Shown here in pieces: positions 1-64,000 of a stretch of 64,000 nucleotides of DNA. The stretch spans positions 852,136 through 916,135 of the forward strand of contig BOLA01000001.1 in the NCBI GenBank assembly GCA_016861265.1, given 5' to 3'. The stretch comes from Patescibacteria group bacterium. GTDB taxonomy: Bacteria; Patescibacteriota; Dojkabacteria; J137. The notes under the pieces are model-generated. The model saw nothing but the letters and a program-made list of their open reading frames with translations, was not told where the DNA came from and made no database searches. Both the position numbers and the translations under genes were made by a program. Each line of letters begins with the position of its first letter. Positions within the stretch are counted from its first letter, which is position 1.

Positions 1-26
1 AGATTAAAAACTATTAAATTATAAAT

Positions 27-506
27 ATGAAAAGTAACTATAAAGATTTTAATTGTGAATATAATGTTGAAGGAATGCACTGTGCTGCTTGTGAATTATT
101 AATTGAGAAAAAATTTTCTAAAGTTGATGGTATACAAAAAGTAGATGCCCAACTCTCAAAAAGTAAGGTTTTTATAAAAACTAACAAGGAACTTAATGTT
201 AGTGATTTAAATGCGTTAATAGAACAAGATGGTTACAGGTTAGTTGAACAAATAAATACAAGAAATAGATTTAATTTGAAAAATTATTTTGTACCTTTTA
301 TTGCTGCAATAGTAATTTTTCTTGTTTTTCTTTTATTGCAGAAACTGGGAATAATAAATTTAACTAACACAAATTCGGAAATCACCTTGCCTTTTGTATT
401 TTTTATAGGAGTAATCGCTTCGTTATCTACATGCATGGCAGTAGTTGGGGTTTGGTTCTATCAATTTCATCTAGTTATACAAAACAACAGAAAACAGTTC
501 CATTAA
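27..506 (+). CDS. Heavy-metal-associated (HMA) domain protein fused to the first TM helix of a CcdA/DsbD-like membrane protein. Probably the N-terminal part of a frameshifted gene.
   Basis: It carries the GMHCAACE metal-binding motif (GMxCxxC) typical of HMA/CopZ domains. The C-terminal hydrophobic helix has a Cys (SLSTCMAVVG). The ORF stops in an A-rich run (caaaacaacagaaaacag), where the +2 frame continues as ORF 431..1051. Confidence 0.5.
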   Translation: MKSNYKDFNCEYNVEGMHCAACELLIEKKFSKVDGIQKVDAQLSKSKVFIKTNKELNVSDLNALIEQDGYRLVEQINTRNRFNLKNYFVPFIAAIVIFLVFLLLQKLGIINLTNTNSEITLPFVFFIGVIASLSTCMAVVGVWFYQFHLVIQNNRKQFH

Positions 507-1051
507 TTTCTTTTCACTTATCAAGGTTGTTCAGTTTTTTTGTTTTAGGCGGGATTATTGGAATGATAGGCAGTGCAGCAACACTAACGCCTTTGACATC
601 GTTTATATTGAATATAGTACTGTTTCTTGTAATGTTAATAATGGCATTTAATTTACTAGAAATTTTTTCGTTTACTAATAAATTTCAACTTAAAATGCCT
701 AAGACTTTTGCAAAGCGAATTATTAATATTGAAGATAAAGATAGTATTGTTATTCCTTTATTATTAGGTGCAGCAACATTTTTTCTTCCCTGCGGCTTTA
801 CACAATCAATGCAGCTTTATTCTCTGACTACAGGTAATGCTCTTTCGGGAGCAATAACAATGCTGGTATTTGCTTTGGGAACATTCCCAGTACTAGCAGC
901 AATAAGTTTTGCTTCAGCTAGATTCTCTAAAACATCCAATTCAGGTTTATTCTTTAAGACTGCGGGTTTTGTTGTAATCCTATTTGCTATATTTAATCTT
1001 GTGACATCTTTAGTTTCAATAGGTGTTCTGCCGCCAATCTTTAATATATAG
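431..1051 (+). CDS. CcdA/DsbD-like polytopic membrane protein (thiol-disulfide or metal transporter family). Likely the C-terminal continuation of 27..506 after a frameshift.
   Basis: It has several TM helices and a second conserved membrane Cys in FFLPCGFTQ, comparable to the SPC/LPC motifs of CcdA. It overlaps the upstream HMA ORF in a different frame. Confidence 0.45.
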   Translation: MHGSSWGLVLSISSSYTKQQKTVPLISFHLSRLFSFFVLGGIIGMIGSAATLTPLTSFILNIVLFLVMLIMAFNLLEIFSFTNKFQLKMPKTFAKRIINIEDKDSIVIPLLLGAATFFLPCGFTQSMQLYSLTTGNALSGAITMLVFALGTFPVLAAISFASARFSKTSNSGLFFKTAGFVVILFAIFNLVTSLVSIGVLPPIFNI

Positions 1052-1110
1052 CTAATTTATAGCCAAATCCTGGTTTTATATAATATAATTCCAGGATTAG
1101 TTAAATTGTA

Positions 1111-2289
1111 ATGCTAGATAGACAAAGAAGATCCTCTTCCGAAGTAGGTAAATTTTTTAATGAATTCAACGAGCCTTTGATTATAGAGGTGTCAGACAAA
1201 GCACTACTTCTACTCCGATTTTGGCTTACATATGCCCAAACTCAACCCCTAAAGATCGAAGATACAGATACATTATTAAAGATAATTAGACTTTGTGTAC
1301 AAGACTATACAAGTCAGCAAATAGTTCAAAAGCTGTCTGCCTACGGTATAGATGTACCAGATTCGTTCATAGATAGAATATACATAAGAATAAAAAGATT
1401 AATAATGATTATTTTAAAGGATGAGTATTCGGATTTAGATTTGGTTACCCCGGAATTTGGACTTAGAGAAGAAGAAGCAAGGGTATACGGAATTTATAAA
1501 GCTTTCTCGGAATTATCATGGCGTATAGCTGTATTAATAGGTCATAATAGGCAATTTGCAGAATTAGCCGCCTACAATCCTTTTTATACTGACTTCCTAC
1601 AATTATTTTCTTCAGGAACGAATGTAACAACTGCTCTTGAAAACGATGGATTGGAAATGAACAATTCAAAAAAACAGTCAATTTCCGAAAGCATAATATC
1701 CGCTATTGTACGTAAGAATTTTACTAAAAGTTTATATAAAGAAGTTCAAGCGTGGACTGTTTTATCGATGTTTCCTCATATTATTGAATCCGAAGACTTT
1801 GTTGCCGCAATAAAAAAATCTTTATTGCTTTATGTTGAAGGCGATTCCACAACACTTCCCAGGGTTACGGAGGTAAGGCGTTTCATGGAATTTATTGTTG
1901 TTTATTTATTCCCTTCACAAATCTCTTCAGCTGATTTCTACAGTATGACCGTAAAGCAAAGAACCTCCGCCCTAAAAACTTTTCTGGAGGATCCTATAAA
2001 ACTAAAGGAGATTGTAAACTATCTTGAAAACCTAATATGGTACTATTCAAAAACGGGGGATTTTGACTCATTTGTAAATGCAGTAAAAAGACCCGAGCTT
2101 ATGTATTCTAAAAAATATATAATGAGCACATTTTCTGCATCAATATCACTAGTTTTTTCGTGCATTCTTATTGCAACTTATACAGATTTTAATACTCTAT
2201 CAGAACAGGAGTTTATAAATTGGATCTCAAGAAATAGAAACTCAGAATGTTCATCCATTTTAAAAATAGTTGCAGGTGTGGAATCTTAG
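1111..2289 (+). CDS. hypothetical protein (C-terminal TM segment)
   Basis: An intact 392-aa ORF with host-like AT-rich codon usage. No family was recognised. Confidence 0.4.
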   Translation: MLDRQRRSSSEVGKFFNEFNEPLIIEVSDKALLLLRFWLTYAQTQPLKIEDTDTLLKIIRLCVQDYTSQQIVQKLSAYGIDVPDSFIDRIYIRIKRLIMIILKDEYSDLDLVTPEFGLREEEARVYGIYKAFSELSWRIAVLIGHNRQFAELAAYNPFYTDFLQLFSSGTNVTTALENDGLEMNNSKKQSISESIISAIVRKNFTKSLYKEVQAWTVLSMFPHIIESEDFVAAIKKSLLLYVEGDSTTLPRVTEVRRFMEFIVVYLFPSQISSADFYSMTVKQRTSALKTFLEDPIKLKEIVNYLENLIWYYSKTGDFDSFVNAVKRPELMYSKKYIMSTFSASISLVFSCILIATYTDFNTLSEQEFINWISRNRNSECSSILKIVAGVES

Positions 2290-2317
2290 TCTATAATTAA
2301 ATGAATTAATAATTCCT

Positions 2318-3148
2318 ATGAAAGAATTCTGGTTAAAACTAAATTTAAGAACAAAAGTAATATTTATATTCTTTATTTTTGTAATCTTCCTTTCCTTTGT
2401 GGGGTTTGCAAATTATAAGCCTACCGAACCTACTAATACTACAGACAATTCCGAGTTTATAGATAAGATCACAAATTTAAATCCAATATTGTCTTATCCT
2501 GTTTCGTATACTAACGAATGGACGGGAAGAATTACATTAGTTCCTGTAAGGGCCCGTGAGCTTGAATATACAGCATCGAGCACTACTCAATGTACAGGAA
2601 TTATAGGAAATATGGATGTTTATTACACCCCAACTCTTGATTCCATAATGATTATAACTAATAAAAACCTCCAGAAAACCGAAACTGATTTACTCAAATT
2701 TAATACAGCTAAAGATATTATTATAGGCATAAAGGATTTTGAATCAAGTAATGCAGAACTAAACACATTTCAAACCTATTGCTCGTATTTTACTCTTTAT
2801 AAAATAGATGAATTAAATAACACTTATGTTGGAACCGATTCCTCGCGGTCAATCTTGGGTCTTGGCTTAAGAAAGGAAGACTATGTTGATAATATTTCAA
2901 ACGTAGGATTGTACATTTACGTATACGGCGTTAAAGATGATAACCTGATTCAACTCAGCAGAAGTTTACAGGGTAGCTTTATATTCTCCCAATCTAACTG
3001 GGAACTTTGTCGAACAAAAGCATTGCAAAAAGATCAAAATGAATGTTTAAGTAATTTATATGAATCGGATTTATCTATGAGAAGTAAAATTGAAAGTGAG
3101 GCGTTAAATTTAATCTCCGAATTTAAACTTATAGATGAAGCAGAATAA
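2318..3148 (+). CDS. hypothetical secreted or membrane-anchored protein
   Basis: It has an N-terminal signal-anchor (KVIFIFFIFVIFLSFVGF). No family was recognised. Confidence 0.4.
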   Translation: MKEFWLKLNLRTKVIFIFFIFVIFLSFVGFANYKPTEPTNTTDNSEFIDKITNLNPILSYPVSYTNEWTGRITLVPVRARELEYTASSTTQCTGIIGNMDVYYTPTLDSIMIITNKNLQKTETDLLKFNTAKDIIIGIKDFESSNAELNTFQTYCSYFTLYKIDELNNTYVGTDSSRSILGLGLRKEDYVDNISNVGLYIYVYGVKDDNLIQLSRSLQGSFIFSQSNWELCRTKALQKDQNECLSNLYESDLSMRSKIESEALNLISEFKLIDEAE

Positions 3149-3293
3149 TAAATTAACAATTGCTATTTTAATCCCGATATTTCTTCTAATCCTATTTTTG
3201 TGCGGATGTTGTATTCTAACGATTGTTTTATACAATCATTGATTTCTACTTAGTTAAAGTATAGACTTTTTATATATTTCATTAATTTTTTAT

Positions 3294-4034
3294 ATGAAAA
3301 AATTTCTAGTGGTGGCTACTTCCCTGGTAATGATTATTACCAATATTCTCGCGAATGCGGTTCCCTTTAATAATCAGACAACAAAACAAATCTCTGATTC
3401 CTTTAAAGTATTTTTTGTTCCTGCAGGCTATGTTTTTGCAATCTGGGGTGTAATTTATTTGGGAATAATATTATTCAATATACTATTACTAACTAAGAAG
3501 GATGATAGTAAAAAGTTAAACAAAGTATTATGGGCTGTTGTAATATCGAATTTGGCTAATACAGCTTGGATTTTCTTATGGCACTACAATTATGTTGTTT
3601 TAAGTGTGGTCGTTATGCTTGTTCTGCTTGCAAGTCTAATATATATATATTTAAATCTTAATGTAAGAAAAGATTTGAATAAAAATGAATATTTATTTGC
3701 AAAAATTCCCTTTGGAATTTATCTTGGTTGGATTACTGTCGCCACAGTTGCGAACATAACAGTAGCACTTTATTCGTTAAATTGGGATGGCTTTGGAATT
3801 GATGGTCCTACATGGGCTACCTTACTTGTAGTAGTCTCGGCATTGCTAGGCATAATAATGTTGTTAAGGCACAGAGATGTAGCTTACTCGCTTGTTATTA
3901 TATGGGCTCTTATGGGAATTGCGGTTAATTTTTCTGGACTCAGCTTATTAAATACGGTAAGCCTAGGAAGTTGTTTGGTACTTTCCTTTGTTGTTGTATA
4001 TACTGTTTATAAGAAGTTTTTAAAGAAGGCCTAA
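3294..4034 (+). CDS. TspO/MBR-like tryptophan-rich membrane protein (tentative)
   Basis: The N-terminal segment LANAVPF..FFVPAGYVFAIWGVIYL resembles the TspO signature (ANALP...TPAGWAFSIWGVIY). It has multiple TM helices and Trp-rich helices (AWIFLWHYNY). Confidence 0.45.
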   Translation: MKKFLVVATSLVMIITNILANAVPFNNQTTKQISDSFKVFFVPAGYVFAIWGVIYLGIILFNILLLTKKDDSKKLNKVLWAVVISNLANTAWIFLWHYNYVVLSVVVMLVLLASLIYIYLNLNVRKDLNKNEYLFAKIPFGIYLGWITVATVANITVALYSLNWDGFGIDGPTWATLLVVVSALLGIIMLLRHRDVAYSLVIIWALMGIAVNFSGLSLLNTVSLGSCLVLSFVVVYTVYKKFLKKA

Positions 4035-4747
4035 TGTCTAGAAAATTTATTGCATTTCTAATTACAGTTTTTATTATTGTGGTACTTTCGTTGGTTGGTG
4101 TAGGTATTACATATATTCTTAGAGTTACTAACATTGACAGTAGTGTCAGAAATTTTCTAGAACGAAGAGATGTAGTTTCCTACACCACGGTTACTACTGT
4201 GGTGTCTTCTCCAGTATCTGATTTGGATAAAATTCCAGATAAAATAACAGTTCTAGATGCCACAACATCAAAACTAACATCGGAAGTATTAAAATTAACA
4301 TTTAATTACCAGTCCCTTGTAGGAAACTTTTCAGTACTTACAAATAAAAAGGGTAACAGAATATCAATTAAATCGGCAGAACAGGCTGAGGCTGATTCTC
4401 AGTATGTAGAATTATATTCTAAAAAAACAGATGAAAGCTTTGAGCAGGCCATAAATAGAATATTTTTAGATGGCGTGCCGGAAACTTTCTGCTACTTTAA
4501 ACCAGAAGCATTAAGTTATAAATTCGACAATAAAAACTATATCTTTGCTAGTATTATTGCTGGTACAGGCGTCAATCCGGAACAATGCCCTACTCCTTAC
4601 ACACGTAATCCCAATTCTGGCACCAGATTCTTTTTCTACGACCCTGCATTCCCTGATAGATTAGGATTTATTTATGTAGGAAATACATTTATTCCGGGGT
4701 CCACGGCATCTTCAAATTGGTTTGAGTCACTTCAATTTATTCAATAG
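4034..4747 (+). CDS. hypothetical membrane-anchored protein
   Basis: It has an N-terminal TM anchor. The start overlaps the stop of the upstream gene (translational coupling). Confidence 0.4.
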   Translation: MSRKFIAFLITVFIIVVLSLVGVGITYILRVTNIDSSVRNFLERRDVVSYTTVTTVVSSPVSDLDKIPDKITVLDATTSKLTSEVLKLTFNYQSLVGNFSVLTNKKGNRISIKSAEQAEADSQYVELYSKKTDESFEQAINRIFLDGVPETFCYFKPEALSYKFDNKNYIFASIIAGTGVNPEQCPTPYTRNPNSGTRFFFYDPAFPDRLGFIYVGNTFIPGSTASSNWFESLQFIQ

Positions 4748-4806
4748 CTTTTCAAACGATAGGTTGTATATTATAATTATACACCGCTCGTTTATGGAGG
4801 TGTTGA

Positions 4807-5103
4807 ATGGAATCTGATGTAGTTTTACGAATGTCCGTTCAGATATGGCAATTAATCCAATTATTAGGATTTGGCTGTCTAATTCTGAGCTGGCTGCTAT
4901 TTGCTTATGGGCTTGCCCAAAAGTTGAACGGAAGTAAACGAAAATGGATTAGGACACTATTAGTGTCACTTATGTTCCTTGTGATCTTTGGTATTTCAGT
5001 TTTTATCACAATAACTACGGAGTTGTTTGATGAAAGAACCCAAAGAATGTTCGATGAGAACATAACAATCCCCTTAATTACTGAAGAAAATCAGGGGCAT
5101 TGA
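4807..5103 (+). CDS. small membrane protein (2 TM)
   Basis: A 98-aa ORF with two hydrophobic helices. GGAGG lies upstream (ttatggaggtgttgaATG). Confidence 0.4.
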   Translation: MESDVVLRMSVQIWQLIQLLGFGCLILSWLLFAYGLAQKLNGSKRKWIRTLLVSLMFLVIFGISVFITITTELFDERTQRMFDENITIPLITEENQGH

Positions 5104-5120
5104 CAGTAAAAGAGCGTATA

Positions 5121-5145
5121 AAGGGCAACAAATAATGTTGCCCTT
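5121..5145 (+). terminator. rho-independent terminator hairpin
   Basis: AAGGGCAACA-aataa-TGTTGCCCTT stem-loop after the 4807..5103 stop, followed by a T-rich tract. Confidence 0.5.
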
Positions 5146-5259
5146 CGCATTTCTTATGTACTGCCATATTCCGTTGACAATCACAAACGGCCTATGGCCC
5201 TTCTAGGGATAGATTTTAGAGACCTATATTGTAATGTTATTGTAAATTTACCATCTGTA

Positions 5260-5289
5260 TTGACAATTACATATAAATAAGGGTATAAT
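5260..5289 (+). promoter_or_regulatory. near-consensus sigma70 promoter driving the GC-rich ORF 5322..5663
   Basis: TTGACA-18nt-TATAAT, followed by SD GGAGG at about 5313 and the ATG at 5322. Confidence 0.55.
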
Positions 5290-5321
5290 ATATTTGTTCA
5301 TAAAAAATTTGCGGAGGATGT

Positions 5322-5663
5322 ATGGCACAGCAAGTACGCCACTATCGCTCGTCCACCCATCAGTTGGACTTTTCTCGCCTTGACCCGCGTAAGCGGACTT
5401 GGTTGGATAAGGCTCTTGATTGGGCTGGTATCGTATGGACAGTGGTAAGGCTTGCCGCTACTGCTGTCCTCTCAATTGTCTTCTTCGGGTATGTAGGCAC
5501 TGTAGGAATGAACTTCTTCGGTGTCAGCACCTATGCTCAGATGCCTCACAGCATCTATACCACGTGGTTGCTCATGTCCGGGGTTGGCACTTTCCTGATC
5601 GGTGTAGTATTTTTCTGGGGTGAGATTTTCCCTCAGAAGTCGAAAACTCGCCGCTCACGGTAG
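5322..5663 (+). CDS. small 2-TM membrane protein encoded by GC-rich island A
   Basis: A 113-aa ORF. Its GC content (about 52%) and codon usage differ strongly from the flanking genes (about 33-38%). It has its own consensus promoter and SD and a downstream terminator. Two hydrophobic helices are present. Confidence 0.5.
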   Translation: MAQQVRHYRSSTHQLDFSRLDPRKRTWLDKALDWAGIVWTVVRLAATAVLSIVFFGYVGTVGMNFFGVSTYAQMPHSIYTTWLLMSGVGTFLIGVVFFWGEIFPQKSKTRRSR

Positions 5664-5680
5664 TTCGTGAACACGCTCAG

Positions 5681-5712
5681 GAGCGTCACTTGTCTCAGAC
5701 AAGCTGACGCTC
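5681..5712 (+). terminator. rho-independent terminator of the island A gene
   Basis: GAGCGTCAcTTGTCT-cag-AGACAAgcTGACGCTC hairpin followed by taaccttttttag. Confidence 0.55.
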
Positions 5713-5810
5713 TAACCTTTTTTAGAGGCTAGACTTTCAATTTACACTAAATTTATAATCCCAGTCAAGGTATACTTTAGATATTGTTACTGTTATATTG
5801 TTTTACTATA

Positions 5811-5840
5811 AAAAAAGGAGCTTTCGCTCCCTTTTTTTAT
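5811..5840. terminator. bidirectional terminator hairpin
   Basis: aaaaaaGGAGCtttcGCTCCcttttttt, with A-run and T-run flanks, downstream of hsp20 (minus). Confidence 0.55.
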
Positions 5841-5854
5841 TCTTTTGAAATGTT

Positions 5855-6292
5855 TTATTTTTTAGAAGTCTTTATAGCAATCGTCTTTGGCTTAACTTCT
5901 TCCATTTTAGGTAATGTTACTGTAATTACACCATTCTCAAAGCTTGCTTCTGCCTTTTCTGCATCTACTCTGGTAGGCAAAGATATAGATCTAATAAAGC
6001 TCTCACTTCTGATTTCCTTTAGGTGATACTTCTTGCCGCCCTCTTTTTGTTCATTTTCCTCCTGAATTTTGCCTTCTATTGTTAAAACGTTATCCTCTGT
6101 TGTTATAGTTACATCTTCCTCTTTGTAACCGGGGGCCTTAGCCTTAATTACAACTTCCGATTCCGTTTCGTACATATCTACATCTAACTGGGTAGCCATC
6201 ATTGTGCTTAGTCCTGTAGTATTAAAAAATTCATCTAAAAAAGTATCGAAAATTTGTGATGGTCTTACAACTGTTATTCTTCTATCGTTCAT
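5855..6292 (-). CDS. hsp20: small heat shock protein, Hsp20/alpha-crystallin family
   Basis: It has an alpha-crystallin-domain-like core (VDMYETESEVVIKAKAPGYKEEDVTI...ENGVITVTLPK) and is 145 aa. Confidence 0.8.
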   Translation of the reverse strand: MNDRRITVVRPSQIFDTFLDEFFNTTGLSTMMATQLDVDMYETESEVVIKAKAPGYKEEDVTITTEDNVLTIEGKIQEENEQKEGGKKYHLKEIRSESFIRSISLPTRVDAEKAEASFENGVITVTLPKMEEVKPKTIAIKTSKK

Positions 6293-6375
6293 AATTTGAA
6301 TTTAACAAATAATTTAGCAGTCAACTTGTCCTGCTGCTAAATTATATATTACAAAAAAAAATATTGTCAAGAATT

Positions 6376-6696
6376 CTAACCTAGGGTCTGTAGAATAAGG
6401 TTTATACACTTATCTATTCTATCGATATCTTCACTATTAGTTAATCTAGAGTTAAATTCCTTAGAGCGTATGAATTTAATCTCAAATTTAACACTTTTTA
6501 GTATGGATTTAGGGATTAAGTTGTCTAGAATCGCAAGTTCAAGCAAGAATGCTAATTGAGTAAACCAACCTTTTCTAACCTTCCAACCTTTACTCCCCGC
6601 TTTTGCAGAAGTACTATGAACAAGCTCAGTAGGAATTTCGTTTGTAAACGAATCTCTATAAAAAATTAATCTTTGTTTGAATTTATCTGTAGTCAT
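6376..6696 (-). CDS. hypothetical protein
   Basis: A 106-aa ORF with no recognisable family. Confidence 0.3.
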   Translation of the reverse strand: MTTDKFKQRLIFYRDSFTNEIPTELVHSTSAKAGSKGWKVRKGWFTQLAFLLELAILDNLIPKSILKSVKFEIKFIRSKEFNSRLTNSEDIDRIDKCINLILQTLG

Positions 6697-6760
6697 ACAA
6701 ATAGTATTATTTACTGGTATTTTAGCATTGTTTACATATATTATAGGTTATAATTACAGA

Positions 6761-7879
6761 ATGTCTAAAAGCCAAATTATAGAAATAAAACATGGGAATT
6801 TAACACTGCCTGCATTCATGCCGGATGCTACATATGGCTCTGTTAAAGCAGTCAGTTTTGATGATGTAGCAAAGACGGGAACGGAGGCAATTGTTACCAC
6901 TACTCTACATATAGAACAAAAAATCGGCAGTTTGTATATAAAGGAGTTTGGGGGTTTGCACAAATTCTTTGGCTGGAATAGGCCAATTCTTACAGATAGT
7001 GGGGGATGGCAAGTATTTAGTCTTATACAAAGTAAAAGAGATAAGGGTAAAAACAAAATAACAGATTTGGGTTGCTCTTTTGTTGATCCCAATACGGGAG
7101 AGCATGCTTTACTTACTCCTGAATCATCTCAGGTTATTCAGAATAATCTAGGGGCAGACATAGTAACAGTTTTAGATAATCCTATACTTGGAGATGCAAG
7201 CTATGCAGAAAGAAAGGACTGTGTAAGAATAAATACTCTATGGGCTAAAAGAAGTAAGAAAGAATTTGAAAGATTAAACAAAGATGTTGACTGCAAGTCT
7301 TTGATAGGAGCGGTAATTCAAGGCGGTAATGATACCGAATTAAGAAAGATAAGCGCGGAACAACTACTGGAGATTGATTTTGATATATATAATTTTGGTG
7401 GAATGCCTTTACACACTCAAGTGACTTGGCTCACTGAATCGAAAAAGGGTTTCTATCATGAAATGCTTGAGTATGTGTCTAGCTTAATTCCGAATAGCAA
7501 ATATAAATATGCAATGGGTGTAGGACAACCCGACGACATTGCTTTTTGTGTGGATGTTGGCTGGGATTTATTCGATACCGTTTTGCCCACAAGAAATGCA
7601 AGACATGGTTTGCTCTACGTCAGTGAAGGGCAAGGTGAAACTACAAAATCATATAAGAATCTAAGTTACGACACATTGCACTTAAAAACCGAAAGATATA
7701 AATTTGATGACAAGCCACTAGATGAAAACTGCTCCTGTGAAGCTTGCAGGACCGTAAGCAGGGCATATTTAAGACACTTGGTAAGATTGGGTGAAGCAAG
7801 TGGATTGCGATTGGCAACAATTCATAATCTGCAGTTCTATGCTGATTGGATGAATAAAATTAGAACCAATAAAAAATAA
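6761..7879 (+). CDS. tgt: queuine tRNA-ribosyltransferase (tRNA-guanine transglycosylase)
   Basis: It carries the LTLPAFMPDATYGSVK motif (Tgt TPxFMPVGT) and a C-terminal zinc site CSCEACR..H. The ORF track starts at 6677, but the ATG at 6761 (MSKSQIIEIKHG) fits the Tgt N-terminus and avoids overlap with the minus-strand ORF. Confidence 0.8.
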   Translation: MSKSQIIEIKHGNLTLPAFMPDATYGSVKAVSFDDVAKTGTEAIVTTTLHIEQKIGSLYIKEFGGLHKFFGWNRPILTDSGGWQVFSLIQSKRDKGKNKITDLGCSFVDPNTGEHALLTPESSQVIQNNLGADIVTVLDNPILGDASYAERKDCVRINTLWAKRSKKEFERLNKDVDCKSLIGAVIQGGNDTELRKISAEQLLEIDFDIYNFGGMPLHTQVTWLTESKKGFYHEMLEYVSSLIPNSKYKYAMGVGQPDDIAFCVDVGWDLFDTVLPTRNARHGLLYVSEGQGETTKSYKNLSYDTLHLKTERYKFDDKPLDENCSCEACRTVSRAYLRHLVRLGEASGLRLATIHNLQFYADWMNKIRTNKK

Positions 7880-7991
7880 ATTCGTAGATTACAGCCACGC
7901 AATTGCAATAATATACACATGTTTGATTTCCAACTCTTAACTTATTAATATATACTGTAATAGTTTAGTTTATGTATTAAAAGTTAAGAAC

Positions 7992-9545
7992 ATGCCCATT
8001 TCTCCAAAAAGACCAAGACCAGTTGTATTAGTATCAATGGATGGTGTTGGAGTCGCTCCTCCAGGACCTGGAAATGCAATTACCTTAGCTAATACCCAAA
8101 ATTTAGATAAATATTGGCCAATGTATCCTCATACCTATTTAGAGGCTGCAGGTTTAAATGTTGGCCTACCTTCCGGTACAGATGGAAACAGCGAGGTAGG
8201 ACACATGACTATGGGAGCAGGAAAAGTAATTTTTCAGAACTTACCTAGAATTGATAATGCAATCAGAACTGGATCATTCTTTCAGAACCCTGCAATTAAA
8301 CAGGCATTTGACTTTGCTAAAAAACATAACGGGAACGTACATTTGCTAGGATTAGTAGGCAGTGGTTTTGTACACGCATCTATGGATCACCTAGAGGCAA
8401 TTATTAAATTTGCTGCATTAGAAAAAATAGATTCCAATAGATTATTTGTTCATGCAATTACAGATGGAAGAGATTCACCTCCAAAGTCGGCTATTGAAAT
8501 TCTTGAAAAAATTGAGACGTGGTTAATACAAAGAAGAGTTGGAAAGCTAGCTTCCATTATTGGTAGAGCCTATGCTATGGATAGAAACAGGAATTGGACA
8601 AGAACTAAAATGGCTTACGATTTGTATACAATTGGGGGAACTAAGACTAAAGATTGGCATAAGGCTATAGAAGAATCTTACAAAAAAAATATTCTAGATG
8701 AATATTTTGAACCGATGAGCATAGTTAAAGGTAATGAGGATCCTGTTGTTATAAAGGAAAATGATGCAGTAATATTCTTTAACTTTAGACCAGACAGAGC
8801 ATACCAAATTGATTTAGCATTCGAAGCGGAGGAATTTAAGGAATGGGACAGAAATAAAATTAATAATCTATATTGGGTAGGTATGACTGATTACGAAAAC
8901 GGCTATCCTAAGATTAAAGCATTCCCTCCTGAAAAGGTAACAGTTCCATTGGGTAAAGTTCTATCCAGCAATGGATTAAAACAGTTGAGAATTGCGGAAT
9001 CCGAGAAATTTCCTCATGTGACTTATTTTTTTAATGGTCAGAATAAGGAAATTTCAGCTGGTGAAACCTGGATTGAAGTACCTTCACCAAAAGATGTTGC
9101 AACTTACGACCTAAAACCCGAAATGAGTCAGAAATGGGTTACAGATGTTTTAGTAGATAAAATTAAATCTGAACAATACGATTTTATAATGGTTAACTAC
9201 GCTGGACCTGACATGGTTGGTCACACTGGAGTAATAGATGCTGCGGTCAAGGCAATGGATGTATGCGATCAATGTTTAGGTAGACTTGTTGATGCAGTGT
9301 TACAACAAGACGGCGCAGTCGTAATTGCTGCCGATCACGGAAATGCTGAGGAAATGATTGATACTCAAACAGGGGCACCTGATACAAAACATTCAACTAA
9401 CCAGATTCCATTCTTGGTTATTGCTAACAATTTACCAGGAAGAGAATTGCCTGTTGGTGGTTTGGCAGATATTGCACCAACAATATTAAGCCTAATGGGT
9501 TTAGAAATACCTCCAGAAATGACAGGAAGAAATTTATTGGGTTAA
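7992..9545 (+). CDS. gpmI: 2,3-bisphosphoglycerate-independent phosphoglycerate mutase
   Basis: N-terminal VVLVSMDGVGVAP, the GNSEVGHMTMGAGKV catalytic Ser/His region, a C-terminal metal-binding region (ADHGNAE), and 517 aa. Confidence 0.85.
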   Translation: MPISPKRPRPVVLVSMDGVGVAPPGPGNAITLANTQNLDKYWPMYPHTYLEAAGLNVGLPSGTDGNSEVGHMTMGAGKVIFQNLPRIDNAIRTGSFFQNPAIKQAFDFAKKHNGNVHLLGLVGSGFVHASMDHLEAIIKFAALEKIDSNRLFVHAITDGRDSPPKSAIEILEKIETWLIQRRVGKLASIIGRAYAMDRNRNWTRTKMAYDLYTIGGTKTKDWHKAIEESYKKNILDEYFEPMSIVKGNEDPVVIKENDAVIFFNFRPDRAYQIDLAFEAEEFKEWDRNKINNLYWVGMTDYENGYPKIKAFPPEKVTVPLGKVLSSNGLKQLRIAESEKFPHVTYFFNGQNKEISAGETWIEVPSPKDVATYDLKPEMSQKWVTDVLVDKIKSEQYDFIMVNYAGPDMVGHTGVIDAAVKAMDVCDQCLGRLVDAVLQQDGAVVIAADHGNAEEMIDTQTGAPDTKHSTNQIPFLVIANNLPGRELPVGGLADIAPTILSLMGLEIPPEMTGRNLLG

Positions 9546-9558
9546 ATTTGCATCTAGA

Positions 9559-9585
9559 AGTAGGGCGAGCTTTGCTCGCCCTACT
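9559..9585. terminator. bidirectional GC-rich terminator between convergent gpmI and pyrG
   Basis: AGTAGGGCGAGC-ttt-GCTCGCCCTACT perfect 12-bp stem followed by tttactatt. Confidence 0.6.
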
Positions 9586-9606
9586 TTACTATTACTTTTT
9601 CATTCC

Positions 9607-11280
9607 CTATTTATTCTTTCTCTTAAACTTTTCACTTGCCAGCACAAATTCAAGAAAGAAAGGATGAGGGTTTAACGGACTGGACTTGTACTCTGGATGA
9701 GCCTGTGTTGCAATAAAAAACGGATGCATCTTCTTAGGCAGTTCAATTACTTCTACAAAGAAATCATCAGGACTTGTTCCACTAAATATCATCCCCTTTG
9801 CTTCCAGGTCTTGTCTGAATTCATTATTGAATTCAAATCTATGTCTATGTCTTTCGCTAACTAGTAGGTTTCCATTCCTTTGTTTCTTCCCAATTCCATA
9901 CTTTGAGTAAATACTATGGGCCAGTGTGTCTTTTTTTATTACACAATCGAATGCACCTAACCGCATTGAAGTACCTTCTCCTTTAATTACCTGATATTTT
10001 GGATCGAATGGAATTGAATGTATTATTTTATGTTTTGACTTTGCACTTACCTCTTCTGAGTTTGCATCTGAAAATCCCACAACATTTCTTGCAAATTCTA
10101 CACATGCCAATTGCATTCCAAAACATAACCCTAAGTATGGAACTTTATTCTGTCTTGCATATTCAACAGCCAAAATCTTTCCCTCTACTCCTCGGCTTCC
10201 CCACCCTATTGGAACTATTATTCCATCAACTCCCGATAAATATTTTTCTGCACCTTCTCTTTCTATGTCTTCTGTATTCACAAATTTAAAATCTACCCCT
10301 ATTTCTGTTCCCCAGCTAGCATGTTTTAGAGCATGGGTTAATGAATTGTATGCATCTGGTAATTGATAATCTCCTGTCGCAATATATTTACCTGCAATTG
10401 CAATCATTACCCTATTCTTCCTTTGAGAAGTAACTGTGGAAACTAAAGATTTCCATTTATCAAATTTTAATATTTTTGTTGAGAGCCCTAAGACCTTTAA
10501 TACTTTTTTATCGAATTTCTGTTCTTCAAATTTTATTGGTAACTCATAAATACTTTTTAAGTCTGCATTCATAATTAATCTTTCCTTTGGAATGTTACAT
10601 TGAATTGCAACTTTGTCCTTTCGTAGGGAATCTATTGGAAGATTACTTCTTAATACCAAAAAGTCAGGTTGTATGCCCGACATATTTAAAAATCTTAGTG
10701 ATAACTGTGTGGGTTTTGTTTTTGGTTCACCAAGATGCTCGGGTACAGGAACATATGTAATGTGTACATGAATTACATCTTCAGGCAAATCAAGTTTCAT
10801 CATTCTAGCTGCTTCGTAATTGAATATATTCTGATATTCACCCGCGGTTCCGCCCAGTTCAACTAAACATATATCAAACCCCTCACCTGCAGCTTTAATT
10901 CGGCTAATTATTTCGTTAGGAACAGTTGGTATTGCGTCCACAGTCTTTCCCCCATAACCCATAGACCGTTCTCTATCTATTATTGTTTGATAAACAATTC
11001 CCATTGTCATAAAATTTTTCCTTCCAATTGGAATGTCTAAAAATCTTTCATAGGTTCCTAAATCCATATCGGCTTCTAAACCATCATTACATAGAAAAGT
11101 ATCCCCGTGTTCGATAGGGTTTATTGTTCCCGAATCGACATTTAAATAACTTTCGCATTTTATTGCGGTGACCTTATAACCTCTAGACTTGAGTAAAACA
11201 CCTAGAGAAGCTGATGTGACTCCTTTTCCAAGACCGGAAATTACGCCACCAGAAATAAAAATATATTTTGTGGAAGACAT
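9607..11280 (-). CDS. pyrG: CTP synthase
   Basis: N-terminal KYIFISGGVISGLGKG and the glutaminase domain GLCFGMQ, with a catalytic Cys; 557 aa. Confidence 0.9.
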   Translation of the reverse strand: MSSTKYIFISGGVISGLGKGVTSASLGVLLKSRGYKVTAIKCESYLNVDSGTINPIEHGDTFLCNDGLEADMDLGTYERFLDIPIGRKNFMTMGIVYQTIIDRERSMGYGGKTVDAIPTVPNEIISRIKAAGEGFDICLVELGGTAGEYQNIFNYEAARMMKLDLPEDVIHVHITYVPVPEHLGEPKTKPTQLSLRFLNMSGIQPDFLVLRSNLPIDSLRKDKVAIQCNIPKERLIMNADLKSIYELPIKFEEQKFDKKVLKVLGLSTKILKFDKWKSLVSTVTSQRKNRVMIAIAGKYIATGDYQLPDAYNSLTHALKHASWGTEIGVDFKFVNTEDIEREGAEKYLSGVDGIIVPIGWGSRGVEGKILAVEYARQNKVPYLGLCFGMQLACVEFARNVVGFSDANSEEVSAKSKHKIIHSIPFDPKYQVIKGEGTSMRLGAFDCVIKKDTLAHSIYSKYGIGKKQRNGNLLVSERHRHRFEFNNEFRQDLEAKGMIFSGTSPDDFFVEVIELPKKMHPFFIATQAHPEYKSSPLNPHPFFLEFVLASEKFKRKNK

Positions 11281-11363
11281 AGTGTGTGATTGATAACTAT
11301 GTAACTCAGTTTATGGGAAATTCTCAATTTCGTAAATAGGCAATTTTGTATTAGTAATAAGTA

Positions 11364-12122
11364 CTATTTTTTACTTATTATCCAGAATCTATTCTTTTGA
11401 TTTATATCGGGCTGTACATCAATACTCCAGTGTCCGTCAAATTCTGATGTATCGGTGTGTGTATCGTCTACTTCTAATATTATTACGCCTTTGCTTTTAA
11501 GAAATTTAGGTGCTTGATCTAAAAGTTTACGAATATATTTTAATCCATCCTTTCCTCCGTCTAGTGCACCAATTGGTTCATAATCCTTAACGGAGGAATT
11601 CAGCTGCTTGATTCTAGTACTTGGTATATATGGTAAATTTGCAAAAATTACATCGAATTCTATTTCTGGGTAATCATTCATTAAATCGGACTTTATTAGT
11701 TTTATACACTTGTCCTGCGGCATTAGTGATTCCAAATTATCTCTGGCCATATTTAGAGCTTTAGGTGAAATGTCTGAAAGAATTCCGTAGTAGGTTAAGT
11801 TTCTCTTTGCTAGTTCTATTCCAAAGGAAATACCAATAGCTCCACTTCCAGTTCCAACATCGCAGTAAATAACGCTCCTTTTATGAGCAACATGCTTTAG
11901 TGCAATATCTATTATTTCTTCAGTTTCAATTCTTGGTATAAGTACCGAAGGGTCAACCTCAAAATCTCTTCCTCTAAATTCACTAAAACAGGTTATATAC
12001 TCTATTGGAATATCGGGATTTATTATATCTGCAAGGGTAAATGGATCTAGACCGTGTTTTGTTAGTTGATTTATTTCGTAAGCTGTAAACTGTCTTTTAG
12101 ACATATGTATTGTAAAAATCAA
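11364..12122 (-). CDS. prmC: release factor glutamine N5-methyltransferase (PrmC/HemK family)
   Basis: SAM-binding motif DVGTGSGAIGISF and the NPPY-type motif (NLPYIP). Confidence 0.7.
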   Translation of the reverse strand: MIFTIHMSKRQFTAYEINQLTKHGLDPFTLADIINPDIPIEYITCFSEFRGRDFEVDPSVLIPRIETEEIIDIALKHVAHKRSVIYCDVGTGSGAIGISFGIELAKRNLTYYGILSDISPKALNMARDNLESLMPQDKCIKLIKSDLMNDYPEIEFDVIFANLPYIPSTRIKQLNSSVKDYEPIGALDGGKDGLKYIRKLLDQAPKFLKSKGVIILEVDDTHTDTSEFDGHWSIDVQPDINQKNRFWIISKK

Positions 12123-12181
12123 CTAATTATAAAAAATCCCACTATTAAATAGTAGGATTTTTCGAATATTTAAGCCAGTTA

Positions 12182-12589
12182 TCAATTTTTCTTAAAGAAT
12201 TTTTTCTTCTTTCCTTCGTTTTCACCATCACGCATTTCTTTTAATACGCTTACTACCTTTAGTTTTCTTCCATTTCGTTTTACTTCTTCTTGTGCTTTTT
12301 CTAATAAATCAATTCTAATTAATTCCTTCAATAAATCTAATCTTTCTTTCGAAGTTGAAATTTTTTCTTCTAAAGCTTTAATGCTTTCATCATCTTTAAT
12401 TTTTTCTCTAATCTCCTTAACTCTTTTTGTTAATTTATCAAGTTCCTCGACCTCAGGATTCTGCAATTTAAGATCTTTAAGATCGTTTCTTAAAGTTCTC
12501 ATAATGTCTTTCATTTTAAAATATTCTTCTACTTTATCTAAACCTTCTACAGTTAATAGTTCGTCGTTTGAAATATTTACATCTGCCAT
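12182..12589 (-). CDS. hypothetical coiled-coil, Lys/Glu-rich protein
   Basis: A 135-aa ORF rich in charged heptads. No family was recognised. Confidence 0.35.
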   Translation of the reverse strand: MADVNISNDELLTVEGLDKVEEYFKMKDIMRTLRNDLKDLKLQNPEVEELDKLTKRVKEIREKIKDDESIKALEEKISTSKERLDLLKELIRIDLLEKAQEEVKRNGRKLKVVSVLKEMRDGENEGKKKKFFKKN

Positions 12590-12666
12590 AAAAATTCTAT
12601 AAAAGCTAACGTTTTAAATCTTACACTAAGTCTTTTGTTTTATCTATAAAAACAGCTGATTGCCTT

Positions 12667-13962
12667 ATGTTATTATTTTATATGTTTAATGAAGATGATC
12701 TTCTAAAAGGTGAAAAACCATTCAAAATCGGTGATTACTTATTACCAGGAGTTTTAGATTTAGCAGGGCAGCTAGAATTCTTGCGTACAGTTATGCCTAA
12801 CCCCGACTTAATTTACTATGGAGAATTTCCCCCCGAGTTTGAGTCTCCACTACTACCCTCCTCAATTTTAAATGAATACAGCAATGCTGCAGCAAAGTTT
12901 AGAGTCTTAATGACACTAATGGAAACTGCCGAATCAGAAAACCTATACGATTCAATAAACCAAGCCGTAGATACATATAGATCTATGTACCCTGCAGATT
13001 ATCAGGGCCTTGAAGTTACTTTCCTGGACGGGAGACTTATTGTGAGTATTTATAACCAAGATAACTTGAGTCTTCAGGTAATTATTGAAAAATCCGACAA
13101 ATCATGGCATGTCACTAAGTCTATGATTCATTTTAAACTCTACGAATATAACTTTGAGATTAGGGACAATTTACAAGGTAACGAGGTTGTAATTATTTAT
13201 CCTCAAAACGATAATCTCGGCATTATTCCTCATGTTCGAGATTATTCAGCAATTGCCTCCATAAGAATTCCTAACGACGAAGTAGAATGGTATATAAATA
13301 TTTTTAATGTAATAGAACTCAGAGACGATAAAGATACTGTCTTATATGATTATTTTACTATAGCCCCAGGCAGGAAAAGAGTCATTGATATTCATGAAGG
13401 CAATAATGTATACGAACAAATAATAATTTATCCTAGTGACCACGGCATAAGCATTCAAAAAATAGAAAGGACGAAACAAGTTCTGCCTGATGGGCAAATA
13501 GAAACATTGAGTCGATATTTAAAAGTTGTGGAAGCGGAAATTGATATAAATGCATTAAAAGTACGAGCATTAATTTCTAGAAATCAAAATCTTGAATCTC
13601 GTGTAAGTTTAGTAAAAAAACAAGGTTCTGAACTTCCAAAATCTACAAGAGTAGAATATTTTAAAAGAAAAGGAATTAAATCCTTAGATGTCAGATTTAG
13701 AGATGACATGTCCATTAGCTCAATTCTTGTCGATGAAAAGTTATATTTAGATGGTGAATTTGATTTATTTTTATCTACCGAAGGATATTATATTTTTGTA
13801 CTTGGCGATAACTCAAGGCGAATACCGGTAAGTTTTAGTACTGATTACACAATAGCTGTTCCAGAAGAAAAAATTGGGCCAGTATTTGATGTTGTGGATA
13901 ATAACATGATATTACCATTCTCTAGTGCATCGGGATTGGTAAGAGTAGTCAGTTTGAATTAA
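12667..13962 (+). CDS. hypothetical protein
   Basis: An intact 431-aa ORF with host-like composition. Confidence 0.4.
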   Translation: MLLFYMFNEDDLLKGEKPFKIGDYLLPGVLDLAGQLEFLRTVMPNPDLIYYGEFPPEFESPLLPSSILNEYSNAAAKFRVLMTLMETAESENLYDSINQAVDTYRSMYPADYQGLEVTFLDGRLIVSIYNQDNLSLQVIIEKSDKSWHVTKSMIHFKLYEYNFEIRDNLQGNEVVIIYPQNDNLGIIPHVRDYSAIASIRIPNDEVEWYINIFNVIELRDDKDTVLYDYFTIAPGRKRVIDIHEGNNVYEQIIIYPSDHGISIQKIERTKQVLPDGQIETLSRYLKVVEAEIDINALKVRALISRNQNLESRVSLVKKQGSELPKSTRVEYFKRKGIKSLDVRFRDDMSISSILVDEKLYLDGEFDLFLSTEGYYIFVLGDNSRRIPVSFSTDYTIAVPEEKIGPVFDVVDNNMILPFSSASGLVRVVSLN

Positions 13963-14040
13963 GTGAAATGACCGGTCTTAAGGCAACTCTGTTGCCAGCA
14001 AAGCCGAACCCGGAATAATTAGCGTATTGCCCAGTACTTC
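13963..14040 (-). other. tRNA-Lys 3'-end-like fragment (T-arm and acceptor copy with a 25-nt insertion)
   Basis: The minus strand reads TTCCGGGTTCGG-[CTTTGCTGGCAACAGAGTTGCCTTAAGA]-CCGGTCATTTCAC, against TTCCGGGTTCGAGTCCCGGTCACTTCAC in the intact tRNA-Lys 8 bp away. Confidence 0.4.
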
Positions 14041-14047
14041 ACAAAAG

Positions 14048-14119
14048 TGAAGTGACCGGGACTCGAACCCGGAACCAACTGCTTAAAAGGCAGCTGCTCT
14101 ACCATTGAGCTATCACTCC
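14048..14119 (-). tRNA. tRNA-Lys (anticodon UUU)
   Basis: It has a manually folded cloverleaf: acceptor GGAGTGA/TCACTTC, D-arm GCTC-AATGGTA-GAGC, anticodon arm GCTGC-CTTTTAA-GCAGT and T-arm CCGGG-TTCGAGT-CCCGG. CCA is not encoded. Confidence 0.75.
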
Positions 14120-14474
14120 ATACACTAAGGCTCGTGAATTATATCTAATCCCCAGGCTCTTGTCTACCGAGTTTGAATTCAGATACCAGAAGTAGGTAAT
14201 AACTTTAGCGATTATTACTCAAAATTTCCGTTATTAATACGCCTGCCGATAAGATTTTACAACTTTATGACTTCTTCTGCAAAATTAAAGAAATCGCCCA
14301 AAGCCTTTTAGAGCCTAATCAATCGCAATTGATGCTTTAATGTCTAAAAGTATATATAAGTTTCTGGCCAAATTATCACAAAGCTTAGTCGCTAATTACA
14401 TGAAAATGTAATGATACTAAATTCCCCCTGATCATAGTAATTTAACCTTCGGATAGAAAAGGCAAAATATCCTC

Positions 14475-14840
14475 CTAGCTATCAAAACTACCGGATGATG
14501 CATATATCTCATATTCGCTAGTAGTATCAACTGGGAAATCTAGTATTTTAGTCTTAGATATAATCCTCCCTATGCCTCGTCTGTTTATAACGACTTGTGC
14601 GACATTATCTTTCACTCCTAAAAATTCTCCATTAATTACTTCTGGTAATACGTGAGGAGGTTTATGAATTATTGCAACCTTATACCCTGTCTCTATTTCC
14701 TTAAAACTGGAGTACCTTATAAATCCATCTGATTCAATCTTCTCACGAAGTTGCCTAGTATGGGATTGAATGTGAACCTTGTCATAACCATAACCACTGC
14801 CCAAATCACCACTTTCTAGTCCGTACCAATTGAAGTCCAT
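14475..14840 (-). CDS. small protein ending in a Ser-rich tail (SSGSFDS). It is the last gene of the kinase/nucleotidyltransferase operon and may be an RRE or substrate-like protein.
   Basis: A 121-aa ORF lying 14 nt downstream of the kinase gene on the same strand. Confidence 0.4.
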   Translation of the reverse strand: MDFNWYGLESGDLGSGYGYDKVHIQSHTRQLREKIESDGFIRYSSFKEIETGYKVAIIHKPPHVLPEVINGEFLGVKDNVAQVVINRRGIGRIISKTKILDFPVDTTSEYEIYASSGSFDS

Positions 14841-14853
14841 ATGATTACATTTA

Positions 14854-16014
14854 TTAAAGTAATTTGATTTTTTGTATTAAGTAATTAAAATTCTTTCTGT
14901 AGTCAAAGCCAGATGATACTGAATAACTTTTTGTATTTTTAAATATTTGTATTAGTTCTTTTCTTCTTTCTTCTGTTTTTAAATTGGTCATTTTTGTTAA
15001 ACTCTTGAAAAGCATAACCGTAGGTGCAAGGCTTACTTCTAAAAATCTATCAACAATTTCAGTGAGGCTATTTTTCTTAATTGATATGCCAGACTTATTT
15101 TTATCTAGAGAAACCTTTAAAACATGGGTTATTTGATCGGTTGAAAGATTACCTTTACTTTTGGATAGAGCATCAAAATATATCGACATTTGTTCTTTCT
15201 TCCCAAGTTCGAATAGTTCTTTTTTCTTCATATGTGCCATATCTAAAAAAGCATTATTGATAATGCCAGCGTTAACAAAGAAATCTTTAAATTCTAAGTA
15301 TGTACCGACTCTGATATTGAAATAGTTTCTTATATTATAATTAAGTATCGCCCCATATCTCGTAACATATGTTGTTTCCTCTGTAATGATTTGCCAGCCA
15401 CTTGCTAAAAACAACAAAGCAAAAGTTGTTTTCCCACCTAAAGATGAATTACTGAGAAGAATATTGTTTTTCCCATCACTTACTAACCCACCATGCACTG
15501 CGTATAAGTCACCGTATAATAAGTACGGTGTAAGCAATAAAATATTAATCATAGTCAATGCTTTTTTCTCATTTTTAACTGCCATTAAGCATTCGCTAGA
15601 TTCCGTATTATAAATATAATAAAAATGATCGTAGCATTTGATAATGTAAAATTTATTATCAACTGTGCATTTTGAGCCAGAGGTATTGTGTGTTGCTAAG
15701 TTAAATTTCTTTACTCTCGGATTAGTAGACCATTCCGCGTGTAGAAATATCAACTCAATCTTTTGGAAAATATCTTCGTTTTCTAAGATAAAAGCTTTGA
15801 TGTTATTACGATTATTTTTCTGTGAAGTGCTTAATAGTGTATTGAAAGAATGACTAAATTCTATTAAGTGATCAGAACATAAGTCATAATTACAAGTTAT
15901 AGTTGTTATTAGATTATCACTAATCAAACTATGTACAGTATGGCTTGATTCATTTGTTATAGCTTTTAAACTATCAATAAAAATTTCGTTTACTTTTGCG
16001 GTTAAATCATTCAT
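14854..16014 (-). CDS. HPr-kinase-C-terminal-domain-like P-loop serine kinase
   Basis: YAVHGGLVSDGKNNILLSNSSLGGKTTFALLFLASGWQIITEETTYV matches the HprK_C pattern (HG.lv...G.llLitG.SG.GKSt.AL.L...G..lvaDD). Confidence 0.55.
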   Translation of the reverse strand: MNDLTAKVNEIFIDSLKAITNESSHTVHSLISDNLITTITCNYDLCSDHLIEFSHSFNTLLSTSQKNNRNNIKAFILENEDIFQKIELIFLHAEWSTNPRVKKFNLATHNTSGSKCTVDNKFYIIKCYDHFYYIYNTESSECLMAVKNEKKALTMINILLLTPYLLYGDLYAVHGGLVSDGKNNILLSNSSLGGKTTFALLFLASGWQIITEETTYVTRYGAILNYNIRNYFNIRVGTYLEFKDFFVNAGIINNAFLDMAHMKKKELFELGKKEQMSIYFDALSKSKGNLSTDQITHVLKVSLDKNKSGISIKKNSLTEIVDRFLEVSLAPTVMLFKSLTKMTNLKTEERRKELIQIFKNTKSYSVSSGFDYRKNFNYLIQKIKLL

Positions 16015-16028
16015 AGAAAATCCAGTGT

Positions 16029-17051
16029 TTACTTATAATTTTTTATAATATCGTATGAAAATAGTCTATCTATCAAACTTCCAGTATCTTCCATCTTTTT
16101 TTCAGGCTTATACTGGTCAAAAATTACTGTCATAATATTATCGCTTATATAACTATATTTCTGATAAAGTAAATTAACATTGTTTAATGACAGTATCTCT
16201 GGAAAAATCTCAGCGGTATAATTTAGTGTAAAAAACACATGTTTATCAAAACCGTACTTTAGAGAGTCTTCGAATATTTGGTCGATGTTAATTTGTTCGA
16301 AATATTTTTGGATAAAAGTATATATATCAACAAATTTATATAAATCCAATACCTTTCTTTTTTTTACAAGGTCTAATAAGGCTGAATCTTTGTAAAGGTG
16401 GCTACACAGATGGATAAATAGGTGTTCTTCTTTTAACGAATAGATTGAAAAGTTGTCATCACTAGAAATGAGAACTCGTTCCTCCAAAAAATAATCTACC
16501 ACTCCATTAGAGGTGTTTGGCGTCCAGTCTAAAGAAAAATTAACATCGATATCAATAGTTTTAATAGTTATTTCATTAAGTATTTTAACAAAAGGAGCCA
16601 TTTCACCTCTAGTATTTATAGATTGCGTAAGTGTGTGTTGGTCAAATTCGTTAACAATATCTTTACTATAATCATACTTGCCTTGCAAAAAACCTAAATC
16701 ATACAAAATCCCTTTTACTTTTTGAATTGATTTTTTTGATACTAATATATCTATATCATTAAAAGCTCTAGTACCTGAGGGGTAAATAGTACTTGATAAG
16801 ACTGATCCTTTTAAGAATGTATGTTTTACATTTGCTTCCGATAACTTTGAAGAAATGCTTTTAATATATTCTTTTTGTAAATCTGTTCTTATGCTTTGTG
16901 CCTGATGGATCATATAAATTGTGAAAAAAACAGGAAAATCTAGTTTTCTTACATCGATGGAGTTTACAACTTGATATGCAAGGCCAGCAACTCGGTGGTA
17001 GCATAAGTATCCTAAAACTTCGATCCAATTTAAAGTTTTATCACTCAGCAC
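16029..17051 (-). CDS. uncharacterised nucleotidyltransferase (PF14907-like, MNT/pol-beta superfamily)
   Basis: GSVLSSTIYPSGTRAFNDIDILV is a G-S...DxD nucleotidyltransferase motif. The ORF is about 340 aa, typical for this family, and appears to start with GTG. Confidence 0.5.
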   Translation of the reverse strand: MLSDKTLNWIEVLGYLCYHRVAGLAYQVVNSIDVRKLDFPVFFTIYMIHQAQSIRTDLQKEYIKSISSKLSEANVKHTFLKGSVLSSTIYPSGTRAFNDIDILVSKKSIQKVKGILYDLGFLQGKYDYSKDIVNEFDQHTLTQSINTRGEMAPFVKILNEITIKTIDIDVNFSLDWTPNTSNGVVDYFLEERVLISSDDNFSIYSLKEEHLFIHLCSHLYKDSALLDLVKKRKVLDLYKFVDIYTFIQKYFEQINIDQIFEDSLKYGFDKHVFFTLNYTAEIFPEILSLNNVNLLYQKYSYISDNIMTVIFDQYKPEKKMEDTGSLIDRLFSYDIIKNYK

Positions 17052-17208
17052 TTCAATAAGTCTTTCATTTTTTTTATTGCCTAATTTTACTATCTCTAGT
17101 ACAGCATTATGTTCTTTTTTTATAGTGGTTTCTTTATTAAATATATAACAGGAATGATAATATGAAGACGAGGTAAAGTCAAATCTGTCCAGTAAATCAG
17201 TTGATTAG

Positions 17209-18144
17209 ATGCAATTAGTATGGTATAAATCTTTTTTAGAATTAAAAAGTTTTATGAATATGCTTGATAACAAATATCATTCTTCAAAAATCTGTTTAGG
17301 AACATGGCGAATGGGAGGAGACGTTAAGCCAAATCCTAATAATGATGATGAAAAAGACATTGATGCCATTAAATATGCAATCAGTAAAGGTATTTCACAT
17401 ATAGATACCTCAGAAAGCTATGCAGATGGCAAATCTGAGTTGCTCGTTGGAGAAGCAATAAAAAAGATATCTAGGGACAAATATTTTTTAGCTACTAAAG
17501 TTCGTGAATATAATCTTTCTTATGACAGTGTTATTAGCTCCTGTGAAAAATCTCTACAAAGACTTAATGTTCCAAGCATTGACTTATATTACATCCATAA
17601 ACAAAATCCACTCATTCCCATTGAAGAAACAACTAGAGCCTTAAATAAGCTCATTGATACTGGACTTATTAAACATATAGGGCTGAGTAATGTCGGAATT
17701 GCTACGATAAAAAAATATTCTCAACTACTAAACAGTCCAATTTATGCAGTTCAAAATCAATATAATCTCGTTTGTCGTGAGTCTCAAAGAAAAGGTGTTA
17801 CAGATTATTGTAAACTAAGTGGAATTCAATTCATTGCGTGGAGACCTATTCTACTTTCATATCCGGGAGTTGTAGATCCCTATTATCATACTGGCACGTA
17901 CAGATTATTGGATGAAATGGCTAAAAAATATAACAAAACAAATACACAAATTGTGGCCAAGTGGCTTGTACAACAAGATGGAGTTTCTATTGTTTTTAAA
18001 AGTTCTAACAAAGAACATATTGATGAAATTTTAGATATTGAAAATTTTAAGCTTTCCGATAGTGATTGGGAAATATTAGATAAAGATTTTCCAGTGCAAA
18101 AAGATTTAGGGTGTACTGCTGACGTTTATTTTGAGTTATCGTAA
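17209..18144 (+). CDS. aldo/keto reductase family oxidoreductase
   Basis: It carries GTWRMGG, IDTSESYADGKSE and LLDEMAKKY, consistent with an AKR (alpha/beta)8 barrel. The true start is probably the internal ATG near 17254 (MNMLDNK). Confidence 0.7.
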   Translation: MQLVWYKSFLELKSFMNMLDNKYHSSKICLGTWRMGGDVKPNPNNDDEKDIDAIKYAISKGISHIDTSESYADGKSELLVGEAIKKISRDKYFLATKVREYNLSYDSVISSCEKSLQRLNVPSIDLYYIHKQNPLIPIEETTRALNKLIDTGLIKHIGLSNVGIATIKKYSQLLNSPIYAVQNQYNLVCRESQRKGVTDYCKLSGIQFIAWRPILLSYPGVVDPYYHTGTYRLLDEMAKKYNKTNTQIVAKWLVQQDGVSIVFKSSNKEHIDEILDIENFKLSDSDWEILDKDFPVQKDLGCTADVYFELS

Positions 18145-18224
18145 CAAATCGTTATCCTTATATCGCAATTTAGTTTGCTTAATGAGATAATACAATTTAT
18201 TTTACCAAGTCTAGAAAATGATCC

Positions 18225-19373
18225 ATGGTTAATATTATACAAAGAGATACAAAAATCAAAGAACCATATGAATCCCTTTACAAATTGAATATTGGCCTAT
18301 CTATTGACGAGTTTGAAGCAGAAGAGGCAATGTTGGAGATTTTGAAGGAAGAAAATTTACAAAAAAGAGTAAGTCTTTTAACAATGTTACTAAATGGGGT
18401 TATGATTAAGGGACCTTCTGTTTCTGAAGTAAAAGGATTAATAAACGCCTCATTATCGTTGGATGGTATATTAAAAACACCAAGACCAAAAATTATTTTG
18501 CCAAATAAAGAACTCTTAGTTGGTGTAGCGTCAAGTGGTAAAAAGGGGTTTAAAACAATAAATATTACTACACCTGCTAGTTTTGTTGCGGCTGCTTGTG
18601 GTGCATTTACTGCAAAGGCATGTTCACATTCAACGTCTTCCAAAACAGGTTCCTCTGATCTTTTAGAAATAATTGGTATCAATATAAATATCCCTTTCAA
18701 AGAAAAAGTCACAATATTACAAGAAAAGAGAATTGCTTTTTTTTCAATTGAAGACACAACTCCAAATTTTGCTAAAGTTTATGAAGGCGTATTTTATGCT
18801 CCGCACGCCATGAGTTTTGCCCTAGCTGGACTTAGCTTTCCGGTCAAAATTGATGCTCTTGTATATGGTTTGTCACATCCCAATGTTAAATTGTCGTTAG
18901 AGGTGTATAAAGAATATGGTTTTAAAAATGTTTTAGTCTACTCATCTAGTGAAGACGGTGTACATTATTTAGATGAATTACCAATCTCTGGTTACGCTAA
19001 TATCATAGGTATGAAAAATGGCAAGGTTGTCCGGAAAATATCAGCTAATATAAAAGATACATTTCCTTTCAATCCAAGTAATAGTTTAAAAGAATTAGCC
19101 GAAAAGGAAACGAAAATTGATAATGTCAAGGCTTCTCTAAGAGTACTAAATGGTATAGGCTTAGAAAGCCATACTGATGCTATATGCATTAACGCAGCAC
19201 CTATTATTCTTTTAGCGGGAAAGGTTAAGTCGTTAAAAGAAGGATATTTATTGGCAAAGAAAAATATTCAGGAAGGAAAAGTATTTAAATTGTTTTTAGA
19301 AGTGGTTGAATTGTATGGGGGAGATTTAAATCAAATAACGAATCTATTATCAGAATCTGATCCTTTAATTTGA
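18225..19373 (+). CDS. TrpD-fold protein (anthranilate phosphoribosyltransferase / glycosyltransferase family 3-like) with degenerate catalytic motifs. It is possibly YbiB-like.
   Basis: TINITTPASFVAAACGAFTAKACSHSTSSKTGSSDLLE aligns with TrpD [38 protein letters not shown]. GTGGD is replaced by ASSGKKG and KHGN by KACSHS. Confidence 0.5.
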   Translation: MVNIIQRDTKIKEPYESLYKLNIGLSIDEFEAEEAMLEILKEENLQKRVSLLTMLLNGVMIKGPSVSEVKGLINASLSLDGILKTPRPKIILPNKELLVGVASSGKKGFKTINITTPASFVAAACGAFTAKACSHSTSSKTGSSDLLEIIGININIPFKEKVTILQEKRIAFFSIEDTTPNFAKVYEGVFYAPHAMSFALAGLSFPVKIDALVYGLSHPNVKLSLEVYKEYGFKNVLVYSSSEDGVHYLDELPISGYANIIGMKNGKVVRKISANIKDTFPFNPSNSLKELAEKETKIDNVKASLRVLNGIGLESHTDAICINAAPIILLAGKVKSLKEGYLLAKKNIQEGKVFKLFLEVVELYGGDLNQITNLLSESDPLI

Positions 19374-19465
19374 AAGCAAGGTATCAGATATTTAAAAAGA
19401 ATTATGCTCTATATGCCTGTCTGTGCTATAATCCATTAATATTTATGTTTGTTAGATTATAAAAT

Positions 19466-20578
19466 ATGAATTCAAATTTTGAGGATCCGAATAAAGAAAA
19501 AGAGGAAAGACAGACTATTATAGAAAGGCCTATTGCTGAACAGCCGCTCGCATCTTTTGAGCAACAGGAGAGTATCCAATGGAAAGTTGAAATCTTTACA
19601 GGTATTAGACCAACTGGGGATTTGACGGTGGCTAATTTTGTAGGGGCAGTAGCACCTATTCTTGAATTGCAAAATAATGGCAAACATCCTATGGTTTTTG
19701 TAGCTGATCTTCATGCAATGACAGATAAAGAACCTAAGATAGCAATGCAATTCACCAATGATGTTGTTGCAGATTATATAGCTTTAGGACTCAATCCAGA
19801 GCAAACGGATATATTTGTACAGTCTACAATTGCTCAACAGGTTGGACAACTCACATTATATTTAATGAGACATATTTCAATTGCTGAGCTTATTAGAGTA
19901 CCTACATTGAAAGATAAACTGAAAGATGGTCAAAGAGAAGAAAATGCAAGTGCTTTACTAGCAACTTACCCTGTCATGATGGCTGCAGATATTTTAATAC
20001 AGAGAGCAAAAGAAGTTCCTGTTGGAGAAGATCAAGTTCCACATATTGAAGTGACAAGATTACTTGCTAAACGCTTTAACGCACAATATGGTCAAACCTT
20101 GTATGTACCCAAAGTTCAACAAGTAGAAACATTAAGAATACGATCTTTGAAAGGTGAAGGTAAGATGAGTAAAACAAATCCCAATGGTGCTATTTTTTTA
20201 ACTGATAGCCTTGATGAGGTTGCAAAAAAAATTAAAAAGGCTGAAACAGCATTTGCAGGAGAAATGAGTCCTACTCTAGCAAGTCATGTTACTCTAGCAA
20301 AAAATCTAACCTATAAACCAGAAGATAAAGTTCTAATAGATGAGATAATAGAAGCACATATGCAGGGGCAAACTGTAATGGGTGATTTTAAAAAGATATT
20401 TACAGAAATTACATTAAGGTTTATAGAAAATTTCCAACAAAGAAGGGCACAAGTAATGTCCGATCCTACATATATTCCATCTATTCTAGAATACGGAGCT
20501 AAAAAGGCAAGAGAAAATGCGGACGAAACATTAGGTTCCGTTTACGAAGCTATGACTAGTGGCGCAAAGGAGGGATAA
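19466..20578 (+). CDS. trpS: tryptophanyl-tRNA synthetase (class I; TIGN-type HIGH variant) with an N-terminal extension of about 40 aa
   Basis: FTGIRPTGDLTVANFVGA resembles the Bacillus-type SGIQPSG..TIGNYIGA, with the KMSKT (KMSKS) motif downstream, and PVGEDQVPHIEVTRLLAKRFN. Confidence 0.7.
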   Translation: MNSNFEDPNKEKEERQTIIERPIAEQPLASFEQQESIQWKVEIFTGIRPTGDLTVANFVGAVAPILELQNNGKHPMVFVADLHAMTDKEPKIAMQFTNDVVADYIALGLNPEQTDIFVQSTIAQQVGQLTLYLMRHISIAELIRVPTLKDKLKDGQREENASALLATYPVMMAADILIQRAKEVPVGEDQVPHIEVTRLLAKRFNAQYGQTLYVPKVQQVETLRIRSLKGEGKMSKTNPNGAIFLTDSLDEVAKKIKKAETAFAGEMSPTLASHVTLAKNLTYKPEDKVLIDEIIEAHMQGQTVMGDFKKIFTEITLRFIENFQQRRAQVMSDPTYIPSILEYGAKKARENADETLGSVYEAMTSGAKEG

Positions 20579-20628
20579 GATTCTTAGGAGTGCAAAAAAT
20601 ATGGTATATATAAATTTGTATATTTCTT

Positions 20629-21726
20629 TTATGATTTGATCTGGTGTGCAAATTTTTGTGCTTGTTTACTAATCAGGTCTGCATCTTCAAAATAATTAAT
20701 CCCGATTGCACTTTTAACTCTCTGTGTCGTTTGGGAAGCCACATTACGTGCTTCTCGGCTGCCTTCAAGCAATATTTTATAAACTTGTGGAATGTTTTTT
20801 TGATATTCCTCTCTCCTAGTACGAAGTGGCATTAATTCTTCTTGAATAACATCATTTAAGAAACTTTTTATTTTCGTATCGCCTAGACCTCCTCTTCTGT
20901 AATGATCTTTCAGCTCATCTAAATTATTATAACCAGCTAGGTATCTTTGTAAATGATTAGGTTTACAAAAAGCATCTAAATAAGTAAAAACTGGATTATT
21001 TTCAACAGTGCCGGGATCTTCTACTTTTAAATGATTGGGATCTGTAAACATCCCCATAATTTTTTTCTTAATTTCCTCTGGCGAGTCTGCAAGGTAAATA
21101 CCATTATTTAAAGACTTGCTCATTTTCGCTTTCCCATCTAAGCCTGGTAATCTGCTACAAATATCATTCTCTGGTAATGATGCATTTGGTTCTACCAAAG
21201 TTTCTCCATAGATAGAATTAAAACTTCTAACAATTTCTCGTGTTTGTTCTATCATCGGTAGTTGATCGTCACCTACTGGAACAATATTAGCGTCAAATGC
21301 TGTAATGTCAGCAGCTTGGCTCACTGGATATGTCAAGAATCCAGCAGGAATACTTTTATTAAAACCTCTTAACTTTATTTCTTCCTTTACAGTAGGATTC
21401 CTTTGTAATCTTGCTACTGTAACTAAATTCAGAAAATAATATGTTAACTCACATAGCTCAGGAATCTGGGACTGAATAAAGATAGTAGATTTATTGGGGT
21501 CAATACCACATGCTAAATAATCTAATGCTACCTCTATTACATTTTGTCTTACTTTTTCAACATTGTCTGCGTTATCAGAAAGTGCCTGAGCATCCGCGAT
21601 CATAATAAAGATACCATCAAACTTTCCAGAGTTTTGCAATTCAACTCTTTTCTTTAATGATCCAACATAGTGACCTAAATGCAGTTTTCCTGTGGGCCTG
21701 TCCCCAGTTAGAATAATATTTTTCAT
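20629..21726 (-). CDS. trpS: tryptophanyl-tRNA synthetase (canonical HLGH-type)
   Basis: It carries TGDRPTGKLHLGHYVGSL (HIGH), KMSKSLNN and VPVGDDQLPMIEQTREI, and is 365 aa. Confidence 0.8.
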   Translation of the reverse strand: MKNIILTGDRPTGKLHLGHYVGSLKKRVELQNSGKFDGIFIMIADAQALSDNADNVEKVRQNVIEVALDYLACGIDPNKSTIFIQSQIPELCELTYYFLNLVTVARLQRNPTVKEEIKLRGFNKSIPAGFLTYPVSQAADITAFDANIVPVGDDQLPMIEQTREIVRSFNSIYGETLVEPNASLPENDICSRLPGLDGKAKMSKSLNNGIYLADSPEEIKKKIMGMFTDPNHLKVEDPGTVENNPVFTYLDAFCKPNHLQRYLAGYNNLDELKDHYRRGGLGDTKIKSFLNDVIQEELMPLRTRREEYQKNIPQVYKILLEGSREARNVASQTTQRVKSAIGINYFEDADLISKQAQKFAHQIKS

Positions 21727-21738
21727 AAAGAAACAGTC

Positions 21739-22935
21739 TTAATTCTTATATAAAAATAGTTCGTTGTATGTATCAATATCTTTTTCATATTTCGATTCTT
21801 CCCAAAGGGTTTTAATTTCAATAAAAAACTTCAAATATTCATACTTTATTTTAGTCCAATCTTCGTAATTTTGTTCTAGATTTTCAAAAGCACTTTTGGC
21901 TTCTATTAACTTGTCGGGACTCCAATTAGAAGCAAGTATCATCATTTGTAAAATAACCTCCTCATTTCTCTTCCCACAGTCAATAATTTTCCTATGTAAT
22001 TCCTCTTCGCTATCTCCAACATTAATAGAAGAGTCTGGAATGCTTTTTGACATTTTAACATAAGGGAAAAGACCACCAATAAGCTTTCCATACAATGCAC
22101 CGATTTCAGCATCTTGATGAACCAAGCTATCCACGCCTCCACTCTTCACTTTCATCCTATTAAGTGCAATTCTTGCTAAATACGGATGGTGATGTTCTTC
22201 CAATCCTACCGGCACTATTACACCTCGTTTTTTGTCACGAACTATCGGTAGGATAATATCTGTCATTGTATATGTCCTACTCACCATTTTTGAGAAATCG
22301 TTCCCAAGCAATTGTAATCTTTTATACATATCGTTAGTTACTTCACGATTTTCGAGCAAATCTTCAGTACTTAAAACACTAGAAACAAGTGAAAACACTC
22401 GGGAATGATCATGAAAGTTATGTGTTCTAATTTCACCGTTTTTTTCATTAAATCCCAATTTCTTAATAAAAGATATAAACTGATAGGAATTTCTTATTAG
22501 CTCATTTAATGGCTTTTGTCTTGAATTTAATGCACTTAATTCAGAAATGATTATATGAGTATAAATACCTGTTTGTTTTTGAAGTTCAAGTACTCTAAAA
22601 ATAGAAGAAAGTGTACCGGCCGTTGGGGAATTAGTAGGACCAAATCCTGTTACAATAGCTAACTCGGTCGTAGGAATTTTATTAAAGATTTCTAAATTAT
22701 CGTAACACAAATATTTAGAATTTAATTCATTGTGCTTCCCATAGCCATGTAATTGAATATTATTAGGAAACTTAACATACTTAAAATCTTCGATTATTTT
22801 GCCAAGTTTGTTATTGGAATATTCCAAATCCTTTAATGCATGCTTAAGATCATTTGCAACTTCTTCAATCGATTTATTTTGTTTCTCTGCTATTTCTTTT
22901 AATTCATCATTTGACAAATTTAAATTGGTTTTCAT
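21739..22935 (-). CDS. divergent TrpRS/TyrRS-family class I aminoacyl-tRNA-synthetase-like paralog with a degenerate HIGH motif
   Basis: KMSKSIPDSSINVGD and VPVGLEEHHHPYLARIA align to TrpRS. The HIGH position reads TGFGPTNSPTAGTL, with no His. A coiled N-terminal extension of about 100 aa is present. Confidence 0.5.
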   Translation of the reverse strand: MKTNLNLSNDELKEIAEKQNKSIEEVANDLKHALKDLEYSNNKLGKIIEDFKYVKFPNNIQLHGYGKHNELNSKYLCYDNLEIFNKIPTTELAIVTGFGPTNSPTAGTLSSIFRVLELQKQTGIYTHIIISELSALNSRQKPLNELIRNSYQFISFIKKLGFNEKNGEIRTHNFHDHSRVFSLVSSVLSTEDLLENREVTNDMYKRLQLLGNDFSKMVSRTYTMTDIILPIVRDKKRGVIVPVGLEEHHHPYLARIALNRMKVKSGGVDSLVHQDAEIGALYGKLIGGLFPYVKMSKSIPDSSINVGDSEEELHRKIIDCGKRNEEVILQMMILASNWSPDKLIEAKSAFENLEQNYEDWTKIKYEYLKFFIEIKTLWEESKYEKDIDTYNELFLYKN

Positions 22936-23300
22936 GATTCACAATAGAATGTTTATAAATAAGTATTAAACGCTACACTGTAGCGAAAATTTAACATTTA
23001 TAAGATGTAGTGTCAATTTGTTTGTATTTCATATGAATTCAAAAAATCAGACATTAATGCCATATTTTTTTATTAAAGAATTTATAATTTATTAAATTTC
23101 TTTAAAAAACTACAATAATAGATGTTATTGCAATTTCTTACAAAAATATACATACCCCACTAATTCCATTTCTATCCATTGGTTTGTCCAAATATCAAAA
23201 ATAAATACAGGTACTTTCTTCCCAGATTATATATTTTTCTTGACAAACATAAAAAAGATGGAATAAGATTAGTTAGTTCCTAAATATTAATACTATAAGT

Positions 23301-24104
23301 ATGAACATAAAAGAAGTGGTGATTGAGCCAATATATAAATTATTTAGAGCAGGTCAAAACGCATATTATGAGGCTGGGTTAAATCGTTATCAAGGAGATA
23401 AGTATGACTTAACAACCTTACAAATATCAAATTACTTTTCATTTAGGACTTCTCCGTTTAATGTAGATTTAAGGAAGTTAGCATACTATACAGAACATCA
23501 AATGATACCAGCTCCTAAAAGAGTTGGTATCAATTCTTTTTTAGGTGGAAGTATAGGTAAATATAAATACAAAACATCATTAATGCTTTGGTATATTGGT
23601 GAACTTAAAAAAAGAGGCATTAAAAGTCAGGATGAATTAAGACTACACATTTATAACTACTTTCACACTGAAAATTTACCTCCAAAGCCTGTTTCAGATA
23701 CGCCTTTTGCTGAAAGGTATATTTATACTTGGAGAATAAGCAAAATAACACCTGTACTTTTACCTGAATTTGAAGACTTTAATATTTATATGGAAAATGA
23801 AGAGCCAATTCCTGCAAAAAAGGCCACCTACTATTTTGAAGGTAAGCCATTTGATCAAATTCTCTTCTTTGAACGAAACCTAACAGAAAAAGAAAATGAA
23901 TTTCTTAAGATCTTACGAAAAAACAAAGAGTTTTTAAGTGCAAGTGGTATCAAAACCTATATTCTCAATTCTAAAGAAGAAGTTGAACAAAAAGACATTA
24001 TGGATTTATTCGTGTTTAAAGACTATCCAATAGTTTCAGATGATGATGATAAAAAATCTTATCGAGATTTACTTAATAAAAAATATACTTTTCAAAATAT
24101 ATGA
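23301..24104 (+). CDS. hypothetical protein (element cargo)
   Basis: A 267-aa ORF preceded by a long AT-rich leader. Confidence 0.4.
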   Translation: MNIKEVVIEPIYKLFRAGQNAYYEAGLNRYQGDKYDLTTLQISNYFSFRTSPFNVDLRKLAYYTEHQMIPAPKRVGINSFLGGSIGKYKYKTSLMLWYIGELKKRGIKSQDELRLHIYNYFHTENLPPKPVSDTPFAERYIYTWRISKITPVLLPEFEDFNIYMENEEPIPAKKATYYFEGKPFDQILFFERNLTEKENEFLKILRKNKEFLSASGIKTYILNSKEEVEQKDIMDLFVFKDYPIVSDDDDKKSYRDLLNKKYTFQNI

Positions 24105-24346
24105 TCAAACAAAACGATGAACTGTATGAAATAATATCTTTAAAGGTAAGAAAGCATAATTTGTTGAAAATGATCAAGCCTAAAGCAATTGAAAATCTAA
24201 TCAAGATGATACTTTGGCAGAAAGATGGGGTAATAACACTGATAATTAATAATGCGGAAATTACTAAGTTAAAACACGATTTTGAGATACGTTTAAATGA
24301 GGAAGGAGATTTAAAGACTGACGATAAGACAAAATTTATTAAGTAA
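24101..24346 (+). CDS. small hypothetical protein
   Basis: An 81-aa ORF overlapping the upstream stop (coupled). Confidence 0.3.
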   Translation: MIKQNDELYEIISLKVRKHNLLKMIKPKAIENLIKMILWQKDGVITLIINNAEITKLKHDFEIRLNEEGDLKTDDKTKFIK

Positions 24347-24477
24347 TTCTAATTAACCTTAGCTAACTTGATTGTTTAGAGAGGTCTAAGTTTCAGAAAA
24401 AAGAACATGTTTCTTAATCTGAGATTTGGATCTCTTTTTTTTGTATATATTTTACTTTTTAACAATTTACCAAAAAT

Positions 24478-24876
24478 ATGTCGCTAAACACACCAAAGAT
24501 CATTAAGAACTTTTTGAATGCTAATGAGAAAACAGAGAATAACTTTATCACTGCACTACTGTTAGATAAATCACTATTATTAAAAGAAAAAGAATTGTTG
24601 CTTTTTATCTTTCATTTAGCAAATCGTTCTGGTGATTTAAAAGTAAGTACCAAACAATTGGCTACATTTACTCTTACAGATTTAGAAAAACTCAGGATTG
24701 CCTACAGTGCTAATGCGAGTATAGCTTTTCAAAAACTTCACAGATTAGAAATTATTAATTGGAATAAAACTGAACATACCTTTGAAATCAATAACGACTG
24801 GATAGATGAAATATTAACTAGAGATCAAAACACTAGACTAGAGTTCTTTTACAAGTTATTACTCAAACAAAACTAA
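24478..24876 (+). CDS. hypothetical protein
   Basis: A 132-aa ORF whose stop overlaps the start of the next gene. Confidence 0.35.
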   Translation: MSLNTPKIIKNFLNANEKTENNFITALLLDKSLLLKEKELLLFIFHLANRSGDLKVSTKQLATFTLTDLEKLRIAYSANASIAFQKLHRLEIINWNKTEHTFEINNDWIDEILTRDQNTRLEFFYKLLLKQN

Positions 24877-25811
24877 TGTCTGAAAAGGTTGTTTTAAAAA
24901 TCTCAAAAGAGTTAGATAGAGGTAAAGCCTTTGTGCAAATTTTATCTAACCTAATTCGTAGTCCTGAAATTTCAGATTCAGAATTTAGAACATTCTTAGC
25001 TTTACTTGATTTTAAATGGAATGGGCAATCTAAAATCTTTCCGTCATTAACAACTCTTGAAAAAATACGTCATAAAAGCAGAAAAAGAATTGTTGCTCAT
25101 TTAAAAGGTTTAAAACAGATAGGTTTAATCTCTTATCAGAAATCCTCTGAAAGAAATAGTAATGAATATTTTTTTAACAAGATTGAATTTGAAGCAATAG
25201 ATAAAACGCCACTAGTAGACAAAAGTAAACTAGTGTACAAAACTACACCATCGCTAGGGTCGAAAAGTACACTACAGATAGTGGCGAAAACTACACCCGA
25301 AAGATACGAATATAAGAATACTAAATTTAATAAGACGTTAGCTGAAAACGACTTAAAAAAAATTGCTGATAAAAAGTCACAACGAAGTGACTTTGGAAGT
25401 TTCAAAGTTGATCCCAAAACAGAAGATTTTACTAAATACAATCCAGAAGCACTTGAATATGCAAAGTTACTGGACAATCTTGAAGATATTAAGTTTTATC
25501 AAAACTTGCTTGATGAAAAACAATTTACTCACGAAGAATTGCAATCTGCTTTCTGGAAAACATGTAACGAAATAAATACAGATAAAAAAGATGGCAAAAT
25601 TTTCTGGAAAAAGCCAGGAGCTTTATTTAATAAAAACTTGAAAGCAATTTTAGAACGAAAGAAACAAATTAAGAACGGCTTAGATAAATTAACAGACAGT
25701 AAAACAATTCCTAAAGAAAAAACAGAAAACGAAAAGTTGTCAGAATTTAATAAAAAACGAAATCATGCACTTAATTTATCTCAGAAATTACTAAATAGAG
25801 AAGGAATATAA
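24876..25811 (+). CDS. putative HTH replication-initiator-like protein (tentative)
   Basis: The N-terminal winged-helix-like segment (RTFLALLDFKWNGQSKIFPSLTTLEKIRHKSRKRIVAHLKGLKQIGLI) is followed by a charged region. It lies immediately upstream of the origin-like repeats. Confidence 0.35.
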   Translation: MSEKVVLKISKELDRGKAFVQILSNLIRSPEISDSEFRTFLALLDFKWNGQSKIFPSLTTLEKIRHKSRKRIVAHLKGLKQIGLISYQKSSERNSNEYFFNKIEFEAIDKTPLVDKSKLVYKTTPSLGSKSTLQIVAKTTPERYEYKNTKFNKTLAENDLKKIADKKSQRSDFGSFKVDPKTEDFTKYNPEALEYAKLLDNLEDIKFYQNLLDEKQFTHEELQSAFWKTCNEINTDKKDGKIFWKKPGALFNKNLKAILERKKQIKNGLDKLTDSKTIPKEKTENEKLSEFNKKRNHALNLSQKLLNREGI

Positions 25812-25904
25812 CTGATGAACGAAGTGATGAAACTATGGTGAAACTGCTAATCCGAAAAAATGACTATTTTACGATCTTTAAAAACCTACCAAAGCGAGAG
25901 CCAC

Positions 25905-26165
25905 TAAACCTTACTAACTCCGAACGGGAGTGATTGGGTGCCCTCCTATCGGAGCCCACCCAATCACTCCCTCGACAAAGTTACACGTTGTGTTGTTTGT
26001 CGTCTGAGTTAGTAAGGTTTAGTAGGGTAGGTAGTAGGTAGTTAGTAATAGTAAGTTAGGTAGGATAGATAGAGAAGAATAAAGAAGAGAGATTGAGAAG
26101 ATAGAGATTTTAGGTAGGTTAGTTTTTAAGTATTTGTTGAGATTTATTATTTTTTAATTTTTTTA
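25905..26165. repeat. nested inverted repeats plus C-free purine-rich repeat tract (candidate ori, oriT or att region)
   Basis: The 18-bp inverted repeat ACTAAACCTTACTAACTC...GAGTTAGTAAGGTTTAGT encloses a perfect 15-bp hairpin GGGAGTGATTGGGTG-(16 nt)-CACCCAATCACTCCC (about 25926..25971) and the 7-bp CGACAAA...TTTGTCG. About 150 nt follow with almost no C on the + strand, containing TAGGTAG-like and GAGA/AAGA repeats. Confidence 0.6.
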
Positions 26166-26170
26166 TATAA

Positions 26171-27148
26171 ATGATTGGTTCAAATATTTTAAAAAGTTCT
26201 GATGTGGAAATTTTGTATACAGTGAGTATTTTTAAGTTTATTCCGCTTAAAGTTTTGGCTGATATTTTGATTGCTAAGAATATTTATAGTTTTTATCAAG
26301 GAGTTGCCAGAAGTATTACAAGACTCGAAAAACAGGGGTTGTTAAGAACTAAATACTATGCAAATCATTCAAAAATCATATTTTTATCAAAGACAGGTGC
26401 AGGAGTTTTATCAGTGAATAAAGGTATTCCACTAGAAAACATTAACTGTCCTGACCGAATTACTAATGTAAATTTCTTTGCCATTGAACATACAATTGAA
26501 GTGTCTAAATTGTTTTACATATTTTCTACTGAGTGCGAAAGATATGGATTTAAGCTAGTAGAATTCCAAGGAGATGCTTATCAAAGATACATATATTCTT
26601 TTAAGGAATGGATTAACAATGACCAAAAGAAAATAACTAAATATGTAATTCCAGATGCTTTTGTAAGAATTGATGTTGGAGATGAAAAGATTTATGAATT
26701 TTATGTTGAATATGATAAAGGTTCTGAATATTCAAAAGATATTGCAGAAAAATATCAAAAGTATTTTGAATACTATTCCCTTTCAGAAAAGTACAAGCTT
26801 AATAACGATGATAAGTTTCCATCTGTTTTATTCATAACGACAACTAAGAAAAGAATATTGAACCTTATTCCTGATATGCCTAAAAAGGATGGGAATAGAT
26901 ATGAGCTATACGGAAACAGAGGCTTAAGGAATGTAGTATTTCAAGGAATTGAAAACGCAAAGGGAGATACGAATCACGATAGTTACAGAATTCACAAGTT
27001 TTTGAAAGATGAAAACAAGTTTCTGTTCATTGAGTACGAAAGCCTATTAAAGAATAAGTTTGAAGCTACTTGGTTAAACTTTATTCAACAGCCAATTTCC
27101 TTACATTACTTTTTAACAAATCCATTTATTGAACCTAAATCTTATTGA
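26171..27148 (+). CDS. replication-relaxation-family-like protein (tentative)
   Basis: It has an N-terminal wHTH-like region (ILYTVSIFKFIPLKVLADIL...ITRLEKQGLL), as in the PF13814-type plasmid proteins. Confidence 0.35.
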   Translation: MIGSNILKSSDVEILYTVSIFKFIPLKVLADILIAKNIYSFYQGVARSITRLEKQGLLRTKYYANHSKIIFLSKTGAGVLSVNKGIPLENINCPDRITNVNFFAIEHTIEVSKLFYIFSTECERYGFKLVEFQGDAYQRYIYSFKEWINNDQKKITKYVIPDAFVRIDVGDEKIYEFYVEYDKGSEYSKDIAEKYQKYFEYYSLSEKYKLNNDDKFPSVLFITTTKKRILNLIPDMPKKDGNRYELYGNRGLRNVVFQGIENAKGDTNHDSYRIHKFLKDENKFLFIEYESLLKNKFEATWLNFIQQPISLHYFLTNPFIEPKSY

Positions 27149-27407
27149 TGAAAATCTAAAGTTTATAAATCAATTTGATATTGATTCTAAAGAAATTTCT
27201 GCTGAAAGAGCCAGAGAAATCTTGGGTTCAAAGGCTGACGGCTTGAATGATGATGAATTACAGGTTGTTATAAATATGGTGATGACTATGGCTGAAATAG
27301 CTGTCGGAGATTTTTTTAATAAAAAAGTACCAGAAGATGAAAAGAAGTTATATAATTTAACTGCAAATCAATCAAAAAGGGTAAAACGAAAGAAAACTAG
27401 ACTTTAG
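27129..27407 (+). CDS. small hypothetical protein
   Basis: A 92-aa ORF overlapping the upstream stop. Confidence 0.3.
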   Translation: MNLNLIDENLKFINQFDIDSKEISAERAREILGSKADGLNDDELQVVINMVMTMAEIAVGDFFNKKVPEDEKKLYNLTANQSKRVKRKKTRL

Positions 27408-27509
27408 TCTGTTATCTTTACAGATAAGGGGCTACTTGGAACAGTCTTTACCCAAAGATTGATTTGCACCAGGTAGTCCCTTTTCTGTTTAGTTTTTACT
27501 ATTTAAAAT

Positions 27510-29084
27510 ATGAACAAACCAAAAGCAGTCATTTACACTAGAGTTTCATCAGATAGACAGATTGATAATACAAGTCTTGCCGATCAATTAAAAAAAGGTA
27601 AAGAGTATTGTGAGCGAAGAGGCTTAGAATTCGTTACAGAATTTAGAGAAGAAGGAGAATCAGCAGAACTAGCAGATAGAACAATTTTGAAAGAAGCATT
27701 GAATTATTGTGGCTTAAAGAAAAATGATATTACATATTTTCTAGTATTTAAGTTCGATAGATTCTCTCGTTCTGTTGAAAACCACCACCTAATTAAAGCT
27801 ATATTAAGCCGTAGTGGAGTTAAATTGATCTCAATGACAGAAGAGACACCTGACACTCCGGCAGGAAGATTAACAGAAAATATGCTTGCAACAATAGCCC
27901 AGTTTGATAACGAAGTCCGAACTGAAAGATGTATTAATGGGATTAAAGCAAAATTAAGACAAGGTATTTGGGTTTATGATTCTCCACTTGGATATATGAA
28001 AGATACAAACTTTAAAGGTAGTGGTGCTAAACCAGATATTCCAGATCCAGCAAAGTTTGAAATTGTAAAAGAAGGATGGAAAATGATGCTAACTGGAAGA
28101 TATAGGTCAAAAGATGTTTTAGAGTTTTTTCATAAAAAGGGATTAAGAAATAGGTATGGGAATAAATTAATTGCACAATCTGTTTCAAAGATTTTTTACA
28201 ATAAGTTCTATGCAGGATTATTGTTTGTTGATAGTTTTGGAATTGAAGAAAAAGGACAGCACCAACCAATGATTACGCTAGATGAATTCTATGCAGTTCA
28301 AGCAATTTTGGCTAAATACAATAATGGAAATCAAGTTAAGCATTTAGGTTACAATCCAGAATTTCCACTGAATAAAACAATTAAGTGTACTTGTTGTGGG
28401 AAATTTATGACTGGTGCTTGGTCTAAACAAAAAGGAGTATTTGGATATTACGCGTGCAGAAGACCCGAATGTAAGGAAAGAGATAAAATCAAGAAAGCTG
28501 ATGCAGAGACTTCATTTATTGAGCTATTGGAGAGAATTACTCCATCTCAAGAATTAGTAGATTTATACAAGGAAGCAGTTACCAAAGTATATTTGAAAAA
28601 ACTTCGAGAGAAAGAAGATATACAAAGGCATATTAAAAGTGAACTAAATGAGCTTGAGGTTAGATTATCTAAACTTGAAGAGCTTGTTGAAACAGATGTC
28701 TATTCTGTTGAAAAGTTTAAAGAAAAGTCTAAACCACTTGTACATGAGATTGCAGTTAAGAAAGTATCACTTTCTGAAACAAACATTGATTTATATGATG
28801 CGGAGGAATGTGTTAATTACTCCGTAAATTTTTTACAACTTTTACCTAAATATTGGATATCTCTGTCTGTAAAGGCAAAACATAGATTGCATGAGGTACT
28901 TTTCCCCGAAGGTCTAATTCTCGAAAATGGAAGAGTTACAACCAAGGCATTAGCCCAGTTCTATAATGATATTGAAGCAATTTCAGATGGTAATGTCCCA
29001 TCTGGTACACCCGGAGGGAGTCGAACCCCCAACCTTCGGTTCCGAAGACCGCTGCTCTATCCATTGAGCTACGGGTGCGCATAA
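27510..29084 (+). CDS. large serine recombinase/integrase
   Basis: It has an N-terminal resolvase domain with the catalytic Ser (AVIYTRVSSDRQ), a recombinase domain and a zinc ribbon (CTCCGKF...YYACRRPEC), followed by a coiled coil. The 3' end reads through tRNA-Arg. Confidence 0.8.
   Translation: MNKPKAVIYTRVSSDRQIDNTSLADQLKKGKEYCERRGLEFVTEFREEGESAELADRTILKEALNYCGLKKNDITYFLVFKFDRFSRSVENHHLIKAILSRSGVKLISMTEETPDTPAGRLTENMLATIAQFDNEVRTERCINGIKAKLRQGIWVYDSPLGYMKDTNFKGSGAKPDIPDPAKFEIVKEGWKMMLTGRYRSKDVLEFFHKKGLRNRYGNKLIAQSVSKIFYNKFYAGLLFVDSFGIEEKGQHQPMITLDEFYAVQAILAKYNNGNQVKHLGYNPEFPLNKTIKCTCCGKFMTGAWSKQKGVFGYYACRRPECKERDKIKKADAETSFIELLERITPSQELVDLYKEAVTKVYLKKLREKEDIQRHIKSELNELEVRLSKLEELVETDVYSVEKFKEKSKPLVHEIAVKKVSLSETNIDLYDAEECVNYSVNFLQLLPKYWISLSVKAKHRLHEVLFPEGLILENGRVTTKALAQFYNDIEAISDGNVPSGTPGGSRTPNLRFRRPLLYPLSYGCA
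29004..29078 (-). tRNA. tRNA-Arg (anticodon UCG) with encoded CCA
   Basis: It folds manually as acceptor GCACCCG/CGGGTGT, U8A9, D-arm GCTC-AATGGATA-GAGC, anticodon arm GCGGT-CTTCGGA-ACCGA and T-arm GGGGG-TTCGACT-CCCTC, then A-CCA. Confidence 0.75.
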
Positions 29085-29119
29085 AAATTTTAGCACTTAA
29101 GCGTGATCTTGGATAATAC

Positions 29120-29932
29120 TTAAATTCGAGTTGCACTTATAATTAATCGTCCTCTACCTGTATCAACCTTGCCTGTAGTCACTATCTTTAGACTTTTGCT
29201 GTCTGCACTTATATTATTATAAATATTATCGTAATTGCCGTTTAGGTATTCCTGCTTCGTAATTTTATAGGTGGATTTTTCGCCATTAAATTCTAATTTT
29301 ATTTCGTCGTTAATTTCTAGAAGATTTAAGAAATAGCAGCTTCTTGGATCTGTGTTATCAAAGAATCTTCTTGTACATAAAAATACTAGTTCTCCCTGAT
29401 TGTAGCTGTAAGATGATTTGTGCATCCAAAACCCAAACTTTAATGCCATTGAACTTTTAGGAGATATATATGCCGGTGAGTTAATCCCAAGTTCTTCTAT
29501 GTTTATTACAAAGTTCTTATTAGATTCCTCGGTAATCCTTACAGGGCCTAGCTCAGAATCGGAATAAATTTCTTCAAAAAAGTTAGTTGATCCAGCAACA
29601 AAAGAATCGTCCTTTTCCGGAATAAAAAAACTATAATTTAAATTCATATCGGCAACGGCTTGCTGTTCAACAGTAAGCTCAACTGATGACTTCTCTACTC
29701 CCTCCAATGGTTCAACAACTGCAACAGGAGTATCTCTTCTGACAGGTATTTCAAAGTTATAGTCTAATCTGTTAATTCTTACAATATTAGAGATTTCGGC
29801 AACCGCGATATCTACTCCAGGTTGAATTATCTTCCAAATAATATTACCTATGGCTACTAATGCAATTATTGATACTGCAAAGATTACCAAAATCATAACT
29901 AGTATATTTTTATCGTCTTTATTTGTGTACAT
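29120..29932 (-). CDS. hypothetical membrane-anchored extracytoplasmic protein
   Basis: It has an N-terminal TM (ILVMILVIFAVSIIALVAIG). No secure family was recognised; a weak sortase-like impression is unconfirmed. Confidence 0.4.
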   Translation of the reverse strand: MYTNKDDKNILVMILVIFAVSIIALVAIGNIIWKIIQPGVDIAVAEISNIVRINRLDYNFEIPVRRDTPVAVVEPLEGVEKSSVELTVEQQAVADMNLNYSFFIPEKDDSFVAGSTNFFEEIYSDSELGPVRITEESNKNFVINIEELGINSPAYISPKSSMALKFGFWMHKSSYSYNQGELVFLCTRRFFDNTDPRSCYFLNLLEINDEIKLEFNGEKSTYKITKQEYLNGNYDNIYNNISADSKSLKIVTTGKVDTGRGRLIISATRI

Positions 29933-30031
29933 TTAGCTAGTCAAATTAATGTCTTTTATATAAAATGTAAATCGAAGTAATTATAGCATAATAGCCCTGC
30001 TGTTTTAAATATTGGGTATATATCAATAATT

Positions 30032-30550
30032 ATGTTTCTTATTAAAAAATATAGAATAGCCTTATTAGTAACCTTAGTAGTTGGTGCAATTATAGGTGGA
30101 ATAGTTATATTCTCCAACCAACCAACTATAGCTCTGTACAAATTCAATTCCGGATTAACATTGAATTTTGATTTGAATAAGTGGAGATTAATACCTAATT
30201 CTACTAACGGAGATATAATTGAAAGCCAAAACAAAGACGTTTCAATTTTTCTTACTGCTGCAGAACTAGAAGACAAATCTAAAGCATTAGATAATATTGT
30301 AACGGATAGAGTATCTGCATTAAATAAACAGAACATATCGGTTACAACTACCCAAATAGAAATTAATGATTTACCTTTTTATAAAATCGAATATACAGAT
30401 ACCGGGGATGAGAATATAAAACCAGAAGAAGCAGGTGTGGGCTTTGTAACCTTGTATAATGGAACATATACTACCATTCAAATTTATTACAAAACAAATT
30501 CAGATATTACGGAGGCGCTAGATATTGTTTCGAGTGTTAAAGCTAATTAG
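30032..30550 (+). CDS. hypothetical membrane-anchored protein
   Basis: A 172-aa ORF with an N-terminal TM. Confidence 0.4.
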   Translation: MFLIKKYRIALLVTLVVGAIIGGIVIFSNQPTIALYKFNSGLTLNFDLNKWRLIPNSTNGDIIESQNKDVSIFLTAAELEDKSKALDNIVTDRVSALNKQNISVTTTQIEINDLPFYKIEYTDTGDENIKPEEAGVGFVTLYNGTYTTIQIYYKTNSDITEALDIVSSVKAN

Positions 30551-32618
30551 TACTAATAAGCTTTAAGGTATTTTCTGAAGGTATACTTGTAAAAATAATC
30601 TGCTGTGGTTTCAATCCATGTACAAACTTTACTAAATCATCTGAATAGTTATTTAGTCTAATAATCAGCTCAAGGTTTTTTTCCTTTGCTAACGCTTTGA
30701 GCAACTGCAATGTCTTTACACCAATTTCGTGATCAACATCTCGAATCTCACTTCTGAAAGTAAGAGCCTTAAGCAATTTTGAATAGTTAACAACAATTCC
30801 GTCTATTCTATTTTTTTCAATTCTATCGAGTTCAAATATAAAGGAAGGAATTGCAACTTCTGCATAAATTCTAAAATTGCCTGTCCTCTTTAATCCATTT
30901 ATAGTAAATACTTTTTCTATGTCCTCTAAGTTGCTTAGATTTCGGACAGCTGGAATACATACATTAATATTTCTGCTGTTATGTGTAATTCTAGATTTTT
31001 TTATTGCGGCAACCTCTAGTCCTAAGCTTTCCGGGTAGTCAATAAATCTTTCATCAAGGTTGTACTTGTATTTATTTTCTTTTACTCCTAATAGTGTCAA
31101 TTCCGCCGATGAAATTGACGACAGCTGATAAATCATTGGCTTATGAATTGCACATCTAGCAGCGGTGGATAAGTCTAGAGAATATTTTTCCAACAAGTTA
31201 ATTAATACTTTTTGGTTTGTAGAATATTCTTCAGGGAGAATATTATTATTTAAAATCATTTCGGTTCCGTCAAAGAAGCTTCCGCTAAAATACTGTAATG
31301 CACTTAAGTGTTTTGAATTCATTTTTGAAATATCCAAAAACACACCGGAATCAAAAAAGAAATCGTCTATATATTTTATTCTTGCATCTTCAGGTTCCTT
31401 ATCCTTTTTTAGCTCTGGGAAGTTCATTTCTCGTTCTTTTATAGGTTCTTCTACTTCAGGTATTACCTCTATTATTGGTTCATCTTCCTTCCCGTCGACT
31501 ATATCAAAGACTTCCTCTGCAAGCTTTTCTATGTCCGGCTCTTTATTTTTTGTTTGCTTCTCTTCTTTTTTCTCCGGTTTTTTCTCAGCAACTTTTACTT
31601 CCCTTTTTCGTTCTACAGTAGGTAGTTCCAATGGGTCTAATGCTAGTATATATATTTCCCCGGCTTCTATTCCCCATTTTACGCTTACATCTTGTTTAAA
31701 AAGTAACTCAATTTTTCTTGTAACTTTGGAAATATATACAATTGTCTCGTCATCTAATTTAGGATTCTTTTTCCAATTAGAAGATAATTCCACTTTTATG
31801 AATTTTTGTTTATCGGTTTTTTTTAATTCGTGAATATACATATGGTCTTGAGGAACAATATGGCTATTCACAATCGCAAATGTTTTATTATCTACCACAT
31901 AACTATCGCTGAACTCTTCAAAATTTTCATTCTCAATTCCATAAACAGCTCGTACTTGAATTTCGTTTTTGCTGAATACTGTGGCACTGTTAGCAATTCC
32001 AGAAACTTCTGCACGAATTAACTTTTGAATAATTAATCCTACACTAATTTCTCCCTTGTAATAACCATTTGCTCTGAATTCAATTGCCTCCTCACTAAAT
32101 AATTGAGCCCAAGAAGCTTTTATTTGATGTATTAAATCATCCTGTCCCTGTAATAGTATCTCTCCGGTATTTAGCCTGGTTGGAGGAACAAACTTTTCTT
32201 CAATAATATTCGAAGTGATGATTGTTACTATCGGGTTTTCGTTATTCTGACTTAGTTTTTTATATGCAAATTCAAGATCCTTTTGCAGCTTTTCCGGAAG
32301 TTTTGCTTCCATTATCAATTTTTTTATAGAAGCCGATGCTTCCTTCGCTGATTGTTTAATGAATGGTCTAACTTTTTTTAATTCTTTTGCAATAGGTGAA
32401 ACTAAATTGTTACTAACCAAAAATTCATCAAAGGCAACAGTGGAAATAATAAATGACGAAGGTATAGGAATATTTTCCTTTACTAGAAAAGCCAAATCAA
32501 TCGCTTCTCTTCCCGAAAGTTCAAAATCTCTTTCTCTTAAATTTTTTGGAATAAGAATAAATTCCGGAATTTTGTTGGCCATAGTTATCAATTCATTATG
32601 AAAGTTTAAAAAACCCAT
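30543..32618 (-). CDS. PEP-utilising-enzyme-like protein: a PPDK/PEP-synthase N-terminal nucleotide-binding domain and a C-terminal PEP-utiliser barrel-like domain joined by a Lys/Glu-rich linker
   Basis: The N-terminal segment GREAIDLAFLVKENIPIPSSFIISTVAFDEF resembles PPDK_N. The C-terminal RIDGIVVNYSKLLKAL region resembles the PEP-utiliser catalytic region. A low-complexity KE-rich linker of about 90 aa lies between them. Confidence 0.4.
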   Translation of the reverse strand: MGFLNFHNELITMANKIPEFILIPKNLRERDFELSGREAIDLAFLVKENIPIPSSFIISTVAFDEFLVSNNLVSPIAKELKKVRPFIKQSAKEASASIKKLIMEAKLPEKLQKDLEFAYKKLSQNNENPIVTIITSNIIEEKFVPPTRLNTGEILLQGQDDLIHQIKASWAQLFSEEAIEFRANGYYKGEISVGLIIQKLIRAEVSGIANSATVFSKNEIQVRAVYGIENENFEEFSDSYVVDNKTFAIVNSHIVPQDHMYIHELKKTDKQKFIKVELSSNWKKNPKLDDETIVYISKVTRKIELLFKQDVSVKWGIEAGEIYILALDPLELPTVERKREVKVAEKKPEKKEEKQTKNKEPDIEKLAEEVFDIVDGKEDEPIIEVIPEVEEPIKEREMNFPELKKDKEPEDARIKYIDDFFFDSGVFLDISKMNSKHLSALQYFSGSFFDGTEMILNNNILPEEYSTNQKVLINLLEKYSLDLSTAARCAIHKPMIYQLSSISSAELTLLGVKENKYKYNLDERFIDYPESLGLEVAAIKKSRITHNSRNINVCIPAVRNLSNLEDIEKVFTINGLKRTGNFRIYAEVAIPSFIFELDRIEKNRIDGIVVNYSKLLKALTFRSEIRDVDHEIGVKTLQLLKALAKEKNLELIIRLNNYSDDLVKFVHGLKPQQIIFTSIPSENTLKLISTN

Positions 32619-32685
32619 GTCAATGATTTTCTATTTTGTTTAAACTAAGTTTAGAGATTGTGATATATTTTGCTGCCGGTTTGTG

Positions 32686-32715
32686 TTGACGATATGCGAT
32701 ATTGTGATATATAAT
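32686..32715 (+). promoter_or_regulatory. sigma70-like promoter (TTGACG-18-TATAAT) for the island B gene 1
   Basis: SD AGAGGAG follows, 8 nt before the ATG at 32762. Confidence 0.45.
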
Positions 32716-32761
32716 AATTATATCTATTGGCAATGCGAATGCATTCAGAGGAGTTTTTAAA

Positions 32762-33070
32762 ATGGCTGTTACACAGCAACAATCAGATACGGTGAGGGTC
32801 AGTGGAATCTCTTGGCTTGAGCGGACATGGTACATGTTGCTTGCACTCATCCGCTCCACTGCCGTTCTGATTTTCGCCATCGGGATTCTTTTAATCGGAG
32901 TTGCGCTTATCTCGGAAAGCAATGTCCGGGTAATCGCCCAAACTGATGAGGAAGGCTGCATCACCTCGGTGTATGCGACCAACCACCCGATGAACGACCA
33001 ATGGGTCGTCCGTATCTGGGGTGATAAACCCGCAGACGATGGCAAGCCCGATCCGCACTTCTGCCACTAG
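32762..33070 (+). CDS. small TM-anchored protein encoded by GC-rich island B
   Basis: A 102-aa, GC-rich ORF with a central TM (LIFAIGILLIGVALI). Its own terminator hairpin lies at about 33076..33100. Confidence 0.45.
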   Translation: MAVTQQQSDTVRVSGISWLERTWYMLLALIRSTAVLIFAIGILLIGVALISESNVRVIAQTDEEGCITSVYATNHPMNDQWVVRIWGDKPADDGKPDPHFCH

Positions 33071-33075
33071 CACAA

Positions 33076-33100
33076 AGGGGGTACTGCTAACAGCACCCCC
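33076..33100 (+). terminator. terminator hairpin after the island B gene 1
   Basis: GGGGGTaCTG-ctaa-CAGcACCCCC. Confidence 0.4.
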
Positions 33101-33176
33101 CAAACTTTTCCAATTTCAATTCTGTATATACTGTTTATATATGTTATAATATATTCAGCACTAAGGAGGTGCACGA

Positions 33177-33482
33177 ATGTTAAAAAAGCTCTTAGTAGTT
33201 ACCCTATTGGCTGTGTTGCTCGGAGTGTTTCCAGTAGCAGCGCAGGAAGACGATTCGCAGGTCAGCGAGTTTACCGTCTACTTGCCTCCATTCTCCGTAG
33301 AATTCTTCTACGCGGACTGGCTGGCTGACGACACTACTTGCCAGTTCTGGGGAACGTCGTTCGGTCTCATGCGTGAGATTGGCGAGCAAATGCCGAAAGC
33401 CTACCGCTTAAATGTGGTGTACGGCGGATGTGGCGTGTTGCGAACGTCAATCTTCACCTACGATGCCAATAGCGAGAAATAA
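33177..33482 (+). CDS. small secreted protein (signal peptide) encoded by GC-rich island B
   Basis: A 101-aa ORF with signal peptide MLKKLLVVTLLAVLLGVFPVAAQ. Upstream are TATAAT at about 33145 and SD AAGGAGG. It is GC-rich. Confidence 0.5.
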   Translation: MLKKLLVVTLLAVLLGVFPVAAQEDDSQVSEFTVYLPPFSVEFFYADWLADDTTCQFWGTSFGLMREIGEQMPKAYRLNVVYGGCGVLRTSIFTYDANSEK

Positions 33483-33505
33483 CTACCCTCCGTAACGTGT
33501 CCGCA

Positions 33506-33530
33506 GGCTTCGGGAGTAACTCCCGAAGCC
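33506..33530. terminator. bidirectional terminator hairpin
   Basis: GGCTTCGGGAG-taa-CTCCCGAAGCC lies between island B and the clpC stop. Confidence 0.55.
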
Positions 33531-33540
33531 TTAAGTTTGC

Positions 33541-36006
33541 CTAGGCAATTGAGAATTTTTTCCCCTTATAAACAATTCTTACTTTCTGTCCTGACTTTAT
33601 TTTATCGTCAAGAATTAAACTAGAAAGTAAATTATCGATTTCACTTTGGACAGCCCTTTTTATTGGTCTAGCACCATATTGAGGATTGTAGCTGATATCC
33701 GCAATTTCATTCACAACACTTTCGTCGAATTCAACTTCAATATTTTGCGACCTCATTAGGGTTTTTGTATTATCTAGAATTAGCCTTACAATTTCGTTAA
33801 CTTCTTGCCTTGTAAGAGCTTTAAATACAATAATTTCATCAAGTCGATTTAAGAACTCCGGTCTAAAAAATTTTCTTAAGAGTTGAAATATGCCGGCTCT
33901 AACTTCGTCCCATGATGGAGTATCTTCGGAATTATCCTTTAATTTTATTAAGCCTTCGTGGCTTTCCTTGGGTCTGGTAACCTTACTTTGCTCATTTAAC
34001 CCAATTGAAGTTAGTATTAAATCACTTCCTATATTGCTTGTTGCAATAATTATCGTATTTTTAAAGTCTACTACTCTACCTTTCCCGTCTGTTAATTTCC
34101 CGTCGTCCAAGACTTGTAGCAGAATATTAAATACATCTGGATGTGCCTTTTCGAGCTCGTCTAGAAGTATTACAGAATAAGGTTTACGTCGTACTTTTTC
34201 GGTGAGTTGTCCGCCTTCTTCGTAGCCTACATAACCTGGAGGGGCTCCAATTAAACGTGTTACGGAGAATTTTTCCATATATTCACTCATATCAATTCTT
34301 ATGAGTGCATCTTCGTCCCCAAATACAATCTCAGATAAAGCTTTGGCTAGCTCAGTTTTTCCAACTCCAGTTGGTCCTAGAAATAGAAAACTGGCGATAG
34401 GTCTTCTGGGATCTTTTAATCCAGTTCTAGATCTCCTAATTGCCTGGGCAACTAAATGCACGGCCTCATGCTGGCCAATAACTCTTTCGTGCAATTTCTG
34501 CTCAAGATTCTTTAAACTTTCCTTTTCCGCCTTATTTAATTCAGTAATAGGAATACCAGTCATTCTACTTATAATCTCGTGAATGTCTGAAACAGTAACT
34601 TCTGGAGTTCCTGTGCCTCTTTGTTTTAACCAGTCTTCTTCAATAGGCTTGAGTTCTTCTTTAAGTTGTTCAATTTTCACTTTTATTTCGGCAGCTTCTT
34701 TGTGTTGAGAGGCTCTAGTTAAAGACTCTCTTTCCGTTTCAAGTTTCTTGATTTCATCTTTGAGTGTTCTAAGTTCTTTTGGTTCGCTAGTAAATTTTAT
34801 TCTTACTCTGCTTGCAGCTTCGTCCACAATGTCTATTGCCTTGTCGGGTAAAAAACGGTTTTTTATATATCTATCCGATAGATTTGCTGCAGCTACTAAA
34901 GCTTCTTCTTGTATTTTTAATTTGTGATGAGCTTCGTATCTTTCTTTTATTCCCTTCAAAATTAATACAGTTTGATCCACACTTGGCTCATTTACTAATA
35001 CGGGCTGAAATCTTCTTTCTAATGCCGCATCTTTTTCTATATATTTTTGATATTCATTTAGTGTAGTTGCACCAATTACTTGTAATTCGCCCCTTGCAAG
35101 AGCGGGTTTAATCATATTACTAAAGTCTAGTTCTCCGCTCTGAGCTCCGCTTCCAACAATTGTATGCAATTCGTCAATAAACAGAATTACGTTTCGTTCT
35201 ACTTTCTCTAGGTCATCAATTAATTTTTTAACTCTTTCTTCGAATTCGCCTCTAAATTTTGAACCTGCAACTAGCTTACTTAAATCTAGTGCACGTACGG
35301 TTTTGTTGCGTAAAACTTCGGGAACCTGATCTAAGACTATTTTTTGTGCTAGTCCTTCTGCTATTGCAGTTTTTCCTACTCCGGGTTCACCAATTAGCAC
35401 TGGGTTATTCTTTTTTCTTCGGGATAAAATTTCAATTACCCTAGTTATTTCATCTTCTCTGCCGATGACGGGATCAATTTTATCTTGTCTAGCAAGCTCA
35501 TTAAGATCTTTTGAAAATTCGTTAAGAGTAGGTGTATCTAGACCATTTCCCACTTTGTTACCTTCTTTATCACCTTCGCCAACAACTTTTATAACCGCTT
35601 GCCTTGCTTGAACATGATTAATGGCATATTTTCTAAGAATTTGCGCAGCCAAACCTTCCTGTTCAAGAATTAATCCTAGGAAAATATGTTCTGTTCCAAT
35701 GTAATTATGTCTTAGTTCAATGGATTCATTGTTTGCTAGTTGTAGTACCTGATAGGCTCTAGGAGTAAAGTTTGGAGTTTCCATAGAGAAGCTTCCTTGA
35801 GGGATTTGCTTATCAAGGTATTCTCTTAATTCATTTACGTTAACGCCTAGTTCCTTAAATACCCTCTTCATCACAACTTCGTCTTCGGTAATGCCATAAA
35901 GTATATGTTCAGTATCTATAGCTCTTTGCCCTTTCTGTTGGGCAACTTCAAATGCTTTTTGAAGTGCTTCTTGTGTTCTTTTTGAAAATTGATCTGGTAA
36001 ATTCAT
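33541..36006 (-). CDS. clpC: Clp/Hsp100 AAA+ chaperone (ClpC/ClpB family), ATP-binding subunit
   Basis: It has Clp_N repeats and two AAA modules ([14 protein letters not shown]; [18 protein letters not shown]), with a short middle domain. At 821 aa it is called ClpC-type rather than ClpB. Confidence 0.85.
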
Positions 36007-36155
36007 ATATTTTTCATTTTAAAATTTAAAAATGAATTATTTATACATATAAGCATATTTTAGCAGACAACCCGGCAGTCTGCTAATTTTTTAATTACAA
36101 GTGTAATCAATAGCTTTATCTGTTAGAATTTTAAAAGTTATACGTTTCTAATTTA

Positions 36156-36881
36156 ATGAGTTCTGCAGTGTATCCTGACGACAACCTAGAGCCAGATTTT
36201 CTTGATCAATTGGACGAAGAATCTGCACAGCCAAATGCAGTTAATCAGGATGCAAATCCTACATCATTTGCTGCAGGCAGAAAACTTTTAAGAGATTCTG
36301 TTTACAAGGGTGCTAATTTAGAAATCAGAAGAAAGGCCATTATTGCTAACATTGCTAAGTCCAAATATAGTCAATATAGCGAACAGAGATCTCTAAGAAT
36401 GGCTGCATCTGAGTATGATCAGATGGTTCAATTAGCATATGCAAAAATAAGAGGAGAAATGCCGGATTTAGATGCTGCTCAAGCAAGACTGCTGGCTGAA
36501 CAGGAGGTCTTAAAGGCCCAAGGTACATTGAAAACAAATGCACAAGCCCTAGCCTCTAAAGGAGGAAAGTTAGCAAAAAAAGGATTTAAAAAAGGAGTTA
36601 AATATGTAGGTAATATTTTATTACCGGGACTTGGTTCCGTATTGCACTTCTTTATTTTCAATAAAATTGGGAGAATAATCATTGTCTTAATTTGTTTATG
36701 CTGTTTCTTTTTAATTATAGAGGTATGGCAGACTTTTGCATCGGAAGATAAATGGAACTCTATTAGAGAATCAGCTAACTTAGTAAGCTGTGCTGGAGGT
36801 ACCGATAACGATAAGCTAGCTAAATGTTTATTTGATCAGAAAATTGAAGAGTATTCGCTTCAAGAACCAACACCTGAATAA
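36156..36881 (+). CDS. hypothetical membrane protein
   Basis: A 241-aa ORF with a C-terminal TM segment, lying 3 nt upstream of the giant hydrolase gene. Confidence 0.4.
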   Translation: MSSAVYPDDNLEPDFLDQLDEESAQPNAVNQDANPTSFAAGRKLLRDSVYKGANLEIRRKAIIANIAKSKYSQYSEQRSLRMAASEYDQMVQLAYAKIRGEMPDLDAAQARLLAEQEVLKAQGTLKTNAQALASKGGKLAKKGFKKGVKYVGNILLPGLGSVLHFFIFNKIGRIIIVLICLCCFFLIIEVWQTFASEDKWNSIRESANLVSCAGGTDNDKLAKCLFDQKIEEYSLQEPTPE

Positions 36882-36884
36882 AAC

Positions 36885-39800
36885 ATGGGAGACAAATTTT
36901 TGAATTTAAAAAATGAACTAAAGAATAAATTAATTGAAAGATTACCAATAATATTTATTGTAATAATTTCAATACTATTCACCTACTCCTTCATTAAGGA
37001 GAGTATTACGGTAAATATACAAACAGGAGCAGCTATTCCCAACTCTATAGTCAATTCTATTGTAGTGGCATTAGATAGTACAGTTAATCCAAATGGAATA
37101 ATTGCCGCAGCAGTAGATATTTCTGAAAAGGTACAAAACGGAGAGGGAATAATTGTAAAAGATGTATTCGATAGGTGTGTAATTCAAAGTGATAACAGAG
37201 TCAGCGATGGATTTTACCAGCCATTCGATACAAAAGCCGGTGTAAACAATGGTGATCCTATTGGAGATGGTAATGGTGGCGACGAAATTAGAAAATATTT
37301 AAGATACGACAACAGATCTTCGTTGGATTTAGAAGCAAGTCAAAACGTTGTAATTTTAATGAAAGGAACAGGACCAACTGTTCTGGCATCGGCAATTAGG
37401 AATATAAACGAAAAAGGAATGATACCTATAATCAGATTAGGTGTAATTGACATGGGAGATTATCCGTTTCAACTAACTGAAGATGCAAGTGAAATGGTTA
37501 ACTACTTTACACAAGTAGGTGATGAATTAATGCGTGAAAATAAAGGTTGGAAGGCCGTATTATCTTTAGGGCCTAATGAACCTACTACAGGAGGTGCTGG
37601 AGAAGGTAATATTCAGGTTATGGGTATTCCTGATTACCAGACAATGGTACAAAGAGAAAATCAGGCTGCTGATCAGTTACAAAAATACAGAGTTGTTAAT
37701 GGTGGTCCATTCTGGCTTGCACCTGCCATCTTTAATGGAACGGCATCTTATCAGGCAAATGGAAGAGAATATTCTCAAGATGTATATAGGCACTTGTATA
37801 TTGATGGAGAAGATACGAGTACAGAAAAAGACTACTGGAAAAGAAAAAGCATTGACCCAGACCTATTCGACGTGATGCTTGCAAACATATACATGAATGT
37901 GGCAAAACCTGCATATAACTTTTATAAGGAATTTGGGTTAAAAGAATATGTAGATAAAAGACCTGGATTAGTAACAATCGTTACAGAATTTGGAATAGAT
38001 CCATTCTCACCATCTTTAGTTACTGCTGATTTGAAACCTGACTTTAAGGCGTTCTACGAGGATCCTAAGGTAGAAGGAATAAATTGGTTTAGAGCACTTA
38101 AAGATAAGCCAGCCCCAGCCCCTGCTCCTTCACCAGAGCAAAGTGCTACCCTTGAGGACTTTATTAAATTCTTGGAACAATCCGGGAAGACGGCTAAAAA
38201 AATATCTCTAAAGAACTTTTCTTGGGTTAATTGCGCTTTGGGTACAACAATAGAACGAACTTCTACATCTTCAAGTGGTTCCAGCAGCGGAACTTTAAAT
38301 CCAACAACAAAGGGTGGTTTAAATGAAGGAGAGAACGCACCAGGCGGTGGTGCAACAATGGATACAGCTAAATCTTATGGGTTGGCAGGCTATAGTTTAG
38401 CAATTATAAACAATCCAGGCGACAGTGCTGCAGCAATTCAATTCATTAGCGAGTCAATTTCTAAAGGCTTCACACCGATTATACGTTTATGCGTAAACGT
38501 ATCTGGTTCATGTGGGTTTAATCTTTCCGGAGGCAGAGCCGATGATTTAGTGAGCTTTTATAATGCTGTATCACAAGGTGCATCTGGTAGCTTTATTGGA
38601 ATTGTGGGACCTAATGAACCTAGCACCGAATGGGGTGTATTTAATGCCTCGAGTATGGACGAAGTAAAAAGAGCTGCCGTTACAGCAGCAAAAACAATAA
38701 ACAAGAATGGAAAGATGCTGATTGGTACCCCAGCATTTAATCTCCAAACTCAGGATTTAACACAATTCAAAAGTGCATTTGGCGAAGCTAAGTTCGATGT
38801 TTTAATCGGCAATGCCTACAATATTGGAACAGCAAAAGCGGATGAAATTGCGGGCGAAGCCATCTCAACTTCTAAAGCAAACGGACTAAAATTTATTTTG
38901 ACGGAAACCGGTGCTATAAAAGGTGCTGCAGAAGATTTTGAAACTACAATCGGAAGATTATGTTCCCAAGTAGATGGATTCATGTTATTTAGATCTCAGG
39001 AAAGTTCTCCGGGGGGGAATTATGAGAATGTACCCCAGCCATTCGGGCCTGAAAAACTAAAGGCAATTGCTGCTGCATGCAATGGTAGCAACCCAACTTC
39101 CAGTAACGATAGTAATTCTACCGATAGCCGAGATGATTCATCAAATTCTGCTATTCAATGTACATCCGGGGTGGCAGATGACCAGATCATATTCCTAGGT
39201 GACAGTCTAACTAACGAACTTGTAGCAAAACAGTTTCCTGGCTCAAAAAATTTAGGATTTCCAGGAGCCAGCACTGAATGGTTAGTACCTGGATCCGAAC
39301 CAGCCAACGATAAGTCCGATCAATTAAATACGACTTTAAACGATCCAAAGTATAAAGCAATTGTAATTGAATTTGGAACGAACGACTGCGGAGGAGTAGA
39401 TGTAGGTAGGTTTAAACAAAATTTAACAACAATTATTAATAATATTAAGAATGTTAATGCTGAAGTAGACATTATCTTGAGTACAATACCGAGAGCGCAT
39501 AAAGCATGTTCAGCAAGTACAATAGACAGTTTTAATGCAGCTATTAACGAAGTTCGTTCATCTACAGGAGTTTTAGGCAGGGAACTTGGAGGTTCATTAT
39601 TCGATGAATCTGACTTAAGATCAGGTGACGACAGACACTTAACCGACGAAGCTTATGCTGAAATTGCACAAATAACCAAGGAGGCATTAGGCGGAGTTTG
39701 CGTAGGATCTAATACAGGAACAACTACAGAAACTACATTAGGTGCAGGATCTCTTGCACTTAGTTGTGGTGTTGAAGAAGACAAACCTGCTGAATTCTAC

Positions 39801-42800
39801 CAAGGCAAGAATGCCGCAGCATTAAGAGTTAGGTGTGCAGGAGGATCATGTACAACAAAAATGGTGGGAACAATCGAGATCGAAGCACCAACAAAATTAT
39901 TCTCTACAAATACTCCAAATGGGACCATGAGATTAAGATACGTACCGGTTTCTCAAGTTGCAGCAAGTCAATCAAAAACTGATGGCTACGACGGACTAAA
40001 TATGTTTGCCGGAGAAATAAAAATTGGTTCCGACAGTTATCCTCTACCGGGTTTGGGTAGTGCAATTAATTCAGCTACAGAGATATTAGAGGAAACAATG
40101 ACGTCGGGTGATCCTAAGAGATTCTCCACTCCAAGCGGACAATCATTATTAAAATGGACAAGAAATAAACTTGAAATACAGAGTCAACAGGGAAAAACAA
40201 TCGGTGTTGTTGGCGAGAAGAATGTAGGAGGGTTCACCACGAATGCATTCTCTATACAGGAAAAAGAAGGAAATAGCCTAGAGTCTATAAATGAAAGAGC
40301 TGTTACTTACGATGGCTTAACATTTAATAACGATGCTGGTTTAGCTGATTGGAGGAAAAACTTAATGCCTTATGACCCTTCAATTGCATTCCCAACCTAT
40401 ATTGCACCTAAAGCTTGTCAGCAAAGTGAAATGAAATTTATTAATAATTTAGATAATTACGTTACTGGTCCTGAATTAGTGGTAGAGGAAGAAAAAACTG
40501 TTACTACAAATACAACTCAGCAAATCTGTTGGATGTATGCCGGAAGAAGTATTCCAGGAAGAACTCCATATATGTCTGGTGACGGTGTTAAGACTTGCGG
40601 TTATATTTTTGATACAAGAATATTCTCAGATGCAAATATAGATGCAATTTCACCAAGAAAGGGTAAGCCGTTACATAGAATCTACGAGACTGTATATAAC
40701 GAACTATTGGGTACTTATGTAACAACAAGTCGAATTGAAGAAGGCAATTGGACTTGTCAGGAATTATTTACCGGGCAGGCAAATGGTACAGACGGTGTGG
40801 ACGAAGATGCAGAATTCAAGAATGTTGAAGCACCTAAGGTATTACCAAATTGTGACTTCGACGATTATTATTTTGAATTATATAAAGGTAAACTATCAGA
40901 TGCACCAGGCAATCCTGCTAGAAGCGGTAGATGCGATATTCCTGCGGATCTAGTTTCCTGCTTAAGATACGATGCTCAGGATTCAGACGAGGTCTATATT
41001 CATACCGAAAAATACCCAATAGCAAGTAAAGTTAAAATTCCAAAAATCTACTCTGCTCTTTACGGCCTTTACGATAGATTACAAACAATGATGAGTAACC
41101 GAAACATGAAGATGGTATTCAGGGAAAATATTGGAATGAAATTCAAGGTAAACTCAAAAATTCGAGACGCAAACGAATCCATTAGTGCAGTTCAATATGA
41201 CTTCTCAACACAGTACGATAATTATTATCAACCTGAATTAATTGATAATACTTTACCTTTGGCATCAAACAATCCTACAAAGACTCAATTTCAATATTTT
41301 GATGATCTAGGTTACCTGGATATTTTGCAGGAATATACTGTAGCCTATGCTAATGAACAAGCAATAATAGGAGATCATGTAATGGATAATCCTTTTGTAG
41401 AAAAAGGAATCTTTAACCCACTACAGGATAGAACAAAAATTGTTGCAGGAGGAGAATCTAATTTAAGTCTAGCAAATCCAATACTAACCTGCGATCAAGT
41501 CGAGATCTGTAAAAACTATACGTATACTGAACTTGAAACAACTTTCGGACCAACAATGGCGCTTAGGCTTTGTCCATTAACCGAAAAACTACCGGTTGAT
41601 GCTAAGAAGAACTGTATAACAAATATTTCAGATGATAGATTTATTGATAGGTTGAATACAACGCTATGTGCTAGAGGTTTTAATGTAGACGAAAACTGTC
41701 ATTTTCAATGTTCAGTTTCAGGTCAAGGTGGTAATAACAGTGGTGGTAATGGTACAACACCCGTAATTATTAATGGTACATATTCAACGCTATTTCCTGT
41801 AAGTAAATCTAGACAAATTCCAAACTGTACTGAACCTGCAAGTGTTCAAGTTGTAAATACTGATAGACCTGTACAAAACGATGAAGGTATGACCAGCATT
41901 AGTCTAATACCTGTTGCCAAGCAGGCGCTAGAACAGATGATGGCCGCTATGAAACAAAACGATCCTTCTACCTACGCAAAATGCGGATTTGCATATGGCT
42001 ACAGAAGTGCCGAAATGCAGGGTACGTACACTTGTGGATCCGGTACGGCATGTAAGTGTCACAGTGAACATCAACTAGGTACTACTGTAGACTTTAGAAA
42101 TGCCGAAGATATGTCTGCCGCAAATAAGTTTAACGGTTCAGCATGTAGTAATTGGCTAAGGTCTAATGCTGCTAATTACGGATTTATTCAGTCTTATACT
42201 GGTGCAGATCCAGATTACGTTGCAGAATCGTGGCACTACAGATACATTGGAATAGAAGAAGCTCAGAAATTCAAGGCACAAAGTCAATATACATACTTAA
42301 GAGCCTATCTTGAAAGTATACAATCGGGAGGTAACTCTTCAGGGAATGGTAATACATCAAATATTCCAGGAGACTTTAAAGTAAGATATCCTACGGAGTT
42401 CGATACCTTAACCGGAAATTACGGAACTAAGGGAGGTTATGCAACCCATACTGGTGTAGATATAAGAGTTTCGGGGGTTGGAGGAACTATATTCGCTGCA
42501 GAATCCGGTACGGTTCTTTATGCTGGACCAGATAACGAAAATAATGCTAACTATACATGCGTAACCGATTCTAATAGCAATAAATATAGTCCATTATGTC
42601 AACAATTAGGTCTAAGTAATATTGGTGCATACGGATTCATGGTAAAAATACTACATCCAAATGGTAAGGTAACCCTATATGCCCATAATTCCGATTTAAA
42701 GGTAAAGACTGGAGATTGTGTTAATAAAGGGGATTTAATTGCACTAGCAGGCAGTGTTGGTAATTCTACTGGCCCACATAGTCACTTTGAAATTAGAAAG

Positions 42801-44306
42801 AACTCTTCATGTTCTTGGGACGGTAACAGTTTGGGAGTATGTACTGAACCACCAGAAGATTATCTTGTTCCAGGTGGCGGAAACACTTCGGTATTTACTA
42901 GCGATCAAATTAAAAGTGTATGTAATGGTGTGCTGCCACCTACAGATCCTGGAACGGGTGATGGGGATGAAATCGTATGTAGACCAACAGGTGAAGATGA
43001 AATTCCTACAGATGATAATCCAAAGCAGACACCTGGAGGTGCATTGTGCTTAATTAAGAAAGCAGCAGATTCACTAACTGCTAACGGTATACCTACAAAT
43101 CCATATATGATGTATGCAATATTACATCAAGAAACACAGTCACTATTAGATCCTTTAGCAGGTAAGAATGACTTTATTTGTCCTACAACCTGGGACGATT
43201 GGGCTCTAAATATTGGTAATTTGTCTTCCTTGCCAAAGTGTACAGGTGATCCAAATCAGAAAGCATTTGCGTCATTTAACAGATCGAATCCACCAAATAT
43301 TGATGTAAGAGGATTAACACAGTTCTACTCTGCTACGTTTAATGGGATTATTAATAATTACGATAGCGTAATGACAAATTGCATTAACGATTTAGGTGTA
43401 GATAACACAATTGCAAACAGTATTTGGTTAGATCCATTAAGTAGTCAGCCAGGTAAATTCAGTAGGCATAGAGTTGGAGATGCTATCTGTGCTCAAGCTG
43501 TTAAGTTAATGAACGATGCAAGAACTGCAAATGGAGGCACTTACCTTACAGTGGAAGAATGGTTGAGTAATCCGGAGATAATAAGGCAAACCGCATGTAC
43601 TTATTATGGTGCATGTCAGGACAATTACGAGGTCAATGTATTGAGATACTTTAATGAAGCAGTTCAAGCAAAGGTATTCGACAATTTAGATTGTAGCGGA
43701 AATTCAACCGGTCCAGATCCAAGCGGCGTACTAAGTTGTAATGTTAATACAAGTGCAGCATCTACCACACCCGACTTTAGTAAGAGTGCATTGTCCTGGG
43801 AAGCTTACATTAGAGCTTTAAATCTTGATAATAATTCAAGCTATGTATGGTTTGCAAACCCTAATGGCGAAAGTGACAACCTAAAGCAAAGGTTAATAAA
43901 TAAGCTAGGCAGTGAGTCTGCTTACCAACAGGACTATAATCAAAGATTACAGGTTACTAATGCGTTTATAGACAAGGCCAAGTCATTGGGAATAAATCCT
44001 CAGTTTGCATTAACACTGTGGTTTGAAGAAACTGAATTCTCTGCTGTGGGTAAGGCTGCATTAGGCTGTTTGTATTTTAGAAATGGTACACAAACAACAG
44101 ACATTCCTAGAGATGGTAATCCCGCAAGCCAAATAGCCCACTTAAATCAGCAATTAGAATGTTTAAACACCTATGTTGATGAATTCACGGAGTTTAGACA
44201 ATTTATGTGTACATATTCCGGAGAAGTTGGTAGGCCTAACTGTACGGAATTCAAGAACAATCCGAACTTCCCGAAAAATATTTGCAGATATTACGATTGG
44301 TTTTAA
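36885..44306 (+). CDS. giant (2473-aa) membrane-anchored multi-domain cell-wall hydrolase carrying SGNH/GDSL esterase, peptidase M15 (VanY-like D-Ala-D-Ala carboxypeptidase) and peptidase M23 domains
   Basis: N-terminal TM. GDSL block IIFLGDSLTNE plus DRHLTDEAYAEIA (SGNH block V). M15 motifs CHSEHQLGTTVDFRN and ESWHYRY. M23 motifs YATHTGVDI...HNSDLKVKTGDCVNKGDLIALAGSVGNSTGPHSHFEI. A PAPAPAPSPE linker. An uninterrupted 7.4-kb ORF. Confidence 0.7.
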   Translation: MGDKFLNLKNELKNKLIERLPIIFIVIISILFTYSFIKESITVNIQTGAAIPNSIVNSIVVALDSTVNPNGIIAAAVDISEKVQNGEGIIVKDVFDRCVIQSDNRVSDGFYQPFDTKAGVNNGDPIGDGNGGDEIRKYLRYDNRSSLDLEASQNVVILMKGTGPTVLASAIRNINEKGMIPIIRLGVIDMGDYPFQLTEDASEMVNYFTQVGDELMRENKGWKAVLSLGPNEPTTGGAGEGNIQVMGIPDYQTMVQRENQAADQLQKYRVVNGGPFWLAPAIFNGTASYQANGREYSQDVYRHLYIDGEDTSTEKDYWKRKSIDPDLFDVMLANIYMNVAKPAYNFYKEFGLKEYVDKRPGLVTIVTEFGIDPFSPSLVTADLKPDFKAFYEDPKVEGINWFRALKDKPAPAPAPSPEQSATLEDFIKFLEQSGKTAKKISLKNFSWVNCALGTTIERTSTSSSGSSSGTLNPTTKGGLNEGENAPGGGATMDTAKSYGLAGYSLAIINNPGDSAAAIQFISESISKGFTPIIRLCVNVSGSCGFNLSGGRADDLVSFYNAVSQGASGSFIGIVGPNEPSTEWGVFNASSMDEVKRAAVTAAKTINKNGKMLIGTPAFNLQTQDLTQFKSAFGEAKFDVLIGNAYNIGTAKADEIAGEAISTSKANGLKFILTETGAIKGAAEDFETTIGRLCSQVDGFMLFRSQESSPGGNYENVPQPFGPEKLKAIAAACNGSNPTSSNDSNSTDSRDDSSNSAIQCTSGVADDQIIFLGDSLTNELVAKQFPGSKNLGFPGASTEWLVPGSEPANDKSDQLNTTLNDPKYKAIVIEFGTNDCGGVDVGRFKQNLTTIINNIKNVNAEVDIILSTIPRAHKACSASTIDSFNAAINEVRSSTGVLGRELGGSLFDESDLRSGDDRHLTDEAYAEIAQITKEALGGVCVGSNTGTTTETTLGAGSLALSCGVEEDKPAEFYQGKNAAALRVRCAGGSCTTKMVGTIEIEAPTKLFSTNTPNGTMRLRYVPVSQVAASQSKTDGYDGLNMFAGEIKIGSDSYPLPGLGSAINSATEILEETMTSGDPKRFSTPSGQSLLKWTRNKLEIQSQQGKTIGVVGEKNVGGFTTNAFSIQEKEGNSLESINERAVTYDGLTFNNDAGLADWRKNLMPYDPSIAFPTYIAPKACQQSEMKFINNLDNYVTGPELVVEEEKTVTTNTTQQICWMYAGRSIPGRTPYMSGDGVKTCGYIFDTRIFSDANIDAISPRKGKPLHRIYETVYNELLGTYVTTSRIEEGNWTCQELFTGQANGTDGVDEDAEFKNVEAPKVLPNCDFDDYYFELYKGKLSDAPGNPARSGRCDIPADLVSCLRYDAQDSDEVYIHTEKYPIASKVKIPKIYSALYGLYDRLQTMMSNRNMKMVFRENIGMKFKVNSKIRDANESISAVQYDFSTQYDNYYQPELIDNTLPLASNNPTKTQFQYFDDLGYLDILQEYTVAYANEQAIIGDHVMDNPFVEKGIFNPLQDRTKIVAGGESNLSLANPILTCDQVEICKNYTYTELETTFGPTMALRLCPLTEKLPVDAKKNCITNISDDRFIDRLNTTLCARGFNVDENCHFQCSVSGQGGNNSGGNGTTPVIINGTYSTLFPVSKSRQIPNCTEPASVQVVNTDRPVQNDEGMTSISLIPVAKQALEQMMAAMKQNDPSTYAKCGFAYGYRSAEMQGTYTCGSGTACKCHSEHQLGTTVDFRNAEDMSAANKFNGSACSNWLRSNAANYGFIQSYTGADPDYVAESWHYRYIGIEEAQKFKAQSQYTYLRAYLESIQSGGNSSGNGNTSNIPGDFKVRYPTEFDTLTGNYGTKGGYATHTGVDIRVSGVGGTIFAAESGTVLYAGPDNENNANYTCVTDSNSNKYSPLCQQLGLSNIGAYGFMVKILHPNGKVTLYAHNSDLKVKTGDCVNKGDLIALAGSVGNSTGPHSHFEIRKNSSCSWDGNSLGVCTEPPEDYLVPGGGNTSVFTSDQIKSVCNGVLPPTDPGTGDGDEIVCRPTGEDEIPTDDNPKQTPGGALCLIKKAADSLTANGIPTNPYMMYAILHQETQSLLDPLAGKNDFICPTTWDDWALNIGNLSSLPKCTGDPNQKAFASFNRSNPPNIDVRGLTQFYSATFNGIINNYDSVMTNCINDLGVDNTIANSIWLDPLSSQPGKFSRHRVGDAICAQAVKLMNDARTANGGTYLTVEEWLSNPEIIRQTACTYYGACQDNYEVNVLRYFNEAVQAKVFDNLDCSGNSTGPDPSGVLSCNVNTSAASTTPDFSKSALSWEAYIRALNLDNNSSYVWFANPNGESDNLKQRLINKLGSESAYQQDYNQRLQVTNAFIDKAKSLGINPQFALTLWFEETEFSAVGKAALGCLYFRNGTQTTDIPRDGNPASQIAHLNQQLECLNTYVDEFTEFRQFMCTYSGEVGRPNCTEFKNNPNFPKNICRYYDWF

Positions 44307-44315
44307 AATATAATT

Positions 44316-44774
44316 ATGGAAGATAAACAACAGACAAAAAAGAAAAAACGATTTAATTTAGACTTCACGAATGCTTTTATTGCATTAATGGGTGTGGCAT
44401 TAGTTTCTGTTGTGATTTATGCAATAATCTTAAACATTACAGGGGTTAATAATACAGATACATCAACCAATCAGCTTAATGGCCAGATTCAAGAACCAAA
44501 GAAAGAAGTTACGATAGCTGGTGATGGCTATATTGTTTATAAAATAGGCTCACAATACTATTTAGAGGTTACGGATGGAAGAAAAGTTAAAGATGTAAAC
44601 GCACTTTTAAGAAGTCTTGAATTACCTACAGACACCGAAATTATTAATCCTGCAGCGGCGTACCCTAGACCTGTACCTACAGAAGAAATGCCTACGGATA
44701 CGGAACATGAAGATGATAATTTCGATCCAATAAATCCAAATCCGTCAACTCCTGAAAGTGACCCTAACGAATAG
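44316..44774 (+). CDS. small membrane-anchored protein with a Pro/Thr/Glu-rich C-terminus
   Basis: A 152-aa ORF with a TM (IALMGVALVSVVIYAIIL) and a C-terminal PTEEMPTDTEHEDD stretch. Confidence 0.4.
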   Translation: MEDKQQTKKKKRFNLDFTNAFIALMGVALVSVVIYAIILNITGVNNTDTSTNQLNGQIQEPKKEVTIAGDGYIVYKIGSQYYLEVTDGRKVKDVNALLRSLELPTDTEIINPAAAYPRPVPTEEMPTDTEHEDDNFDPINPNPSTPESDPNE

Positions 44775-44866
44775 GCTTATCACATAATGTTCATAGCCTG
44801 TGCAGTTGAATAAATTTGATTATTGAATTATACTTTTTCCTGTTACATTAAGCGTTTCCCAAAATT

Positions 44867-47800
44867 ATGGCAAATAAAATCTCATCAATATTTGACTTGA
44901 ACTCAAGACAAATTAAGTCTACCGACAAAGCATTCCAAAAGATAAGATCATTAAAAGATGACGTTGAAAAAATGTCTTATGAAGACATGCAGAAAAGAAT
45001 AAAGGAAATGAAGGCCGAGTTAACTAAAATGACGGATGAAATTCCTTTCGAAAAAAAATTATCCTTAAGAAAGATAGATAGAACAAAGCCTCTACCAAAG
45101 GAAGAAATCGCAATTCAGAATAAATTAAATGAATTTCTACCAGAAGTTTTCGCATTCATGGATGAGGTCTTTTTTAGAAAAGTCGGTTTTAGATATCATG
45201 ATGTTCAGTTAAGAGCAGGAATAATTTTGGCACAAGGTCAAAGACTAGTAGAACTCTATACTGGAGAAGGTAAAACAATGACCTTCCAATTACCTTTAGT
45301 GCTCTACTCTCTAGCTGGACGAGGAGCCCATTTGGTAACTGTGAATGACTATTTATCACGAAGAGATGGTGAGTATGCAGGTCATATTGCATCTGCCCTA
45401 GGCTTAACGGTAGGTATTGTAAGTTCAACTGCTTCTTATAAATTTGTTTTCGATGAACAGCTAAAATTTGTAAAAGGTGAAGGAGCGGCTGAATTAAGAG
45501 AAAAAATGCCAAAGATTCAGATTAGTGCAATGGATGGTATAAACTTAGTGGAATGTGTAAAACGGGAATCCTATAACTGTGATATTACATATGGAACAAA
45601 CAATGAATACGGCTTTGATTATCTAAGGGATAATATGTCTTGGGATTTAAATAATATTTCCCAACGAGAATTATACTTCTGTATTATTGACGAGGCTGAC
45701 TCAATCTTAATTGATGAAGCCAGAACTCCACTTATTATCTCCGGCATTCCTACTGATGCAAATGTAAGTAAATATAAATTATTTGCAGAGGCAGTAAATG
45801 ACTTGGTTGAAAATGAACACTACGAAGTAGATCATAAAACTAGAAGAGTAATGCTTACTGAAGAAGGTATTCAAATGGTAGAAAATAAACTTGGCGTTGA
45901 TAACCTATGGAAGGATTACTCAATGGCATACCATATTGAAAATGCACTGAAAGCACAGACAATGTTTAATCGGGATGAACATTACCTTGTTAAGGGAGGT
46001 GAAGTTTTAATAGTAGATGAATTCACCGGAAGAATTTTAAAAGGAAGACGATATTCAGAAGGTTTACATCAAGCCATTGAAGCAAAAGAAGGTGTAGAAG
46101 TAAGACAAGAAAGTAAGACTTATGCAACAATCACATTCCAAAACTTTTTCAGACTCTATAAAGTATTATGTGGTGGTTCCGGAACAGTTATGACAGAAGC
46201 AGAAGAATTCTACAAAATCTATGGTCTTGAGACTGTTCAAGTACCTACAAATAGACCCGTAGTTAGAGTTGATAGTCCTGACTTAATTTACAAGAACCAG
46301 AATGCGAAATATAAGGCAGTGGTTGCAGAAATAAAAGAAAGGCACTCTAAAGGCCAACCTGTATTAGTTGGTACTACATCTGTAGATAAATCAGAAATAA
46401 TTTCAAATTTACTAGACATAGAAAGAATTCCACACGAAGTCTTGAATGCTAAATACCACGAACAGGAAGCTAAGATTATTGAAAAGGCAGGTAGAAAAGG
46501 AGCTGTAACAGTTGCAACTAATATGGCAGGAAGAGGTGCTGACATTGTTATCGGAGGAGGATCAAGAGGCGATGAGGCCTATGAAGAGATTAAAGCATTA
46601 GGCGGTTTGCATGTAATCGGTACAGAAAGGCACGAATCTAGAAGAATTGATAATCAGCTAAGAGGTAGAACGGGACGACAGGGTGAGCCCGGTTCATCAA
46701 GATTTTACGTTGCCCTAGATGATCAATTAATGAGAATTCTTGGTGGAGACATGATGGGAAGTCTTATGGCAAGAGTCGGCATGGATGACGATACACCAAT
46801 TGAATTAAAGCTTATTTCAAAACAAATTGAATCCGCTCAAAAAAGAATTGAAGGAATGAATTTTGACTCAAGAAAACAAATTGTTGACTACGACGATGTT
46901 ATGAATCAACATAGAGAAATTTTCTATAGCAGGAGAAGAAACTTCCTACAGAGTGCTGAGGAAGCATCAGGGAAATTTATCGAACAGGGTAATCTAGTAG
47001 TAGTTAGTTCTTTAGATAAACAACACCAGGAGCAATACAACTCCAAAATAGAATCTGCACAAGAAAATTTAATAAAAATTATTAAAGCTTTAGTAGATTT
47101 AGAGGTTTCTAATTTTACTAAAACTCAATTATCCAATAACAAGAAATGGAATAAGGAAGTAGTTTCAAATATTGTAAAGAATTTTACTGAAATTATTCCT
47201 GTTTCGATATTGGCTAAAGTTCTAAATATTCAGACCAGCAAAGTAACGGAATTCTTGTCAGAAGAGTTATTAAAAGATAAATCTGATAAGTCCGAGAAAT
47301 ATCTTGTAGAACTAGCAGATAAGGTAATAGATGAAAAACAAAAAGAATTTGGAAAAGAATTCTATTATGTAGCTAAGGCAATCACACTACAGACAATGGA
47401 TAATATTTGGGTCGATCATCTTGAGTTGATGAAAGATATTAGAGATGGGATTGGATTACAAGCATACGCACAAAAGGATCCGTTGGTTGAATATAAAAAT
47501 GAGGCGTATATTGTATTTGAATCCTTCATTCAAAATATTAATAAAGATGTGGTAAAGCAGATACTATCAATTCAGAGACTAACACCTGAAATGGTAAATG
47601 CTCAACCTACGTTAGCAAATGCAGTAACCAATGAAGATCAAATTACAGATGTTCTAACCGAAGACAGAGAGTTTATTGCAGACCAAGGTAACGACAATAA
47701 GGTTCTGGCATCGTCATTAGTTGGAAGACTCGAAAGTGAAAGAAAGCAGAATGCTGTAAGTGGCGGATTAGGCCAGGAAAATAATACAAGAAAAATTAAC

Positions 47801-47935
47801 GCGAAGGCATTTAAACAATTTAATAGAAACGATAGAGTTACTGTTAGATATTCAGATGGTGAAGTTCAAAAGGATGTTAAGTTCAAGAAGGTTGAAAACG
47901 ATTTATTAACCGGTAAGGCAGTTATTGTAGATTAA
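44867..47935 (+). CDS. secA: preprotein translocase ATPase SecA
   Basis: It has the DEAD-like motor (ELYTGEGKTMTFQLP, IIDEADSILIDEARTPLIISG), the preprotein cross-linking and helical scaffold domains, and a long C-terminal tail; 1022 aa. Confidence 0.9.
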   Translation: MANKISSIFDLNSRQIKSTDKAFQKIRSLKDDVEKMSYEDMQKRIKEMKAELTKMTDEIPFEKKLSLRKIDRTKPLPKEEIAIQNKLNEFLPEVFAFMDEVFFRKVGFRYHDVQLRAGIILAQGQRLVELYTGEGKTMTFQLPLVLYSLAGRGAHLVTVNDYLSRRDGEYAGHIASALGLTVGIVSSTASYKFVFDEQLKFVKGEGAAELREKMPKIQISAMDGINLVECVKRESYNCDITYGTNNEYGFDYLRDNMSWDLNNISQRELYFCIIDEADSILIDEARTPLIISGIPTDANVSKYKLFAEAVNDLVENEHYEVDHKTRRVMLTEEGIQMVENKLGVDNLWKDYSMAYHIENALKAQTMFNRDEHYLVKGGEVLIVDEFTGRILKGRRYSEGLHQAIEAKEGVEVRQESKTYATITFQNFFRLYKVLCGGSGTVMTEAEEFYKIYGLETVQVPTNRPVVRVDSPDLIYKNQNAKYKAVVAEIKERHSKGQPVLVGTTSVDKSEIISNLLDIERIPHEVLNAKYHEQEAKIIEKAGRKGAVTVATNMAGRGADIVIGGGSRGDEAYEEIKALGGLHVIGTERHESRRIDNQLRGRTGRQGEPGSSRFYVALDDQLMRILGGDMMGSLMARVGMDDDTPIELKLISKQIESAQKRIEGMNFDSRKQIVDYDDVMNQHREIFYSRRRNFLQSAEEASGKFIEQGNLVVVSSLDKQHQEQYNSKIESAQENLIKIIKALVDLEVSNFTKTQLSNNKKWNKEVVSNIVKNFTEIIPVSILAKVLNIQTSKVTEFLSEELLKDKSDKSEKYLVELADKVIDEKQKEFGKEFYYVAKAITLQTMDNIWVDHLELMKDIRDGIGLQAYAQKDPLVEYKNEAYIVFESFIQNINKDVVKQILSIQRLTPEMVNAQPTLANAVTNEDQITDVLTEDREFIADQGNDNKVLASSLVGRLESERKQNAVSGGLGQENNTRKINAKAFKQFNRNDRVTVRYSDGEVQKDVKFKKVENDLLTGKAVIVD

Positions 47936-47946
47936 TATGTAGGTCG

Positions 47947-47967
47947 GCCTGAGCTTCGCTCAGGCCT
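47947..47967 (+). terminator. rho-independent terminator after secA
   Basis: GGCCTGAGC-ttcg-CTCAGGCC followed by ttttta. Confidence 0.6.
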
Positions 47968-47969
47968 TT

Positions 47970-49160
47970 TTATAGACTTAAACTTCCTTCGTCGCCCAAT
48001 CTCCAATAGGAAATTCCGTTTATTCCGTAATCTGCCGCTAACTTCTTTCTAACTTCAATAGAATCTTTATTAGAATATACTATCCATCTTTTTTGTCCAT
48101 TAAAATCATAAGACCCAAGCATTTCGCCCCAATTCTCAATAAATTTTTGATCTACAGAATAGTTAGAAAATAGTTTATCTACTCCATTATGATAATATGC
48201 AACAGCTGCCTCGGAACCAAAATCATTATCAGGAAGTCCTTCTGTAGTGTAATAAAGTAGATCATATTGAATTGGTCTATCAGACCAATCTTGTGCATAA
48301 GTATTAATTCCTAATACTATTTTCTCTCTTGGAACTCCCTCTTTTATTGCGTACCTAATAATATCTTCTAGCCAGTCTAAAGGCCCAATTGGACCAATAG
48401 TATTGCTATTAGTTGGAGTGTAGGAATATCCTTGTATTATAAATACATCAACTATCTCTCCTAGCTTTTTGTAATCTAGGGTTGCCCTAGTCTGAGCGTA
48501 CGATATATTATTGCCCCACTTAGCTAACGCACTAAAATATAGTTTTTTATTGATTGTATTAAGTCTCTCTTTTAGCTGGGCAAGCATATCAAGAAAGGGT
48601 TTTTGATCGTTTACATAAAAGCTTTCAAAGTCTAAATCAATTCCCTGATAATTATTTTGTTGAATATATTCAATTGTCTCGTTAATAAATCTGTTTACGT
48701 ATTCTTGGGAATTTAGTACCCGATTTAGTTTATCTCTTTCGAATGCTGTAATTGTGGGAACAAGATCAATATTATTATTTGAAGTATACTCTATAAATGT
48801 ACTCCAATTTGTATACCCGTTAGTAGCTAGGCTTCCATTATCATTTAAATCAAACCAAAAAGGGCTTACGCTGGTTATCAATGAGTTATTCTGTAGTGTT
48901 GTTAAACCATCCTGCATATCCCAATCAGGTATCCATCCGTAAAACTTTAGTTCGCCTATGTCTTTTTGTTGCTTTGGAATAGATTGTATAGCATCAATTT
49001 CAAGGTCGAAATCGGTCTTGTTAGATGTGTAAATCTTTATTTCATTTGTCTCTTCTATCGTTTTAATGTTTGGATTATTATATTTTTGATATGCAAAAAA
49101 GGAAGCAACTCCAATTACTAAAAATAATACAATTACAATTATTAATCGCATATTAATCAC
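47970..49160 (-). CDS. glycoside hydrolase family 18-like protein (chitinase / YaaH-type peptidoglycan hydrolase-like), membrane-anchored
   Basis: The GH18 catalytic motif variant QGIDLDFESF (DxxDxDxE) is present, with an N-terminal TM. Confidence 0.5.
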   Translation of the reverse strand: MINMRLIIVIVLFLVIGVASFFAYQKYNNPNIKTIEETNEIKIYTSNKTDFDLEIDAIQSIPKQQKDIGELKFYGWIPDWDMQDGLTTLQNNSLITSVSPFWFDLNDNGSLATNGYTNWSTFIEYTSNNNIDLVPTITAFERDKLNRVLNSQEYVNRFINETIEYIQQNNYQGIDLDFESFYVNDQKPFLDMLAQLKERLNTINKKLYFSALAKWGNNISYAQTRATLDYKKLGEIVDVFIIQGYSYTPTNSNTIGPIGPLDWLEDIIRYAIKEGVPREKIVLGINTYAQDWSDRPIQYDLLYYTTEGLPDNDFGSEAAVAYYHNGVDKLFSNYSVDQKFIENWGEMLGSYDFNGQKRWIVYSNKDSIEVRKKLAADYGINGISYWRLGDEGSLSL

Positions 49161-50301
49161 CTAAAGTTAAAGGTTTCTCAACATCTTCACTTGTTAGTTC
49201 AATAACTTCACCAGTAATTTTATAAATATCTTTATCGATTTTCTTATATTCTGTTCTAGCATCATTATAGGCAACTACTGATGTACCTAGATTCTTGCCC
49301 AACTTGGCCATATTGGATTCAAAACTTGCTAAGTGTTTTTGTAATTTTTCCACATTACTTTTTATTTCTAAAGCCTGCTCCTCTATTTTTAGAGCATTAA
49401 GTCCTTGTAAAACTGTTTGTAGGTAAGCGAGGAATGACGTAGGAGATGTTATTATTACATTTTTCTGTTTAAATGCGTATTCAATTAAATCGGTAGTACT
49501 GGTTTTTACTGCGCCGATTTGGTTTATTAGTAAATCATAATAAATTCCTTCTGAAGGTATAAACATAAAAGCAAAACCCATGGTTTTTTCGTCGGGTCGA
49601 ATATACTTAGATGTTTCATCAATTCTATTTTTTAAATCGATTTTAAATAATTTCTCTAGTCTTTCTCTTTCAGTGTCGTCTTTACATTCAATTATCTTAT
49701 TATAATTTTCCAGTGAGAATTTAGAATCAATTGGAATTATCTTATCCTTAACAAAAACGACCGAGTCTACTATTTCCCCATTCGTAAATTTGTATTGCAT
49801 TTGGAACGATCCCGGAGGAAGAACATTTTTAAGTAATGTTTCAAGGAAATATTCTCCCAAGATACCTCTTTGCTTAGGGTTCTTTAAAATATTCTCTAGA
49901 CCCTGCAGTTGTTCCGCAACTCCAACTACTTGTTTATTAGTTTCGTCTAACTTAGTAAGCTTCTCGGTGACCTCTTTAATTATCTTGCTGGCAGTATCGC
50001 TAGTATCTTTCATGCTTCTTTGGGTTAGCTGAAACTGTTGTAACAAACCAGTATTAGAACTTTTAAACTGTTCATTTATTGTTAAGTTTTGCTCCCTTAA
50101 CCTGTCGTTCAATTCTTTTAAAGTTCTATCAAGTTTTTCATCTTGCTTAGAAGTTAGAGCATTGATTTGGTTTTGTAAGAATAGGATAGATTTATCCAGA
50201 CCTGAGTCTTGGCTTGGCTTATTTACTTTGGAAATTAAGTACACGACTGCACCTATTAAGACAATCAATAGAACAATGGCTACAATTATTAAGGCGTCCA
50301 T
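49153..50301 (-). CDS. rmuC: DNA recombination protein RmuC-like (N-terminal TM, long coiled coil, C-terminal RmuC domain)
   Basis: It has this architecture together with the conserved FMFIPSEGIYYDL region. Confidence 0.5.
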   Translation of the reverse strand: MDALIIVAIVLLIVLIGAVVYLISKVNKPSQDSGLDKSILFLQNQINALTSKQDEKLDRTLKELNDRLREQNLTINEQFKSSNTGLLQQFQLTQRSMKDTSDTASKIIKEVTEKLTKLDETNKQVVGVAEQLQGLENILKNPKQRGILGEYFLETLLKNVLPPGSFQMQYKFTNGEIVDSVVFVKDKIIPIDSKFSLENYNKIIECKDDTERERLEKLFKIDLKNRIDETSKYIRPDEKTMGFAFMFIPSEGIYYDLLINQIGAVKTSTTDLIEYAFKQKNVIITSPTSFLAYLQTVLQGLNALKIEEQALEIKSNVEKLQKHLASFESNMAKLGKNLGTSVVAYNDARTEYKKIDKDIYKITGEVIELTSEDVEKPLTLGD

Positions 50302-50356
50302 AAATATTAAGTTAATATAAACTTAATTATTCTATCATAAGTATACCTGTGGGATT

Positions 50357-50387
50357 TATTGTTGCACTTTGTTGTCGGAACTTTCCC
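50357..50387 (-). terminator. terminator hairpin downstream of the island C gene 50413..50634
   Basis: CTTTGTTGTCGG-aactttc-CCGACAACAAAG (12-bp perfect stem). Confidence 0.5.
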
Positions 50388-50412
50388 GACAACAAAGTTT
50401 AGCGCGGTGAGC

Positions 50413-50634
50413 CTAAGCAGCTTGGGATGCAACTAGCTTAATATGATCGTCCATCTGTTGCTTTACATCAGATGAAGCGCACTCATAAGAGCTTGTGTAG
50501 CAATTCTGAGCTTCAAAAAGCTCCATTCCGGCTTCTTCACTGGAACTCCCAGTTCCATGACGCGCCAGTCTTTTTGAACGCTCCTGTGCTTCCACCAGTC
50601 GCTCCCAACATTGCTTCAGTTCTTCAAAGTTCAT
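50413..50634 (-). CDS. small cytoplasmic protein encoded by GC-rich island C
   Basis: A 73-aa, GC-rich ORF with an SD-like GAGGA upstream on the minus strand. It is flanked by hairpins. Confidence 0.4.
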   Translation of the reverse strand: MNFEELKQCWERLVEAQERSKRLARHGTGSSSEEAGMELFEAQNCYTSSYECASSDVKQQMDDHIKLVASQAA

Positions 50635-50709
50635 TGAAAAGTCCTCATGTCTTTACCGTGCCAGGAAGTATATCATTTGTTATTAATTTTAGACAACATT
50701 TGAAGTGTT

Positions 50710-50733
50710 GTGGGCGAGCATTACGCTCGCCCA
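50710..50733 (-). terminator. terminator hairpin immediately after the stop of 50738..51010
   Basis: GTGGGCGAGC-atta-GCTCGCCCAC. Confidence 0.5.
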
Positions 50734-50737
50734 CGGA

Positions 50738-51010
50738 TCACTCCGAAGGCACGTTATTTTTCATGTCTTCGAAGGCAGCTACAATATGCGGCTCGCATTC
50801 TGCGAGCCGCCTTTCCAGTTTCCCATTCTCAGAATCTTTGATTGCCAGAGCCTTTTTGTATTCAAACTCTGGTACCAAATTGATTTTGGTAACTGGATTC
50901 TCATAGCTGTTAATGATTTCCTCAGCAGCAAGTACAAGGCTGTATATGCCGCATAAGCCGACTAACAGCCACATCTCAGCAGCTGTTAACGAGTGCTTTG
51001 CAGATTCCAT
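50738..51010 (-). CDS. small TM-anchored protein encoded by GC-rich island C
   Basis: A 90-aa ORF with a TM (MWLLVGLCGIYSLVLAA). On the minus strand upstream are the promoter TTGCAA-16-TATAAT (about 51043..51070) and SD AGGAG. Confidence 0.45.
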   Translation of the reverse strand: MESAKHSLTAAEMWLLVGLCGIYSLVLAAEEIINSYENPVTKINLVPEFEYKKALAIKDSENGKLERRLAECEPHIVAAFEDMKNNVPSE

Positions 51011-51042
51011 TGTTTACTCCTACTATAAAAGCACAACTGGGA

Positions 51043-51070
51043 TTATATGTTGATTAGATAATCTTTGCAA
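51043..51070 (-). promoter_or_regulatory. sigma70-like promoter for the island C gene 50738..51010
   Basis: The reverse complement reads TTGCAA-agattatctaatcaaca-TATAAT ... AGGAGtaaacaATG. Confidence 0.45.
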
Positions 51071-51124
51071 AACTTTAGTAGTTTTATCGGCTGTGATAAA
51101 CTTTATGCATTTAATACTCAATTT

Positions 51125-52132
51125 ATGGAACAACTATCAGTAATTTTAGGATTCACTATACTTTCAATGATTGTAACTGCTCTGTACGCTCCCCTATTAA
51201 TTAAGCTTTTATACAAAATGCAAATTGTAGTAAGGCATTCACTTATGGGAAATAAAATGAATGAGGAGTTTATCAAAATACAAGGTCATAAAACTGGAAC
51301 TCCTACTCTTGGCGGACTAATGATTTCAATTTCTGTTTTAGTATTAGGGCTAGTATTTTTGCCAGAGAATAATCTAAAGTTACTATTTCTTATTTTTTGG
51401 GGGTTATTTACACTCTATGGTTTAATTGAAGGTCTTATAGTTTACGCTAGAAAGCTAAGTGATAAGTTCAAACTCTTAGAATCAAGCTTTGAATGGAGAA
51501 TGGGAAAATTATTTGTACTTTACTTAATATGTTTAATGGCTGTAGCCGCAACATGTAAGTTTTTAGCGATTGATCAAATAGAATTATTTGGAATAACTAT
51601 TATTATTAACACACTGTCTGTTTTTATAGGCTCATTTTTCTTTGTGTTGGCAATGTATGCTATGGAAATCACAGATGGTGCAGATGGTCTTGTAACTGGG
51701 CAATTCTTAATTGCAATTATTTCCTATGTAGTTATAAGTATGCTTACTGGTAAAACAGAATTAGTTCCAATCCTTGGGTTAATTCTTGGTTCCAGTATTG
51801 TGTATTTATACTTTAATATAAATCCTGCTAGAGTATTTATGGGGGGGACAGGGACTTTTCCTATTGCCTTTGCAATACTTATATCTTCTGTAATTACTAA
51901 TACAGTAGATATTCTTCTAATAATCGGAATTATATTCTGGATTGAATTAGGATCAAGTGCACTACAAATATTATGGATAAAATTATTCAAAAAACGATTG
52001 TTTAAAATAGCCCCATTTCACCATTACTTTGAGTCCGTTGGATGGCCTGAAACTAAGATGGTACAAAGATTCTGGTTGTTTTCAGCTATATTTGCATTGG
52101 TGGGATTATGGATATTTAGTCTTATTAAATAG
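51125..52132 (+). CDS. mraY: phospho-N-acetylmuramoyl-pentapeptide transferase (MraY; glycosyltransferase family 4)
   Basis: KTGTPTLGG (MraY KxGTPTMGG), ITDGADGLVTG, and the C-terminal PFHHYFESVGWPE (MraY PxHHHFEL.GW.E). The start is chosen at ATG 51125 (MEQLS) rather than the TTG at 51065, which is the -35 of the minus-strand promoter. Confidence 0.75.
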   Translation: MEQLSVILGFTILSMIVTALYAPLLIKLLYKMQIVVRHSLMGNKMNEEFIKIQGHKTGTPTLGGLMISISVLVLGLVFLPENNLKLLFLIFWGLFTLYGLIEGLIVYARKLSDKFKLLESSFEWRMGKLFVLYLICLMAVAATCKFLAIDQIELFGITIIINTLSVFIGSFFFVLAMYAMEITDGADGLVTGQFLIAIISYVVISMLTGKTELVPILGLILGSSIVYLYFNINPARVFMGGTGTFPIAFAILISSVITNTVDILLIIGIIFWIELGSSALQILWIKLFKKRLFKIAPFHHYFESVGWPETKMVQRFWLFSAIFALVGLWIFSLIK

Positions 52133-52134
52133 TA

Positions 52135-52644
52135 TTATAACCAGCTTTGATCAATATTATTTAAGAAGTTGTCGTCCTTGAAAATGTTAAAGCTTTTATT
52201 GTATAGTCTAAATAGTTCAATTGTTGCCTTATAAAAGTCGTTTACTAATTCATGGCTAACCCGGTCAAATGCTTTATCTAGTCTTTCTTCGGCATCTCTA
52301 TGTACAAAAATATTTCTATACTTAATGAGTGAATTCAACCTTTGGTATAGATTATCTTTCTCATGCAATATTTCCTTTGAGTGATATTTTGAGATCTTAG
52401 GTAGGATTATTAACCTATTTTTAATTGAAATTCTTTCTAGGTATTCATAGTTAATAACGTAGGTGTATCCAAAGTCGTTAACAAAACTTTCTAAAGCGAG
52501 CTCAATAAGTATTAAACAATTTATTAGATAAACTTTTCTATGTTCACTAATGTATTTAGAAGATTGTTTCGAGGAGTCTGATTTATTGAACTGCTCTTTG
52601 GCAAGTTCAAGATATTTCTTATATAGTTTTCTATCGGTATTCAA
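52135..52644 (-). CDS. hypothetical protein
   Basis: A 169-aa ORF with no family recognised. Confidence 0.35.
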   Translation of the reverse strand: MNTDRKLYKKYLELAKEQFNKSDSSKQSSKYISEHRKVYLINCLILIELALESFVNDFGYTYVINYEYLERISIKNRLIILPKISKYHSKEILHEKDNLYQRLNSLIKYRNIFVHRDAEERLDKAFDRVSHELVNDFYKATIELFRLYNKSFNIFKDDNFLNNIDQSWL

Positions 52645-52689
52645 TCTAATTAATAATCATGTATTTTTACATTATATCATTCGTTTCTG

Positions 52690-53330
52690 GGGTGTATAAA
52701 ATTGCAAAAGGCGGTCCCTCATAAAGAGAAACCGCCTTCCGCTGCTAACCTTTCGGATCGCAGCTTTCACAGCCTTTCGGCTGTGTGTAGAACCTAGAGT
52801 AAACTCTGGTATCCTAAGCGGGAACCCAACACTTCTGCTGGGAACTGGAATACCTTACCCTAGGTCAGTGAGTGATACCGATACCGAATTTTGTAGCGAG
52901 CAAGCTGCTACAAACCTTCGTCCGCTAATATCGGTATCGTGCCGAATGTGGGGGACACACTCGGCAGTCAATTTTGGTGCCGCATTTCACCGCTTCCTTG
53001 CGAGTGAATGCTGCAAATTGAAAACGTGATTTTCACTTTGCAATATTCAGTTGAGATTTTCGCTCGGTATACAAAGATACCGAGCGGTCCGTTAAGCGTA
53101 TTTCTACGCATTATTCTAGACTTTTCCATCCCCATGTTTTGGTTCAAAGTCCTGACAGGGGCCTTGCCTTGGCTTTCTTTCGAAAGACGGCCTAAATAAA
53201 CTGAATTTACTTAAGTTGTCCTTTGAAATTATGTTGTTAAATGTCTGGGAAGCATTCTATGAATGCTTCCCGCTAGTTCGTGAAAGTCCGGTTCCTCAAT
53301 GAGGACCAGTCAGCACTAACGGGTGGATTT
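52690..53330. ncRNA. GC-rich, highly structured non-coding region (candidate large ncRNA, class undetermined)
   Basis: About 640 nt at about 52% GC with no credible ORF and many perfect stems. These include CACAGCC-tttc-GGCTGTG, TTTGTAGC-gagcaa-GCTGCTACAAA, GATACCGATA...TATCGGTATC (long-range), CGCTCGGTAT-acaaag-ATACCGAGCG, GGGAAGCATTC-tat-GAATGCTTCCC and TCTTTCGAAAGA. It contains GAAAGUCCGG, an RNase P CR-I-like decamer, but in the wrong position for RNase P. Confidence 0.45.
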
Positions 53331-53441
53331 AAATTTTCATTAAATACTTATATCCAACCCACTAGTACATTTAATTTAACGAGCTATAATCATTATATAC
53401 CAAAGCACGCTTAAAGTAAATACTCCTGGGACGCGTTGATT

Positions 53442-53600
53442 TAGTTATAACTCTGCCGCAACCTTATTCGGTAGATATTCCAACAGTAAATTATGTCTAT
53501 CGACTTTATATCGATATCTAACCTTCCCAGTAGGTCTTTGTCTTCTACTGTAGAAACTTACTATACCAAAGGCCACGATTACTGAGACGATTTCGCCCAT
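53442..53600 (-). CDS. possible small Arg-rich TM protein (52 aa). Low confidence.
   Basis: AAGGAG lies 8 nt upstream of the ATG. The ORF reads MGEIVSVIVAFGIVSFYSRRQRPTGKVRYRYKVDRHNLLLEYLPNKVAAEL. It is adjacent to the structured RNA region. Confidence 0.25.
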
Positions 53601-53800
53601 ATAATCTGCTCCTTAAAAATAGTATATATGGTTACTATACAGAGCTGTTGGTTCTTTGTACGTATGCCATACATAGAGATTATATAATATCTTACCCATA
53701 AGTCAATAAACAATGGCGACAAAATTTGCACATAATTTATTATTTAAATAGTTGTGAATTGCTTTACCTGCTATAATAATTCCGTATTAAACAAATTCAA

Positions 53801-55732
53801 ATGAATAAGAAAATTAGAAATTTTTGTATTATTGCTCATATCGACCATGGAAAATCAACCTTAGCTGACAGATTGATTGAAACTACAGGAGCAGTATCTT
53901 CTCGAGAAATGAAGGACAGAATGTTAGATACACTTGAATTGGAACAAGAAAGAGGTATTACCATAAAGCTTCAGACTGCCCGATTAAAGTATGAATATAA
54001 AGGCGAAAACGCCGAAAAGGGTGATTATATTCTTAACCTTATTGATACACCGGGTCATGTAGATTTTAGTTACGAGGTATCTCGTTCAGTTGCTGCCAGT
54101 GAAGGTTGCTTGTTATTGGTTGACGCGACCCAAGGTGTTCAGGCTCAAACACTAACTACTGTTTATAAGGCAATGGAATATGATTTAAAAATAATTCCTG
54201 TAATTAATAAGGTAGATATGGACATTGCCGAAGTTGAAAGAACCAAGCAAGAGATGATTGAAACCTTTGGATTTTCCGAGGACGAAATTATTATGGCATC
54301 TGGTAAGTCAGGAATCGGTGTTCACGAAATATTAGATGCAATTGTAGAAAGAATTCCTCCTTATAAAAAAGAGGAAACAAAAATATTAGCTGACGAAGAT
54401 GAGTTGTTAATTCTAGAAGGCAAAGAGACTAAAATTACAAAGGCGTTAATCTTTGACGCGTTCTTCCATGAATATAAGGGTGTAACTGCTTTAGTTAAGG
54501 TAATAAGTGGAGAAATCAAAAAAGGAGATAAGGTTTACTTTATAAGTACTCAAACCGATGTAACACCAATAGAAATTGGTTATCTACTGCCCAAAATGAC
54601 AGAGTCCGACTCTATAAAAGAAGGCGAAGTAGGTTATGTAGCAACGGGTTTAAAGGATATTCACAGAATTCATTCAGGCGATACAATCACTCTATTCCAC
54701 TCAAATCATAGTCATGAATCTGTTGAACCGCTTAAGGGTTACCGACAGCCAAAACCAATGGTGTACGCAAGCTTATATCCTGTAGAAGCTAGTGATTACG
54801 AAAGTTTTAAAGAAGCTTTAGAAAAATTATCACTAAACGATGCTGCTTTAACTTACCAAAAAGAATATTCTCAGGCATTAGGAACAGGTTTTGTTTGCGG
54901 ATTTTTAGGACTTTTACATTTAGAAATTACTCAAGACAGATTAGAGCGAGAACACAATATTGATTTAATTAGTACTACTCCGACTGTAGAATTTAAAGTG
55001 CTGTTAAAAACGAGGGATTACTCCAAGATTCCAAATATAAATGTGTCTAATATTGAAACCGAAACAAATATTGCAACTATACGTACAGCTGCAGAATTCC
55101 CTGAAGGAAGTATGTACGAAGAAGTTTACGAGCCTTGGGTAAAACTAGATATTATTACTCCTGAAGAATACATTGGTCCAATAATGGAACTTTGTCAAAA
55201 CAGAAGAGGTGTATATAAGCACATGAACTTCTTGAACAAGTCAGGGAATAAGAATCATGCAATTATAGAATATGAAATGCCTACTGTAGAGATTATTGTT
55301 AACTTTTTTGACAGATTAAAGTCAATTAGTCACGGATACGCCTCTATGGACTATTCGTTAATTGAATACAGGAGAGGTGATATTGTTAAGGTCTCTATTT
55401 TGGTTAATGAAGAACCTGCCGAATCTTTAAGCTTTTTAACTCACAGAAGCAATGCCGTAAGAAGGGGTCGTGAAATGGCTGATAAATTAAAGGAGTTAAT
55501 CCCAAGACAGAACTTTAAGGTTCCAATTCAGGCTGCAATTGGTGCGCAGATTATTGCAAGGGTAACAATAGACGCCTATAGAAAAGACGTCCTCGCAAAG
55601 TTATATGGAGGTGATGTTACTAGAAAATTAAAACTTCTTGAAAAGCAAAAGAAGGGAAAAAAGAAAATGAAGGCAATTGGTAATGTTGAAATTCCTAAAG
55701 AAGCTTTCTTAGCTGCATTAAAGATTGATTAA
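53801..55732 (+). CDS. lepA: elongation factor 4 (LepA)
   Basis: N-terminal NFCIIAHIDHGKSTLADRL, then DTPGHVDF and NKVD, and the LepA-specific C-terminal domain. Confidence 0.9.
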   Translation: MNKKIRNFCIIAHIDHGKSTLADRLIETTGAVSSREMKDRMLDTLELEQERGITIKLQTARLKYEYKGENAEKGDYILNLIDTPGHVDFSYEVSRSVAASEGCLLLVDATQGVQAQTLTTVYKAMEYDLKIIPVINKVDMDIAEVERTKQEMIETFGFSEDEIIMASGKSGIGVHEILDAIVERIPPYKKEETKILADEDELLILEGKETKITKALIFDAFFHEYKGVTALVKVISGEIKKGDKVYFISTQTDVTPIEIGYLLPKMTESDSIKEGEVGYVATGLKDIHRIHSGDTITLFHSNHSHESVEPLKGYRQPKPMVYASLYPVEASDYESFKEALEKLSLNDAALTYQKEYSQALGTGFVCGFLGLLHLEITQDRLEREHNIDLISTTPTVEFKVLLKTRDYSKIPNINVSNIETETNIATIRTAAEFPEGSMYEEVYEPWVKLDIITPEEYIGPIMELCQNRRGVYKHMNFLNKSGNKNHAIIEYEMPTVEIIVNFFDRLKSISHGYASMDYSLIEYRRGDIVKVSILVNEEPAESLSFLTHRSNAVRRGREMADKLKELIPRQNFKVPIQAAIGAQIIARVTIDAYRKDVLAKLYGGDVTRKLKLLEKQKKGKKKMKAIGNVEIPKEAFLAALKID

Positions 55733-55735
55733 CTT

Positions 55736-55766
55736 CAGAGGGTTGGGGATAAATCCCCTTCCCTCT
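55736..55766 (+). terminator. terminator hairpin after lepA
   Basis: AGAGGGTTGGGG-ataaat-CCCCTTCCCTCT. Confidence 0.45.
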
Positions 55767-55795
55767 TAAAACACCACGTGGATGTTATTAAAGCC

Positions 55796-55817
55796 GATCT
55801 CGCGCTAGCGCGAGATC
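55796..55817 (-). terminator. perfect palindromic hairpin overlapping the stop of 55805..56146
   Basis: GATCTCGCGC-TAGC-GCGCGAGATC, with the stop codon in the loop. Confidence 0.45.
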
Positions 55818-56146
55818 AGCAGGTCGATTCCGTAGCATCCGTAATCCGGATTTTGCGGTTCGGCGTGCGCGAGACTGTGGAATTGCTGCGGCATATTATC
55901 GAGCGGCAAGCAAACCTCATCACCACTTTGAAGGTTAAAGGTTTCGCTTCCTAGAATCACGTCATAGTCCGTGTTGTTGTTGGTACGGAAAATGGCGGTT
56001 TCGCCGGGTTCCACTTCAACAACATAACTGTGACCGATTCCATTCTGGTATTGAATCTTCACGGCCACTTGGGCAGTGGGTGTTCCGAAAACCAGAGCCA
56101 TGAGAATCGACAGTAGCCAGCGAATCAATTCGTACATACGACACAC
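55805..56146 (-). CDS. small secreted protein (signal peptide) encoded by GC-rich island E
   Basis: A 113-aa ORF with signal peptide LIRWLLSILMALVFGTPTAQV. On the minus strand upstream are TTGTAT-16-TATAAT and SD AAGGAG. It is GC-rich. Confidence 0.45.
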   Translation of the reverse strand: MCRMYELIRWLLSILMALVFGTPTAQVAVKIQYQNGIGHSYVVEVEPGETAIFRTNNNTDYDVILGSETFNLQSGDEVCLPLDNMPQQFHSLAHAEPQNPDYGCYGIDLLISR

Positions 56147-56293
56147 TCCTTGCTTTTTAAGTTGCTTTTAATTATAGCACTTATTGCTATATATACAATA
56201 TATACTGGGGTTGGATTGAAGGGAAAGTTTATTATAAAAAGCAATTGGCAGGTTGGGAGTTTTATTTCCCTTCCTGCCAATGTAGTGCGCTAC

Positions 56294-56683
56294 TTACTGT
56301 GCGTCTGCAACAGTGAAGCAGCGTTTGTCGCCGTCAACCTCTCCGCGAGTGTTGAACGGCGCCGGAATCACGAAGCTGCTGACGCAAACCCGATCATCCG
56401 CTGCAATCTGCACCTGCTGGGTATTTACCGTCAGCAAGGCGCCCCCATTGTTACTTTTTACGAAGGTAAACACCGTGTGCGGGGGGCGCACCGGGTACCG
56501 GTCATTCATGCCACTTGCGTGGCTGACCGCGATCTCTGCGTTTGGAACGACAGTGGGTTGCCCCGCCTGTCGAGCCTCGGTGATGATCTGACGAGCCGTA
56601 TTGCGGTACTTTACCGCTAACGCTGCCAGTATCACCAAAATAATCACCAACGCAAGCCGCTTCACTCTCTTGGATTTCTTCAT
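56294..56683 (-). CDS. small membrane-anchored protein encoded by GC-rich island E
   Basis: A 129-aa ORF with an N-terminal KR-rich region plus TM (LALVIILVILAALAV). SD GGAGG and TATAAT lie upstream on the minus strand, and a hairpin lies downstream. The overlapping + ORF 56150..56620 is judged spurious. Confidence 0.45.
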   Translation of the reverse strand: MKKSKRVKRLALVIILVILAALAVKYRNTARQIITEARQAGQPTVVPNAEIAVSHASGMNDRYPVRPPHTVFTFVKSNNGGALLTVNTQQVQIAADDRVCVSSFVIPAPFNTRGEVDGDKRCFTVADAQ

Positions 56684-56806
56684 CTGACACCTCCGTCAAT
56701 AATCAAGAGACATATATATTATATCATATTTAGATATATTAGGTATATATTCAGTACTTTAGTGCTTATTTTGCCACTTATTCAATAATCGTATATAATC
56801 CAATCT

Positions 56807-57916
56807 ATGGGAATTTTAGAAAAAATTGACTTAATCCAAAGCAGAATAGATGCAATTGTATCCAAGAAAGATCTTAATAAGCTTATCGCCGAAAGAGATC
56901 AAATGGAGGCTAGCACTATGGCTAATGGCTTTTGGAATAATAACGAAGAAGCTCAAAAGACTATGCAATCATTAGGCGGGTTAAAGTCAGAAATTGCTGA
57001 TGTAGAAAATTTGGTTAAAACTATAAAAGACATTAAAGATTTGGCTTCTGACGATTCAATCTCTTCCATTAAAGATCAATCCGAAGAAGAAGATAATGAA
57101 CTGATTCAAATGATTAACTCAGGTCTAGAAGATTTAGAAAAGAAAGTAGAAGAAGTTGAACTAACAACATTCTTAAGTGGTAAATTTGATACAAGTAATG
57201 CGATTCTTAAAATTATTGCGGGACAAGGAGGAACCGAGGCATGTGACTGGGCGAGTATGGTTTTAAGAATGTATACAAGGTATGCTAACGATAAAGGTTG
57301 GACAGTAACAATTTTAGATAAAGTGGATGGTACGGAAGCAGGTATTGCTAGTGCTGAATTGTTAATTGAAGGTAGATATGCTTATGGCTATTTAAAACAC
57401 GAACATGGAACTCATAGATTAGTTAGAAACTCCCCTTTTAACGCACAGGGCTTAAGGCAGACTTCCTTTGTTGGGGTAGAAGTACTTCCGGAAGTAAATG
57501 AAGATATTGACATAGAGGTGAGGGACGAGGATATTGAATTCAATGCAATAAGATCCAGCGGAGCCGGAGGGCAAAATGTAAATAAAGTTGCCTCTAAAGT
57601 AAGGATTGTTCATAAGCCAAGCGGTATTGTTATTGAGGCATCGGCCCAAAGAACTCAGCACGCTAACCGAGAAGCTGCAATGCGTTTGCTTAAGGCAAGG
57701 CTATACGAAATTGAAGAAAATAAGCAAAAAGCAGAACTGGCTTCTAATAAAGGGGAATATAAAATTGCCGGTTGGGGCAATCAAATTCGAAATTATGTTC
57801 TTCAGCCCTATAAATTAGTTAAGGATGTTAGAACTGAAATTGAAACTCCAAATGCAGACGGTGTTTTGGATGGTGATTTGCAAATGTTTATTGATGCAGA
57901 AATTCGTATGCTTTAA
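56807..57916 (+). CDS. prfB: peptide chain release factor 2
   Basis: It has the SPF tripeptide (VRNSPFNAQG) and GGQ (SSGAGGQNVNK). It is a single uninterrupted frame with no programmed +1 frameshift site. Confidence 0.85.
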   Translation: MGILEKIDLIQSRIDAIVSKKDLNKLIAERDQMEASTMANGFWNNNEEAQKTMQSLGGLKSEIADVENLVKTIKDIKDLASDDSISSIKDQSEEEDNELIQMINSGLEDLEKKVEEVELTTFLSGKFDTSNAILKIIAGQGGTEACDWASMVLRMYTRYANDKGWTVTILDKVDGTEAGIASAELLIEGRYAYGYLKHEHGTHRLVRNSPFNAQGLRQTSFVGVEVLPEVNEDIDIEVRDEDIEFNAIRSSGAGGQNVNKVASKVRIVHKPSGIVIEASAQRTQHANREAAMRLLKARLYEIEENKQKAELASNKGEYKIAGWGNQIRNYVLQPYKLVKDVRTEIETPNADGVLDGDLQMFIDAEIRML

Positions 57917-58368
57917 TTGGTAATATCTACCAGTATAGATTTATTTCCTACCTGTGTATTGAATAATACATTTTTAACTAGATCTACCAAGTCGTTTACG
58001 TCTGTATCGGATTTTGCGGCATAAGAATGTGCTCCAAGTCCCATTAACTGCTTTATTACAAGGTCTCCACCCATATTGCTAATTACTACAAATTTGGGTT
58101 TTCTATCAGGAATATTTTTAAAGTGTTGTAATGTTTCAAATCCGTCCATTCTAGGCATAAAAACGTCTAGTAAAACTAAATCGTAGTTATTATTCTCTAT
58201 TTTTTCTATACATTCTTTTCCATCGCCTGCGTAATCAATAACAAAATCAAAATATCTCAAAAGAATTTCGCCAAAAATTTCTCTAGCTTCGGGCTCATCA
58301 TCTACAATTAGGATTCTATTAAAAACAGGAGTGTCATTTGAGTCTGACGAAGATGCTATATCTGCCAT
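57913..58368 (-). CDS. single-domain response regulator (CheY-like receiver)
   Basis: ILIVDDEPEAREI...YDLVLLDVFMPRMDGF...KFVVIS, with the phospho-acceptor Asp context. 151 aa. Confidence 0.7.
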   Translation of the reverse strand: MADIASSSDSNDTPVFNRILIVDDEPEAREIFGEILLRYFDFVIDYAGDGKECIEKIENNNYDLVLLDVFMPRMDGFETLQHFKNIPDRKPKFVVISNMGGDLVIKQLMGLGAHSYAAKSDTDVNDLVDLVKNVLFNTQVGNKSILVDITN

Positions 58369-58559
58369 TGTTGAAGCATAATATTTTATAAGGGAATTAT
58401 ATTTTGAAATTTAAATTCTGTCAAACCCTTTTGGAAAGTTCTATATCTAGTAACAAATTCCCGGATATATACTACATATTTTTTATATTAAATACAATGA
58501 GCATTGCTGTAATTATGCGTAGTATTATAATGATATAATCAATTGATTAACTAAATATT

Positions 58560-60023
58560 ATGGACATTAGAACAAGATTTGCTCCAAGCCCAACAGGCTC
58601 TTTGCATATTGGTGGTATTAGAACTGCTTTATATTGTTACGCCTGGGCAAAAAAGAATAGCGGAAAATTTATTGTAAGAATTGAAGATACTGACCAGACT
58701 CGTTTTGTAGAGGGTGCAACAGAGGAAGTTTTTGAAATGCTGAATGCTTATGGCCTTAACCCTGATGAAAGTATGAACAATGGGGGCGATTACGGGCCAT
58801 ACATACAAAGCCAACGAAAAGATATTTATTTAAAATATGCAGAAGAATTAATAAAGAAGGGTTATGCATATTATTGTTTCTTGGAACCAGAGGAATTAAA
58901 AATTCTACAGGAAGCAACAAGAGGTACAGGTTTTAGGTCTAAATATAGAGATCAGGATATAGAAACTTCTAAAAAAATGGTAGACGAAGGTAAGCCCTAT
59001 GTAATAAGGCTTAAAGTTCCTGAGAATGAAACTATAATCTATAAAGATGGTGTTCAAGGAAGTATAAAATTCGATACAAATCTTGTTAATGACGAAATTC
59101 TAATTAAATCCAATGGATTTGGGTCTTATCATTTGGCTGTTGTAGTTGACGACCACCTAATGAAGGTCAGTCATGTATTTAGAGCTGTGGAGTGGTTACC
59201 GAGTACACCAAAGCAAATTCTTTTATATAGATATTTAGGTTGGGAAATGCCTCCTTTCTATCATGTGAGCGCAATCCTCGATCCATCGGGAGGAAAGTTG
59301 TCGAAAAGAAAAGGCTCAGTATCTGCTAAGGGTTTTCTACAAGACGGTTATCTACCAGAAGCAATGCTTAATTTCTTAATGTTATTAGGTTGGTCTTCTC
59401 CGGAGAAAAGGGAATTCGGTGAGAAAGAAAGAGAAATCTACTCTCTCGAAGAATTTGTAGAATTATTCGATGTTAAAGATTTCAATAAAAGCAATCCTGT
59501 ATTTAATAGGGAAAAGTTAACATGGTTCAATAAAGAGTATTTTAAAATTAAAACTAACGCAGAATTGAAGGAGAGTTTTATAAATTGGTTTAAGGAATAC
59601 TCCGAAGATATTGATTTAAGCAATTATATTCTTCAGGATTACGATCTTGAAGAAAAGATAGGCCTAGTAAAAGAAAGAGCAACAACTTTAATGGAAATAT
59701 TAGAGCAAATTAAATTCTTCTATAAATCACCTAAAGATATAGATTGGAATATAAAACAAACTCAGAATACTATTGAAATTATTTCTGATTTAAAGAAAGA
59801 TTTTGTTGAAATGTTTACTGGTTTCGCTGATAATTCAAAAGAATGGAAGCATGAGGATTGGGAGCCAAGAATGAGATCAATTGGAGATAAGTATTCAAAA
59901 AAACATGGAGATATATTTATGGTACTTAGAATGGCAATTGTAGGAAGTCCATTCTCTCCTCCATTGTTCGAATCTATGCAGTTATTAGGTAAGAATGAAG
60001 TGTTAAAAAGATTAACTGCCTAA
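58560..60023 (+). CDS. gltX: glutamyl-tRNA synthetase
   Basis: It carries RFAPSPTGSLHIGGIRTALY (HIGH) and KLSKR (KMSKS), and is 487 aa. Confidence 0.85.
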   Translation: MDIRTRFAPSPTGSLHIGGIRTALYCYAWAKKNSGKFIVRIEDTDQTRFVEGATEEVFEMLNAYGLNPDESMNNGGDYGPYIQSQRKDIYLKYAEELIKKGYAYYCFLEPEELKILQEATRGTGFRSKYRDQDIETSKKMVDEGKPYVIRLKVPENETIIYKDGVQGSIKFDTNLVNDEILIKSNGFGSYHLAVVVDDHLMKVSHVFRAVEWLPSTPKQILLYRYLGWEMPPFYHVSAILDPSGGKLSKRKGSVSAKGFLQDGYLPEAMLNFLMLLGWSSPEKREFGEKEREIYSLEEFVELFDVKDFNKSNPVFNREKLTWFNKEYFKIKTNAELKESFINWFKEYSEDIDLSNYILQDYDLEEKIGLVKERATTLMEILEQIKFFYKSPKDIDWNIKQTQNTIEIISDLKKDFVEMFTGFADNSKEWKHEDWEPRMRSIGDKYSKKHGDIFMVLRMAIVGSPFSPPLFESMQLLGKNEVLKRLTA

Positions 60024-60053
60024 ACCTAAAAAATGGTGTAGAATAATGCAGTT

Positions 60054-61115
60054 ATGTCCCAAATTCGAAAGAAAAATTCTAAACAATATATTGGCGGCTT
60101 TGGTCTATTTTCAGAAATAAAAAGACGAATAGTCAGTAGATTATTCTGGGGAAGAAGTTCGCTTTATAAGAATGTTGTCCACGTTCTAGTCATTTTTATT
60201 ACCATATCTGTTACGTTAAGTGGAATAATATATCGAGTTTCAGATGTTAGCGCGAGCGGCTCCGCATTAAGTGGTGAATATACAATCGGAACAAATGATT
60301 TACTAACCCAAGGGGGTTCTATTGCCACTGTACTTAGAACTGATAATACAAACCTTAGCGCACTTCAGAACAGAAGGTACACCGTTCAATCGGGTGATAC
60401 TTTAGAGTCTATTGCAAACTCCTATAGTGTTTCTATGGATACAATCAGATGGGCAAATCCTAATTTAATTAGTCCTTTTACTAACGATATTCAAGCAGGC
60501 TGGGAATTGGCAATTCCTGAAATTAATGGAGTTTTATATACTGTTAGAGATAACCAATCCCTAGACGATATTATTTCATTGACTAGTGTAAATAACAACG
60601 AGTCCAACAGGTTTAACATTATTGAGTTGAATCAACTTGAGCCTCCCTATTCTTTGCGAGCCGGAACAAAGCTATTTATTCCCGATGGTAATTTATATAC
60701 GCAAAGCGTAAATGTTGAGGGAATTCCTAGAGGCGTATTTGTAAATCCATTATCCAGTGAGGACTGCAGTGGGTATATTTATCAGAGAGGTTTTACTTCC
60801 TATCACGATGGAGTGGACTTATCGAAATGGGACGGATGTACAATCGAAGCCATGGCCAACGGAACAGTTTACTATGCAGGTTGGGAGACTCTTTCCGGTC
60901 TTTGTGTAAAAATTGATCATGGTGGAGGAATTCATACATACTATTATCATTTGCAAGATATATACGTTAAAGCTGGAGATAGAATTCAGCAGGGCGACAA
61001 AATCGGTTACATGGGATCTACTGGAAACAGTACAGGAACTCATTTGCACTTTGTGTTAAAAAAAGACTTTATTCCTGTAGACCCGGAACCATATGTTCCA
61101 TATAATAAGTATTAA
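60054..61115 (+). CDS. LysM-domain peptidase M23 (peptidoglycan endopeptidase)
   Basis: It has two LysM repeats (YTVQSGDTLESIANSY; YTVRDNQSLDDIISL) and an M23 core YHDGVDL...GYMGSTGNSTGTHLHFVL, with an N-terminal TM. Confidence 0.8.
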   Translation: MSQIRKKNSKQYIGGFGLFSEIKRRIVSRLFWGRSSLYKNVVHVLVIFITISVTLSGIIYRVSDVSASGSALSGEYTIGTNDLLTQGGSIATVLRTDNTNLSALQNRRYTVQSGDTLESIANSYSVSMDTIRWANPNLISPFTNDIQAGWELAIPEINGVLYTVRDNQSLDDIISLTSVNNNESNRFNIIELNQLEPPYSLRAGTKLFIPDGNLYTQSVNVEGIPRGVFVNPLSSEDCSGYIYQRGFTSYHDGVDLSKWDGCTIEAMANGTVYYAGWETLSGLCVKIDHGGGIHTYYYHLQDIYVKAGDRIQQGDKIGYMGSTGNSTGTHLHFVLKKDFIPVDPEPYVPYNKY

Positions 61116-62431
61116 TGCTTAAAATTAATTGGACTACAAAATATTTACTTCTGTTAGGAATGCTTTCTATAACCACATTTCTGTGGATTTTTACCAAGCT
61201 GAGCATTGAACAAGTAAATCTACTAGATAAACCTTTCCGGAACTTAGCACAACTATTAGGCTTATTAGCGATAAATTTTTTTACAGTTAATTTTATTCTT
61301 GCAACAAGATTTTATTTTATTGAAAAGTTATTCGGTGGACTCGATAAAATGTACAAGTTTCATAAATTTGTTGCTAGGATTGCATTTACTCTCGCTTGGG
61401 CACATCCAATATTGCTTATATTAGAAAACTTCATGGGTACGGCAACAATTCAAAGATATTTTTTGTTCGGGAGTAATACTCGTTGGAATGCCGGAATGGC
61501 GGCTCTCTATTTAATGACGCTACTTGTGTTATTTAGTGTTACAAAGTTTTTACCTTATCACATATGGAAGAACTCCCATAGATTTATGGTTTTTGTGATG
61601 GGCTTTCTATTTATTCATGTACTAACTGCTCCAGGAAGTGTAGATGCTAATGTTTTTCTTAAGCTCTGGATTATTGGATTAATTACTGTTGCAATCTTAT
61701 GCTGGTTATATATAGAACTACTATACAAAAGAATTGGTCCGGTTTTTTATTATAAAGTTACAAGTAATAATAAAATAGGAGCAATAAATGAATTAATTCT
61801 CGAACCACAAAATCGACCCATGACTTATAAGGCAGGACAATTTACCTTTTTATCCTTCCTGAATAATAAAAATATATCAAGAGAATTGCATCCATTCACA
61901 ATTTCTTCCAATCCGCATGAATATCATATTAGAATATCTGCAAAAGATTCTGGTGACTATACCTCGGAGCTATTTAACGCAAAGCCAGGAGATCTGGTTA
62001 AACTTATTGGTCCTTATGGTTATTTTACAAGGGATCGATTGCTTAATTCCAGAAAACAAATCTGGATTGCAGGAGGAATTGGTATTACTCCATTCTTAAG
62101 TATGCTTGCTGCCGAGAGTGCTGAACCATCGGGCAATAAGATAAACCTATTTTATACAGTTAAATCAGAACAGGAAGCCGTGTATAAGGATGAACTAATA
62201 AAAAATTCTGACCAAATAACAGATTTAGAATTGACTCTTAACTTCGACTCAATTGAAGGATACTTAACAGCAAAAAGAATTGAAGAAAACTTAGACTATA
62301 ATATTAAAGAAGCAAGTATTCTGCTATGCGGTCCCACACAAATGATGCATTCACTTAGGAAACAATTCATGGATATGGGATTAGATAGTGAACAAATAAT
62401 ATTCGAGGACTTTGCTTTGAAACCTGTGTAG
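61115..62431 (+). CDS. ferric reductase / NADPH oxidase (NOX)-like transmembrane flavoprotein
   Basis: It has a 6-TM ferric-reductase-like domain with heme-ligand His residues, the FAD motif HPFTISS and the NAD(P)H motif GGIGITPFLSML. Confidence 0.65.
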   Translation: MLKINWTTKYLLLLGMLSITTFLWIFTKLSIEQVNLLDKPFRNLAQLLGLLAINFFTVNFILATRFYFIEKLFGGLDKMYKFHKFVARIAFTLAWAHPILLILENFMGTATIQRYFLFGSNTRWNAGMAALYLMTLLVLFSVTKFLPYHIWKNSHRFMVFVMGFLFIHVLTAPGSVDANVFLKLWIIGLITVAILCWLYIELLYKRIGPVFYYKVTSNNKIGAINELILEPQNRPMTYKAGQFTFLSFLNNKNISRELHPFTISSNPHEYHIRISAKDSGDYTSELFNAKPGDLVKLIGPYGYFTRDRLLNSRKQIWIAGGIGITPFLSMLAAESAEPSGNKINLFYTVKSEQEAVYKDELIKNSDQITDLELTLNFDSIEGYLTAKRIEENLDYNIKEASILLCGPTQMMHSLRKQFMDMGLDSEQIIFEDFALKPV

Positions 62432-62486
62432 CATATAATAAATTATTAGTGTTTTGATTAGTTTGTAGGCCTAAAGGCAAATAAAA

Positions 62487-64000
62487 ATGGATTTATCAAC
62501 ATTCCTTCTAATAATTGGAGCTTTTATAGTATTTACTTTTGTAGCTAATATTGTTCTGCAAAGATATTACAACCTCTTAACGAAAGTTAACGAAACTATA
62601 AAGGATAAAGTCATATTAAAAATTGCGGTTCCCGTTAAAAACGACAAGAAAGCATTGGCAGCGGAACAGCTTTTTCAATCCCTGCATGGAATATTAAAAG
62701 GTGACAAGGCATCAAAGGATCTTTACTCTTTCGAAATTTTTGCGGCAAACCACGGAATATATTTTGTTGTGGTCTGCTCAAACCGATATAGAACTTTCCT
62801 TGAGAATCAAATTTACGCCCAATACCCTGAAGCTCAACTAAACGTAGTTCCAGATTATTCTGTACTTCACCCACTAGACAAAGTTTCTATAACTGAATTA
62901 GGGCTAACCAAGGATTTCTTTTTGCCAATTAGAACTTTTACAAGTTTCGAAGTTGACCCTCTGGCGTCAATAACTAGTGCCGTATCAAATTTAACTCCAG
63001 GCTTTGAAGTGTGGATTCAACTCTTAACAAGGCCAATAGATAATGAATGGCAGGTAAAGGGTAAAGAATATGTTGAGAAGCTTAAAAATCAAAAAGATTC
63101 TGAAGGTAATAAGAAGGATCCAGATTCTGCTCTCGCAGAAACATTTAAAGATATTTCAACTAAGTCGGATAAGGTTGGTTTTCAGTTTAAAGTTAGGATT
63201 CTAGCAAAGGGACCAGACGAAAGTATTGTAAAAAGCCTAGTTGAAGATACAGAGGCTGCATTTAAGCAATTCCAAACAACAAAATTGAATAGTATTGGAA
63301 AATCAAAACAAAAGAAAAAGAATGCTCTCGAAAAGTGGCTCGATAATATAAACAAAAAATTAACCTTCTTCTTTTCTGGAAAAAGACTGGGGGATAATCT
63401 TAACTCTATTCAAAAGTATCAGTTAAGGTATTTAGACGAAAGGGAAAAAAATATCGCAAACATTGAAGAACTAGCATCTTTATATCATTTACCAAATGAA
63501 TCCGTAAAAACACCAAATATTGCATGGGCAAAATCTAAAAAGTTAGAATTCCCATTAAATCTGCCGGTTCTTAGACAGAATCCTGCAGAAAACAAAGGTA
63601 TTCGTGCTTTAGCGCTAACGGATTATAGAAATATACATATACCTTTTGGCATAAAGGCAGAAGACAGAAGAAGGCACATGTACCTATTAGGAAAAACCGG
63701 TACAGGTAAATCAACTTTCTTAAAGAATATGATTGTTGGAGATATATTAGACGGTAATGGTTTAGCAGTATTAGATCCTCACGGCGATTTAGTAGAAGAG
63801 ATTCTAGACTTAATACCTGAGTATAGAATTAAAGATGTAATTTATCTTGACCCATCTGATATGGAATATCCAATAGGTTTAAACATGTTGGATATTAAAG
63901 AAGGAGAAACATTAGATTTATTAGCAGATGGTATTGTAAATGTATTTAAAAAATTCTTTGGCGAAATGAGTTGGGGACCTAGGCTTCAGCACTTGCTATA
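62487..64000 (+). CDS. partial (3'-truncated by the window end) P-loop ATPase of the TrwB/VirD4/TraD (type IV coupling protein)-like family with an N-terminal TM
   Basis: The frame is open from the ATG at 62487 to the window end and is not in the ORF track because there is no stop. Walker A YLLGKTGTGKSTFL is followed by AVLDPHGDL, as in TrwB (GATGTGKSV...IVDPNGD). The N-terminal TM reads LLIIGAFIVFTFVANIVL. Confidence 0.5.
   Translation, partial: MDLSTFLLIIGAFIVFTFVANIVLQRYYNLLTKVNETIKDKVILKIAVPVKNDKKALAAEQLFQSLHGILKGDKASKDLYSFEIFAANHGIYFVVVCSNRYRTFLENQIYAQYPEAQLNVVPDYSVLHPLDKVSITELGLTKDFFLPIRTFTSFEVDPLASITSAVSNLTPGFEVWIQLLTRPIDNEWQVKGKEYVEKLKNQKDSEGNKKDPDSALAETFKDISTKSDKVGFQFKVRILAKGPDESIVKSLVEDTEAAFKQFQTTKLNSIGKSKQKKKNALEKWLDNINKKLTFFFSGKRLGDNLNSIQKYQLRYLDEREKNIANIEELASLYHLPNESVKTPNIAWAKSKKLEFPLNLPVLRQNPAENKGIRALALTDYRNIHIPFGIKAEDRRRHMYLLGKTGTGKSTFLKNMIVGDILDGNGLAVLDPHGDLVEEILDLIPEYRIKDVIYLDPSDMEYPIGLNMLDIKEGETLDLLADGIVNVFKKFFGEMSWGPRLQHLL

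What the first reader, a model, noticed from the sequence alone, without database searches (positions are those of the whole stretch)
5100..56760. Five GC-rich islands with promoter-SD-small ORF-terminator layout in an AT-rich chromosome
Five islands (about 5250-5715, 32660-33535, 50355-51070, 52690-53330 and 55790-56760) have about 50-58% GC against about 35% for the host genes. Each sits exactly in an intergenic gap without disrupting neighbours. Each ORF has its own near-consensus sigma70 promoter (TTGACA-18-TATAAT and TTGCAA-16-TATAAT), a strong SD and a GC-rich hairpin terminator at the boundary. The products are small, 73-129 aa, and are mostly signal-peptide or single/double-TM proteins. 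Their codon usage clearly differs from the surrounding genes. Together this suggests recently acquired or engineered mini-cassettes, possibly a distributed system of small secreted and membrane proteins plus one structured RNA.
Basis: seen in the sequence. Interest (0 to 1): 0.8.

Follow-up and report, generated by a model that had tools for sequence, protein, structure and literature searches.

The report
Ancient GC-rich, hyper-structured mini-genes in CPR
Five GC-rich patches in an AT-rich candidate-phyla-radiation bacterial chromosome are old, conserved mini-genes (seven small membrane or secreted proteins and one non-coding RNA), not recent imports, and selection apparently keeps them GC-rich because their RNAs must fold tightly.

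Summary
Five intergenic patches (44-48% GC overall, ORF cores 45-56%, background 33.7%) hold eight autonomous promoter-SD-ORF-hairpin units: seven small proteins (73-129 aa) and one ~690-nt non-coding RNA.

The 'recent or engineered' reading is refuted.
- The units occur at the same syntenic slots in many independent metagenome assemblies.
- They also occur in at least five diverged lineages of a Dojkabacteria-like Patescibacteria clade, whose host synonymous sites are saturated (dS >= 1.8). Even there the small genes keep GC3 of 0.43-0.67, against 0.13-0.27 for host genes.
- GC->AT changes at island third positions are depleted 3.4-fold (13 seen, 44 expected, P = 3e-8).
- No donor, phage, plasmid or mobility gene was found.

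The genes are truly coding (dN/dS 0.09-0.33) but evolve about 10x faster than host proteins. All the transcripts are hyper-structured: z = -2.5 to -7.4 for the coding units and -11.6 for the RNA. Substitutions preserve stems, and the RNA core shows 12 compensatory pairs.

In one slot, two 96%-identical strains carry unrelated cassettes under the same promoter.

Best reading: selection on RNA structure maintains the GC-richness of fast-evolving envelope-protein mini-genes. Function is unknown, and I found no published precedent.

The parts
5260..5712 (+). Unit A: -35 5260-5265, -10 5284-5289, SD 5313-5317, ORF 5322-5663 (113 aa; basic N-terminus, 2 TM helices, basic tail), terminator hairpin 5681-5712
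   Evidence: GC3 0.59. Folding z -3.7 (dinucleotide shuffle) and -2.5 (synonymous shuffle). Same slot conserved in L008-L013 and occupied by GC-rich 2-TM genes in L188/L189.
5737..5759 (.). Conserved AT-rich flank motif (reverse complement ATTTAGTGTAAATTGAAAGTCTA) marking the downstream boundary of the island 1 cassette
   Evidence: Identical motif borders the swapped cassettes in L188/L189 and is present in the window.
32686..33101 (+). Unit B: -35 32686-32691, -10 32710-32715, SD 32749-32753, ORF 32762-33070 (102 aa; N-terminal TM anchor plus 2-Cys ectodomain), hairpin 33077-33101
   Evidence: GC3 0.62. z -2.5 and -1.8. Syntenic in L001-L007, 96-100% aa identity.
33142..33531 (+). Unit C: extended -10 33142-33150, SD 33165-33169, ORF 33177-33482 (101 aa; cleavable signal peptide, 2 Cys), 13-bp perfect hairpin 33505-33531
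   Evidence: GC3 0.63. z -4.5 and -2.5. Orphan: one cluster among 5.8e9 proteins.
50710..51070 (-). Unit E: -35 51065-51070, -10 51042-51047, SD 51017-51021, ORF 50738-51010 (90 aa), hairpin 50710-50734
   Evidence: GC3 0.48. z -7.4 and -5.8. dN/dS 0.087 vs L099. 0 stem-breaking of 15 substitutions. Homologue at 29% identity in the same slot of L102.
50366..50672 (-). Unit D: -10 50667-50672, SD 50642-50646, ORF 50413-50634 (73 aa, soluble helical), 13-bp perfect hairpin 50366-50398
   Evidence: GC3 0.41. z -6.7 and -4.5. Homologue at 44% identity in L102.
52700..53420 (-). Island 4: non-coding structured RNA unit. -35 53415-53420, -10 53392-53397, transcript about 53385-52700, terminator hairpin 52706-52740 plus T-run. 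The conserved core is 52990-53235.
   Evidence: No ORF in 6 frames, nor in L102/L187. No Rfam match. MFE -267.6 vs -183.5 +/- 7.3, z -11.6. Stem-preserving substitutions. 12 compensatory pairs vs 5.7 +/- 1.5 in shuffles, 0/500.
56245..56726 (-). Unit G: extended -10 56718-56726, SD 56690-56694, ORF 56294-56683 (129 aa; TM anchor plus 2-Cys beta domain, C-terminal CFTVADAQ), hairpin 56245-56280
   Evidence: GC3 0.66. z -5.7 and -4.2. dN/dS 0.12-0.27. Only 4 clusters among 5.8e9 proteins. Paralogue of F.
55796..56179 (-). Unit F: extended -10 56171-56179, SD 56146-56150, ORF 55805-56137 (110 aa; signal peptide plus beta-sandwich of about 7 strands with 2 invariant Cys), hairpin 55796-55817
   Evidence: GC3 0.59. 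z -4.0 and -2.5. dN/dS 0.12-0.33. AlphaFold pLDDT 85.8. No PDB or viral fold match. Five distant homologues; all four looked up lie in a PrfB- and/or LepA-flanked slot.

Best explanation
The islands are eight autonomous mini transcription units: seven small protein genes (A-G) and one ~690-nt non-coding RNA. They belong to the vertically inherited, syntenic core genome of a clade of Dojkabacteria-like Patescibacteria (CPR). Each unit has a (usually extended) -10 promoter, a 19-39 nt leader with a GGAGG-type SD, a small ORF, and a perfect GC hairpin terminator.

Their GC-richness is not a scar of import. It is an equilibrium state held by selection: GC->AT changes, including synonymous ones, are removed. 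The most probable reason is that the transcripts must fold into dense, stable secondary structure, which in a 34% GC genome requires local G+C enrichment. This is the same logic that makes tRNA and ncRNA genes GC-rich islands in AT-rich genomes.

The encoded proteins are lineage-restricted, fast-evolving small membrane or secreted proteins. F and G are paralogous disulfide-containing beta-sandwich domains, one secreted and one membrane-anchored. A-type proteins have two TM helices. The transcript-sized cassette can be exchanged between strains under an unchanged promoter.

Shown: composition, synteny, age, purifying selection on the protein, selection against GC->AT, excess predicted structure, stem-preserving and compensatory substitutions, and allelic cassette replacement.

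Inferred: the structure makes long-lived, RNase-resistant mRNAs that sustain production of variable envelope proteins acting at the host or phage interface, and island 4 is a regulatory or scaffold RNA of the same expression style.
For: (1) Natural and syntenic. Six of seven proteins are found exactly in an NCBI 1.11-Mb contig and in Logan/ENA contigs, in the same slots in independent runs.

(2) Ancient. L102, L183, L184/5 and L186/7 have LepA ~91% and PrfB 80-87% aa identical to the window, with host dS >= 1.8 or undefined. F-like (29-37%), G-like (33-39%), D-like (44%) and E-like (29%) genes sit in the same slots with GC3 0.43-0.67, against host 0.19-0.27. In L188/L189 (Hsp20 83%), the island 1 slot gene has GC3 0.59/0.64 against host 0.13-0.24.

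(3) Coding. dN/dS is 0.087-0.33. ORFs are intact in L099/L101.

(4) No decay. At island third positions there are 13 GC->AT changes per 151 GC sites, against 221/751 in host genes (P = 1.2e-8; 44.4 expected). AT->GC is 18/89 against 255/2008. The implied equilibrium GC3 is ~0.70 for islands and ~0.30 for host genes.

(5) Structure. Synonymous-shuffle z is -1.8 to -5.8 for all 7 units, against about +0.2 for 5 host genes. Dinucleotide-shuffle z is -2.5 to -7.4, against about -0.1. All 11 ORFs from distant lineages are negative, -1.4 to -5.6. Island 4 has z -11.6. The sense strand folds better than the antisense in 15/18 units, P = 0.002.

(6) Stems are conserved. In island 4, L101 has 0 stem-breaking changes of 18 substitutions (null 8.1) and L099 has 5 of 22 (null 9.7, P = 0.0075). 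Coding units total 27 broken against 44.3 expected, while host segments show 50 against 48.9. The RNA core has 12 compensatory pairs against 5.7 +/- 1.5 in shuffles (0/500) and 0-3 in slid controls.

(7) No foreign source. The proteins are orphans, with no Pfam, PADLOC or PHROG family and no plasmid or phage hits. The one truly mobile element in the window is AT-rich.

(8) EF-G in a relative has ordinary GC3 of 0.27, so GC-ending codons are not translationally preferred.
Against: No transcript, half-life or protein data exist. Promoters, terminators and all structures are predictions. Substitution counts are small (31 S<->W changes at island third positions). The strains share history and are recombination mosaics, with dS varying 0.004-0.55 between neighbouring genes, so rate comparisons and summed P-values are approximate. 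Individual stem tests in coding units are only marginal (P 0.02-0.14). Two AT-rich small genes near island slots also have very negative folding z (-5.2 and -5.7), so excess structure is not exclusive to the GC-rich units. SD accessibility is heterogeneous, which gives no clear translational logic. GC-biased gene conversion could contribute to the W->S bias. Why these particular proteins would need structured mRNAs is unexplained, and their function is unknown.
Confidence: 0.6

Rival explanations
1. GC-biased gene conversion at recombination hot spots. The cassettes are hypervariable loci that recombine often between strains, and biased repair of heteroduplexes toward G/C drives and holds their GC content. 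RNA structure is a by-product or a secondary feature.
For: The islands are recombinationally active: cassette replacement between L188 and L189, a replaced 5' half of G in L094, swapped F/G order in L186/7, and an extra module in L101. Substitutions are W->S biased. GC3 > GC1 > GC2.
Against: gBGC does not predict more structure than composition-matched and synonymous-codon shuffles, stem-preserving or compensatory substitutions, or a sense-strand folding advantage. A GC3 shift from 0.25 to about 0.6 is far larger than the few percent I recall being reported for recombination-associated GC in bacteria (my own knowledge, not checked here). The flanking host genes also recombine (mosaic dS) yet stay at GC3 of about 0.25.
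Confidence: 0.15
2. Recurrent replacement from an external GC-richer gene pool. A phage, plasmid or the symbiont's host organism repeatedly supplies new cassettes that land in the same slots by homologous recombination, so the composition reflects the donor.
For: Codon usage looks like that of a ~52% GC genome. Unrelated alleles sit in one slot in 96%-identical strains. The layout resembles phage morons.
Against: No homologue exists outside this clade in 5.8e9 or 1.84e9 proteins. The four F-family members I looked up (of five small homologues) lie in a PrfB- and/or LepA-flanked slot. There are no phage or plasmid matches and no mobility genes nearby. Orthologous families (D, E, F, G) track the host phylogeny in fixed slots. 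Within-clade substitutions themselves favour GC, which import does not explain.
Confidence: 0.1
3. A special decoding regime. The genes are deliberately written in codons that are rare for this genome (CGC/CGG, CTG, CCG), so their translation depends on particular tRNAs or conditions. This would be an AT-rich mirror image of bldA/TTA control in Streptomyces.
For: 58% of island Arg codons are CGC/CGG, against 2% in host genes. CTG, CCG and ATC are strongly enriched. A tRNA-Arg(UCG) gene lies in the window.
Against: The enrichment affects every synonymous family and also the non-coding island 4 and the terminators, so it is not codon-specific. It does not predict excess structure or compensatory changes. 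The tRNA repertoire could not be examined.
Confidence: 0.07
4. One reading: recently acquired foreign DNA or engineered cassettes, or a chimeric assembly.
For: Atypical composition and codon usage, tidy promoter-SD-ORF-terminator design.
Against: The same units are in many independent public assemblies at the same positions. Diverged orthologues are in the same slots of lineages with saturated dS. No amelioration signal. No vector, plasmid or phage similarity. No integrase, repeats or tRNA at the boundaries.
Confidence: 0.02

Closest known systems
GC-rich islands marking structured-RNA genes in AT-rich genomes (the basis of ncRNA gene finding in AT-rich hyperthermophiles; Klein, Misulovin & Eddy 2002, cited from my own knowledge)
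   Same: Local G+C enrichment in an AT-rich chromosome coincides with transcripts under selection for stable secondary structure. Island 4 fits this exactly: no ORF, z -11.6, and covariation.
   Different: Seven of the eight units here are protein-coding genes under purifying selection, with GC3 raised most strongly. No thermophily is indicated. No known RNA family matches.
Phage 'morons' (autonomous promoter-gene-terminator units of atypical composition inserted between phage genes; Juhala/Hendrix, from my own knowledge)
   Same: The same anatomy (own promoter, one small ORF, terminator), placement exactly between neighbouring genes, atypical base composition, and often membrane or secreted products.
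   Different: These sit between housekeeping genes (LepA, PrfB, MraY, ClpC, Hsp20) of a cellular chromosome and not in a prophage. They are ancient and syntenic across lineages, and their composition is maintained and does not reflect a donor.
Integron gene cassettes
   Same: A small ORF plus a 3' hairpin element behaves as an exchangeable cassette expressed from a fixed upstream promoter (L188 vs L189). Products are often small orphan proteins.
   Different: There is no integrase or attI nearby and no shared attC-like core motif among the hairpins. These are single-cassette sites dispersed around the chromosome, each with its own promoter, and each cassette includes its own SD and leader.
Type I toxin-antitoxin toxin mRNAs (hok, fst, tisB and the like)
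   Same: Small membrane proteins translated from compact, highly structured, presumably stable mRNAs with their own promoter and terminator.
   Different: The proteins are 73-129 aa, and several are secreted beta-domain proteins and not short pore-forming peptides. No antisense RNA gene or 5'-3' fold-back SD sequestration was found.
Horizontally acquired genomic islands and the amelioration model (Lawrence & Ochman, from my own knowledge)
   Same: Atypical GC and codon usage relative to the resident genome, the standard signature used to call foreign genes.
   Different: These are not patchy, not flanked by mobility genes, have no donor, and do not ameliorate. The signature is old and stable, which makes this a natural false positive for composition-based HGT detection.

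Membership tests
Recently acquired genomic island (HGT) | Base composition and codon usage atypical for the host | tested here: met
   GC3 0.41-0.66 vs 0.252 +/- 0.025; codon table.
Recently acquired genomic island (HGT) | Patchy distribution: absent from close relatives or empty sites exist | tested here: not met
   Present at the same slots in all strains and in five diverged lineages. No empty site seen.
Recently acquired genomic island (HGT) | Mobility signatures at the boundaries (integrase or transposase, tRNA target, direct repeats) | tested here: not met
   Neighbours are housekeeping genes. No flanking repeats. By contrast, the real mobile element at 14.1-29.0 kb has a serine recombinase at tRNA-Arg.
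Recently acquired genomic island (HGT) | Homologues in a plausible donor lineage | tested here: not met
   Orphans restricted to this clade. No phage or plasmid hits.
Recently acquired genomic island (HGT) | Amelioration: net GC->AT substitution toward the host composition | tested here: not met
   13 GC->AT vs 18 AT->GC at third positions; 44 vs 11 expected under host rates. GC3 still 0.43-0.67 after dS saturation.
Phage moron | Located within a phage or prophage genome | tested here: not met
   Flanks are LepA, PrfB, MraY, RmuC, ClpC and Hsp20. No PHROG hits.
Phage moron | Autonomous promoter-ORF-terminator unit of atypical composition | tested here: met
   Sequence-level promoters, SDs and hairpins. 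Transcription was not measured.
Integron gene cassette | Integron integrase (IntI) and attI adjacent to the cassettes | tested here: not met
   None in the gene neighbourhoods of any island. The rest of the genome was not examined.
Integron gene cassette | attC recombination site with conserved core motifs shared between cassettes | tested here: not met
   The 3' hairpins are all different, with no shared repeat family among islands (sequences).
Type I toxin-antitoxin | Very small (<60 aa) hydrophobic toxin peptide | tested here: not met
   Products are 73-129 aa. C and F have cleavable signal peptides with beta domains, and D is soluble.
Type I toxin-antitoxin | Cis- or trans-encoded antisense RNA antitoxin | tested here: inconclusive
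   No convincing antisense promoter-terminator unit was noticed, but this was not searched for exhaustively and there are no transcript data.
Type I toxin-antitoxin | Highly structured toxin mRNA with a sequestered SD (fold-back) | tested here: inconclusive
   The mRNAs are hyper-structured, but SD pairing is heterogeneous and has no common partner.
Known structured ncRNA family (Rfam), for island 4 | Match to a curated covariance model | tested here: not met
   No hit at gathering threshold or at E <= 10; none in relatives.
Structured non-coding RNA (generic), for island 4 | No coding potential, conserved secondary structure supported by covariation, own promoter and terminator | tested here: met
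   no ORFs; z -11.6; stem preservation, 12 compensatory pairs, controls; promoter and terminator.

The most novel reading that the evidence does not exclude
A clade of CPR bacteria maintains a dispersed class of 'RNA-structure-first' mini-genes. At the density seen here (8 units in 64 kb, plus 3 more just past the window end) there could be on the order of a hundred per 1.1-Mb genome. In this class, selection on transcript folding sets the base composition and codon usage of protein-coding genes, not mutation bias or gene origin. The transcript (leader, ORF, terminator) is the unit of allelic exchange under a fixed promoter. This would be a distinct gene-expression regime, with ultra-stable or specially handled mRNAs for variable envelope proteins, plus a new ~690-nt multi-hairpin RNA. 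It would also be a natural counter-example to the rule that atypical composition means recent transfer.
Probability: 0.35. Interest if true: 0.8.

Novelty: new variant of a known kind. Interest (0 to 1): 0.66.

Why it matters
Atypical GC and codon usage is the standard signature used to call foreign genes. Here that signature is ancient, vertically inherited and actively maintained, so composition-based HGT detectors would mislabel these genes.

This is also a rare case in which selection on RNA folding appears strong enough to set GC3 about 35 points above the genomic equilibrium across whole protein-coding genes.

It exposes a set of small, fast-evolving envelope or secreted proteins in an uncultured CPR lineage whose host-interaction biology is unknown. 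One of them has a confidently predicted fold with no structural match.

It also provides a new covariation-supported ~690-nt RNA.

Gene callers mis-call these regions: wrong-frame ORFs in L099/L101 and missed mini-ORFs in L094. This class is therefore probably under-annotated.

Tried and rejected
- **Engineered spike-in or assembly chimera.** Rejected by exact matches and synteny in independent assemblies.
- **Empty-site comparison in the nearest named genomes** (L014 Patescibacteria KLAP211, L015 Ca. Dojkabacteria PAT1; LepA 76%). Uninformative, because gene order is not conserved there.
- **Metagenome-contig scan with LepA.** It returned only <=51% relatives and was useless. The F-family alignment was too divergent for pattern scans.
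- **Shared 'TAGTTCGTGAA' motif after ORF A and in island 4.** About four 11-mer matches are expected by chance between ~3-kb sets (my estimate), and no repeat family is shared among islands. Dropped.
- **Island 4 as a decayed or frameshifted gene.** There is no ORF in the window or in distant lineages.
- **Island 4 as a known RNA** (RNase P, tmRNA, 6S, OLE, GOLLD, ROOL and others). No Rfam hit even at E <= 10.
- **Translational selection for GC-ending codons.** Both G- and C-ending codons rise, and EF-G in a relative has ordinary GC3.
- **SD sequestration or hok-like 5'-3' fold-back.** No consistent pattern.
- **B and C related to F/G.** No.
- **Hits of F to large repeat proteins** (P0044, P0050, P0051). 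Judged spurious, because only short repeated stretches match.
- **My first dinucleotide-shuffle script** timed out and was rewritten.

Full report

Yes. In 300-nt bins the five intervals stand out at 0.44-0.55 GC. The '50-58%' figure applies only to the ORF cores (0.45-0.56).

The difference lies mainly at synonymous sites. GC3 is 0.41-0.66 in the seven ORFs, against 0.252 +/- 0.025 (maximum 0.31) in 35 host ORFs. Arg is 77% CGN in the islands against 8% in host genes (where AGA is 67%). CTG is 24% against 4%, ATC 53% against 8%, and CCG 46% against 13%.

The units are:
- A: 5322-5663 (+), 113 aa, two TM helices.
- B: 32762-33070 (+), 102 aa, TM anchor.
- C: 33177-33482 (+), 101 aa, signal peptide.
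- E: 50738-51010 (-), 90 aa.
- D: 50413-50634 (-), 73 aa.
- G: 56294-56683 (-), 129 aa, TM anchor.
- F: 55805-56137 (-), 110 aa, signal peptide.

Each unit has a -10 TATAAT or near-TATAAT box 26-46 nt upstream of the start codon. It is an extended TGnTATAAT box in C, F and G, and TATACT in D. Each also has a GGAGG-type SD and a perfect GC hairpin after the stop. Only A (12/12), B (11/12) and E (10/12) have a good -35, and host genes have equally good promoters, so the promoters are not what sets these units apart.

Island 4 has no ORF in any frame. A fine scan found no further islands of this type in the window.

**2. Not an artefact, not engineered, not recent.**

Six of the seven proteins occur exactly in public data, including an NCBI contig of 1,114,243 bp and several Logan and ENA assemblies. 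Independent runs show the same genes in the same slots.

The nearest named genomes by LepA (76% identity) are a Patescibacteria MAG and Candidatus Dojkabacteria PAT1. The host is therefore a Dojkabacteria-like CPR bacterium. It appears to use the standard genetic code: ORFs read through intact with table 11, TGA ends 3 of 35 host ORFs and unit E, and an RF2-type release factor gene (PrfB; PCRF and RF-1 domains) is present.

More diverged relatives were reached through family members. In L094, LepA is 99.5% and PrfB 97% identical at the amino-acid level, while F is 92% and G 62%. L102, L183, L184/5 and L186/7 have LepA ~91%, PrfB 80-87%, MraY ~80% and RmuC 89%. F-like (29-37%) and G-like (33-39%) genes lie next to PrfB and/or LepA in all of them, although only L102 and L187 span the whole PrfB-LepA interval. 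In L102, E-like (29%) and D-like (44%) genes lie between MraY and RmuC, and a gene-less GC-rich stretch occupies the island 4 position.

Between the window and these lineages, host synonymous sites are saturated (dS 1.8 or undefined). The small genes nevertheless keep GC3 of 0.43-0.67, against 0.19-0.27 for host genes. By my own estimate with a two-state model at host rates, the excess GC3 would have decayed to about 15% of its starting value, giving roughly 0.32. This is inference, not a tool result.

In a still more distant lineage (L188/L189; Hsp20 83% identical, genome GC 0.315), the island 1 slot again holds one small two-TM gene, with GC3 of 0.59 or 0.64 against host 0.13-0.24.

There are no mobility genes or flanking repeats at any island. 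G has four clusters among 5.8 billion proteins and C has one. An exhaustive HMMER search with F against 1.84 billion representatives found only five small homologues. The four I looked up all lie in a PrfB- and/or LepA-flanked slot of related organisms. Pfam, PADLOC, PHROGs, the plasmid collection and the phage collection gave nothing.

The one genuinely mobile element in the window (14.1-29.0 kb; absent in L001; serine recombinase at tRNA-Arg) is AT-rich. That makes a useful contrast.

**3. Real genes that evolve fast.**

dN/dS values are: E 0.087; F 0.115 and 0.33; G 0.119 and 0.27. Host genes are 0.004-0.07. Against L102, island dN is 0.65-0.87 and host dN is 0.05-0.13.

The short gene calls in L099 and L101 are wrong-frame calls, and the G and F ORFs are intact there.

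F and G are distant paralogues (hhalign probability 92.5%, E = 4.8e-7). B and C are unrelated to them.

**4. The GC-richness is maintained, not decaying.**

I polarised singleton substitutions among five strains.

- Host third positions: 221 GC->AT at 751 GC sites and 255 AT->GC at 2008 AT sites, implying an equilibrium GC3 of ~0.30 (0.27 observed).
- Island third positions: 13 GC->AT at 151 GC sites and 18 AT->GC at 89 AT sites, implying an equilibrium of ~0.70.

Under host rates, 44.4 GC->AT and 11.3 AT->GC changes would be expected. The GC->AT deficit has P = 1.2e-8 by Fisher's test and 3e-8 by Poisson.

Caveats: the counts are small, polarisation by majority rule is imperfect, and the strains are recombination mosaics.

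**5. The transcripts are hyper-structured, and the structure is conserved.**

Against synonymous-codon shuffles, which keep the protein and the codon usage, all seven ORFs fold more stably (z = -2.5, -1.8, -2.5, -4.5, -5.8, -2.5, -4.2). Five host genes average about +0.2.

Against dinucleotide shuffles, the full units give z = -2.5 to -7.4 and seven host segments average about -0.1.

All 11 island ORFs from the distant lineages, including the two unrelated L188 and L189 alleles, are also negative (-1.4 to -5.6). However, two AT-rich small genes near island slots score low as well (-5.2 and -5.7).

The sense strand folds better than the antisense strand in 15 of 18 units (mean -10.6 kcal/mol, P = 0.002). 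This points to RNA and not to DNA hairpins.

Substitutions between strains avoid breaking predicted stems in E, F and G (27 against 44.3 expected in total; individually P = 0.02-0.14). They do not in LepA or PrfB segments (50 against 48.9).

**6. Island 4 is a new structured RNA.**

On the minus strand, a TTTACT-17-TATAAT promoter (53420-53392) and a 17-bp terminator with a T-run (52742-52704) bracket about 690 nt.

The MFE is -267.6 kcal/mol against -183.5 +/- 7.3 for shuffles (z = -11.6). The fold is a chain of about twelve near-perfect hairpins, and the minus strand is 28 kcal/mol more stable than the plus strand.

There is no Rfam match even at E <= 10.

Within the species complex, island 4 evolves 2-5 times more slowly than flanking third positions. 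Substitutions spare its stems: L101 has 0 broken of 18 (null 8.1 +/- 1.7), and L099 has 5 of 22 (null 9.7 +/- 1.8, P = 0.0075). There are compensatory doubles at 53306/53291 and 52780/52773, and several G.U->A.U changes that only make sense on the minus strand.

The core (52990-53235) is still alignable in L102 and L187. It has 67 consensus pairs, and 12 of them are kept through double changes, against 5.7 +/- 1.5 in shuffles (0 of 500) and 0-3 in slid controls. In the real register 96% of cells pair, against 29-45% when slid.

The RNA is modular. L101 has an extra 348-nt GC-rich module, and L102 has extra sequence between the conserved patches.

**7. The transcript-sized cassette is an exchangeable unit.**

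L188 and L189 are 96% identical over 20 kb and share the promoter (TTGACA-17-TATACT) and the downstream flank. That flank motif is also conserved in the window at 5737-5759. From about the transcription start to the terminator hairpin, however, they are unalignable (39-56% identity). They encode proteins with no detectable similarity (115 and 126 aa) but the same architecture as A.

Other rearrangements:
- In L094 the 5' half of G has been replaced.
- F and G are in swapped order in L186/7.

**8. Interpretation.**

The most economical account is that these are core, clade-specific mini-genes whose RNAs are under selection to be densely folded. In a 34% GC genome this demands, and maintains, local GC-richness at all codon positions, in the terminators and in the non-coding member.

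The proteins are small envelope or secreted proteins under rapid, probably diversifying, evolution.

It is inference, not demonstration, that the structure serves mRNA longevity or RNase resistance, and that the proteins act at the host or phage interface.

GC-biased gene conversion at these recombining loci may contribute to the W->S bias, but it cannot explain the structure signals. An external GC-rich donor pool is unsupported by any homologue. A rare-codon regime does not explain the non-coding parts.

I found no published description of such a phenomenon in five full-text searches and two papers read.

**9. Verdict.**

The 'recent or engineered' reading is refuted. What remains is stranger than either 'foreign DNA' or 'ordinary genes': an old, selection-maintained compositional regime tied to RNA structure, plus a novel RNA. 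I rate it a new variant of known kinds (GC-rich structured-RNA islands, and moron-like or cassette-like units). Interest is moderately high, limited by the complete lack of expression and functional data.

Noticed in passing
window 14120-29002: A ~14.9 kb AT-rich integrated mobile element lies between tRNA-Lys(ttt) and tRNA-Arg(tcg), which are only ~120 nt apart in strain L001. It carries a large serine recombinase (27510-29084) whose 3' end overlaps tRNA-Arg, a Replic_Relax protein (26171-27148), an HTH_36 protein (24876-25811), and cargo that includes three class-I Trp/Tyr-type aminoacyl-tRNA synthetase paralogues, an aldo/keto reductase, a TrpD-like glycosyltransferase and an NTP_transf_5 protein.
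   Followed up: partly
window 25860-26110: A nested long inverted repeat (ctaaaccttactaactc...gagttagtaaggtttag around gggagtgattgggtg/cacccaatcactccc) is followed by iteron-like TAGGTAGG repeats, between the HTH and Replic_Relax genes. It looks like the replication origin of the integrated element. It is GC-rich locally but unrelated to the five islands.
   Followed up: partly
window 53445-53600 (-): A highly conserved AT-rich 51-aa ORF (MGEIVSVIVAFGIVSFYSRRQRPTGKVRYRYKVDRHNLLLEYLPNKVAAEL) with its own TTGACT-16-TATAAT promoter (53706-53679) lies immediately upstream of island 4 on the same strand, with no terminator between them, so island 4 could also be co-transcribed as its 3' extension. 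Its L102 orthologue has a very negative synonymous-shuffle folding z (-5.2).
   Followed up: partly
L094 700-1560 (just beyond the window's right end; window 64000 = L094 2683): Three more tiny GC-rich minus-strand cassettes lie next to tRNA-Gln. None was called by gene finders. By eye, one encodes a ~73-aa zinc-ribbon-like protein with CPxCG and CxxCG motifs, and another a ~44-aa basic peptide (MSYNKKQLRRIEVQNW...). Each has an AT-rich promoter, a GGAGG site and a GC hairpin. This suggests the class is larger and under-annotated.
   Followed up: partly
L101 9069-9416: A 348-nt GC-rich extra module is inserted in the island 4 RNA (after window ~53233). It begins with nearly the same AT-rich hairpin motif (ACTTAAGTAAATT.AGTTTATTTA) as the following segment, so the RNA is modular. 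The motif occurs once in the window (53193-53215).
   Followed up: partly
L094 10001-10250 vs window 56400-56700: The 5' half of gene G is ~50% identical between strains whose flanks are ~92% identical. The recombination breakpoint is inside the ORF, and the replaced half is less GC-rich (0.43-0.45).
   Followed up: partly
L186/L187 (PrfB-LepA slot) and L183 861-1211: The order of the F-like and G-like genes is inverted relative to the window. L183 carries an additional AT-rich 117-aa membrane gene in the slot (GC3 0.29) that is also strongly structured (z -5.7).
   Followed up: no
window 5102-5271: Upstream of unit A there are two further TTGACA boxes (5102 and 5174). The second forms a 12-nt direct repeat with the real -35 (TTGACAATCACA / TTGACAATTACA, 86 nt apart). 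Their significance is unknown.
   Followed up: no
L099 5939-6190; L101 5584-5766: Public gene calls in these GC-rich units are in the wrong frame (83-aa and 60-aa ORFs overlapping the true 129/130-aa G gene), and F was not called at all in L101. GC-rich islands in AT-rich genomes confuse gene finders because several frames stay open.
   Followed up: yes
window-wide, strains L094/L099/L100/L101: Synonymous divergence between the same pair of strains varies from 0.004 to 0.55 between adjacent host genes (for example L099: PrfB 0.004, LepA 0.146, MraY 0.354). This indicates pervasive homologous recombination in this CPR population.
   Followed up: no

Follow-up and report, generated by a model that had tools for sequence, protein, structure and literature searches.

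Several described systems resemble parts of the locus analyzed here. HprK-like kinases and NTP transferases are established partners in RiPP tailoring, as the earlier note on this DNA held and as the literature bears out: in the clusters for the lasso peptides paeninodin and pseudomycoidin and for linear polyphosphorylated peptides (LPPs), a hydroxyl group is phosphorylated, and the phosphate is then glycosylated. In particular, a PF14907 enzyme glycosylates the phosphate placed by the kinase on pseudomycoidin, and PF14907 proteins also occur beside P-loop kinases in phosphonate clusters. In the ascamycin cluster, a canonical alanyl-tRNA synthetase (AlaRS), AcmD, which is the more resistant enzyme, charges tRNA, and a divergent AlaRS-like protein, AcmF, transfers the aminoacyl group to the nucleoside. 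The indolmycin cluster combines a tryptophanyl-tRNA synthetase (TrpRS) resistance gene, Ind0, with a C-methyltransferase (Ind1), a reductase (Ind2) and an ATP-dependent ligase (Ind3).

In the window, i.e., the whole stretch of 64,000 nucleotides that was analyzed, the earlier note singled out three minus-strand open reading frames, denoted here A, B and C, as a stand-alone unit next to a tRNA-Lys gene. The three frames are present where they had been placed (Table 1), separated by 14 nt (A-B) and 13 nt (B-C), and contain the motifs quoted for them, namely, GS...DIDILV in A, HGG...SSLGGKTTFALL...ITEETTYV in B and the terminal SSGSFDS in C. All three are real genes, with dN/dS values of 0.13, 0.125 and 0.20, respectively, in comparison with the relative L032. 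What the earlier note missed is their context, which includes a TrpD-like protein, an aldo-keto reductase and two TrpRS-type genes. The three genes do not form a unit: C is an orphan restricted to one lineage, whereas A and B are embedded in a six-gene module. The adjacency to tRNA-Lys(UUU), which is encoded on the same strand as C, 355 nt downstream of it, is real in the window but is not a conserved trait, being confined to the window and its relatives L008 and L032.

Table 1. Features of the module region in the window
Feature	Coordinates	Strand	Basis and remarks
tRNA-Lys(UUU)	14047..14119	-	ARAGORN and Rfam; neighbour, outside the system
Gene C, 121-aa orphan	14475..14840	-	dN/dS 0.20; lineage-specific accessory outside the conserved module
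Gene B, P-loop protein of the PEPCK/HprK superfamily, predicted kinase	14854..16014	-	386 aa
Gene A, PF14907 (NTP_transf_5) nucleotidyltransferase-fold enzyme	16029..17123 (including the likely start)	-	Pfam, motif, dN/dS
Aldo-keto reductase	17209..18144	+	PF00248, E=3e-62; divergent from gene A; conserved module member
TrpD-family (Glycos_transf_3) paralog	18225..19373	+	PF00591; altered PRPP-binding loop; conserved module member
WRS370, full-length bacterial-type TrpRS	19466..20578	+	TIGR00233 (trpS), 247.9 bits, cutoff 176.75
WRS365, second full-length TrpRS	20629..21726	-	TIGR00233, 247.9 bits; HLGH and KMSKS
div398, highly diverged archaeal/eukaryal-type TrpRS-like protein	21739..22935	-	PF00579, only 32 bits

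The conserved unit consists of the TrpD-like phosphoribosyltransferase (PRTase) paralog, the aldo-keto reductase, the PF14907 enzyme A, the predicted kinase B, a full-length TrpRS and div398. All six genes occur together in 17 of the 21 distinct loci. Of the remaining four, two lie on contigs too short to tell, L012 is without the reductase, and L032 carries a deletion; when only distinct loci of about 9 kb or more are considered, 17 of 18 contain the whole module. The co-localization of the kinase and the nucleotidyltransferase, which the earlier note expected, is strict: each of the 21 distinct loci has A immediately upstream of B, and the junction, measured in 20 loci, spans -23 to +29 nt. 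We found no prior description of the six-gene module in the literature.

The hosts of the module are Patescibacteria, bins labelled as DPANN, and gut Bacilli with small genomes (1-1.5 Mb). The family is extremely rare: of ~185,000 species representatives, 17 carry it, and a set of 1.84 billion proteins yields 56 family representatives. Module proteins retain 50-85% identity across hosts with GC contents of 23-61%. Across this range of host GC, the genes diverge in a correlated manner (Spearman 0.75-0.93). The module is inherited as a unit and is horizontally transferred between microbes with very small genomes. In the window, its GC content is slightly below that of the rest of the sequence (0.319 vs 0.349). 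The deletion in L032, which destroys WRS370 and spares WRS365 (the 5' 136 nt of which lie beyond the contig end), indicates that one of the two canonical TrpRS copies is dispensable; together with a nonsense change in gene C, this deletion shows that the module is eroding in this lineage.

The two full-length synthetases, extra canonical enzymes that lie side by side in the window next to div398, are associated with the module in different hosts. The WRS370 type accompanies it in the CPR-like loci, and orthologs with 46-78% identity adjoin div398 in L005-L007 and L009-L012. The WRS365 type is the one found with the module in the Bacilli loci and L002 (65-76% identity) and is also present in the variant locus L026 (69%). 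One TrpRS goes with the module in every complete locus. The most conserved module protein is div398, with 59-85% identity across loci. Its structure model (pLDDT 86) has archaeal and eukaryotic TrpRS as the best Foldseek matches, with a TM score of ~0.6 at 12-17% identity, so that a divergent aminoacyl-tRNA synthetase-like protein of the same specificity class resides in the same cluster. In div398, the KMSKS motif and the Asp and Ile of the AADI motif, which belong to the Trp pocket, are invariant; the HIGH motif is changed to TAGT, and GxDQ to GLEE.

The TrpD-like protein scores 127 bits against the trpD model TIGR01245, below the cutoff of 199, and aligns over its full length with the anthranilate PRTase 4yi7 (E=7e-21). 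Among its 21 PDB matches, the significant ones are all bona fide anthranilate PRTases. Compared to 4yi7, GTGGDG is replaced by ASSGKKG and KHGN by KACS, and a TrpD-like subtype of ~450 aa, found in other loci, displays the same GSGKK change. The SSKxGSxD segment of anthranilate PRTase is kept; both subtypes carry [AG]S[SG]GKK in place of GTGGD and have lost KHGN. The TrpD-like gene has no further trp biosynthesis genes near it in the window. Orthologs of the aldo-keto reductase, with 58-81% identity, are present in every locus with a complete module and missing in L012 and the variant L026. Some hosts add HAD and Cof phosphatases to the module, and in L007 an ABC exporter follows immediately downstream in the same orientation.

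Gene A, annotated at 16029..17051 as a 340-aa protein with a GTG start at 17051, probably begins 24 codons upstream, at the ATA codon 17123..17121, because this codon aligns with the start Met of the homologs and the 24 residues that follow are conserved. The assignment to PF14907 was amply borne out (108.4 bits vs a cutoff of 31.2, E=5.9e-31, with profile positions 3-248 of 249 covered). The translation contains the G[GS]...D-x-D motif of the pol-beta type (LKGSVLSS...FNDIDILV); dN/dS ranges from 0.07 to 0.13, and among the PADLOC models there is a weak match to AbiEii (14 bits, E=0.008).

Gene B is a more difficult case. The search against Pfam Hpr_kinase_C (PF07475) that had been proposed as a check gave no match even at E<=1; nor did B match anything at this threshold elsewhere in Pfam or in NCBIfam, including the models of HprK-related kinases A and B (TIGR04352 and TIGR04355), and there was nothing in PADLOC. 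The search of PDB sequences with a B profile yielded a marginal match to the P-loop of KaiC (E=0.3) and no other. The confident structure model of B, however, matches PEP carboxykinase and HprK/P folds only, and a profile bridge leads from B to solved HprK structures. Because of this fold and this bridge, the description of B as an HprK-like P-loop protein is valid at the superfamily level, although not as a direct HMM match. Judging from the model, B is a protein with the HprK/PEPCK kinase fold and an apparently intact P-loop. In the HprK consensus, an H-G pair is followed by the Walker A motif GxSGxGK[ST] and then by an acidic pair D-D. Across 40 B sequences, H174-G175-G176, G194-K195-T196-T197 and E212-E213 are invariant; the sequence at the Walker A loop is SSLGGKTT, and E-E takes the place of the acidic D-D pair. 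Sharing the PEP-carboxykinase-like P-loop fold with HPr kinase/phosphorylase and PEP carboxykinase, B differs from both in its low identity (10-17%) and in its own N- and C-terminal regions, and its locus, unlike that of HPr kinase/phosphorylase, is without PTS/HPr context. A distant tail family, to which B is joined by hhalign (E=9e-29), matches TIGR04352 and TIGR04355 below threshold only (best E=8e-16, cutoff 200 bits), so that B is a distant relative of HprK-related kinases A and B. Both the B family, which is without Pfam coverage, and the div398 clade of TrpRS-like proteins merit models of their own.

Gene C does not belong to the conserved module. It forms only two clusters among 5.8 billion proteins, namely, itself and a 74%-identical copy, is confined to three close relatives and missing from all other loci, and has no match in Pfam, PDB or PADLOC. 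Its stop codon results from a single-base change, TGG to TAG, that is unique to the window, and the versions in L008 and L032 extend 11 residues further (...WEDILPFLSEG). The Ser at the C terminus, which the earlier note put forward for a kinase assay, is unconserved (Thr in L032) and owes its terminal position to this truncation; C was, accordingly, ruled out as the kinase substrate.

The distant relatives of B provide a wider context. Each of the three loci with ~17 kb or more of contig around such a relative (L026, L028 and L031) contains two TrpRS-like genes, and the small-molecule tailoring enzymes encoded in these loci include radical SAM enzymes, a methyltransferase, an aminotransferase, a PPDK_N ligase, a SAM_HAT enzyme and an ABC exporter. 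In the variant L026, the two TrpRS-type genes are retained although the nucleotidyltransferase and the reductase are missing; hence, their linkage is not fortuitous. As in the indolmycin cluster, where a TrpRS gene is set in a Trp-derived pathway, the B relatives of L028 and L031 adjoin an aminotransferase, a methyltransferase, a PPDK_N enzyme and TrpRS paralogs, and these two loci also encode a protein labelled Beta_methylindole_red_C, the PF27054 label coming from precomputed annotation only. L031 follows the logic of the indolmycin pathway. The module in the window, unlike the indolmycin cluster, contains none of those tailoring enzymes.

Given that the module is invariably accompanied by two TrpRS-type genes and is mobile between microbes with tiny genomes, a Trp-containing small molecule appears likelier than peptide modification. 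The reading that we favor, with a probability of about 0.4, is that the locus encodes a small-molecule pathway that is spread by horizontal transfer and centered on tryptophan and TrpRS, and that it is not a peptide-tailoring cassette. In this pathway, a ribosyl or nucleoside-like scaffold would be the work of the TrpD-like enzyme, the reductase and the phosphatases; B would phosphorylate a hydroxyl of this scaffold, and the PF14907 enzyme would add a nucleotidyl or glycosyl cap to the resulting phosphate, in the manner of its relative that acts on phosphorylated pseudomycoidin. The canonical TrpRS would make Trp-tRNA and double as a spare, possibly insensitive, copy, while div398 would install the tryptophanyl group. 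The model for these two proteins is the AcmD/AcmF pair of ascamycin, where, as here, an extra canonical aminoacyl-tRNA synthetase and a strongly diverged synthetase-like protein of the same specificity are encoded beside scaffold-building enzymes; the synthetases in the module are, however, of the TrpRS type (class Ic), as opposed to the class II AlaRS of ascamycin, and the module is without sulfamate genes. The product might then be a tryptophanyl-nucleotide-like antimetabolite or signal, with C as a lineage-specific add-on.

All the chemical steps of this six-protein pathway are inferred by analogy, and certain features speak against it. The loss of the canonical PRPP and anthranilate motifs makes the reaction of the TrpD-like protein uncertain. 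Unlike AcmF, which has lost most of the activation residues, div398 retains KMSKS and the Trp-pocket residues, and, being less degenerate, could itself be an active synthetase that serves another purpose. The evidence for reading the spare TrpRS as a self-resistance gene comes from this one lineage, in which the module is, moreover, eroding. The module has no conserved exporter, and symbionts with reduced genomes are not known to produce antibiotics.

A narrower version of the favored small-molecule pathway, which we consider doubtful, is that these ultra-small microbes, dependent on their hosts, share through horizontal transfer a compact route to a tryptophanyl-nucleotide-like inhibitor of TrpRS, or to a Trp-derived signalling nucleotide, and carry a spare TrpRS along with it. 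Here, the substrate of the HprK/PEPCK-fold kinase would be a small molecule, and the aminoacyl transferase would be a diverged TrpRS of archaeal type. If so, episymbionts would possess a chemical weapon or signal made by an antimetabolite pathway of a new class. Most carriers of the module are organisms believed to be nearly devoid of secondary metabolism. Should the product be directed at TrpRS, it would represent an antimetabolite scaffold of a new kind, the target of which could be hypothesized from the outset, would mean that HprK-type kinases and PF14907 enzymes act on small molecules beyond peptides, and would offer a testable clue to the interaction of episymbionts with their hosts.

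The strongest competitor of the small-molecule pathway, itself unlikely, is a module that acts on tRNA-Trp or Trp-tRNA in housekeeping or quality control, with no secreted product. Under this scenario, the kinase and the nucleotidyltransferase would modify or repair tRNA, the TrpD-like protein would bind nucleic acid as TrpD2/YbiB does, and div398 would be the partner that binds tRNA-Trp. The presence of TrpRS-type proteins in every context, the replacement of the acidic PRPP loop of the TrpD-like protein by Lys-Lys, and a tRNA-Trp gene that adjoins the module in one Bacilli genome are all compatible with this possibility, as is the AbiEii resemblance of A, since toxins of the nucleotidyltransferase fold that nucleotidylate tRNA exist. 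However, the 25 loci scanned share no tRNA gene along with the module and contain scattered genes for tRNA-Lys, Trp, Pro and Gly only; TrpD2/YbiB is missing from the 21 PDB matches of the TrpD-like protein; the aldo-keto reductase and the sugar-phosphate phosphatases better fit small-molecule chemistry; and the distant relatives of B reside in clusters of clear secondary-metabolite content. The restriction of the family to so few species also argues against a housekeeping role. A cassette of the pyrrolysine type was ruled out as well because, in the same 25 loci, no dedicated tRNA travels with the synthetase. The search of the window for T-boxes, riboswitches and other regulatory RNAs returned two tRNAs only, and promoter-like and terminator-like sites in the window are no more frequent than expected by chance.

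Peptide or protein tailoring, the interpretation put forward in the earlier note, is very unlikely. In this case, A and B would be self-sufficient, with B phosphorylating a Ser, for example, at the C terminus of C, and A nucleotidylating or glycosylating the phosphate, after the lasso peptide and LPP models. The resemblance is tangible: a kinase and a nucleotidyltransferase-fold enzyme are adjacent, A is a clear member of PF14907, B has its remote kinship with the HprK-related kinases, and C is a real gene that closely follows B. Nevertheless, the order in the module is nucleotidyltransferase, then kinase, and B reaches no HprK model directly. The restriction of C to three relatives and the fate of its terminal Ser speak against C as a substrate, and among the 227 segments searched (13900..23400 in the window) no conserved small ORF, and hence no precursor candidate, was detected. 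The setting also fails to support peptide tailoring: the marks of lasso peptide and LPP clusters (RRE, cyclase and B protease, or SpI peptidase and MsbA exporter) are absent from the loci and from the scanned window proteins, and RRE/PqqD, leader peptidase, cyclase and MsbA-type exporter appear in none of the Pfam-annotated gene tables. Instead, the partners of the pair are TrpRS-type proteins, a TrpD-like protein and a reductase, an invariant set that peptide tailoring leaves unexplained.

It is likewise quite improbable that the module encodes a pathway for a nucleotide-activated sugar or alditol phosphate destined for a cell-surface polymer, with the TrpRS genes linked by chance. Without the synthetases, the set of phosphorylase/PRTase, phosphatase, reductase, kinase and nucleotidyltransferase does recall the logic of CDP-ribitol or NDP-sugar synthesis, but the genes conserved with the module include none for a glycosyltransferase, polymerase, flippase or membrane protein, and the persistence of the paired TrpRS-type genes in L026 contradicts a chance linkage.

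An anti-phage defence or toxin-antitoxin system at a tRNA-proximal hotspot, for which one could cite the variable tRNA-Lys flank, the AbiEii-like trait of A and the patchy distribution shaped by horizontal transfer, is extremely improbable, considering that PADLOC gave nothing significant for A, B or C, that B has no match on plasmids or phages, that the tRNA position is unconserved and no att-like repeats flank the module, and that the content comprises metabolic enzymes and working TrpRS genes. Cargo of a tRNA-bounded island was rejected on account of the missing repeats around the module, the lack of plasmid or phage matches of B, and a module GC content that is only slightly below that of the remaining window. 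The region beside tRNA-Lys is itself variable: a 187-aa ORF is present in some of the relatives and absent in others, and orf431 is hypervariable.

The nucleotidyltransferase-fold enzyme (A) and the P-loop protein (B) encoded on the minus strand of the window probably belong (at a rough probability of 0.7) to a small-molecule module linked to tryptophan and TrpRS rather than to a peptide-tailoring cassette. The three minus-strand ORFs described in the earlier note, namely A, B, and the 121-aa orphan C, are present, separated by gaps of 14 nt and 13 nt, and the motifs it had quoted occur in their translations. Judging from the dN/dS values obtained against the close relative L032 (0.13, 0.125 and 0.20 for A, B and C, respectively; dS 0.16 to 0.74), all three are real genes. 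Since an in-frame ATA (17123..17121) aligns with the start Met of the A homologs (MKKEH/YNAVLEIVK...), and the 24 residues from this codon to the annotated GTG (17051) are conserved, A probably begins with a non-ATG codon at 17123; the same ATA is found in the two close relatives of this locus, L008 and L032. Alternatively, the start codon might have been lost recently.

Features of the module and its surroundings (window positions)
Feature	Position	Strand	Remarks
ORF beside tRNA-Lys	12667..13962	+	431 aa, orphan
tRNA-Lys(UUU)	14047..14119		355 nt beyond C
Gene C	14475..14840	-	121 aa
Gene B	14854..16014	-	386 aa; module gene, preceded by A
Gene A	16029..17051	-	340 aa, annotated ORF; module gene
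Aldo-keto reductase	17209..18144		module gene
Glycos_transf_3/TrpD-like protein	18225..19373		module gene
WRS370	19466..20578	+	full-length TrpRS
WRS365	20629..21726	-	full-length TrpRS
div398	21739..22935		module gene; divergent tRNA-synt_1b protein, 392-413 aa
Putative integrative element adjoining the module	24876..29084		includes HTH_36 protein
Replic_Relax protein	26171..27148		
Large serine recombinase	27510..29084		
tRNA-Arg(TCG)	29003..29078	opposite to recombinase	overlaps recombinase 3' end
Giant ORF	36885..44306	+	2473 aa
Following ORF	44867..47935		1022 aa

Contrary to what had been proposed, the three genes do not form a unit of their own: A and B sit in a six-gene module, in which C is not conserved. 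Homologs of B were sampled from a protein collection and from species-representative genomes (17 loci among 185,579 species), and the loci were compared by a blastp map. Besides A and B, the module comprises the TrpD-like gene, the reductase, div398 and, beside the latter, one full-length TrpRS of either the WRS370 or the WRS365 type, according to the host. All six genes occur together in 17 of the 21 distinct loci; two further loci lie on contigs too short to tell, L012 is without the reductase, and L032 carries a deletion. The claimed co-localisation of A and B holds throughout, with A preceding B in 21/21 loci (junction -23 to +29 nt in the 20 measured). In some hosts, a HAD phosphatase gene lies between those of the TrpD-like protein and the reductase, and a Cof-type phosphatase gene separates the two synthetase genes. 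The proteins of the other loci are 42-85% identical to those of the window, and the divergence is correlated between module genes (Spearman 0.75-0.93) despite a host GC content of 23 to 61%; the module is therefore inherited and transferred as one unit among genomes of very different composition. The host labels include Paceibacteria, Saccharibacteria, bacterium HR35, Ca. Lithacetigena (WS2), DPANN-labelled bins, and gut Bacilli/Tenericutes/Erysipelotrichaceae MAGs of 1-1.5 Mb; several others (Flavobacteriales, Ignavibacteriales) seem to reflect errors of binning or naming. Because the archaeal contigs are short, the presence of the module in archaea is unproven.

The assignment of A to PF14907 is sound (108 bits, cutoff 31). 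The HprK_C assignment of B failed the same kind of check, since no model of Pfam, NCBIfam or PADLOC matches B even at E<=1, and the B-family profile reached KaiC alone (E=0.3) among PDB sequences. By sequence, B nevertheless represents a well-defined family: its 133 homologs, all without annotation, are 43-99% identical over the full length, and an exhaustive search of 1.84 billion representatives found 56 members. The profile of B aligns over 329 columns with that of the distant tail of the family (hhalign 99.8%, E=9e-29), and the tail profile, in turn, matches solved HprK/P chains (1ko7, 4e-8; 1jb1 and 2qmh, ~6e-7; 3tqf, 2.5e-4); 18 of 21 tail members match NCBIfam HprK_rel_A (best E=8e-16). 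The invariant residues of B (H174-G-G, G194-K-T-T, E212-E213, R229, R235) seem to follow the HprK layout. This bridge, together with the residue layout, argues that the label of an HprK-like P-loop kinase is right for B at the superfamily level, but B belongs to none of the curated HprK families.

The homology of the TrpD-like protein to anthranilate phosphoribosyltransferases extends along its entire length (4yi7, E=7e-21), but its score with the trpD model, 127 bits, is under the cutoff of 199. Its PRPP loop GTGGDG is changed to ASSGKKG, and KHGN to KACS; the same GSGKK change is found in a second subtype (~450 aa, only 28% identical), so that the protein is a paralog in its own right, whose substrate site is altered. 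WRS370 and WRS365 both score 248 bits on TIGR00233 and are genuine TrpRS genes; the module copies, being 46-78% identical across lineages, travel with the module. The most conserved module protein is div398 (59-85% identity across loci). Its model (pLDDT 86) best matches archaeal and eukaryotic TrpRS (3a04, E=2.7e-12, TM ~0.6, 12-17% identity); in div398, the KMSKS loop is invariant and the Asp-Ile of the AADI motif of TrpRS is kept, while HIGH is replaced by TAGT and GxDQ by GLEE, and the C-terminal ~45 residues are missing. In the TrpRS of B. stearothermophilus, the Asp of the AADI motif contacts the indole NH.

All B-superfamily contexts on contigs of ~17 kb or more, including those of distant B relatives, contain two class Ic TrpRS-type genes. 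Locus L026 contains MetK, B (33% identity), the TrpD-like gene (53%), a radical SAM/SPASM enzyme, div398 (55%), two Cof phosphatases and WRS365 (69%), with neither an NTase nor the reductase. Locus L028 encodes a SAM_HAT enzyme, two TrpRS-like proteins, a Beta_methylindole_red_C-labelled protein, a B12-radical SAM enzyme, B (27%), a GNAT, a PPDK_N/PEP-utiliser enzyme, a 554-aa PF14907 protein, and a PanK-like kinase. Locus L031 (68% GC) combines a PPDK_N enzyme, an aminotransferase, two TrpRS-like genes, a Beta_methylindole_red_C-labelled reductase-like protein (this PF27054 label comes from precomputed annotation only and was not reproduced), a SAM_HAT enzyme, a Methyltransf_2 enzyme, an HprK-related protein and an ABC exporter. 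Indolmycin biosynthesis proceeds via Trp transamination, C-methylation, ketone reduction and ATP-dependent coupling, with a TrpRS resistance gene in the cluster, and the gene set of L031 follows the same pathway logic. Both L031 and L028 are indolmycin-like clusters, which may encode uncharacterised pathways for Trp-derived antibiotics.

The pairing of a kinase with PF14907, as in B and A, has precedents. In pseudomycoidin, a hydroxyl is phosphorylated by the kinase and a hexose is then added to the phosphate by a nucleotidyltransferase-fold enzyme; the NTP transferase of linear polyphosphorylated peptide clusters showed no activity when expressed heterologously, where the authors suspected a missing partner supplying a rare substrate; and in small-molecule phosphonate clusters PF14907 adjoins a P-loop kinase. 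The TrpRS/div398 pair resembles that of ascamycin, where AcmD, an extra canonical and more resistant AlaRS, charges tRNA, and the divergent AlaRS-like AcmF transfers the aminoacyl group to a nucleoside scaffold, yielding an aaRS inhibitor. Since these precedents fit together, a scheme can be envisaged where the TrpD-like enzyme, the reductase and the phosphatases would make a ribosyl or nucleoside-like scaffold, B would phosphorylate it, A would cap the phosphate, and the TrpRS/div398 pair would install tryptophan and supply a spare TrpRS. By analogy, this scheme as a whole is plausible, at somewhat under even odds. In L032, a 2.56-kb deletion (1548..1565; window 17455..20014) has removed the TrpD-like gene and parts of the reductase and of WRS370 (its 5' part), leaving WRS365, so that one canonical TrpRS copy seems to be dispensable in this lineage. 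This loss, the two adjacent TrpRS genes of the window and an ABC exporter directly downstream of the module in L007 all speak for a spare TrpRS in this lineage. Tailoring by a kinase together with PF14907 is already known, and so is the occurrence of aaRS paralogs in antimetabolite clusters; new within the full-text literature searches made here are the six-gene module, the B family and the div398 clade, as these searches retrieved no paper combining these gene families or describing TrpRS paralog clusters in Patescibacteria.

A modification or quality-control system directed at tRNA-Trp would agree with the linkage to TrpRS and with the Lys-Lys in the loop of the TrpD-like protein, but hardly with the presence of a reductase and phosphatases, with the secondary-metabolite genes of the distant clusters, or with a B family as rare as this one; we consider it unlikely. 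More doubtful still is the peptide/protein tailoring put forward in the earlier note by likeness to lasso-peptide RiPPs. In 5.8 billion proteins, C forms two clusters, itself and a 74%-identical copy in L032, and the blastp map of all loci places it in the window, L008 and L032 only. In both relatives, C has 132 aa and ends in ...SSGSFD[S/T]WE[D/N]ILPFLSEG, the window's TAG stop being TGG there. Given this single G-to-A change, after which 33 nt still match L008 exactly, the Ser terminus emphasized previously appears to be a truncation specific to the window; the residue is Thr in L032. Outside the six large genes, no conservation was seen in any of 227 small reading-frame segments across the module, which leaves no conserved candidate for a precursor peptide among them, and PqqD/RRE, cyclase, peptidase and MsbA-type exporter are in none of the gene tables of the loci. 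Thus, of the defining features of a RiPP-type system, only the kinase/NTase adjacency is left. The tRNA-proximal position is real, but tRNA-Lys adjoins the module only in the window, L008 and L032, other loci having an unrelated tRNA or none. In one Bacilli genome, tRNA-Trp(CCA) directly adjoins the TrpD-like gene (L001 3933..4006; on the same contig, L024 5927..6000); it is the only tRNA found to be thematically linked to the module. Between C and tRNA-Lys, L008 (10871..11434) and L032 (4904..5467) hold a 187-aa ORF without a Pfam match, where the window has 355 nt of non-coding DNA only (14120..14474). A pathway for a surface-polymer precursor is likewise improbable.

Long-term purifying selection on the module is clear. 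Across 14475..22935, nucleotide identity to L008 is 98-99% for B, C, the TrpD-like gene and the reductase, 97% for WRS370, and 89-94% for A, WRS365 and div398, a mosaic that points to recombination inside the module among related populations. The module may be eroding in this group, unless assembly errors are involved: besides the deletion in L032 and the nonsense change in C of the window, two module genes of L008 are interrupted by stop codons, the reductase at codon 205 (GGA to TGA) and div398 at codon 17 (GAG to TAG). L008 being a short-read assembly, these two single-base changes may be such errors. The orphan ORF beside tRNA-Lys, without a match in Pfam, NCBIfam or PADLOC, is 24% identical to the syntenic L008 gene, with flanking DNA at 83-95%, and is a hypervariable or replaced gene. 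On the other side, the stretch with the HTH_36 protein, the Replic_Relax protein and the serine recombinase resembles a small integrative element that has entered at tRNA-Arg; att-like repeats joining it to the module were not found. Without such repeats, with nothing significant in PADLOC and with B not found on plasmids or phages, a defence system is highly improbable. Farther along the window, a giant ORF is followed by one of 1022 aa.

Follow-up and report, generated by a model that had tools for sequence, protein, structure and literature searches.

Why three genes resembling tryptophanyl-tRNA synthetase (TrpRS) should lie next to a TrpD-fold gene is the question raised by positions 18225-22935 of the 64,000-nucleotide stretch of Patescibacteria DNA analyzed here (the window). 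All four open reading frames reported by the initial annotation were recovered at these positions, and its observation is confirmed. The four-gene unit it had proposed turned out to be part of a seven-gene cassette (14854-22935), with an aldo-keto reductase, NT5, and U386 added to the previous set:

U386, 14854..16014, minus strand: kinase-like protein with a predicted P-loop fold of PEP-carboxykinase/HPr kinase
NT5, 16029..17051, minus strand: nucleotidyltransferase, PF14907 (NTP_transf_5)
Aldo-keto reductase, 17209..18144, plus strand: PF00248
A, 18225..19373, plus strand: 382 aa; TrpD-fold phosphoribosyltransferase-like protein of a 'GSGKK' subfamily, PF00591
B, 19466..20578, plus strand: 370 aa; full-length bacterial-type TrpRS of a cassette-associated 'T(V/I)AN / KMSKT' lineage
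C, 20629..21726, minus strand: 365 aa; full-length TrpRS of the TrpRS-II (auxiliary) type
D, 21739..22935, minus strand: 398 aa; class-Ic synthetase-like protein

The clustering of these genes is far beyond chance, the same set keeping its synteny at over 20 independent loci, and no paper describing the cassette was found in the literature. We give about even weight to the view that 14854-22935 is a horizontally spread specialised-metabolism cassette, exchanged between very different microbes. Its product is most likely a tryptophan-containing small molecule, the TrpRS copies of the cassette itself serving for supply or self-protection.

Two full-length TrpRS genes and a separate synthetase-like family

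B and C each scored 247.9 bits against the TIGR00233 trpS model (equivalog cut-off, 176.75), identifying both as TrpRS members. D matched C just in short patches at two signature motifs and was not globally alignable to B or C. Given an identity of only 32% between B and C and the confinement of the D-C match to these patches, simple recent duplication of three paralogs is ruled out.

PTGDLTVAN (19610-19636), GEDQ (20024-20035), and KMSKT (20162-20176) were recognized in B, whose closest solved relative is 6DFU (E 3e-49). With the ATG at 19466 taken as the start, the N terminus of B is about 40 residues longer than that of solved TrpRS, as previously described, and this extension differs in both length and sequence from one B-type relative to another. 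The TIGN signature formerly attributed to it was not found; the actual sequence, TVAN, departs from the canonical (T/H)(I/L)G(N/H) signature by a Gly-to-Ala change, the remainder of the enzyme being canonical. All B-type cassette partners read T(V/I)AN, sharing this unusual change in the HIGH signature, and those adjoining D (L006, L007, L008, L010, L011, L018, and L036) are 46-78% identical. B thus falls within a TrpRS lineage seen repeatedly in these cassettes and need not be an ordinary housekeeping copy. Two close relatives have a B gene in which the start codon has changed (ATG to ATT) or a 1-nt deletion has occurred, so B is not indispensable there.

C contains PTGKLHLGH (21670-21696), GDDQ (21262-21273), and KMSKS (21112-21126), bearing out its description as an HLGH-type TrpRS. 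It is closest to Deinococcus radiodurans TrpRS II (2A4M, 1YI8; E 1e-117), a likeness that fits the self-resistance or auxiliary pattern suggested earlier for the extra TrpRS genes. C-type partners were found in cassette loci L009, L012-L017, L019, L020, L034, and L037. As with D. radiodurans TrpRS II and the indolmycin-resistant auxiliary TrpRS of Streptomyces, a second TrpRS is present beside another TrpRS type; unlike those genes, C-type genes here form part of a conserved cassette that also contains D and A. Among the annotated parts of the window and loci, no gene for a nitric-oxide synthase turned up.

Against PF00579, D gave a weak match (32 bits), and its 30.5 bits against TIGR00233 lie below the cut-off of 176.75, which places it outside the TrpRS members. 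A phmmer search against the PDB gave no match, and the D family profile matched tyrosyl-tRNA synthetase (TyrRS) at the KMSKS patch only. The AlphaFold2 model of D (pLDDT, 81.6) found its best fold matches in archaeal and eukaryotic TrpRS (TM about 0.6; 11-18% identity) and keeps the whole TrpRS architecture, the C-terminal helical domain included. Relatives of D are limited to 157 representative clusters among 1.84 billion proteins. D is the founding member of a small, separate class-Ic synthetase-like family.

Conserved signatures of D and A

Within D, 96 residues precede the first motif, GFGPTNSPTAGTL (22609-22647; residues 97-109), which is accompanied by MTDII (22252-22266), GLEEH (22192-22206), and KMSKS (22042-22056; residues 294-298). 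The intact KMSKS and the long N-terminal stretch agree with the initial annotation, whereas its 'degenerate HIGH' pseudo-synthetase is not supported: the TAGT at the HIGH position of the window D fits the conserved TxGT/HxGT pattern of its homologues (TxGT in 184 proteins, HxGT in 76, and HxGS in 3). When 32 diverse family members were aligned, KMSK was at least 90% conserved with its final Ser invariant, Asp226 (the specificity position, in MTDII) was at least 90% conserved, and the Gly and Glu of GxxE as well as the Gly starting the (T/H)xGT block were invariant. Judged by these motifs, D appears to have the aminoacyl-tRNA synthetase (aaRS) core of class I, with HIGH-type and KMSKS signatures present, and to retain the residues by which class-I enzymes bind ATP and amino acid; the alignment marks its altered HIGH motif as a conserved family signature, not decay. 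The type of D also varies with its partner: TxGT-type D always adjoins TrpRS (from three TrpRS lineages), and HxGT-type D always adjoins TyrRS.

A matched PF00591 (E 3e-27) and reached 127 bits against TIGR01245 trpD (cut-off, 199), falling outside the trpD members. It shares with TrpD the fold, the SSKxGSxD motif that binds PRPP, and the metal motif DE, but differs by GSGKK for GTGGD and K..S(H/R) for KHGN. Aligned to solved TrpD structures, A reads SSGKKG for GTGGDG and KACSHS for KHGNRG, the replacements noted earlier, and retains SSKTGSSD and (L)DE; the corresponding motifs are ASSGKKG (18528-18548), KACSHSTSSKTGSSD (18615-18659; residues 131-145, containing SSKTGSSD), and YLDE (18966-18977; residues 248-251). 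In A family alignments, His or Asn occurs at or next to the Arg position of the TrpD GIRSIFN segment, which we take to be the anthranilate-binding Arg, and no other trp genes lie near A. Two earlier labels found no support. The 'catalytically degenerate TrpD' is at odds with every cassette-linked homologue, down to 25% identity, in which GSGKK/E and K..S(H/R)S.SS.(T/S)GS.D are kept; as far as sequence can tell, the altered motifs are a conserved subfamily signature and not decay. The 'YbiB-like' assignment, and with it membership of the TrpD2/YbiB DNA-binding family, was rejected on scores far below the cut-offs (NF006564, 16 bits with a cut-off of 257; NF005635, 17.4 bits with a cut-off of 287), compared with the 127 bits for trpD.

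These data bear on the notion of decaying redundant duplicates, in which a pseudo-synthetase and a dead TrpD would lie together without joint function. Altered canonical motifs and the B lesions in two relatives could be read in its favor, but the low B-C identity, the failure of D to align globally, strong purifying selection on D and A across hosts of 24-68% G+C, and the conserved synteny and fusions speak against it; already contradicted by the conservation data, it is hardly credible.

A and D adjoin in most loci, and Rosetta-stone fusions exist in nature, joining A with D-like domains (P0255, P0267, and P0258) or a Cof-type HAD with D. In HisZ-HisG, a synthetase paralogue is likewise coupled to a phosphoribosyltransferase-fold protein, and D could be a non-catalytic Trp sensor binding and controlling A in a Trp/Tyr-tuned primary or salvage pathway instead of an antibiotic pathway; A is without canonical GTGGD and KHGN and so could depend on a partner. 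That an aaRS-like protein can serve as subunit of a phosphoribosyltransferase is established by precedent, as cited in PMC9437257. We nevertheless consider a regulatory complex of this kind quite improbable. A purely regulatory subunit such as HisZ would be expected to lose its catalytic signatures, and D keeps them, with KMSKS and (T/H)xGT under strong constraint. In Prevotella, D occurs with TrpRS and radical-SAM enzymes and without A. The cassette also differs from HisZ-HisG in its cognate aaRS, reductase, and tailoring enzymes, and the changing tailoring enzymes and exporters misfit a primary pathway.

Versions of the cassette and their hosts

D, TrpRS, A, the reductase, U386, and NT5 were found together in more than 20 loci, in hosts with G+C contents of 24-68% that include Patescibacteria, gut Bacilli, and Micromonosporaceae. 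The G+C content of the cassette follows that of its flanks, and D from a host of 32% G+C is still 75% identical to D from one of 60%. The core that the versions have in common is a D-like gene accompanied by a reductase and a cognate class-Ic aaRS; only one version lacks an A-like gene, and most also include a HAD phosphatase. The TyrRS-partnered version is found on Bacillus thuringiensis plasmid pBMB172 (ADH, HAD, MFS transporter, and TyrRS) and at further loci, and a gut MAG version combines a sulfotransferase, ADH, and Cof-type HAD with two TyrRS. Versions partnered by TrpRS occur in Micromonosporaceae (SDR, FAD oxidoreductase, and HAD, with integrase and tRNA genes adjoining), in a Parcubacteria genome (UbiA, SDR, methyltransferase, and MacB-type efflux pump), and in gut MAGs and a Prevotella isolate (radical-SAM enzymes, nucleoside-phosphorylase-like protein, and SDR). 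Exporters are represented by the MFS transporter within the B. thuringiensis operon and a MacB-type pump beside L036. A retained core with changing tailoring genes is the pattern seen in biosynthetic cluster families, and the tailoring enzymes and exporters of related cassettes uphold the earlier suggestion of a Trp-related biosynthetic module. The initial interpretation is therefore partly supported: the module and the self-resistance or auxiliary pattern remain, whereas the pseudo-synthetase, the degenerate TrpD, and the YbiB-like protein are not supported.

U386 (HGGLV, 15481-15495; SLGGKTT, 15424-15444; TEETTY, 15367-15384) had no match in Pfam, NCBIfam, or PADLOC, and its 133 homologues are all unnamed. 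With its AlphaFold2 model (pLDDT, 91), Foldseek ranked PEPCK first (E 1e-7; TM 0.42-0.45) and HPr kinase/phosphatase next, the similarity to HPr kinase being one of fold only, with no detectable sequence match. The model suggests that U386 is a cassette-specific kinase-like protein of the PEPCK/HPr-kinase fold. U386 and NT5 are syntenic in 15 loci; NT5 (PF14907, E 5.9e-31) is never found without a U386-like gene in Trp cassettes and shows 42-76% identity between loci. The aldo-keto reductase (PF00248, E 3e-62) fell below all NCBIfam equivalog cut-offs; 14 cassette loci have it, and other versions contain an ADH or SDR reductase in its stead. In the Tyr cassette L032, the sulfotransferase takes the place of the kinase/nucleotidyltransferase pair. 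The same pair, an HPr-kinase-fold kinase with a nucleotidyltransferase, and the same alternative are known from Firmicutes lasso peptides (paeninodin and pseudomycoidin; PMC8498205); unlike those systems, the cassette has no lasso-peptide genes or precursor.

Kinases and nucleotidyltransferases are also classical drug-modifying enzymes, and the locus might instead be a resistance or stress island, in which B and C would sustain translation as auxiliary TrpRS under stress or environmental TrpRS inhibitors and the other enzymes would inactivate such inhibitors instead of producing one. The faint match of NT5 to Lnu(C) in NCBIfam, the Rel-type (p)ppGpp enzyme adjoining several cassettes, and the cross-phylum spread typical for resistance genes are in keeping with this, as is the affiliation of C with TrpRS II, a stress-induced auxiliary enzyme; auxiliary TrpRS give indolmycin resistance (PMC9437257). 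However, the phosphoribosyltransferase-like and synthetase-like proteins, the reductase, the phosphatases, and the Trp/Tyr co-variation of D fit detoxification poorly, and the radical-SAM, UbiA, and sulfotransferase variants resemble product-tailoring steps, making such an island unlikely. PADLOC defence-system models gave no match other than a faint AbiEii match for NT5 (E 0.0076).

A putative aminoacyl-ribosyl pathway and its alternatives

By analogy with ascamycin AcmD/AcmF, our best reading of the cassette, which we hold to be evenly poised between right and wrong, is the biosynthesis of an aminoacyl-ribosyl metabolite with B and C providing donor supply and/or immunity. We favor it because of the conserved synteny, the fixed core with changing tailoring genes, the co-variation of D with its partner, and the fusions, and also because of the kept D and A motifs, the TrpRS-II type of C, the Gly-to-Ala change of B-type enzymes, and published precedents for aaRS pairs, antidote paralogues, and hydroxyl-tailoring pairs. 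Clusters for aaRS inhibitors hold pairs of an aaRS and an aaRS-like protein, the extra aaRS being resistant (PMC12945691); toxin clusters hold divergent aaRS paralogues as antidotes (PMC5388404; PMC9437257); and hydroxyl groups are tailored by an HPr-kinase homologue with a nucleotidyltransferase or by a sulfotransferase (PMC8498205).

In the Streptomyces ascamycin (AcmD/AcmF) and SB-203208 (SbzA) systems, the aaRS-derived enzyme attaches an amino acid to a nucleoside-like scaffold, and the extra aaRS doubles as self-resistance (PMC12945691). As in these systems, the cassette combines scaffold-building and tailoring enzymes with an enzyme derived from an aaRS and with an additional cognate aaRS of full length. 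The enzymes of those systems derive from class-II AlaRS or class-Ia IleRS, whereas the origin of D lies in class-Ic TrpRS/TyrRS. D retains KMSKS and is linked with a TrpD-like phosphoribosyltransferase, and the cassette occurs on Bacillus plasmids as well as in Patescibacteria, gut Bacilli, and Micromonosporaceae.

The gene set and its conservation, the co-variation of D type with the partner synthetase, the fusions, the conserved motifs, and the folds are observations; we infer all of the chemical steps, the target, and the immunity role as follows. A would use PRPP or a related ribosyl-phosphate donor to form a ribosyl-5-phosphate conjugate, the sugar of which would be remodeled by the reductase, with HAD phosphatases also taking part in sister cassettes. 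D would bind tryptophan and ATP, or draw Trp from Trp-tRNA, and join the tryptophanyl group to the ribosyl scaffold, after which U386 and NT5 may decorate a hydroxyl group. This would yield an aminoacyl-ribosyl (aminoacyl-adenylate-like) compound directed at TrpRS, and B and C, in a match to AcmD/AcmF and SbzA, could supply Trp-tRNA and/or maintain the translation of the producer. If cassette-bearing genomes have no further housekeeping TrpRS, the immunity role loses its meaning. We count several points against this biosynthetic reading: the window cassette contains neither an exporter nor a HAD phosphatase; among the hosts, gut Bacilli and Patescibacteria with tiny genomes are numerous, and these are not classical antibiotic producers; B is damaged in two relatives; antibiotic-cluster and defence models had no match; and a search for regulatory RNA found none.

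Class-Ic enzymes bind tRNA across the dimer, and a tRNA-linked function would have D form a heterodimer with B or C that builds or modifies aminoacyl-tRNA(Trp), for example by charging ribosylated or altered tryptophan, to be used in translation or in tRNA-dependent transfer. The invariably adjacent cognate full aaRS, drawn from several lineages, and the complete TrpRS architecture of the D model are consistent with this, as is the tRNA-Trp gene directly after the cassette in L014. Activity of TrpRS II with nitrated Trp has been reported (PMC9437257), and heterodimers have been proposed for other odd TrpRS paralogues (Mukai et al.). Yet none of the 26 loci scanned has a tRNA gene inside the cassette, L014 is the only one with tRNA-Trp adjoining, and the exporters and variable tailoring enzymes indicate a free small molecule, so we regard a tRNA-linked function as very unlikely. 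Also with little probability in our judgment, D-like proteins could be a new class-Ic branch acting only with a dedicated TrpRS/TyrRS, possibly as a heterodimer that relies on the tRNA binding of its partner, and building a ribosylated or differently modified aminoacyl-tRNA or an intracellular aminoacyl-ribosyl conjugate. The product of D and TrpRS/TyrRS might then, for instance, be a non-canonical amino acid or serve as a substrate of tRNA-dependent transfer, and the cassette would represent new aminoacylation chemistry common to CPR bacteria, DPANN archaea, gut Bacilli, and actinomycetes, not another exported antibiotic.

Non-canonical TrpRS paralogues, sometimes followed by a bacterial-type TrpRS, have been described in the same kinds of organisms, and the TrpRS-A operons among them contain tRNA-Trp(A73) and ORF1 (Mukai 2017; PMC5370408). 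By that description, the present cassettes, which have no tRNA gene inside, are set apart from those operons by A, the reductase, the kinase, and the nucleotidyltransferase.

Gene content of the cassette and its two full TrpRS

The initial annotation described a cluster of four genes at 18225-22935, and all four open reading frames (A, B, C, and D) were present there. The unit itself proved larger, with the addition of an aldo-keto reductase, a nucleotidyltransferase (NT5), and a kinase-like protein (U386).

Genes of the cassette in the window
14854-16014: U386, unnamed protein (approximately 380 aa in the recurring gene set)
16029-17051: NT5, NTP_transf_5 nucleotidyltransferase
17209-18144: aldo-keto reductase
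18225-19373, plus strand: A, TrpD-fold protein (PF00591, E = 3e-27)
19466-20578, plus strand: B, TrpRS (247.9 bits, curated cut-off 176.75; TVAN, GEDQ, KMSKT)
20629-21726, minus strand: C, TrpRS (247.9 bits, curated cut-off 176.75; HLGH, GDDQ, KMSKS)
21739-22935, minus strand: D, marginal class-Ic synthetase (PF00579, 32 bits; GFGPTNSPTAGTL and KMSKS, the latter with lysines K294 and K297)

Judged by their sequences, B and C are members of the TrpRS family. C carried the HLGH signature reported for it, together with GDDQ and KMSKS, and scored above the curated TrpRS cut-off; the signature of B read TVAN instead of the TIGN first assigned to it. The simple recent duplication considered in the initial annotation does not fit: the identity between B and C was 32%, matching between D and C was confined to short patches at two signature motifs, and B, C, and D are not recent duplicates. 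C came closest to Deinococcus radiodurans TrpRS II, an auxiliary enzyme (E = 1e-117). Overall, B was an ordinary bacterial-type TrpRS. A T(V/I)AN signature, in which the Gly of the class-I HIGH motif is changed to Ala, was found in all B-type partners examined (window 19610-19636, L006, L007, L008, L011, L018, and L036). This Gly is as a rule almost invariant across class-I synthetases, and its replacement could alter the adenylate pocket. The assignment of B as an ordinary housekeeping TrpRS was rejected, given the recurrence of its lineage in cassettes and the common Gly-to-Ala signature change.

The B gene was damaged in two close assemblies (L031 6060-6330 and L029 3340-3620, with window 19400-19680 as the reference), with the start ATG changed to ATT in one and a 1-nt deletion in the Pro49 codon of the RPTG motif in the other. 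Each lesion comes from a single assembly and may be a sequencing error; if the lesions are real, B would be dispensable where C is present.

The D family, the TrpD-like protein A, and U386

D is not a TrpRS, as it falls below the model cut-off and its common ground with TrpRS is limited to the fold and the signatures. No match to D was obtained among PDB sequences with phmmer, and the D-family profile matched PDB sequences at the KMSKS patch alone. The AlphaFold2 model of D (pLDDT, 81.6) resembled TrpRS of archaea and eukaryotes along almost the full protein (TM-score, approximately 0.6; 11-18% identity). Only 157 clusters matched D among 1.84 billion representative proteins searched exhaustively, and D therefore founds a small family apart from the real TrpRS and TyrRS. 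In an alignment of 32 diverse members, invariant residues included the Gly and Pro directly preceding the HIGH-position motif, both named residues of GxxE (Gly and Glu, where GxDQ would stand), and the final Ser of KMSKS; conservation was at least 90% for KMSK, for the Gly within the HIGH-position motif, and for an Asp where the specificity Asp of TrpRS/TyrRS lies. The HIGH position itself was occupied by TxGT (184 proteins), HxGT (76), or HxGS (3). The intact KMSKS noted earlier was borne out, and the supposedly degenerate HIGH motif is a conserved variant signature and no sign of decay. A set of decaying duplicates, which is contradicted by the observed conservation, is hardly credible. The candidate function of D as a cyclodipeptide synthase was also rejected, with KMSKS kept and the class-Ic tRNA-synthetase family PF00579 as its sole Pfam match.

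Several hundred homologues of D exceeded 60% identity, in assemblies labelled WS2, Patescibacteria, Ignavibacteriales, Parvarchaeum, and Bacilli; none was found in the phage genome collection. In total, database searches yielded approximately 400 D-like genes. Natural fusions joined a D-like domain to an A-like one (P0255, P0267, and P0258) or to a Cof-type HAD (P0284). In two further homologues (P0307 and P0347), the D-like domain followed N-terminal regions of approximately 600 aa that had no Pfam match.

A is not a TrpD, as its trpD model score (127 bits, below the cut-off of 199) and two motifs fail. Relative to solved TrpD structures, GTGGDG was replaced by SSGKKG and KHGNRG by KACSHS, as the initial annotation had proposed; A keeps the TrpD fold and the PRPP-type SSKTGSSD and DE metal motifs, with a rewritten active-site loop. 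The further description of A as catalytically degenerate was not supported, since the replacement motifs were conserved in every cassette-linked TrpD-like protein. All of these proteins, including a 450-aa variant, shared (A/S)(S/G)SGK(K/E), K..S(H/R)S.SS.(T/S)GS.D, and D(E/Q), down to 25% identity, whereas a canonical TrpD in one cassette-bearing locus showed the usual motifs. The suggested YbiB-like identity of A was ruled out by curated-model scores.

U386 had no family match among Pfam and curated models. Its AlphaFold2 model (pLDDT, 91) predicted the P-loop fold of PEP-carboxykinase/HPr-kinase, and its conserved motifs were HGGLV, SLGGKTT, and TEExTY.

Related cassettes in other genomes

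The gene set recurring around D homologues comprised D, TrpRS, A, the aldo-keto reductase, the NTP_transf_5 nucleotidyltransferase, and the unnamed protein. The gut/rumen Bacilli-type arrangement was D, Cof-type HAD, C-type TrpRS (TrpRS-II type), [U386, NT5], reductase, HAD, and A; the groundwater/CPR-type arrangement was B-type TrpRS, D, U386, NT5, reductase, and A, without HADs. The window cassette combined both TrpRS types and lacked a HAD gene. The G+C content of the cassettes tracked that of their flanks from 24% to 68%; the cassette is therefore truly resident in very different genomes, and mis-binning was rejected as the source of the apparent cross-phylum spread. Its proteins are held constant, as shown by D, which keeps 75% identity across two hosts whose G+C contents are 32% and 60%. 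Complete genomes bearing a cassette also included OZ007038.1 and JAFYYX010000001.1.

Neighborhoods of more distant D-like genes were similar in build: at the core, the D-like gene was accompanied by a reductase and a complete cognate synthetase of class Ic. An A-like gene was missing from a single related version, and most versions contained a HAD phosphatase.

Gene content of related cassettes
Bacillus thuringiensis plasmid pBMB172 (NZ_CP021438.1, 110240-116636): D-like, A-like, ADH, HAD, MFS transporter, TyrRS
Gut MAG L032: Rel-type enzyme, sulfotransferase, D-like, A-like, ADH, Cof-type HAD, two TyrRS
Another genome, Tyr version: A-like, HAD, D-like, ADH, TyrRS
Micromonospora, Salinispora, Pilimelia, and Actinoplanes (NZ_CP192102.1): A-like, D-like, SDR, FAD oxidoreductase, TrpRS, HAD
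Parcubacteria genome: A-like, UbiA, D-like, SDR, methyltransferase, B-type TrpRS, MacB-type efflux pump
Gut MAG L037: HAD, C-type TrpRS, A-like, two radical-SAM enzymes, nucleoside-phosphorylase-like protein, radical-SAM/SPASM enzyme, SDR, D-like, further radical-SAM/SPASM enzyme
Prevotella isolate (GCA_023217965.1): cassette of the L037 type, without A

The type of D co-varied with its partner in every case, TxGT-type with TrpRS (three TrpRS lineages) and HxGT-type with TyrRS. The two TyrRS genes of L032 stood in tandem after the Tyr-type cassette (13032-14291 and 14581-15825; 84% mutual identity), as if the presumed target had been amplified. The Actinoplanes cassette was flanked by an integrase on one side and tRNA genes on the other. 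A link to SB-219383, a TyrRS inhibitor from Micromonospora, was rejected, as the Micromonosporaceae cassettes carry TrpRS and not TyrRS.

A HisZ-HisG-like control of A by D, for which the A-D fusions would speak, is quite unlikely in view of the conserved catalytic signatures of D and the Prevotella cassette without A.

Trp- and Tyr-type cassettes alike were directly adjoined, on one side or the other, by a short (p)ppGpp synthetase/hydrolase of the Rel type, approximately 480 aa long with HD, RelA_SpoT, and TGS domains (L009 5467-6909; L012 8126-9556; L013 2389-3828; L016 18593-20047; L020 8461-9936; L032 6550-7995). These enzymes were 66-78% identical between loci, none occurred in the window, and the gene could be a cassette component or mark a shared insertion site. 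A stress or resistance island, for which the adjoining Rel gene, the TrpRS-II type of C, and the drug-modifying enzyme classes would speak, is unlikely in view of the core of A, D, and reductase and the variety of tailoring enzymes.

Scanning of 26 loci revealed no tRNA genes inside cassettes. The sole tRNA gene directly beside one was a tRNA-Trp(CCA) in a Bacilli genome (L014 18308-18381), directly after the A-like gene. An Rfam scan of the window from 13.5 to 30 kb and of the cassettes at eight loci detected no riboswitch or T-box; a lone T-box in L014 belongs to a neighboring gene with methionyl-tRNA-synthetase-type domains.

Proposed pathway and genomic setting

In these cassettes the core stays constant while the tailoring enzymes vary, exporters occur in some, and a copy of an essential enzyme is embedded, an anatomy that is usual for a specialized-metabolite cluster with a target-related gene. 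In ascamycin biosynthesis, AcmD is an additional AlaRS of greater resistance, and the AlaRS-like AcmF transfers Ala from Ala-tRNA to a nucleoside sulfamate, and SbzA of SB-203208 is IleRS-like (PMC12945691); divergent aaRS paralogues within clusters also serve as antidotes (PMC5388404; PMC9437257). From this anatomy and these precedents, we infer, in all its steps, a biosynthetic pathway joining tryptophan to a ribosyl-type scaffold, a proposal whose chances we put at about even. A would make a ribosyl-phosphate conjugate, to be remodeled by the reductase, with phosphatases joining in sister cassettes. D would attach tryptophan, either from Trp-tRNA or via its own adenylate, the latter being possible because KMSKS is conserved. 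U386 and NT5 may decorate a hydroxyl group, and B and C may supply Trp-tRNA and/or protect translation. In lasso peptides, HPr-kinase homologues and nucleotidyltransferases decorate a hydroxyl, with a sulfotransferase as the alternative (PMC8498205); the Tyr-type cassette likewise has a sulfotransferase in place of U386/NT5. Weak points of the biosynthetic reading are the minimal genomes of the hosts and the window cassette, in which neither an exporter nor a phosphatase was found. A tRNA-linked function exerted through D-TrpRS heterodimers is very improbable.

By analogy, the cassette would be akin to clusters in which a cognate aaRS accompanies an aaRS-like transferase, ascamycin and SB-203208 being the closest worked examples; here the enzymes are class Ic and occur outside Streptomyces. 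Operons of TrpRS-A, ORF1, and tRNA-Trp(A73) occur in CPR and DPANN organisms (PMC5370408) and are set apart by gene content: ORF1 and a tRNA gene belong to these operons, whereas none of the cassettes scanned had an internal tRNA gene. Our literature search for this gene combination found no paper describing the cassette. If the proposal is true, the cassette would represent an uncharacterized, widely exchanged pathway around a new TrpRS/TyrRS-derived family and a TrpD-like enzyme whose active-site loop is rewritten. The logic of an aaRS-like transferase with a resistant aaRS would then carry over from the nucleoside antibiotics of Streptomyces to class-Ic enzymes, and reach Patescibacteria, DPANN archaea, and reduced gut Bacilli, which are thought to be almost without secondary metabolism. 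TrpRS and TyrRS are validated antibacterial targets; the products could be new natural inhibitors of one or the other, and the T(V/I)AN and TrpRS-II lineages may be naturally inhibitor-tolerant. The pBMB172 version and the Micromonospora, Actinoplanes, and Prevotella genomes, which are strain records and not MAGs, should allow direct testing.

In the window, the cassette was located between a tRNA-Lys gene (14047-14119) and a small integrated replicon (23301-29084), with housekeeping genes on both sides of the cassette-replicon region.

Features of the replicon
24876-25811: replication-initiator-like gene (HTH_36)
26171-27148: replication-initiator-like gene (Replic_Relax)
27510-29084: large serine integrase (phrog_95, E = 2e-67)
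29006-29078, minus strand: tRNA-Arg(TCG), a genuine gene overlapped by the 3' end of the integrase open reading frame on the opposite strand

The search for direct repeats marking island ends at 13.9-29.3 kb gave chance-level matches only, with no att repeats for the replicon. Promoter and terminator scanning showed no excess over the shuffled expectation, and PADLOC defence models gave no significant match. Elsewhere in the window, a 691-aa protein (30543-32618, minus strand) with PPDK_N (ATP-grasp-like PEP-utilising) as its sole domain lay among small unknown open reading frames next to clpB/clpC, and a very large open reading frame of 2473 aa (36885-44306, plus strand) was situated between an unknown 241-aa open reading frame and secA.
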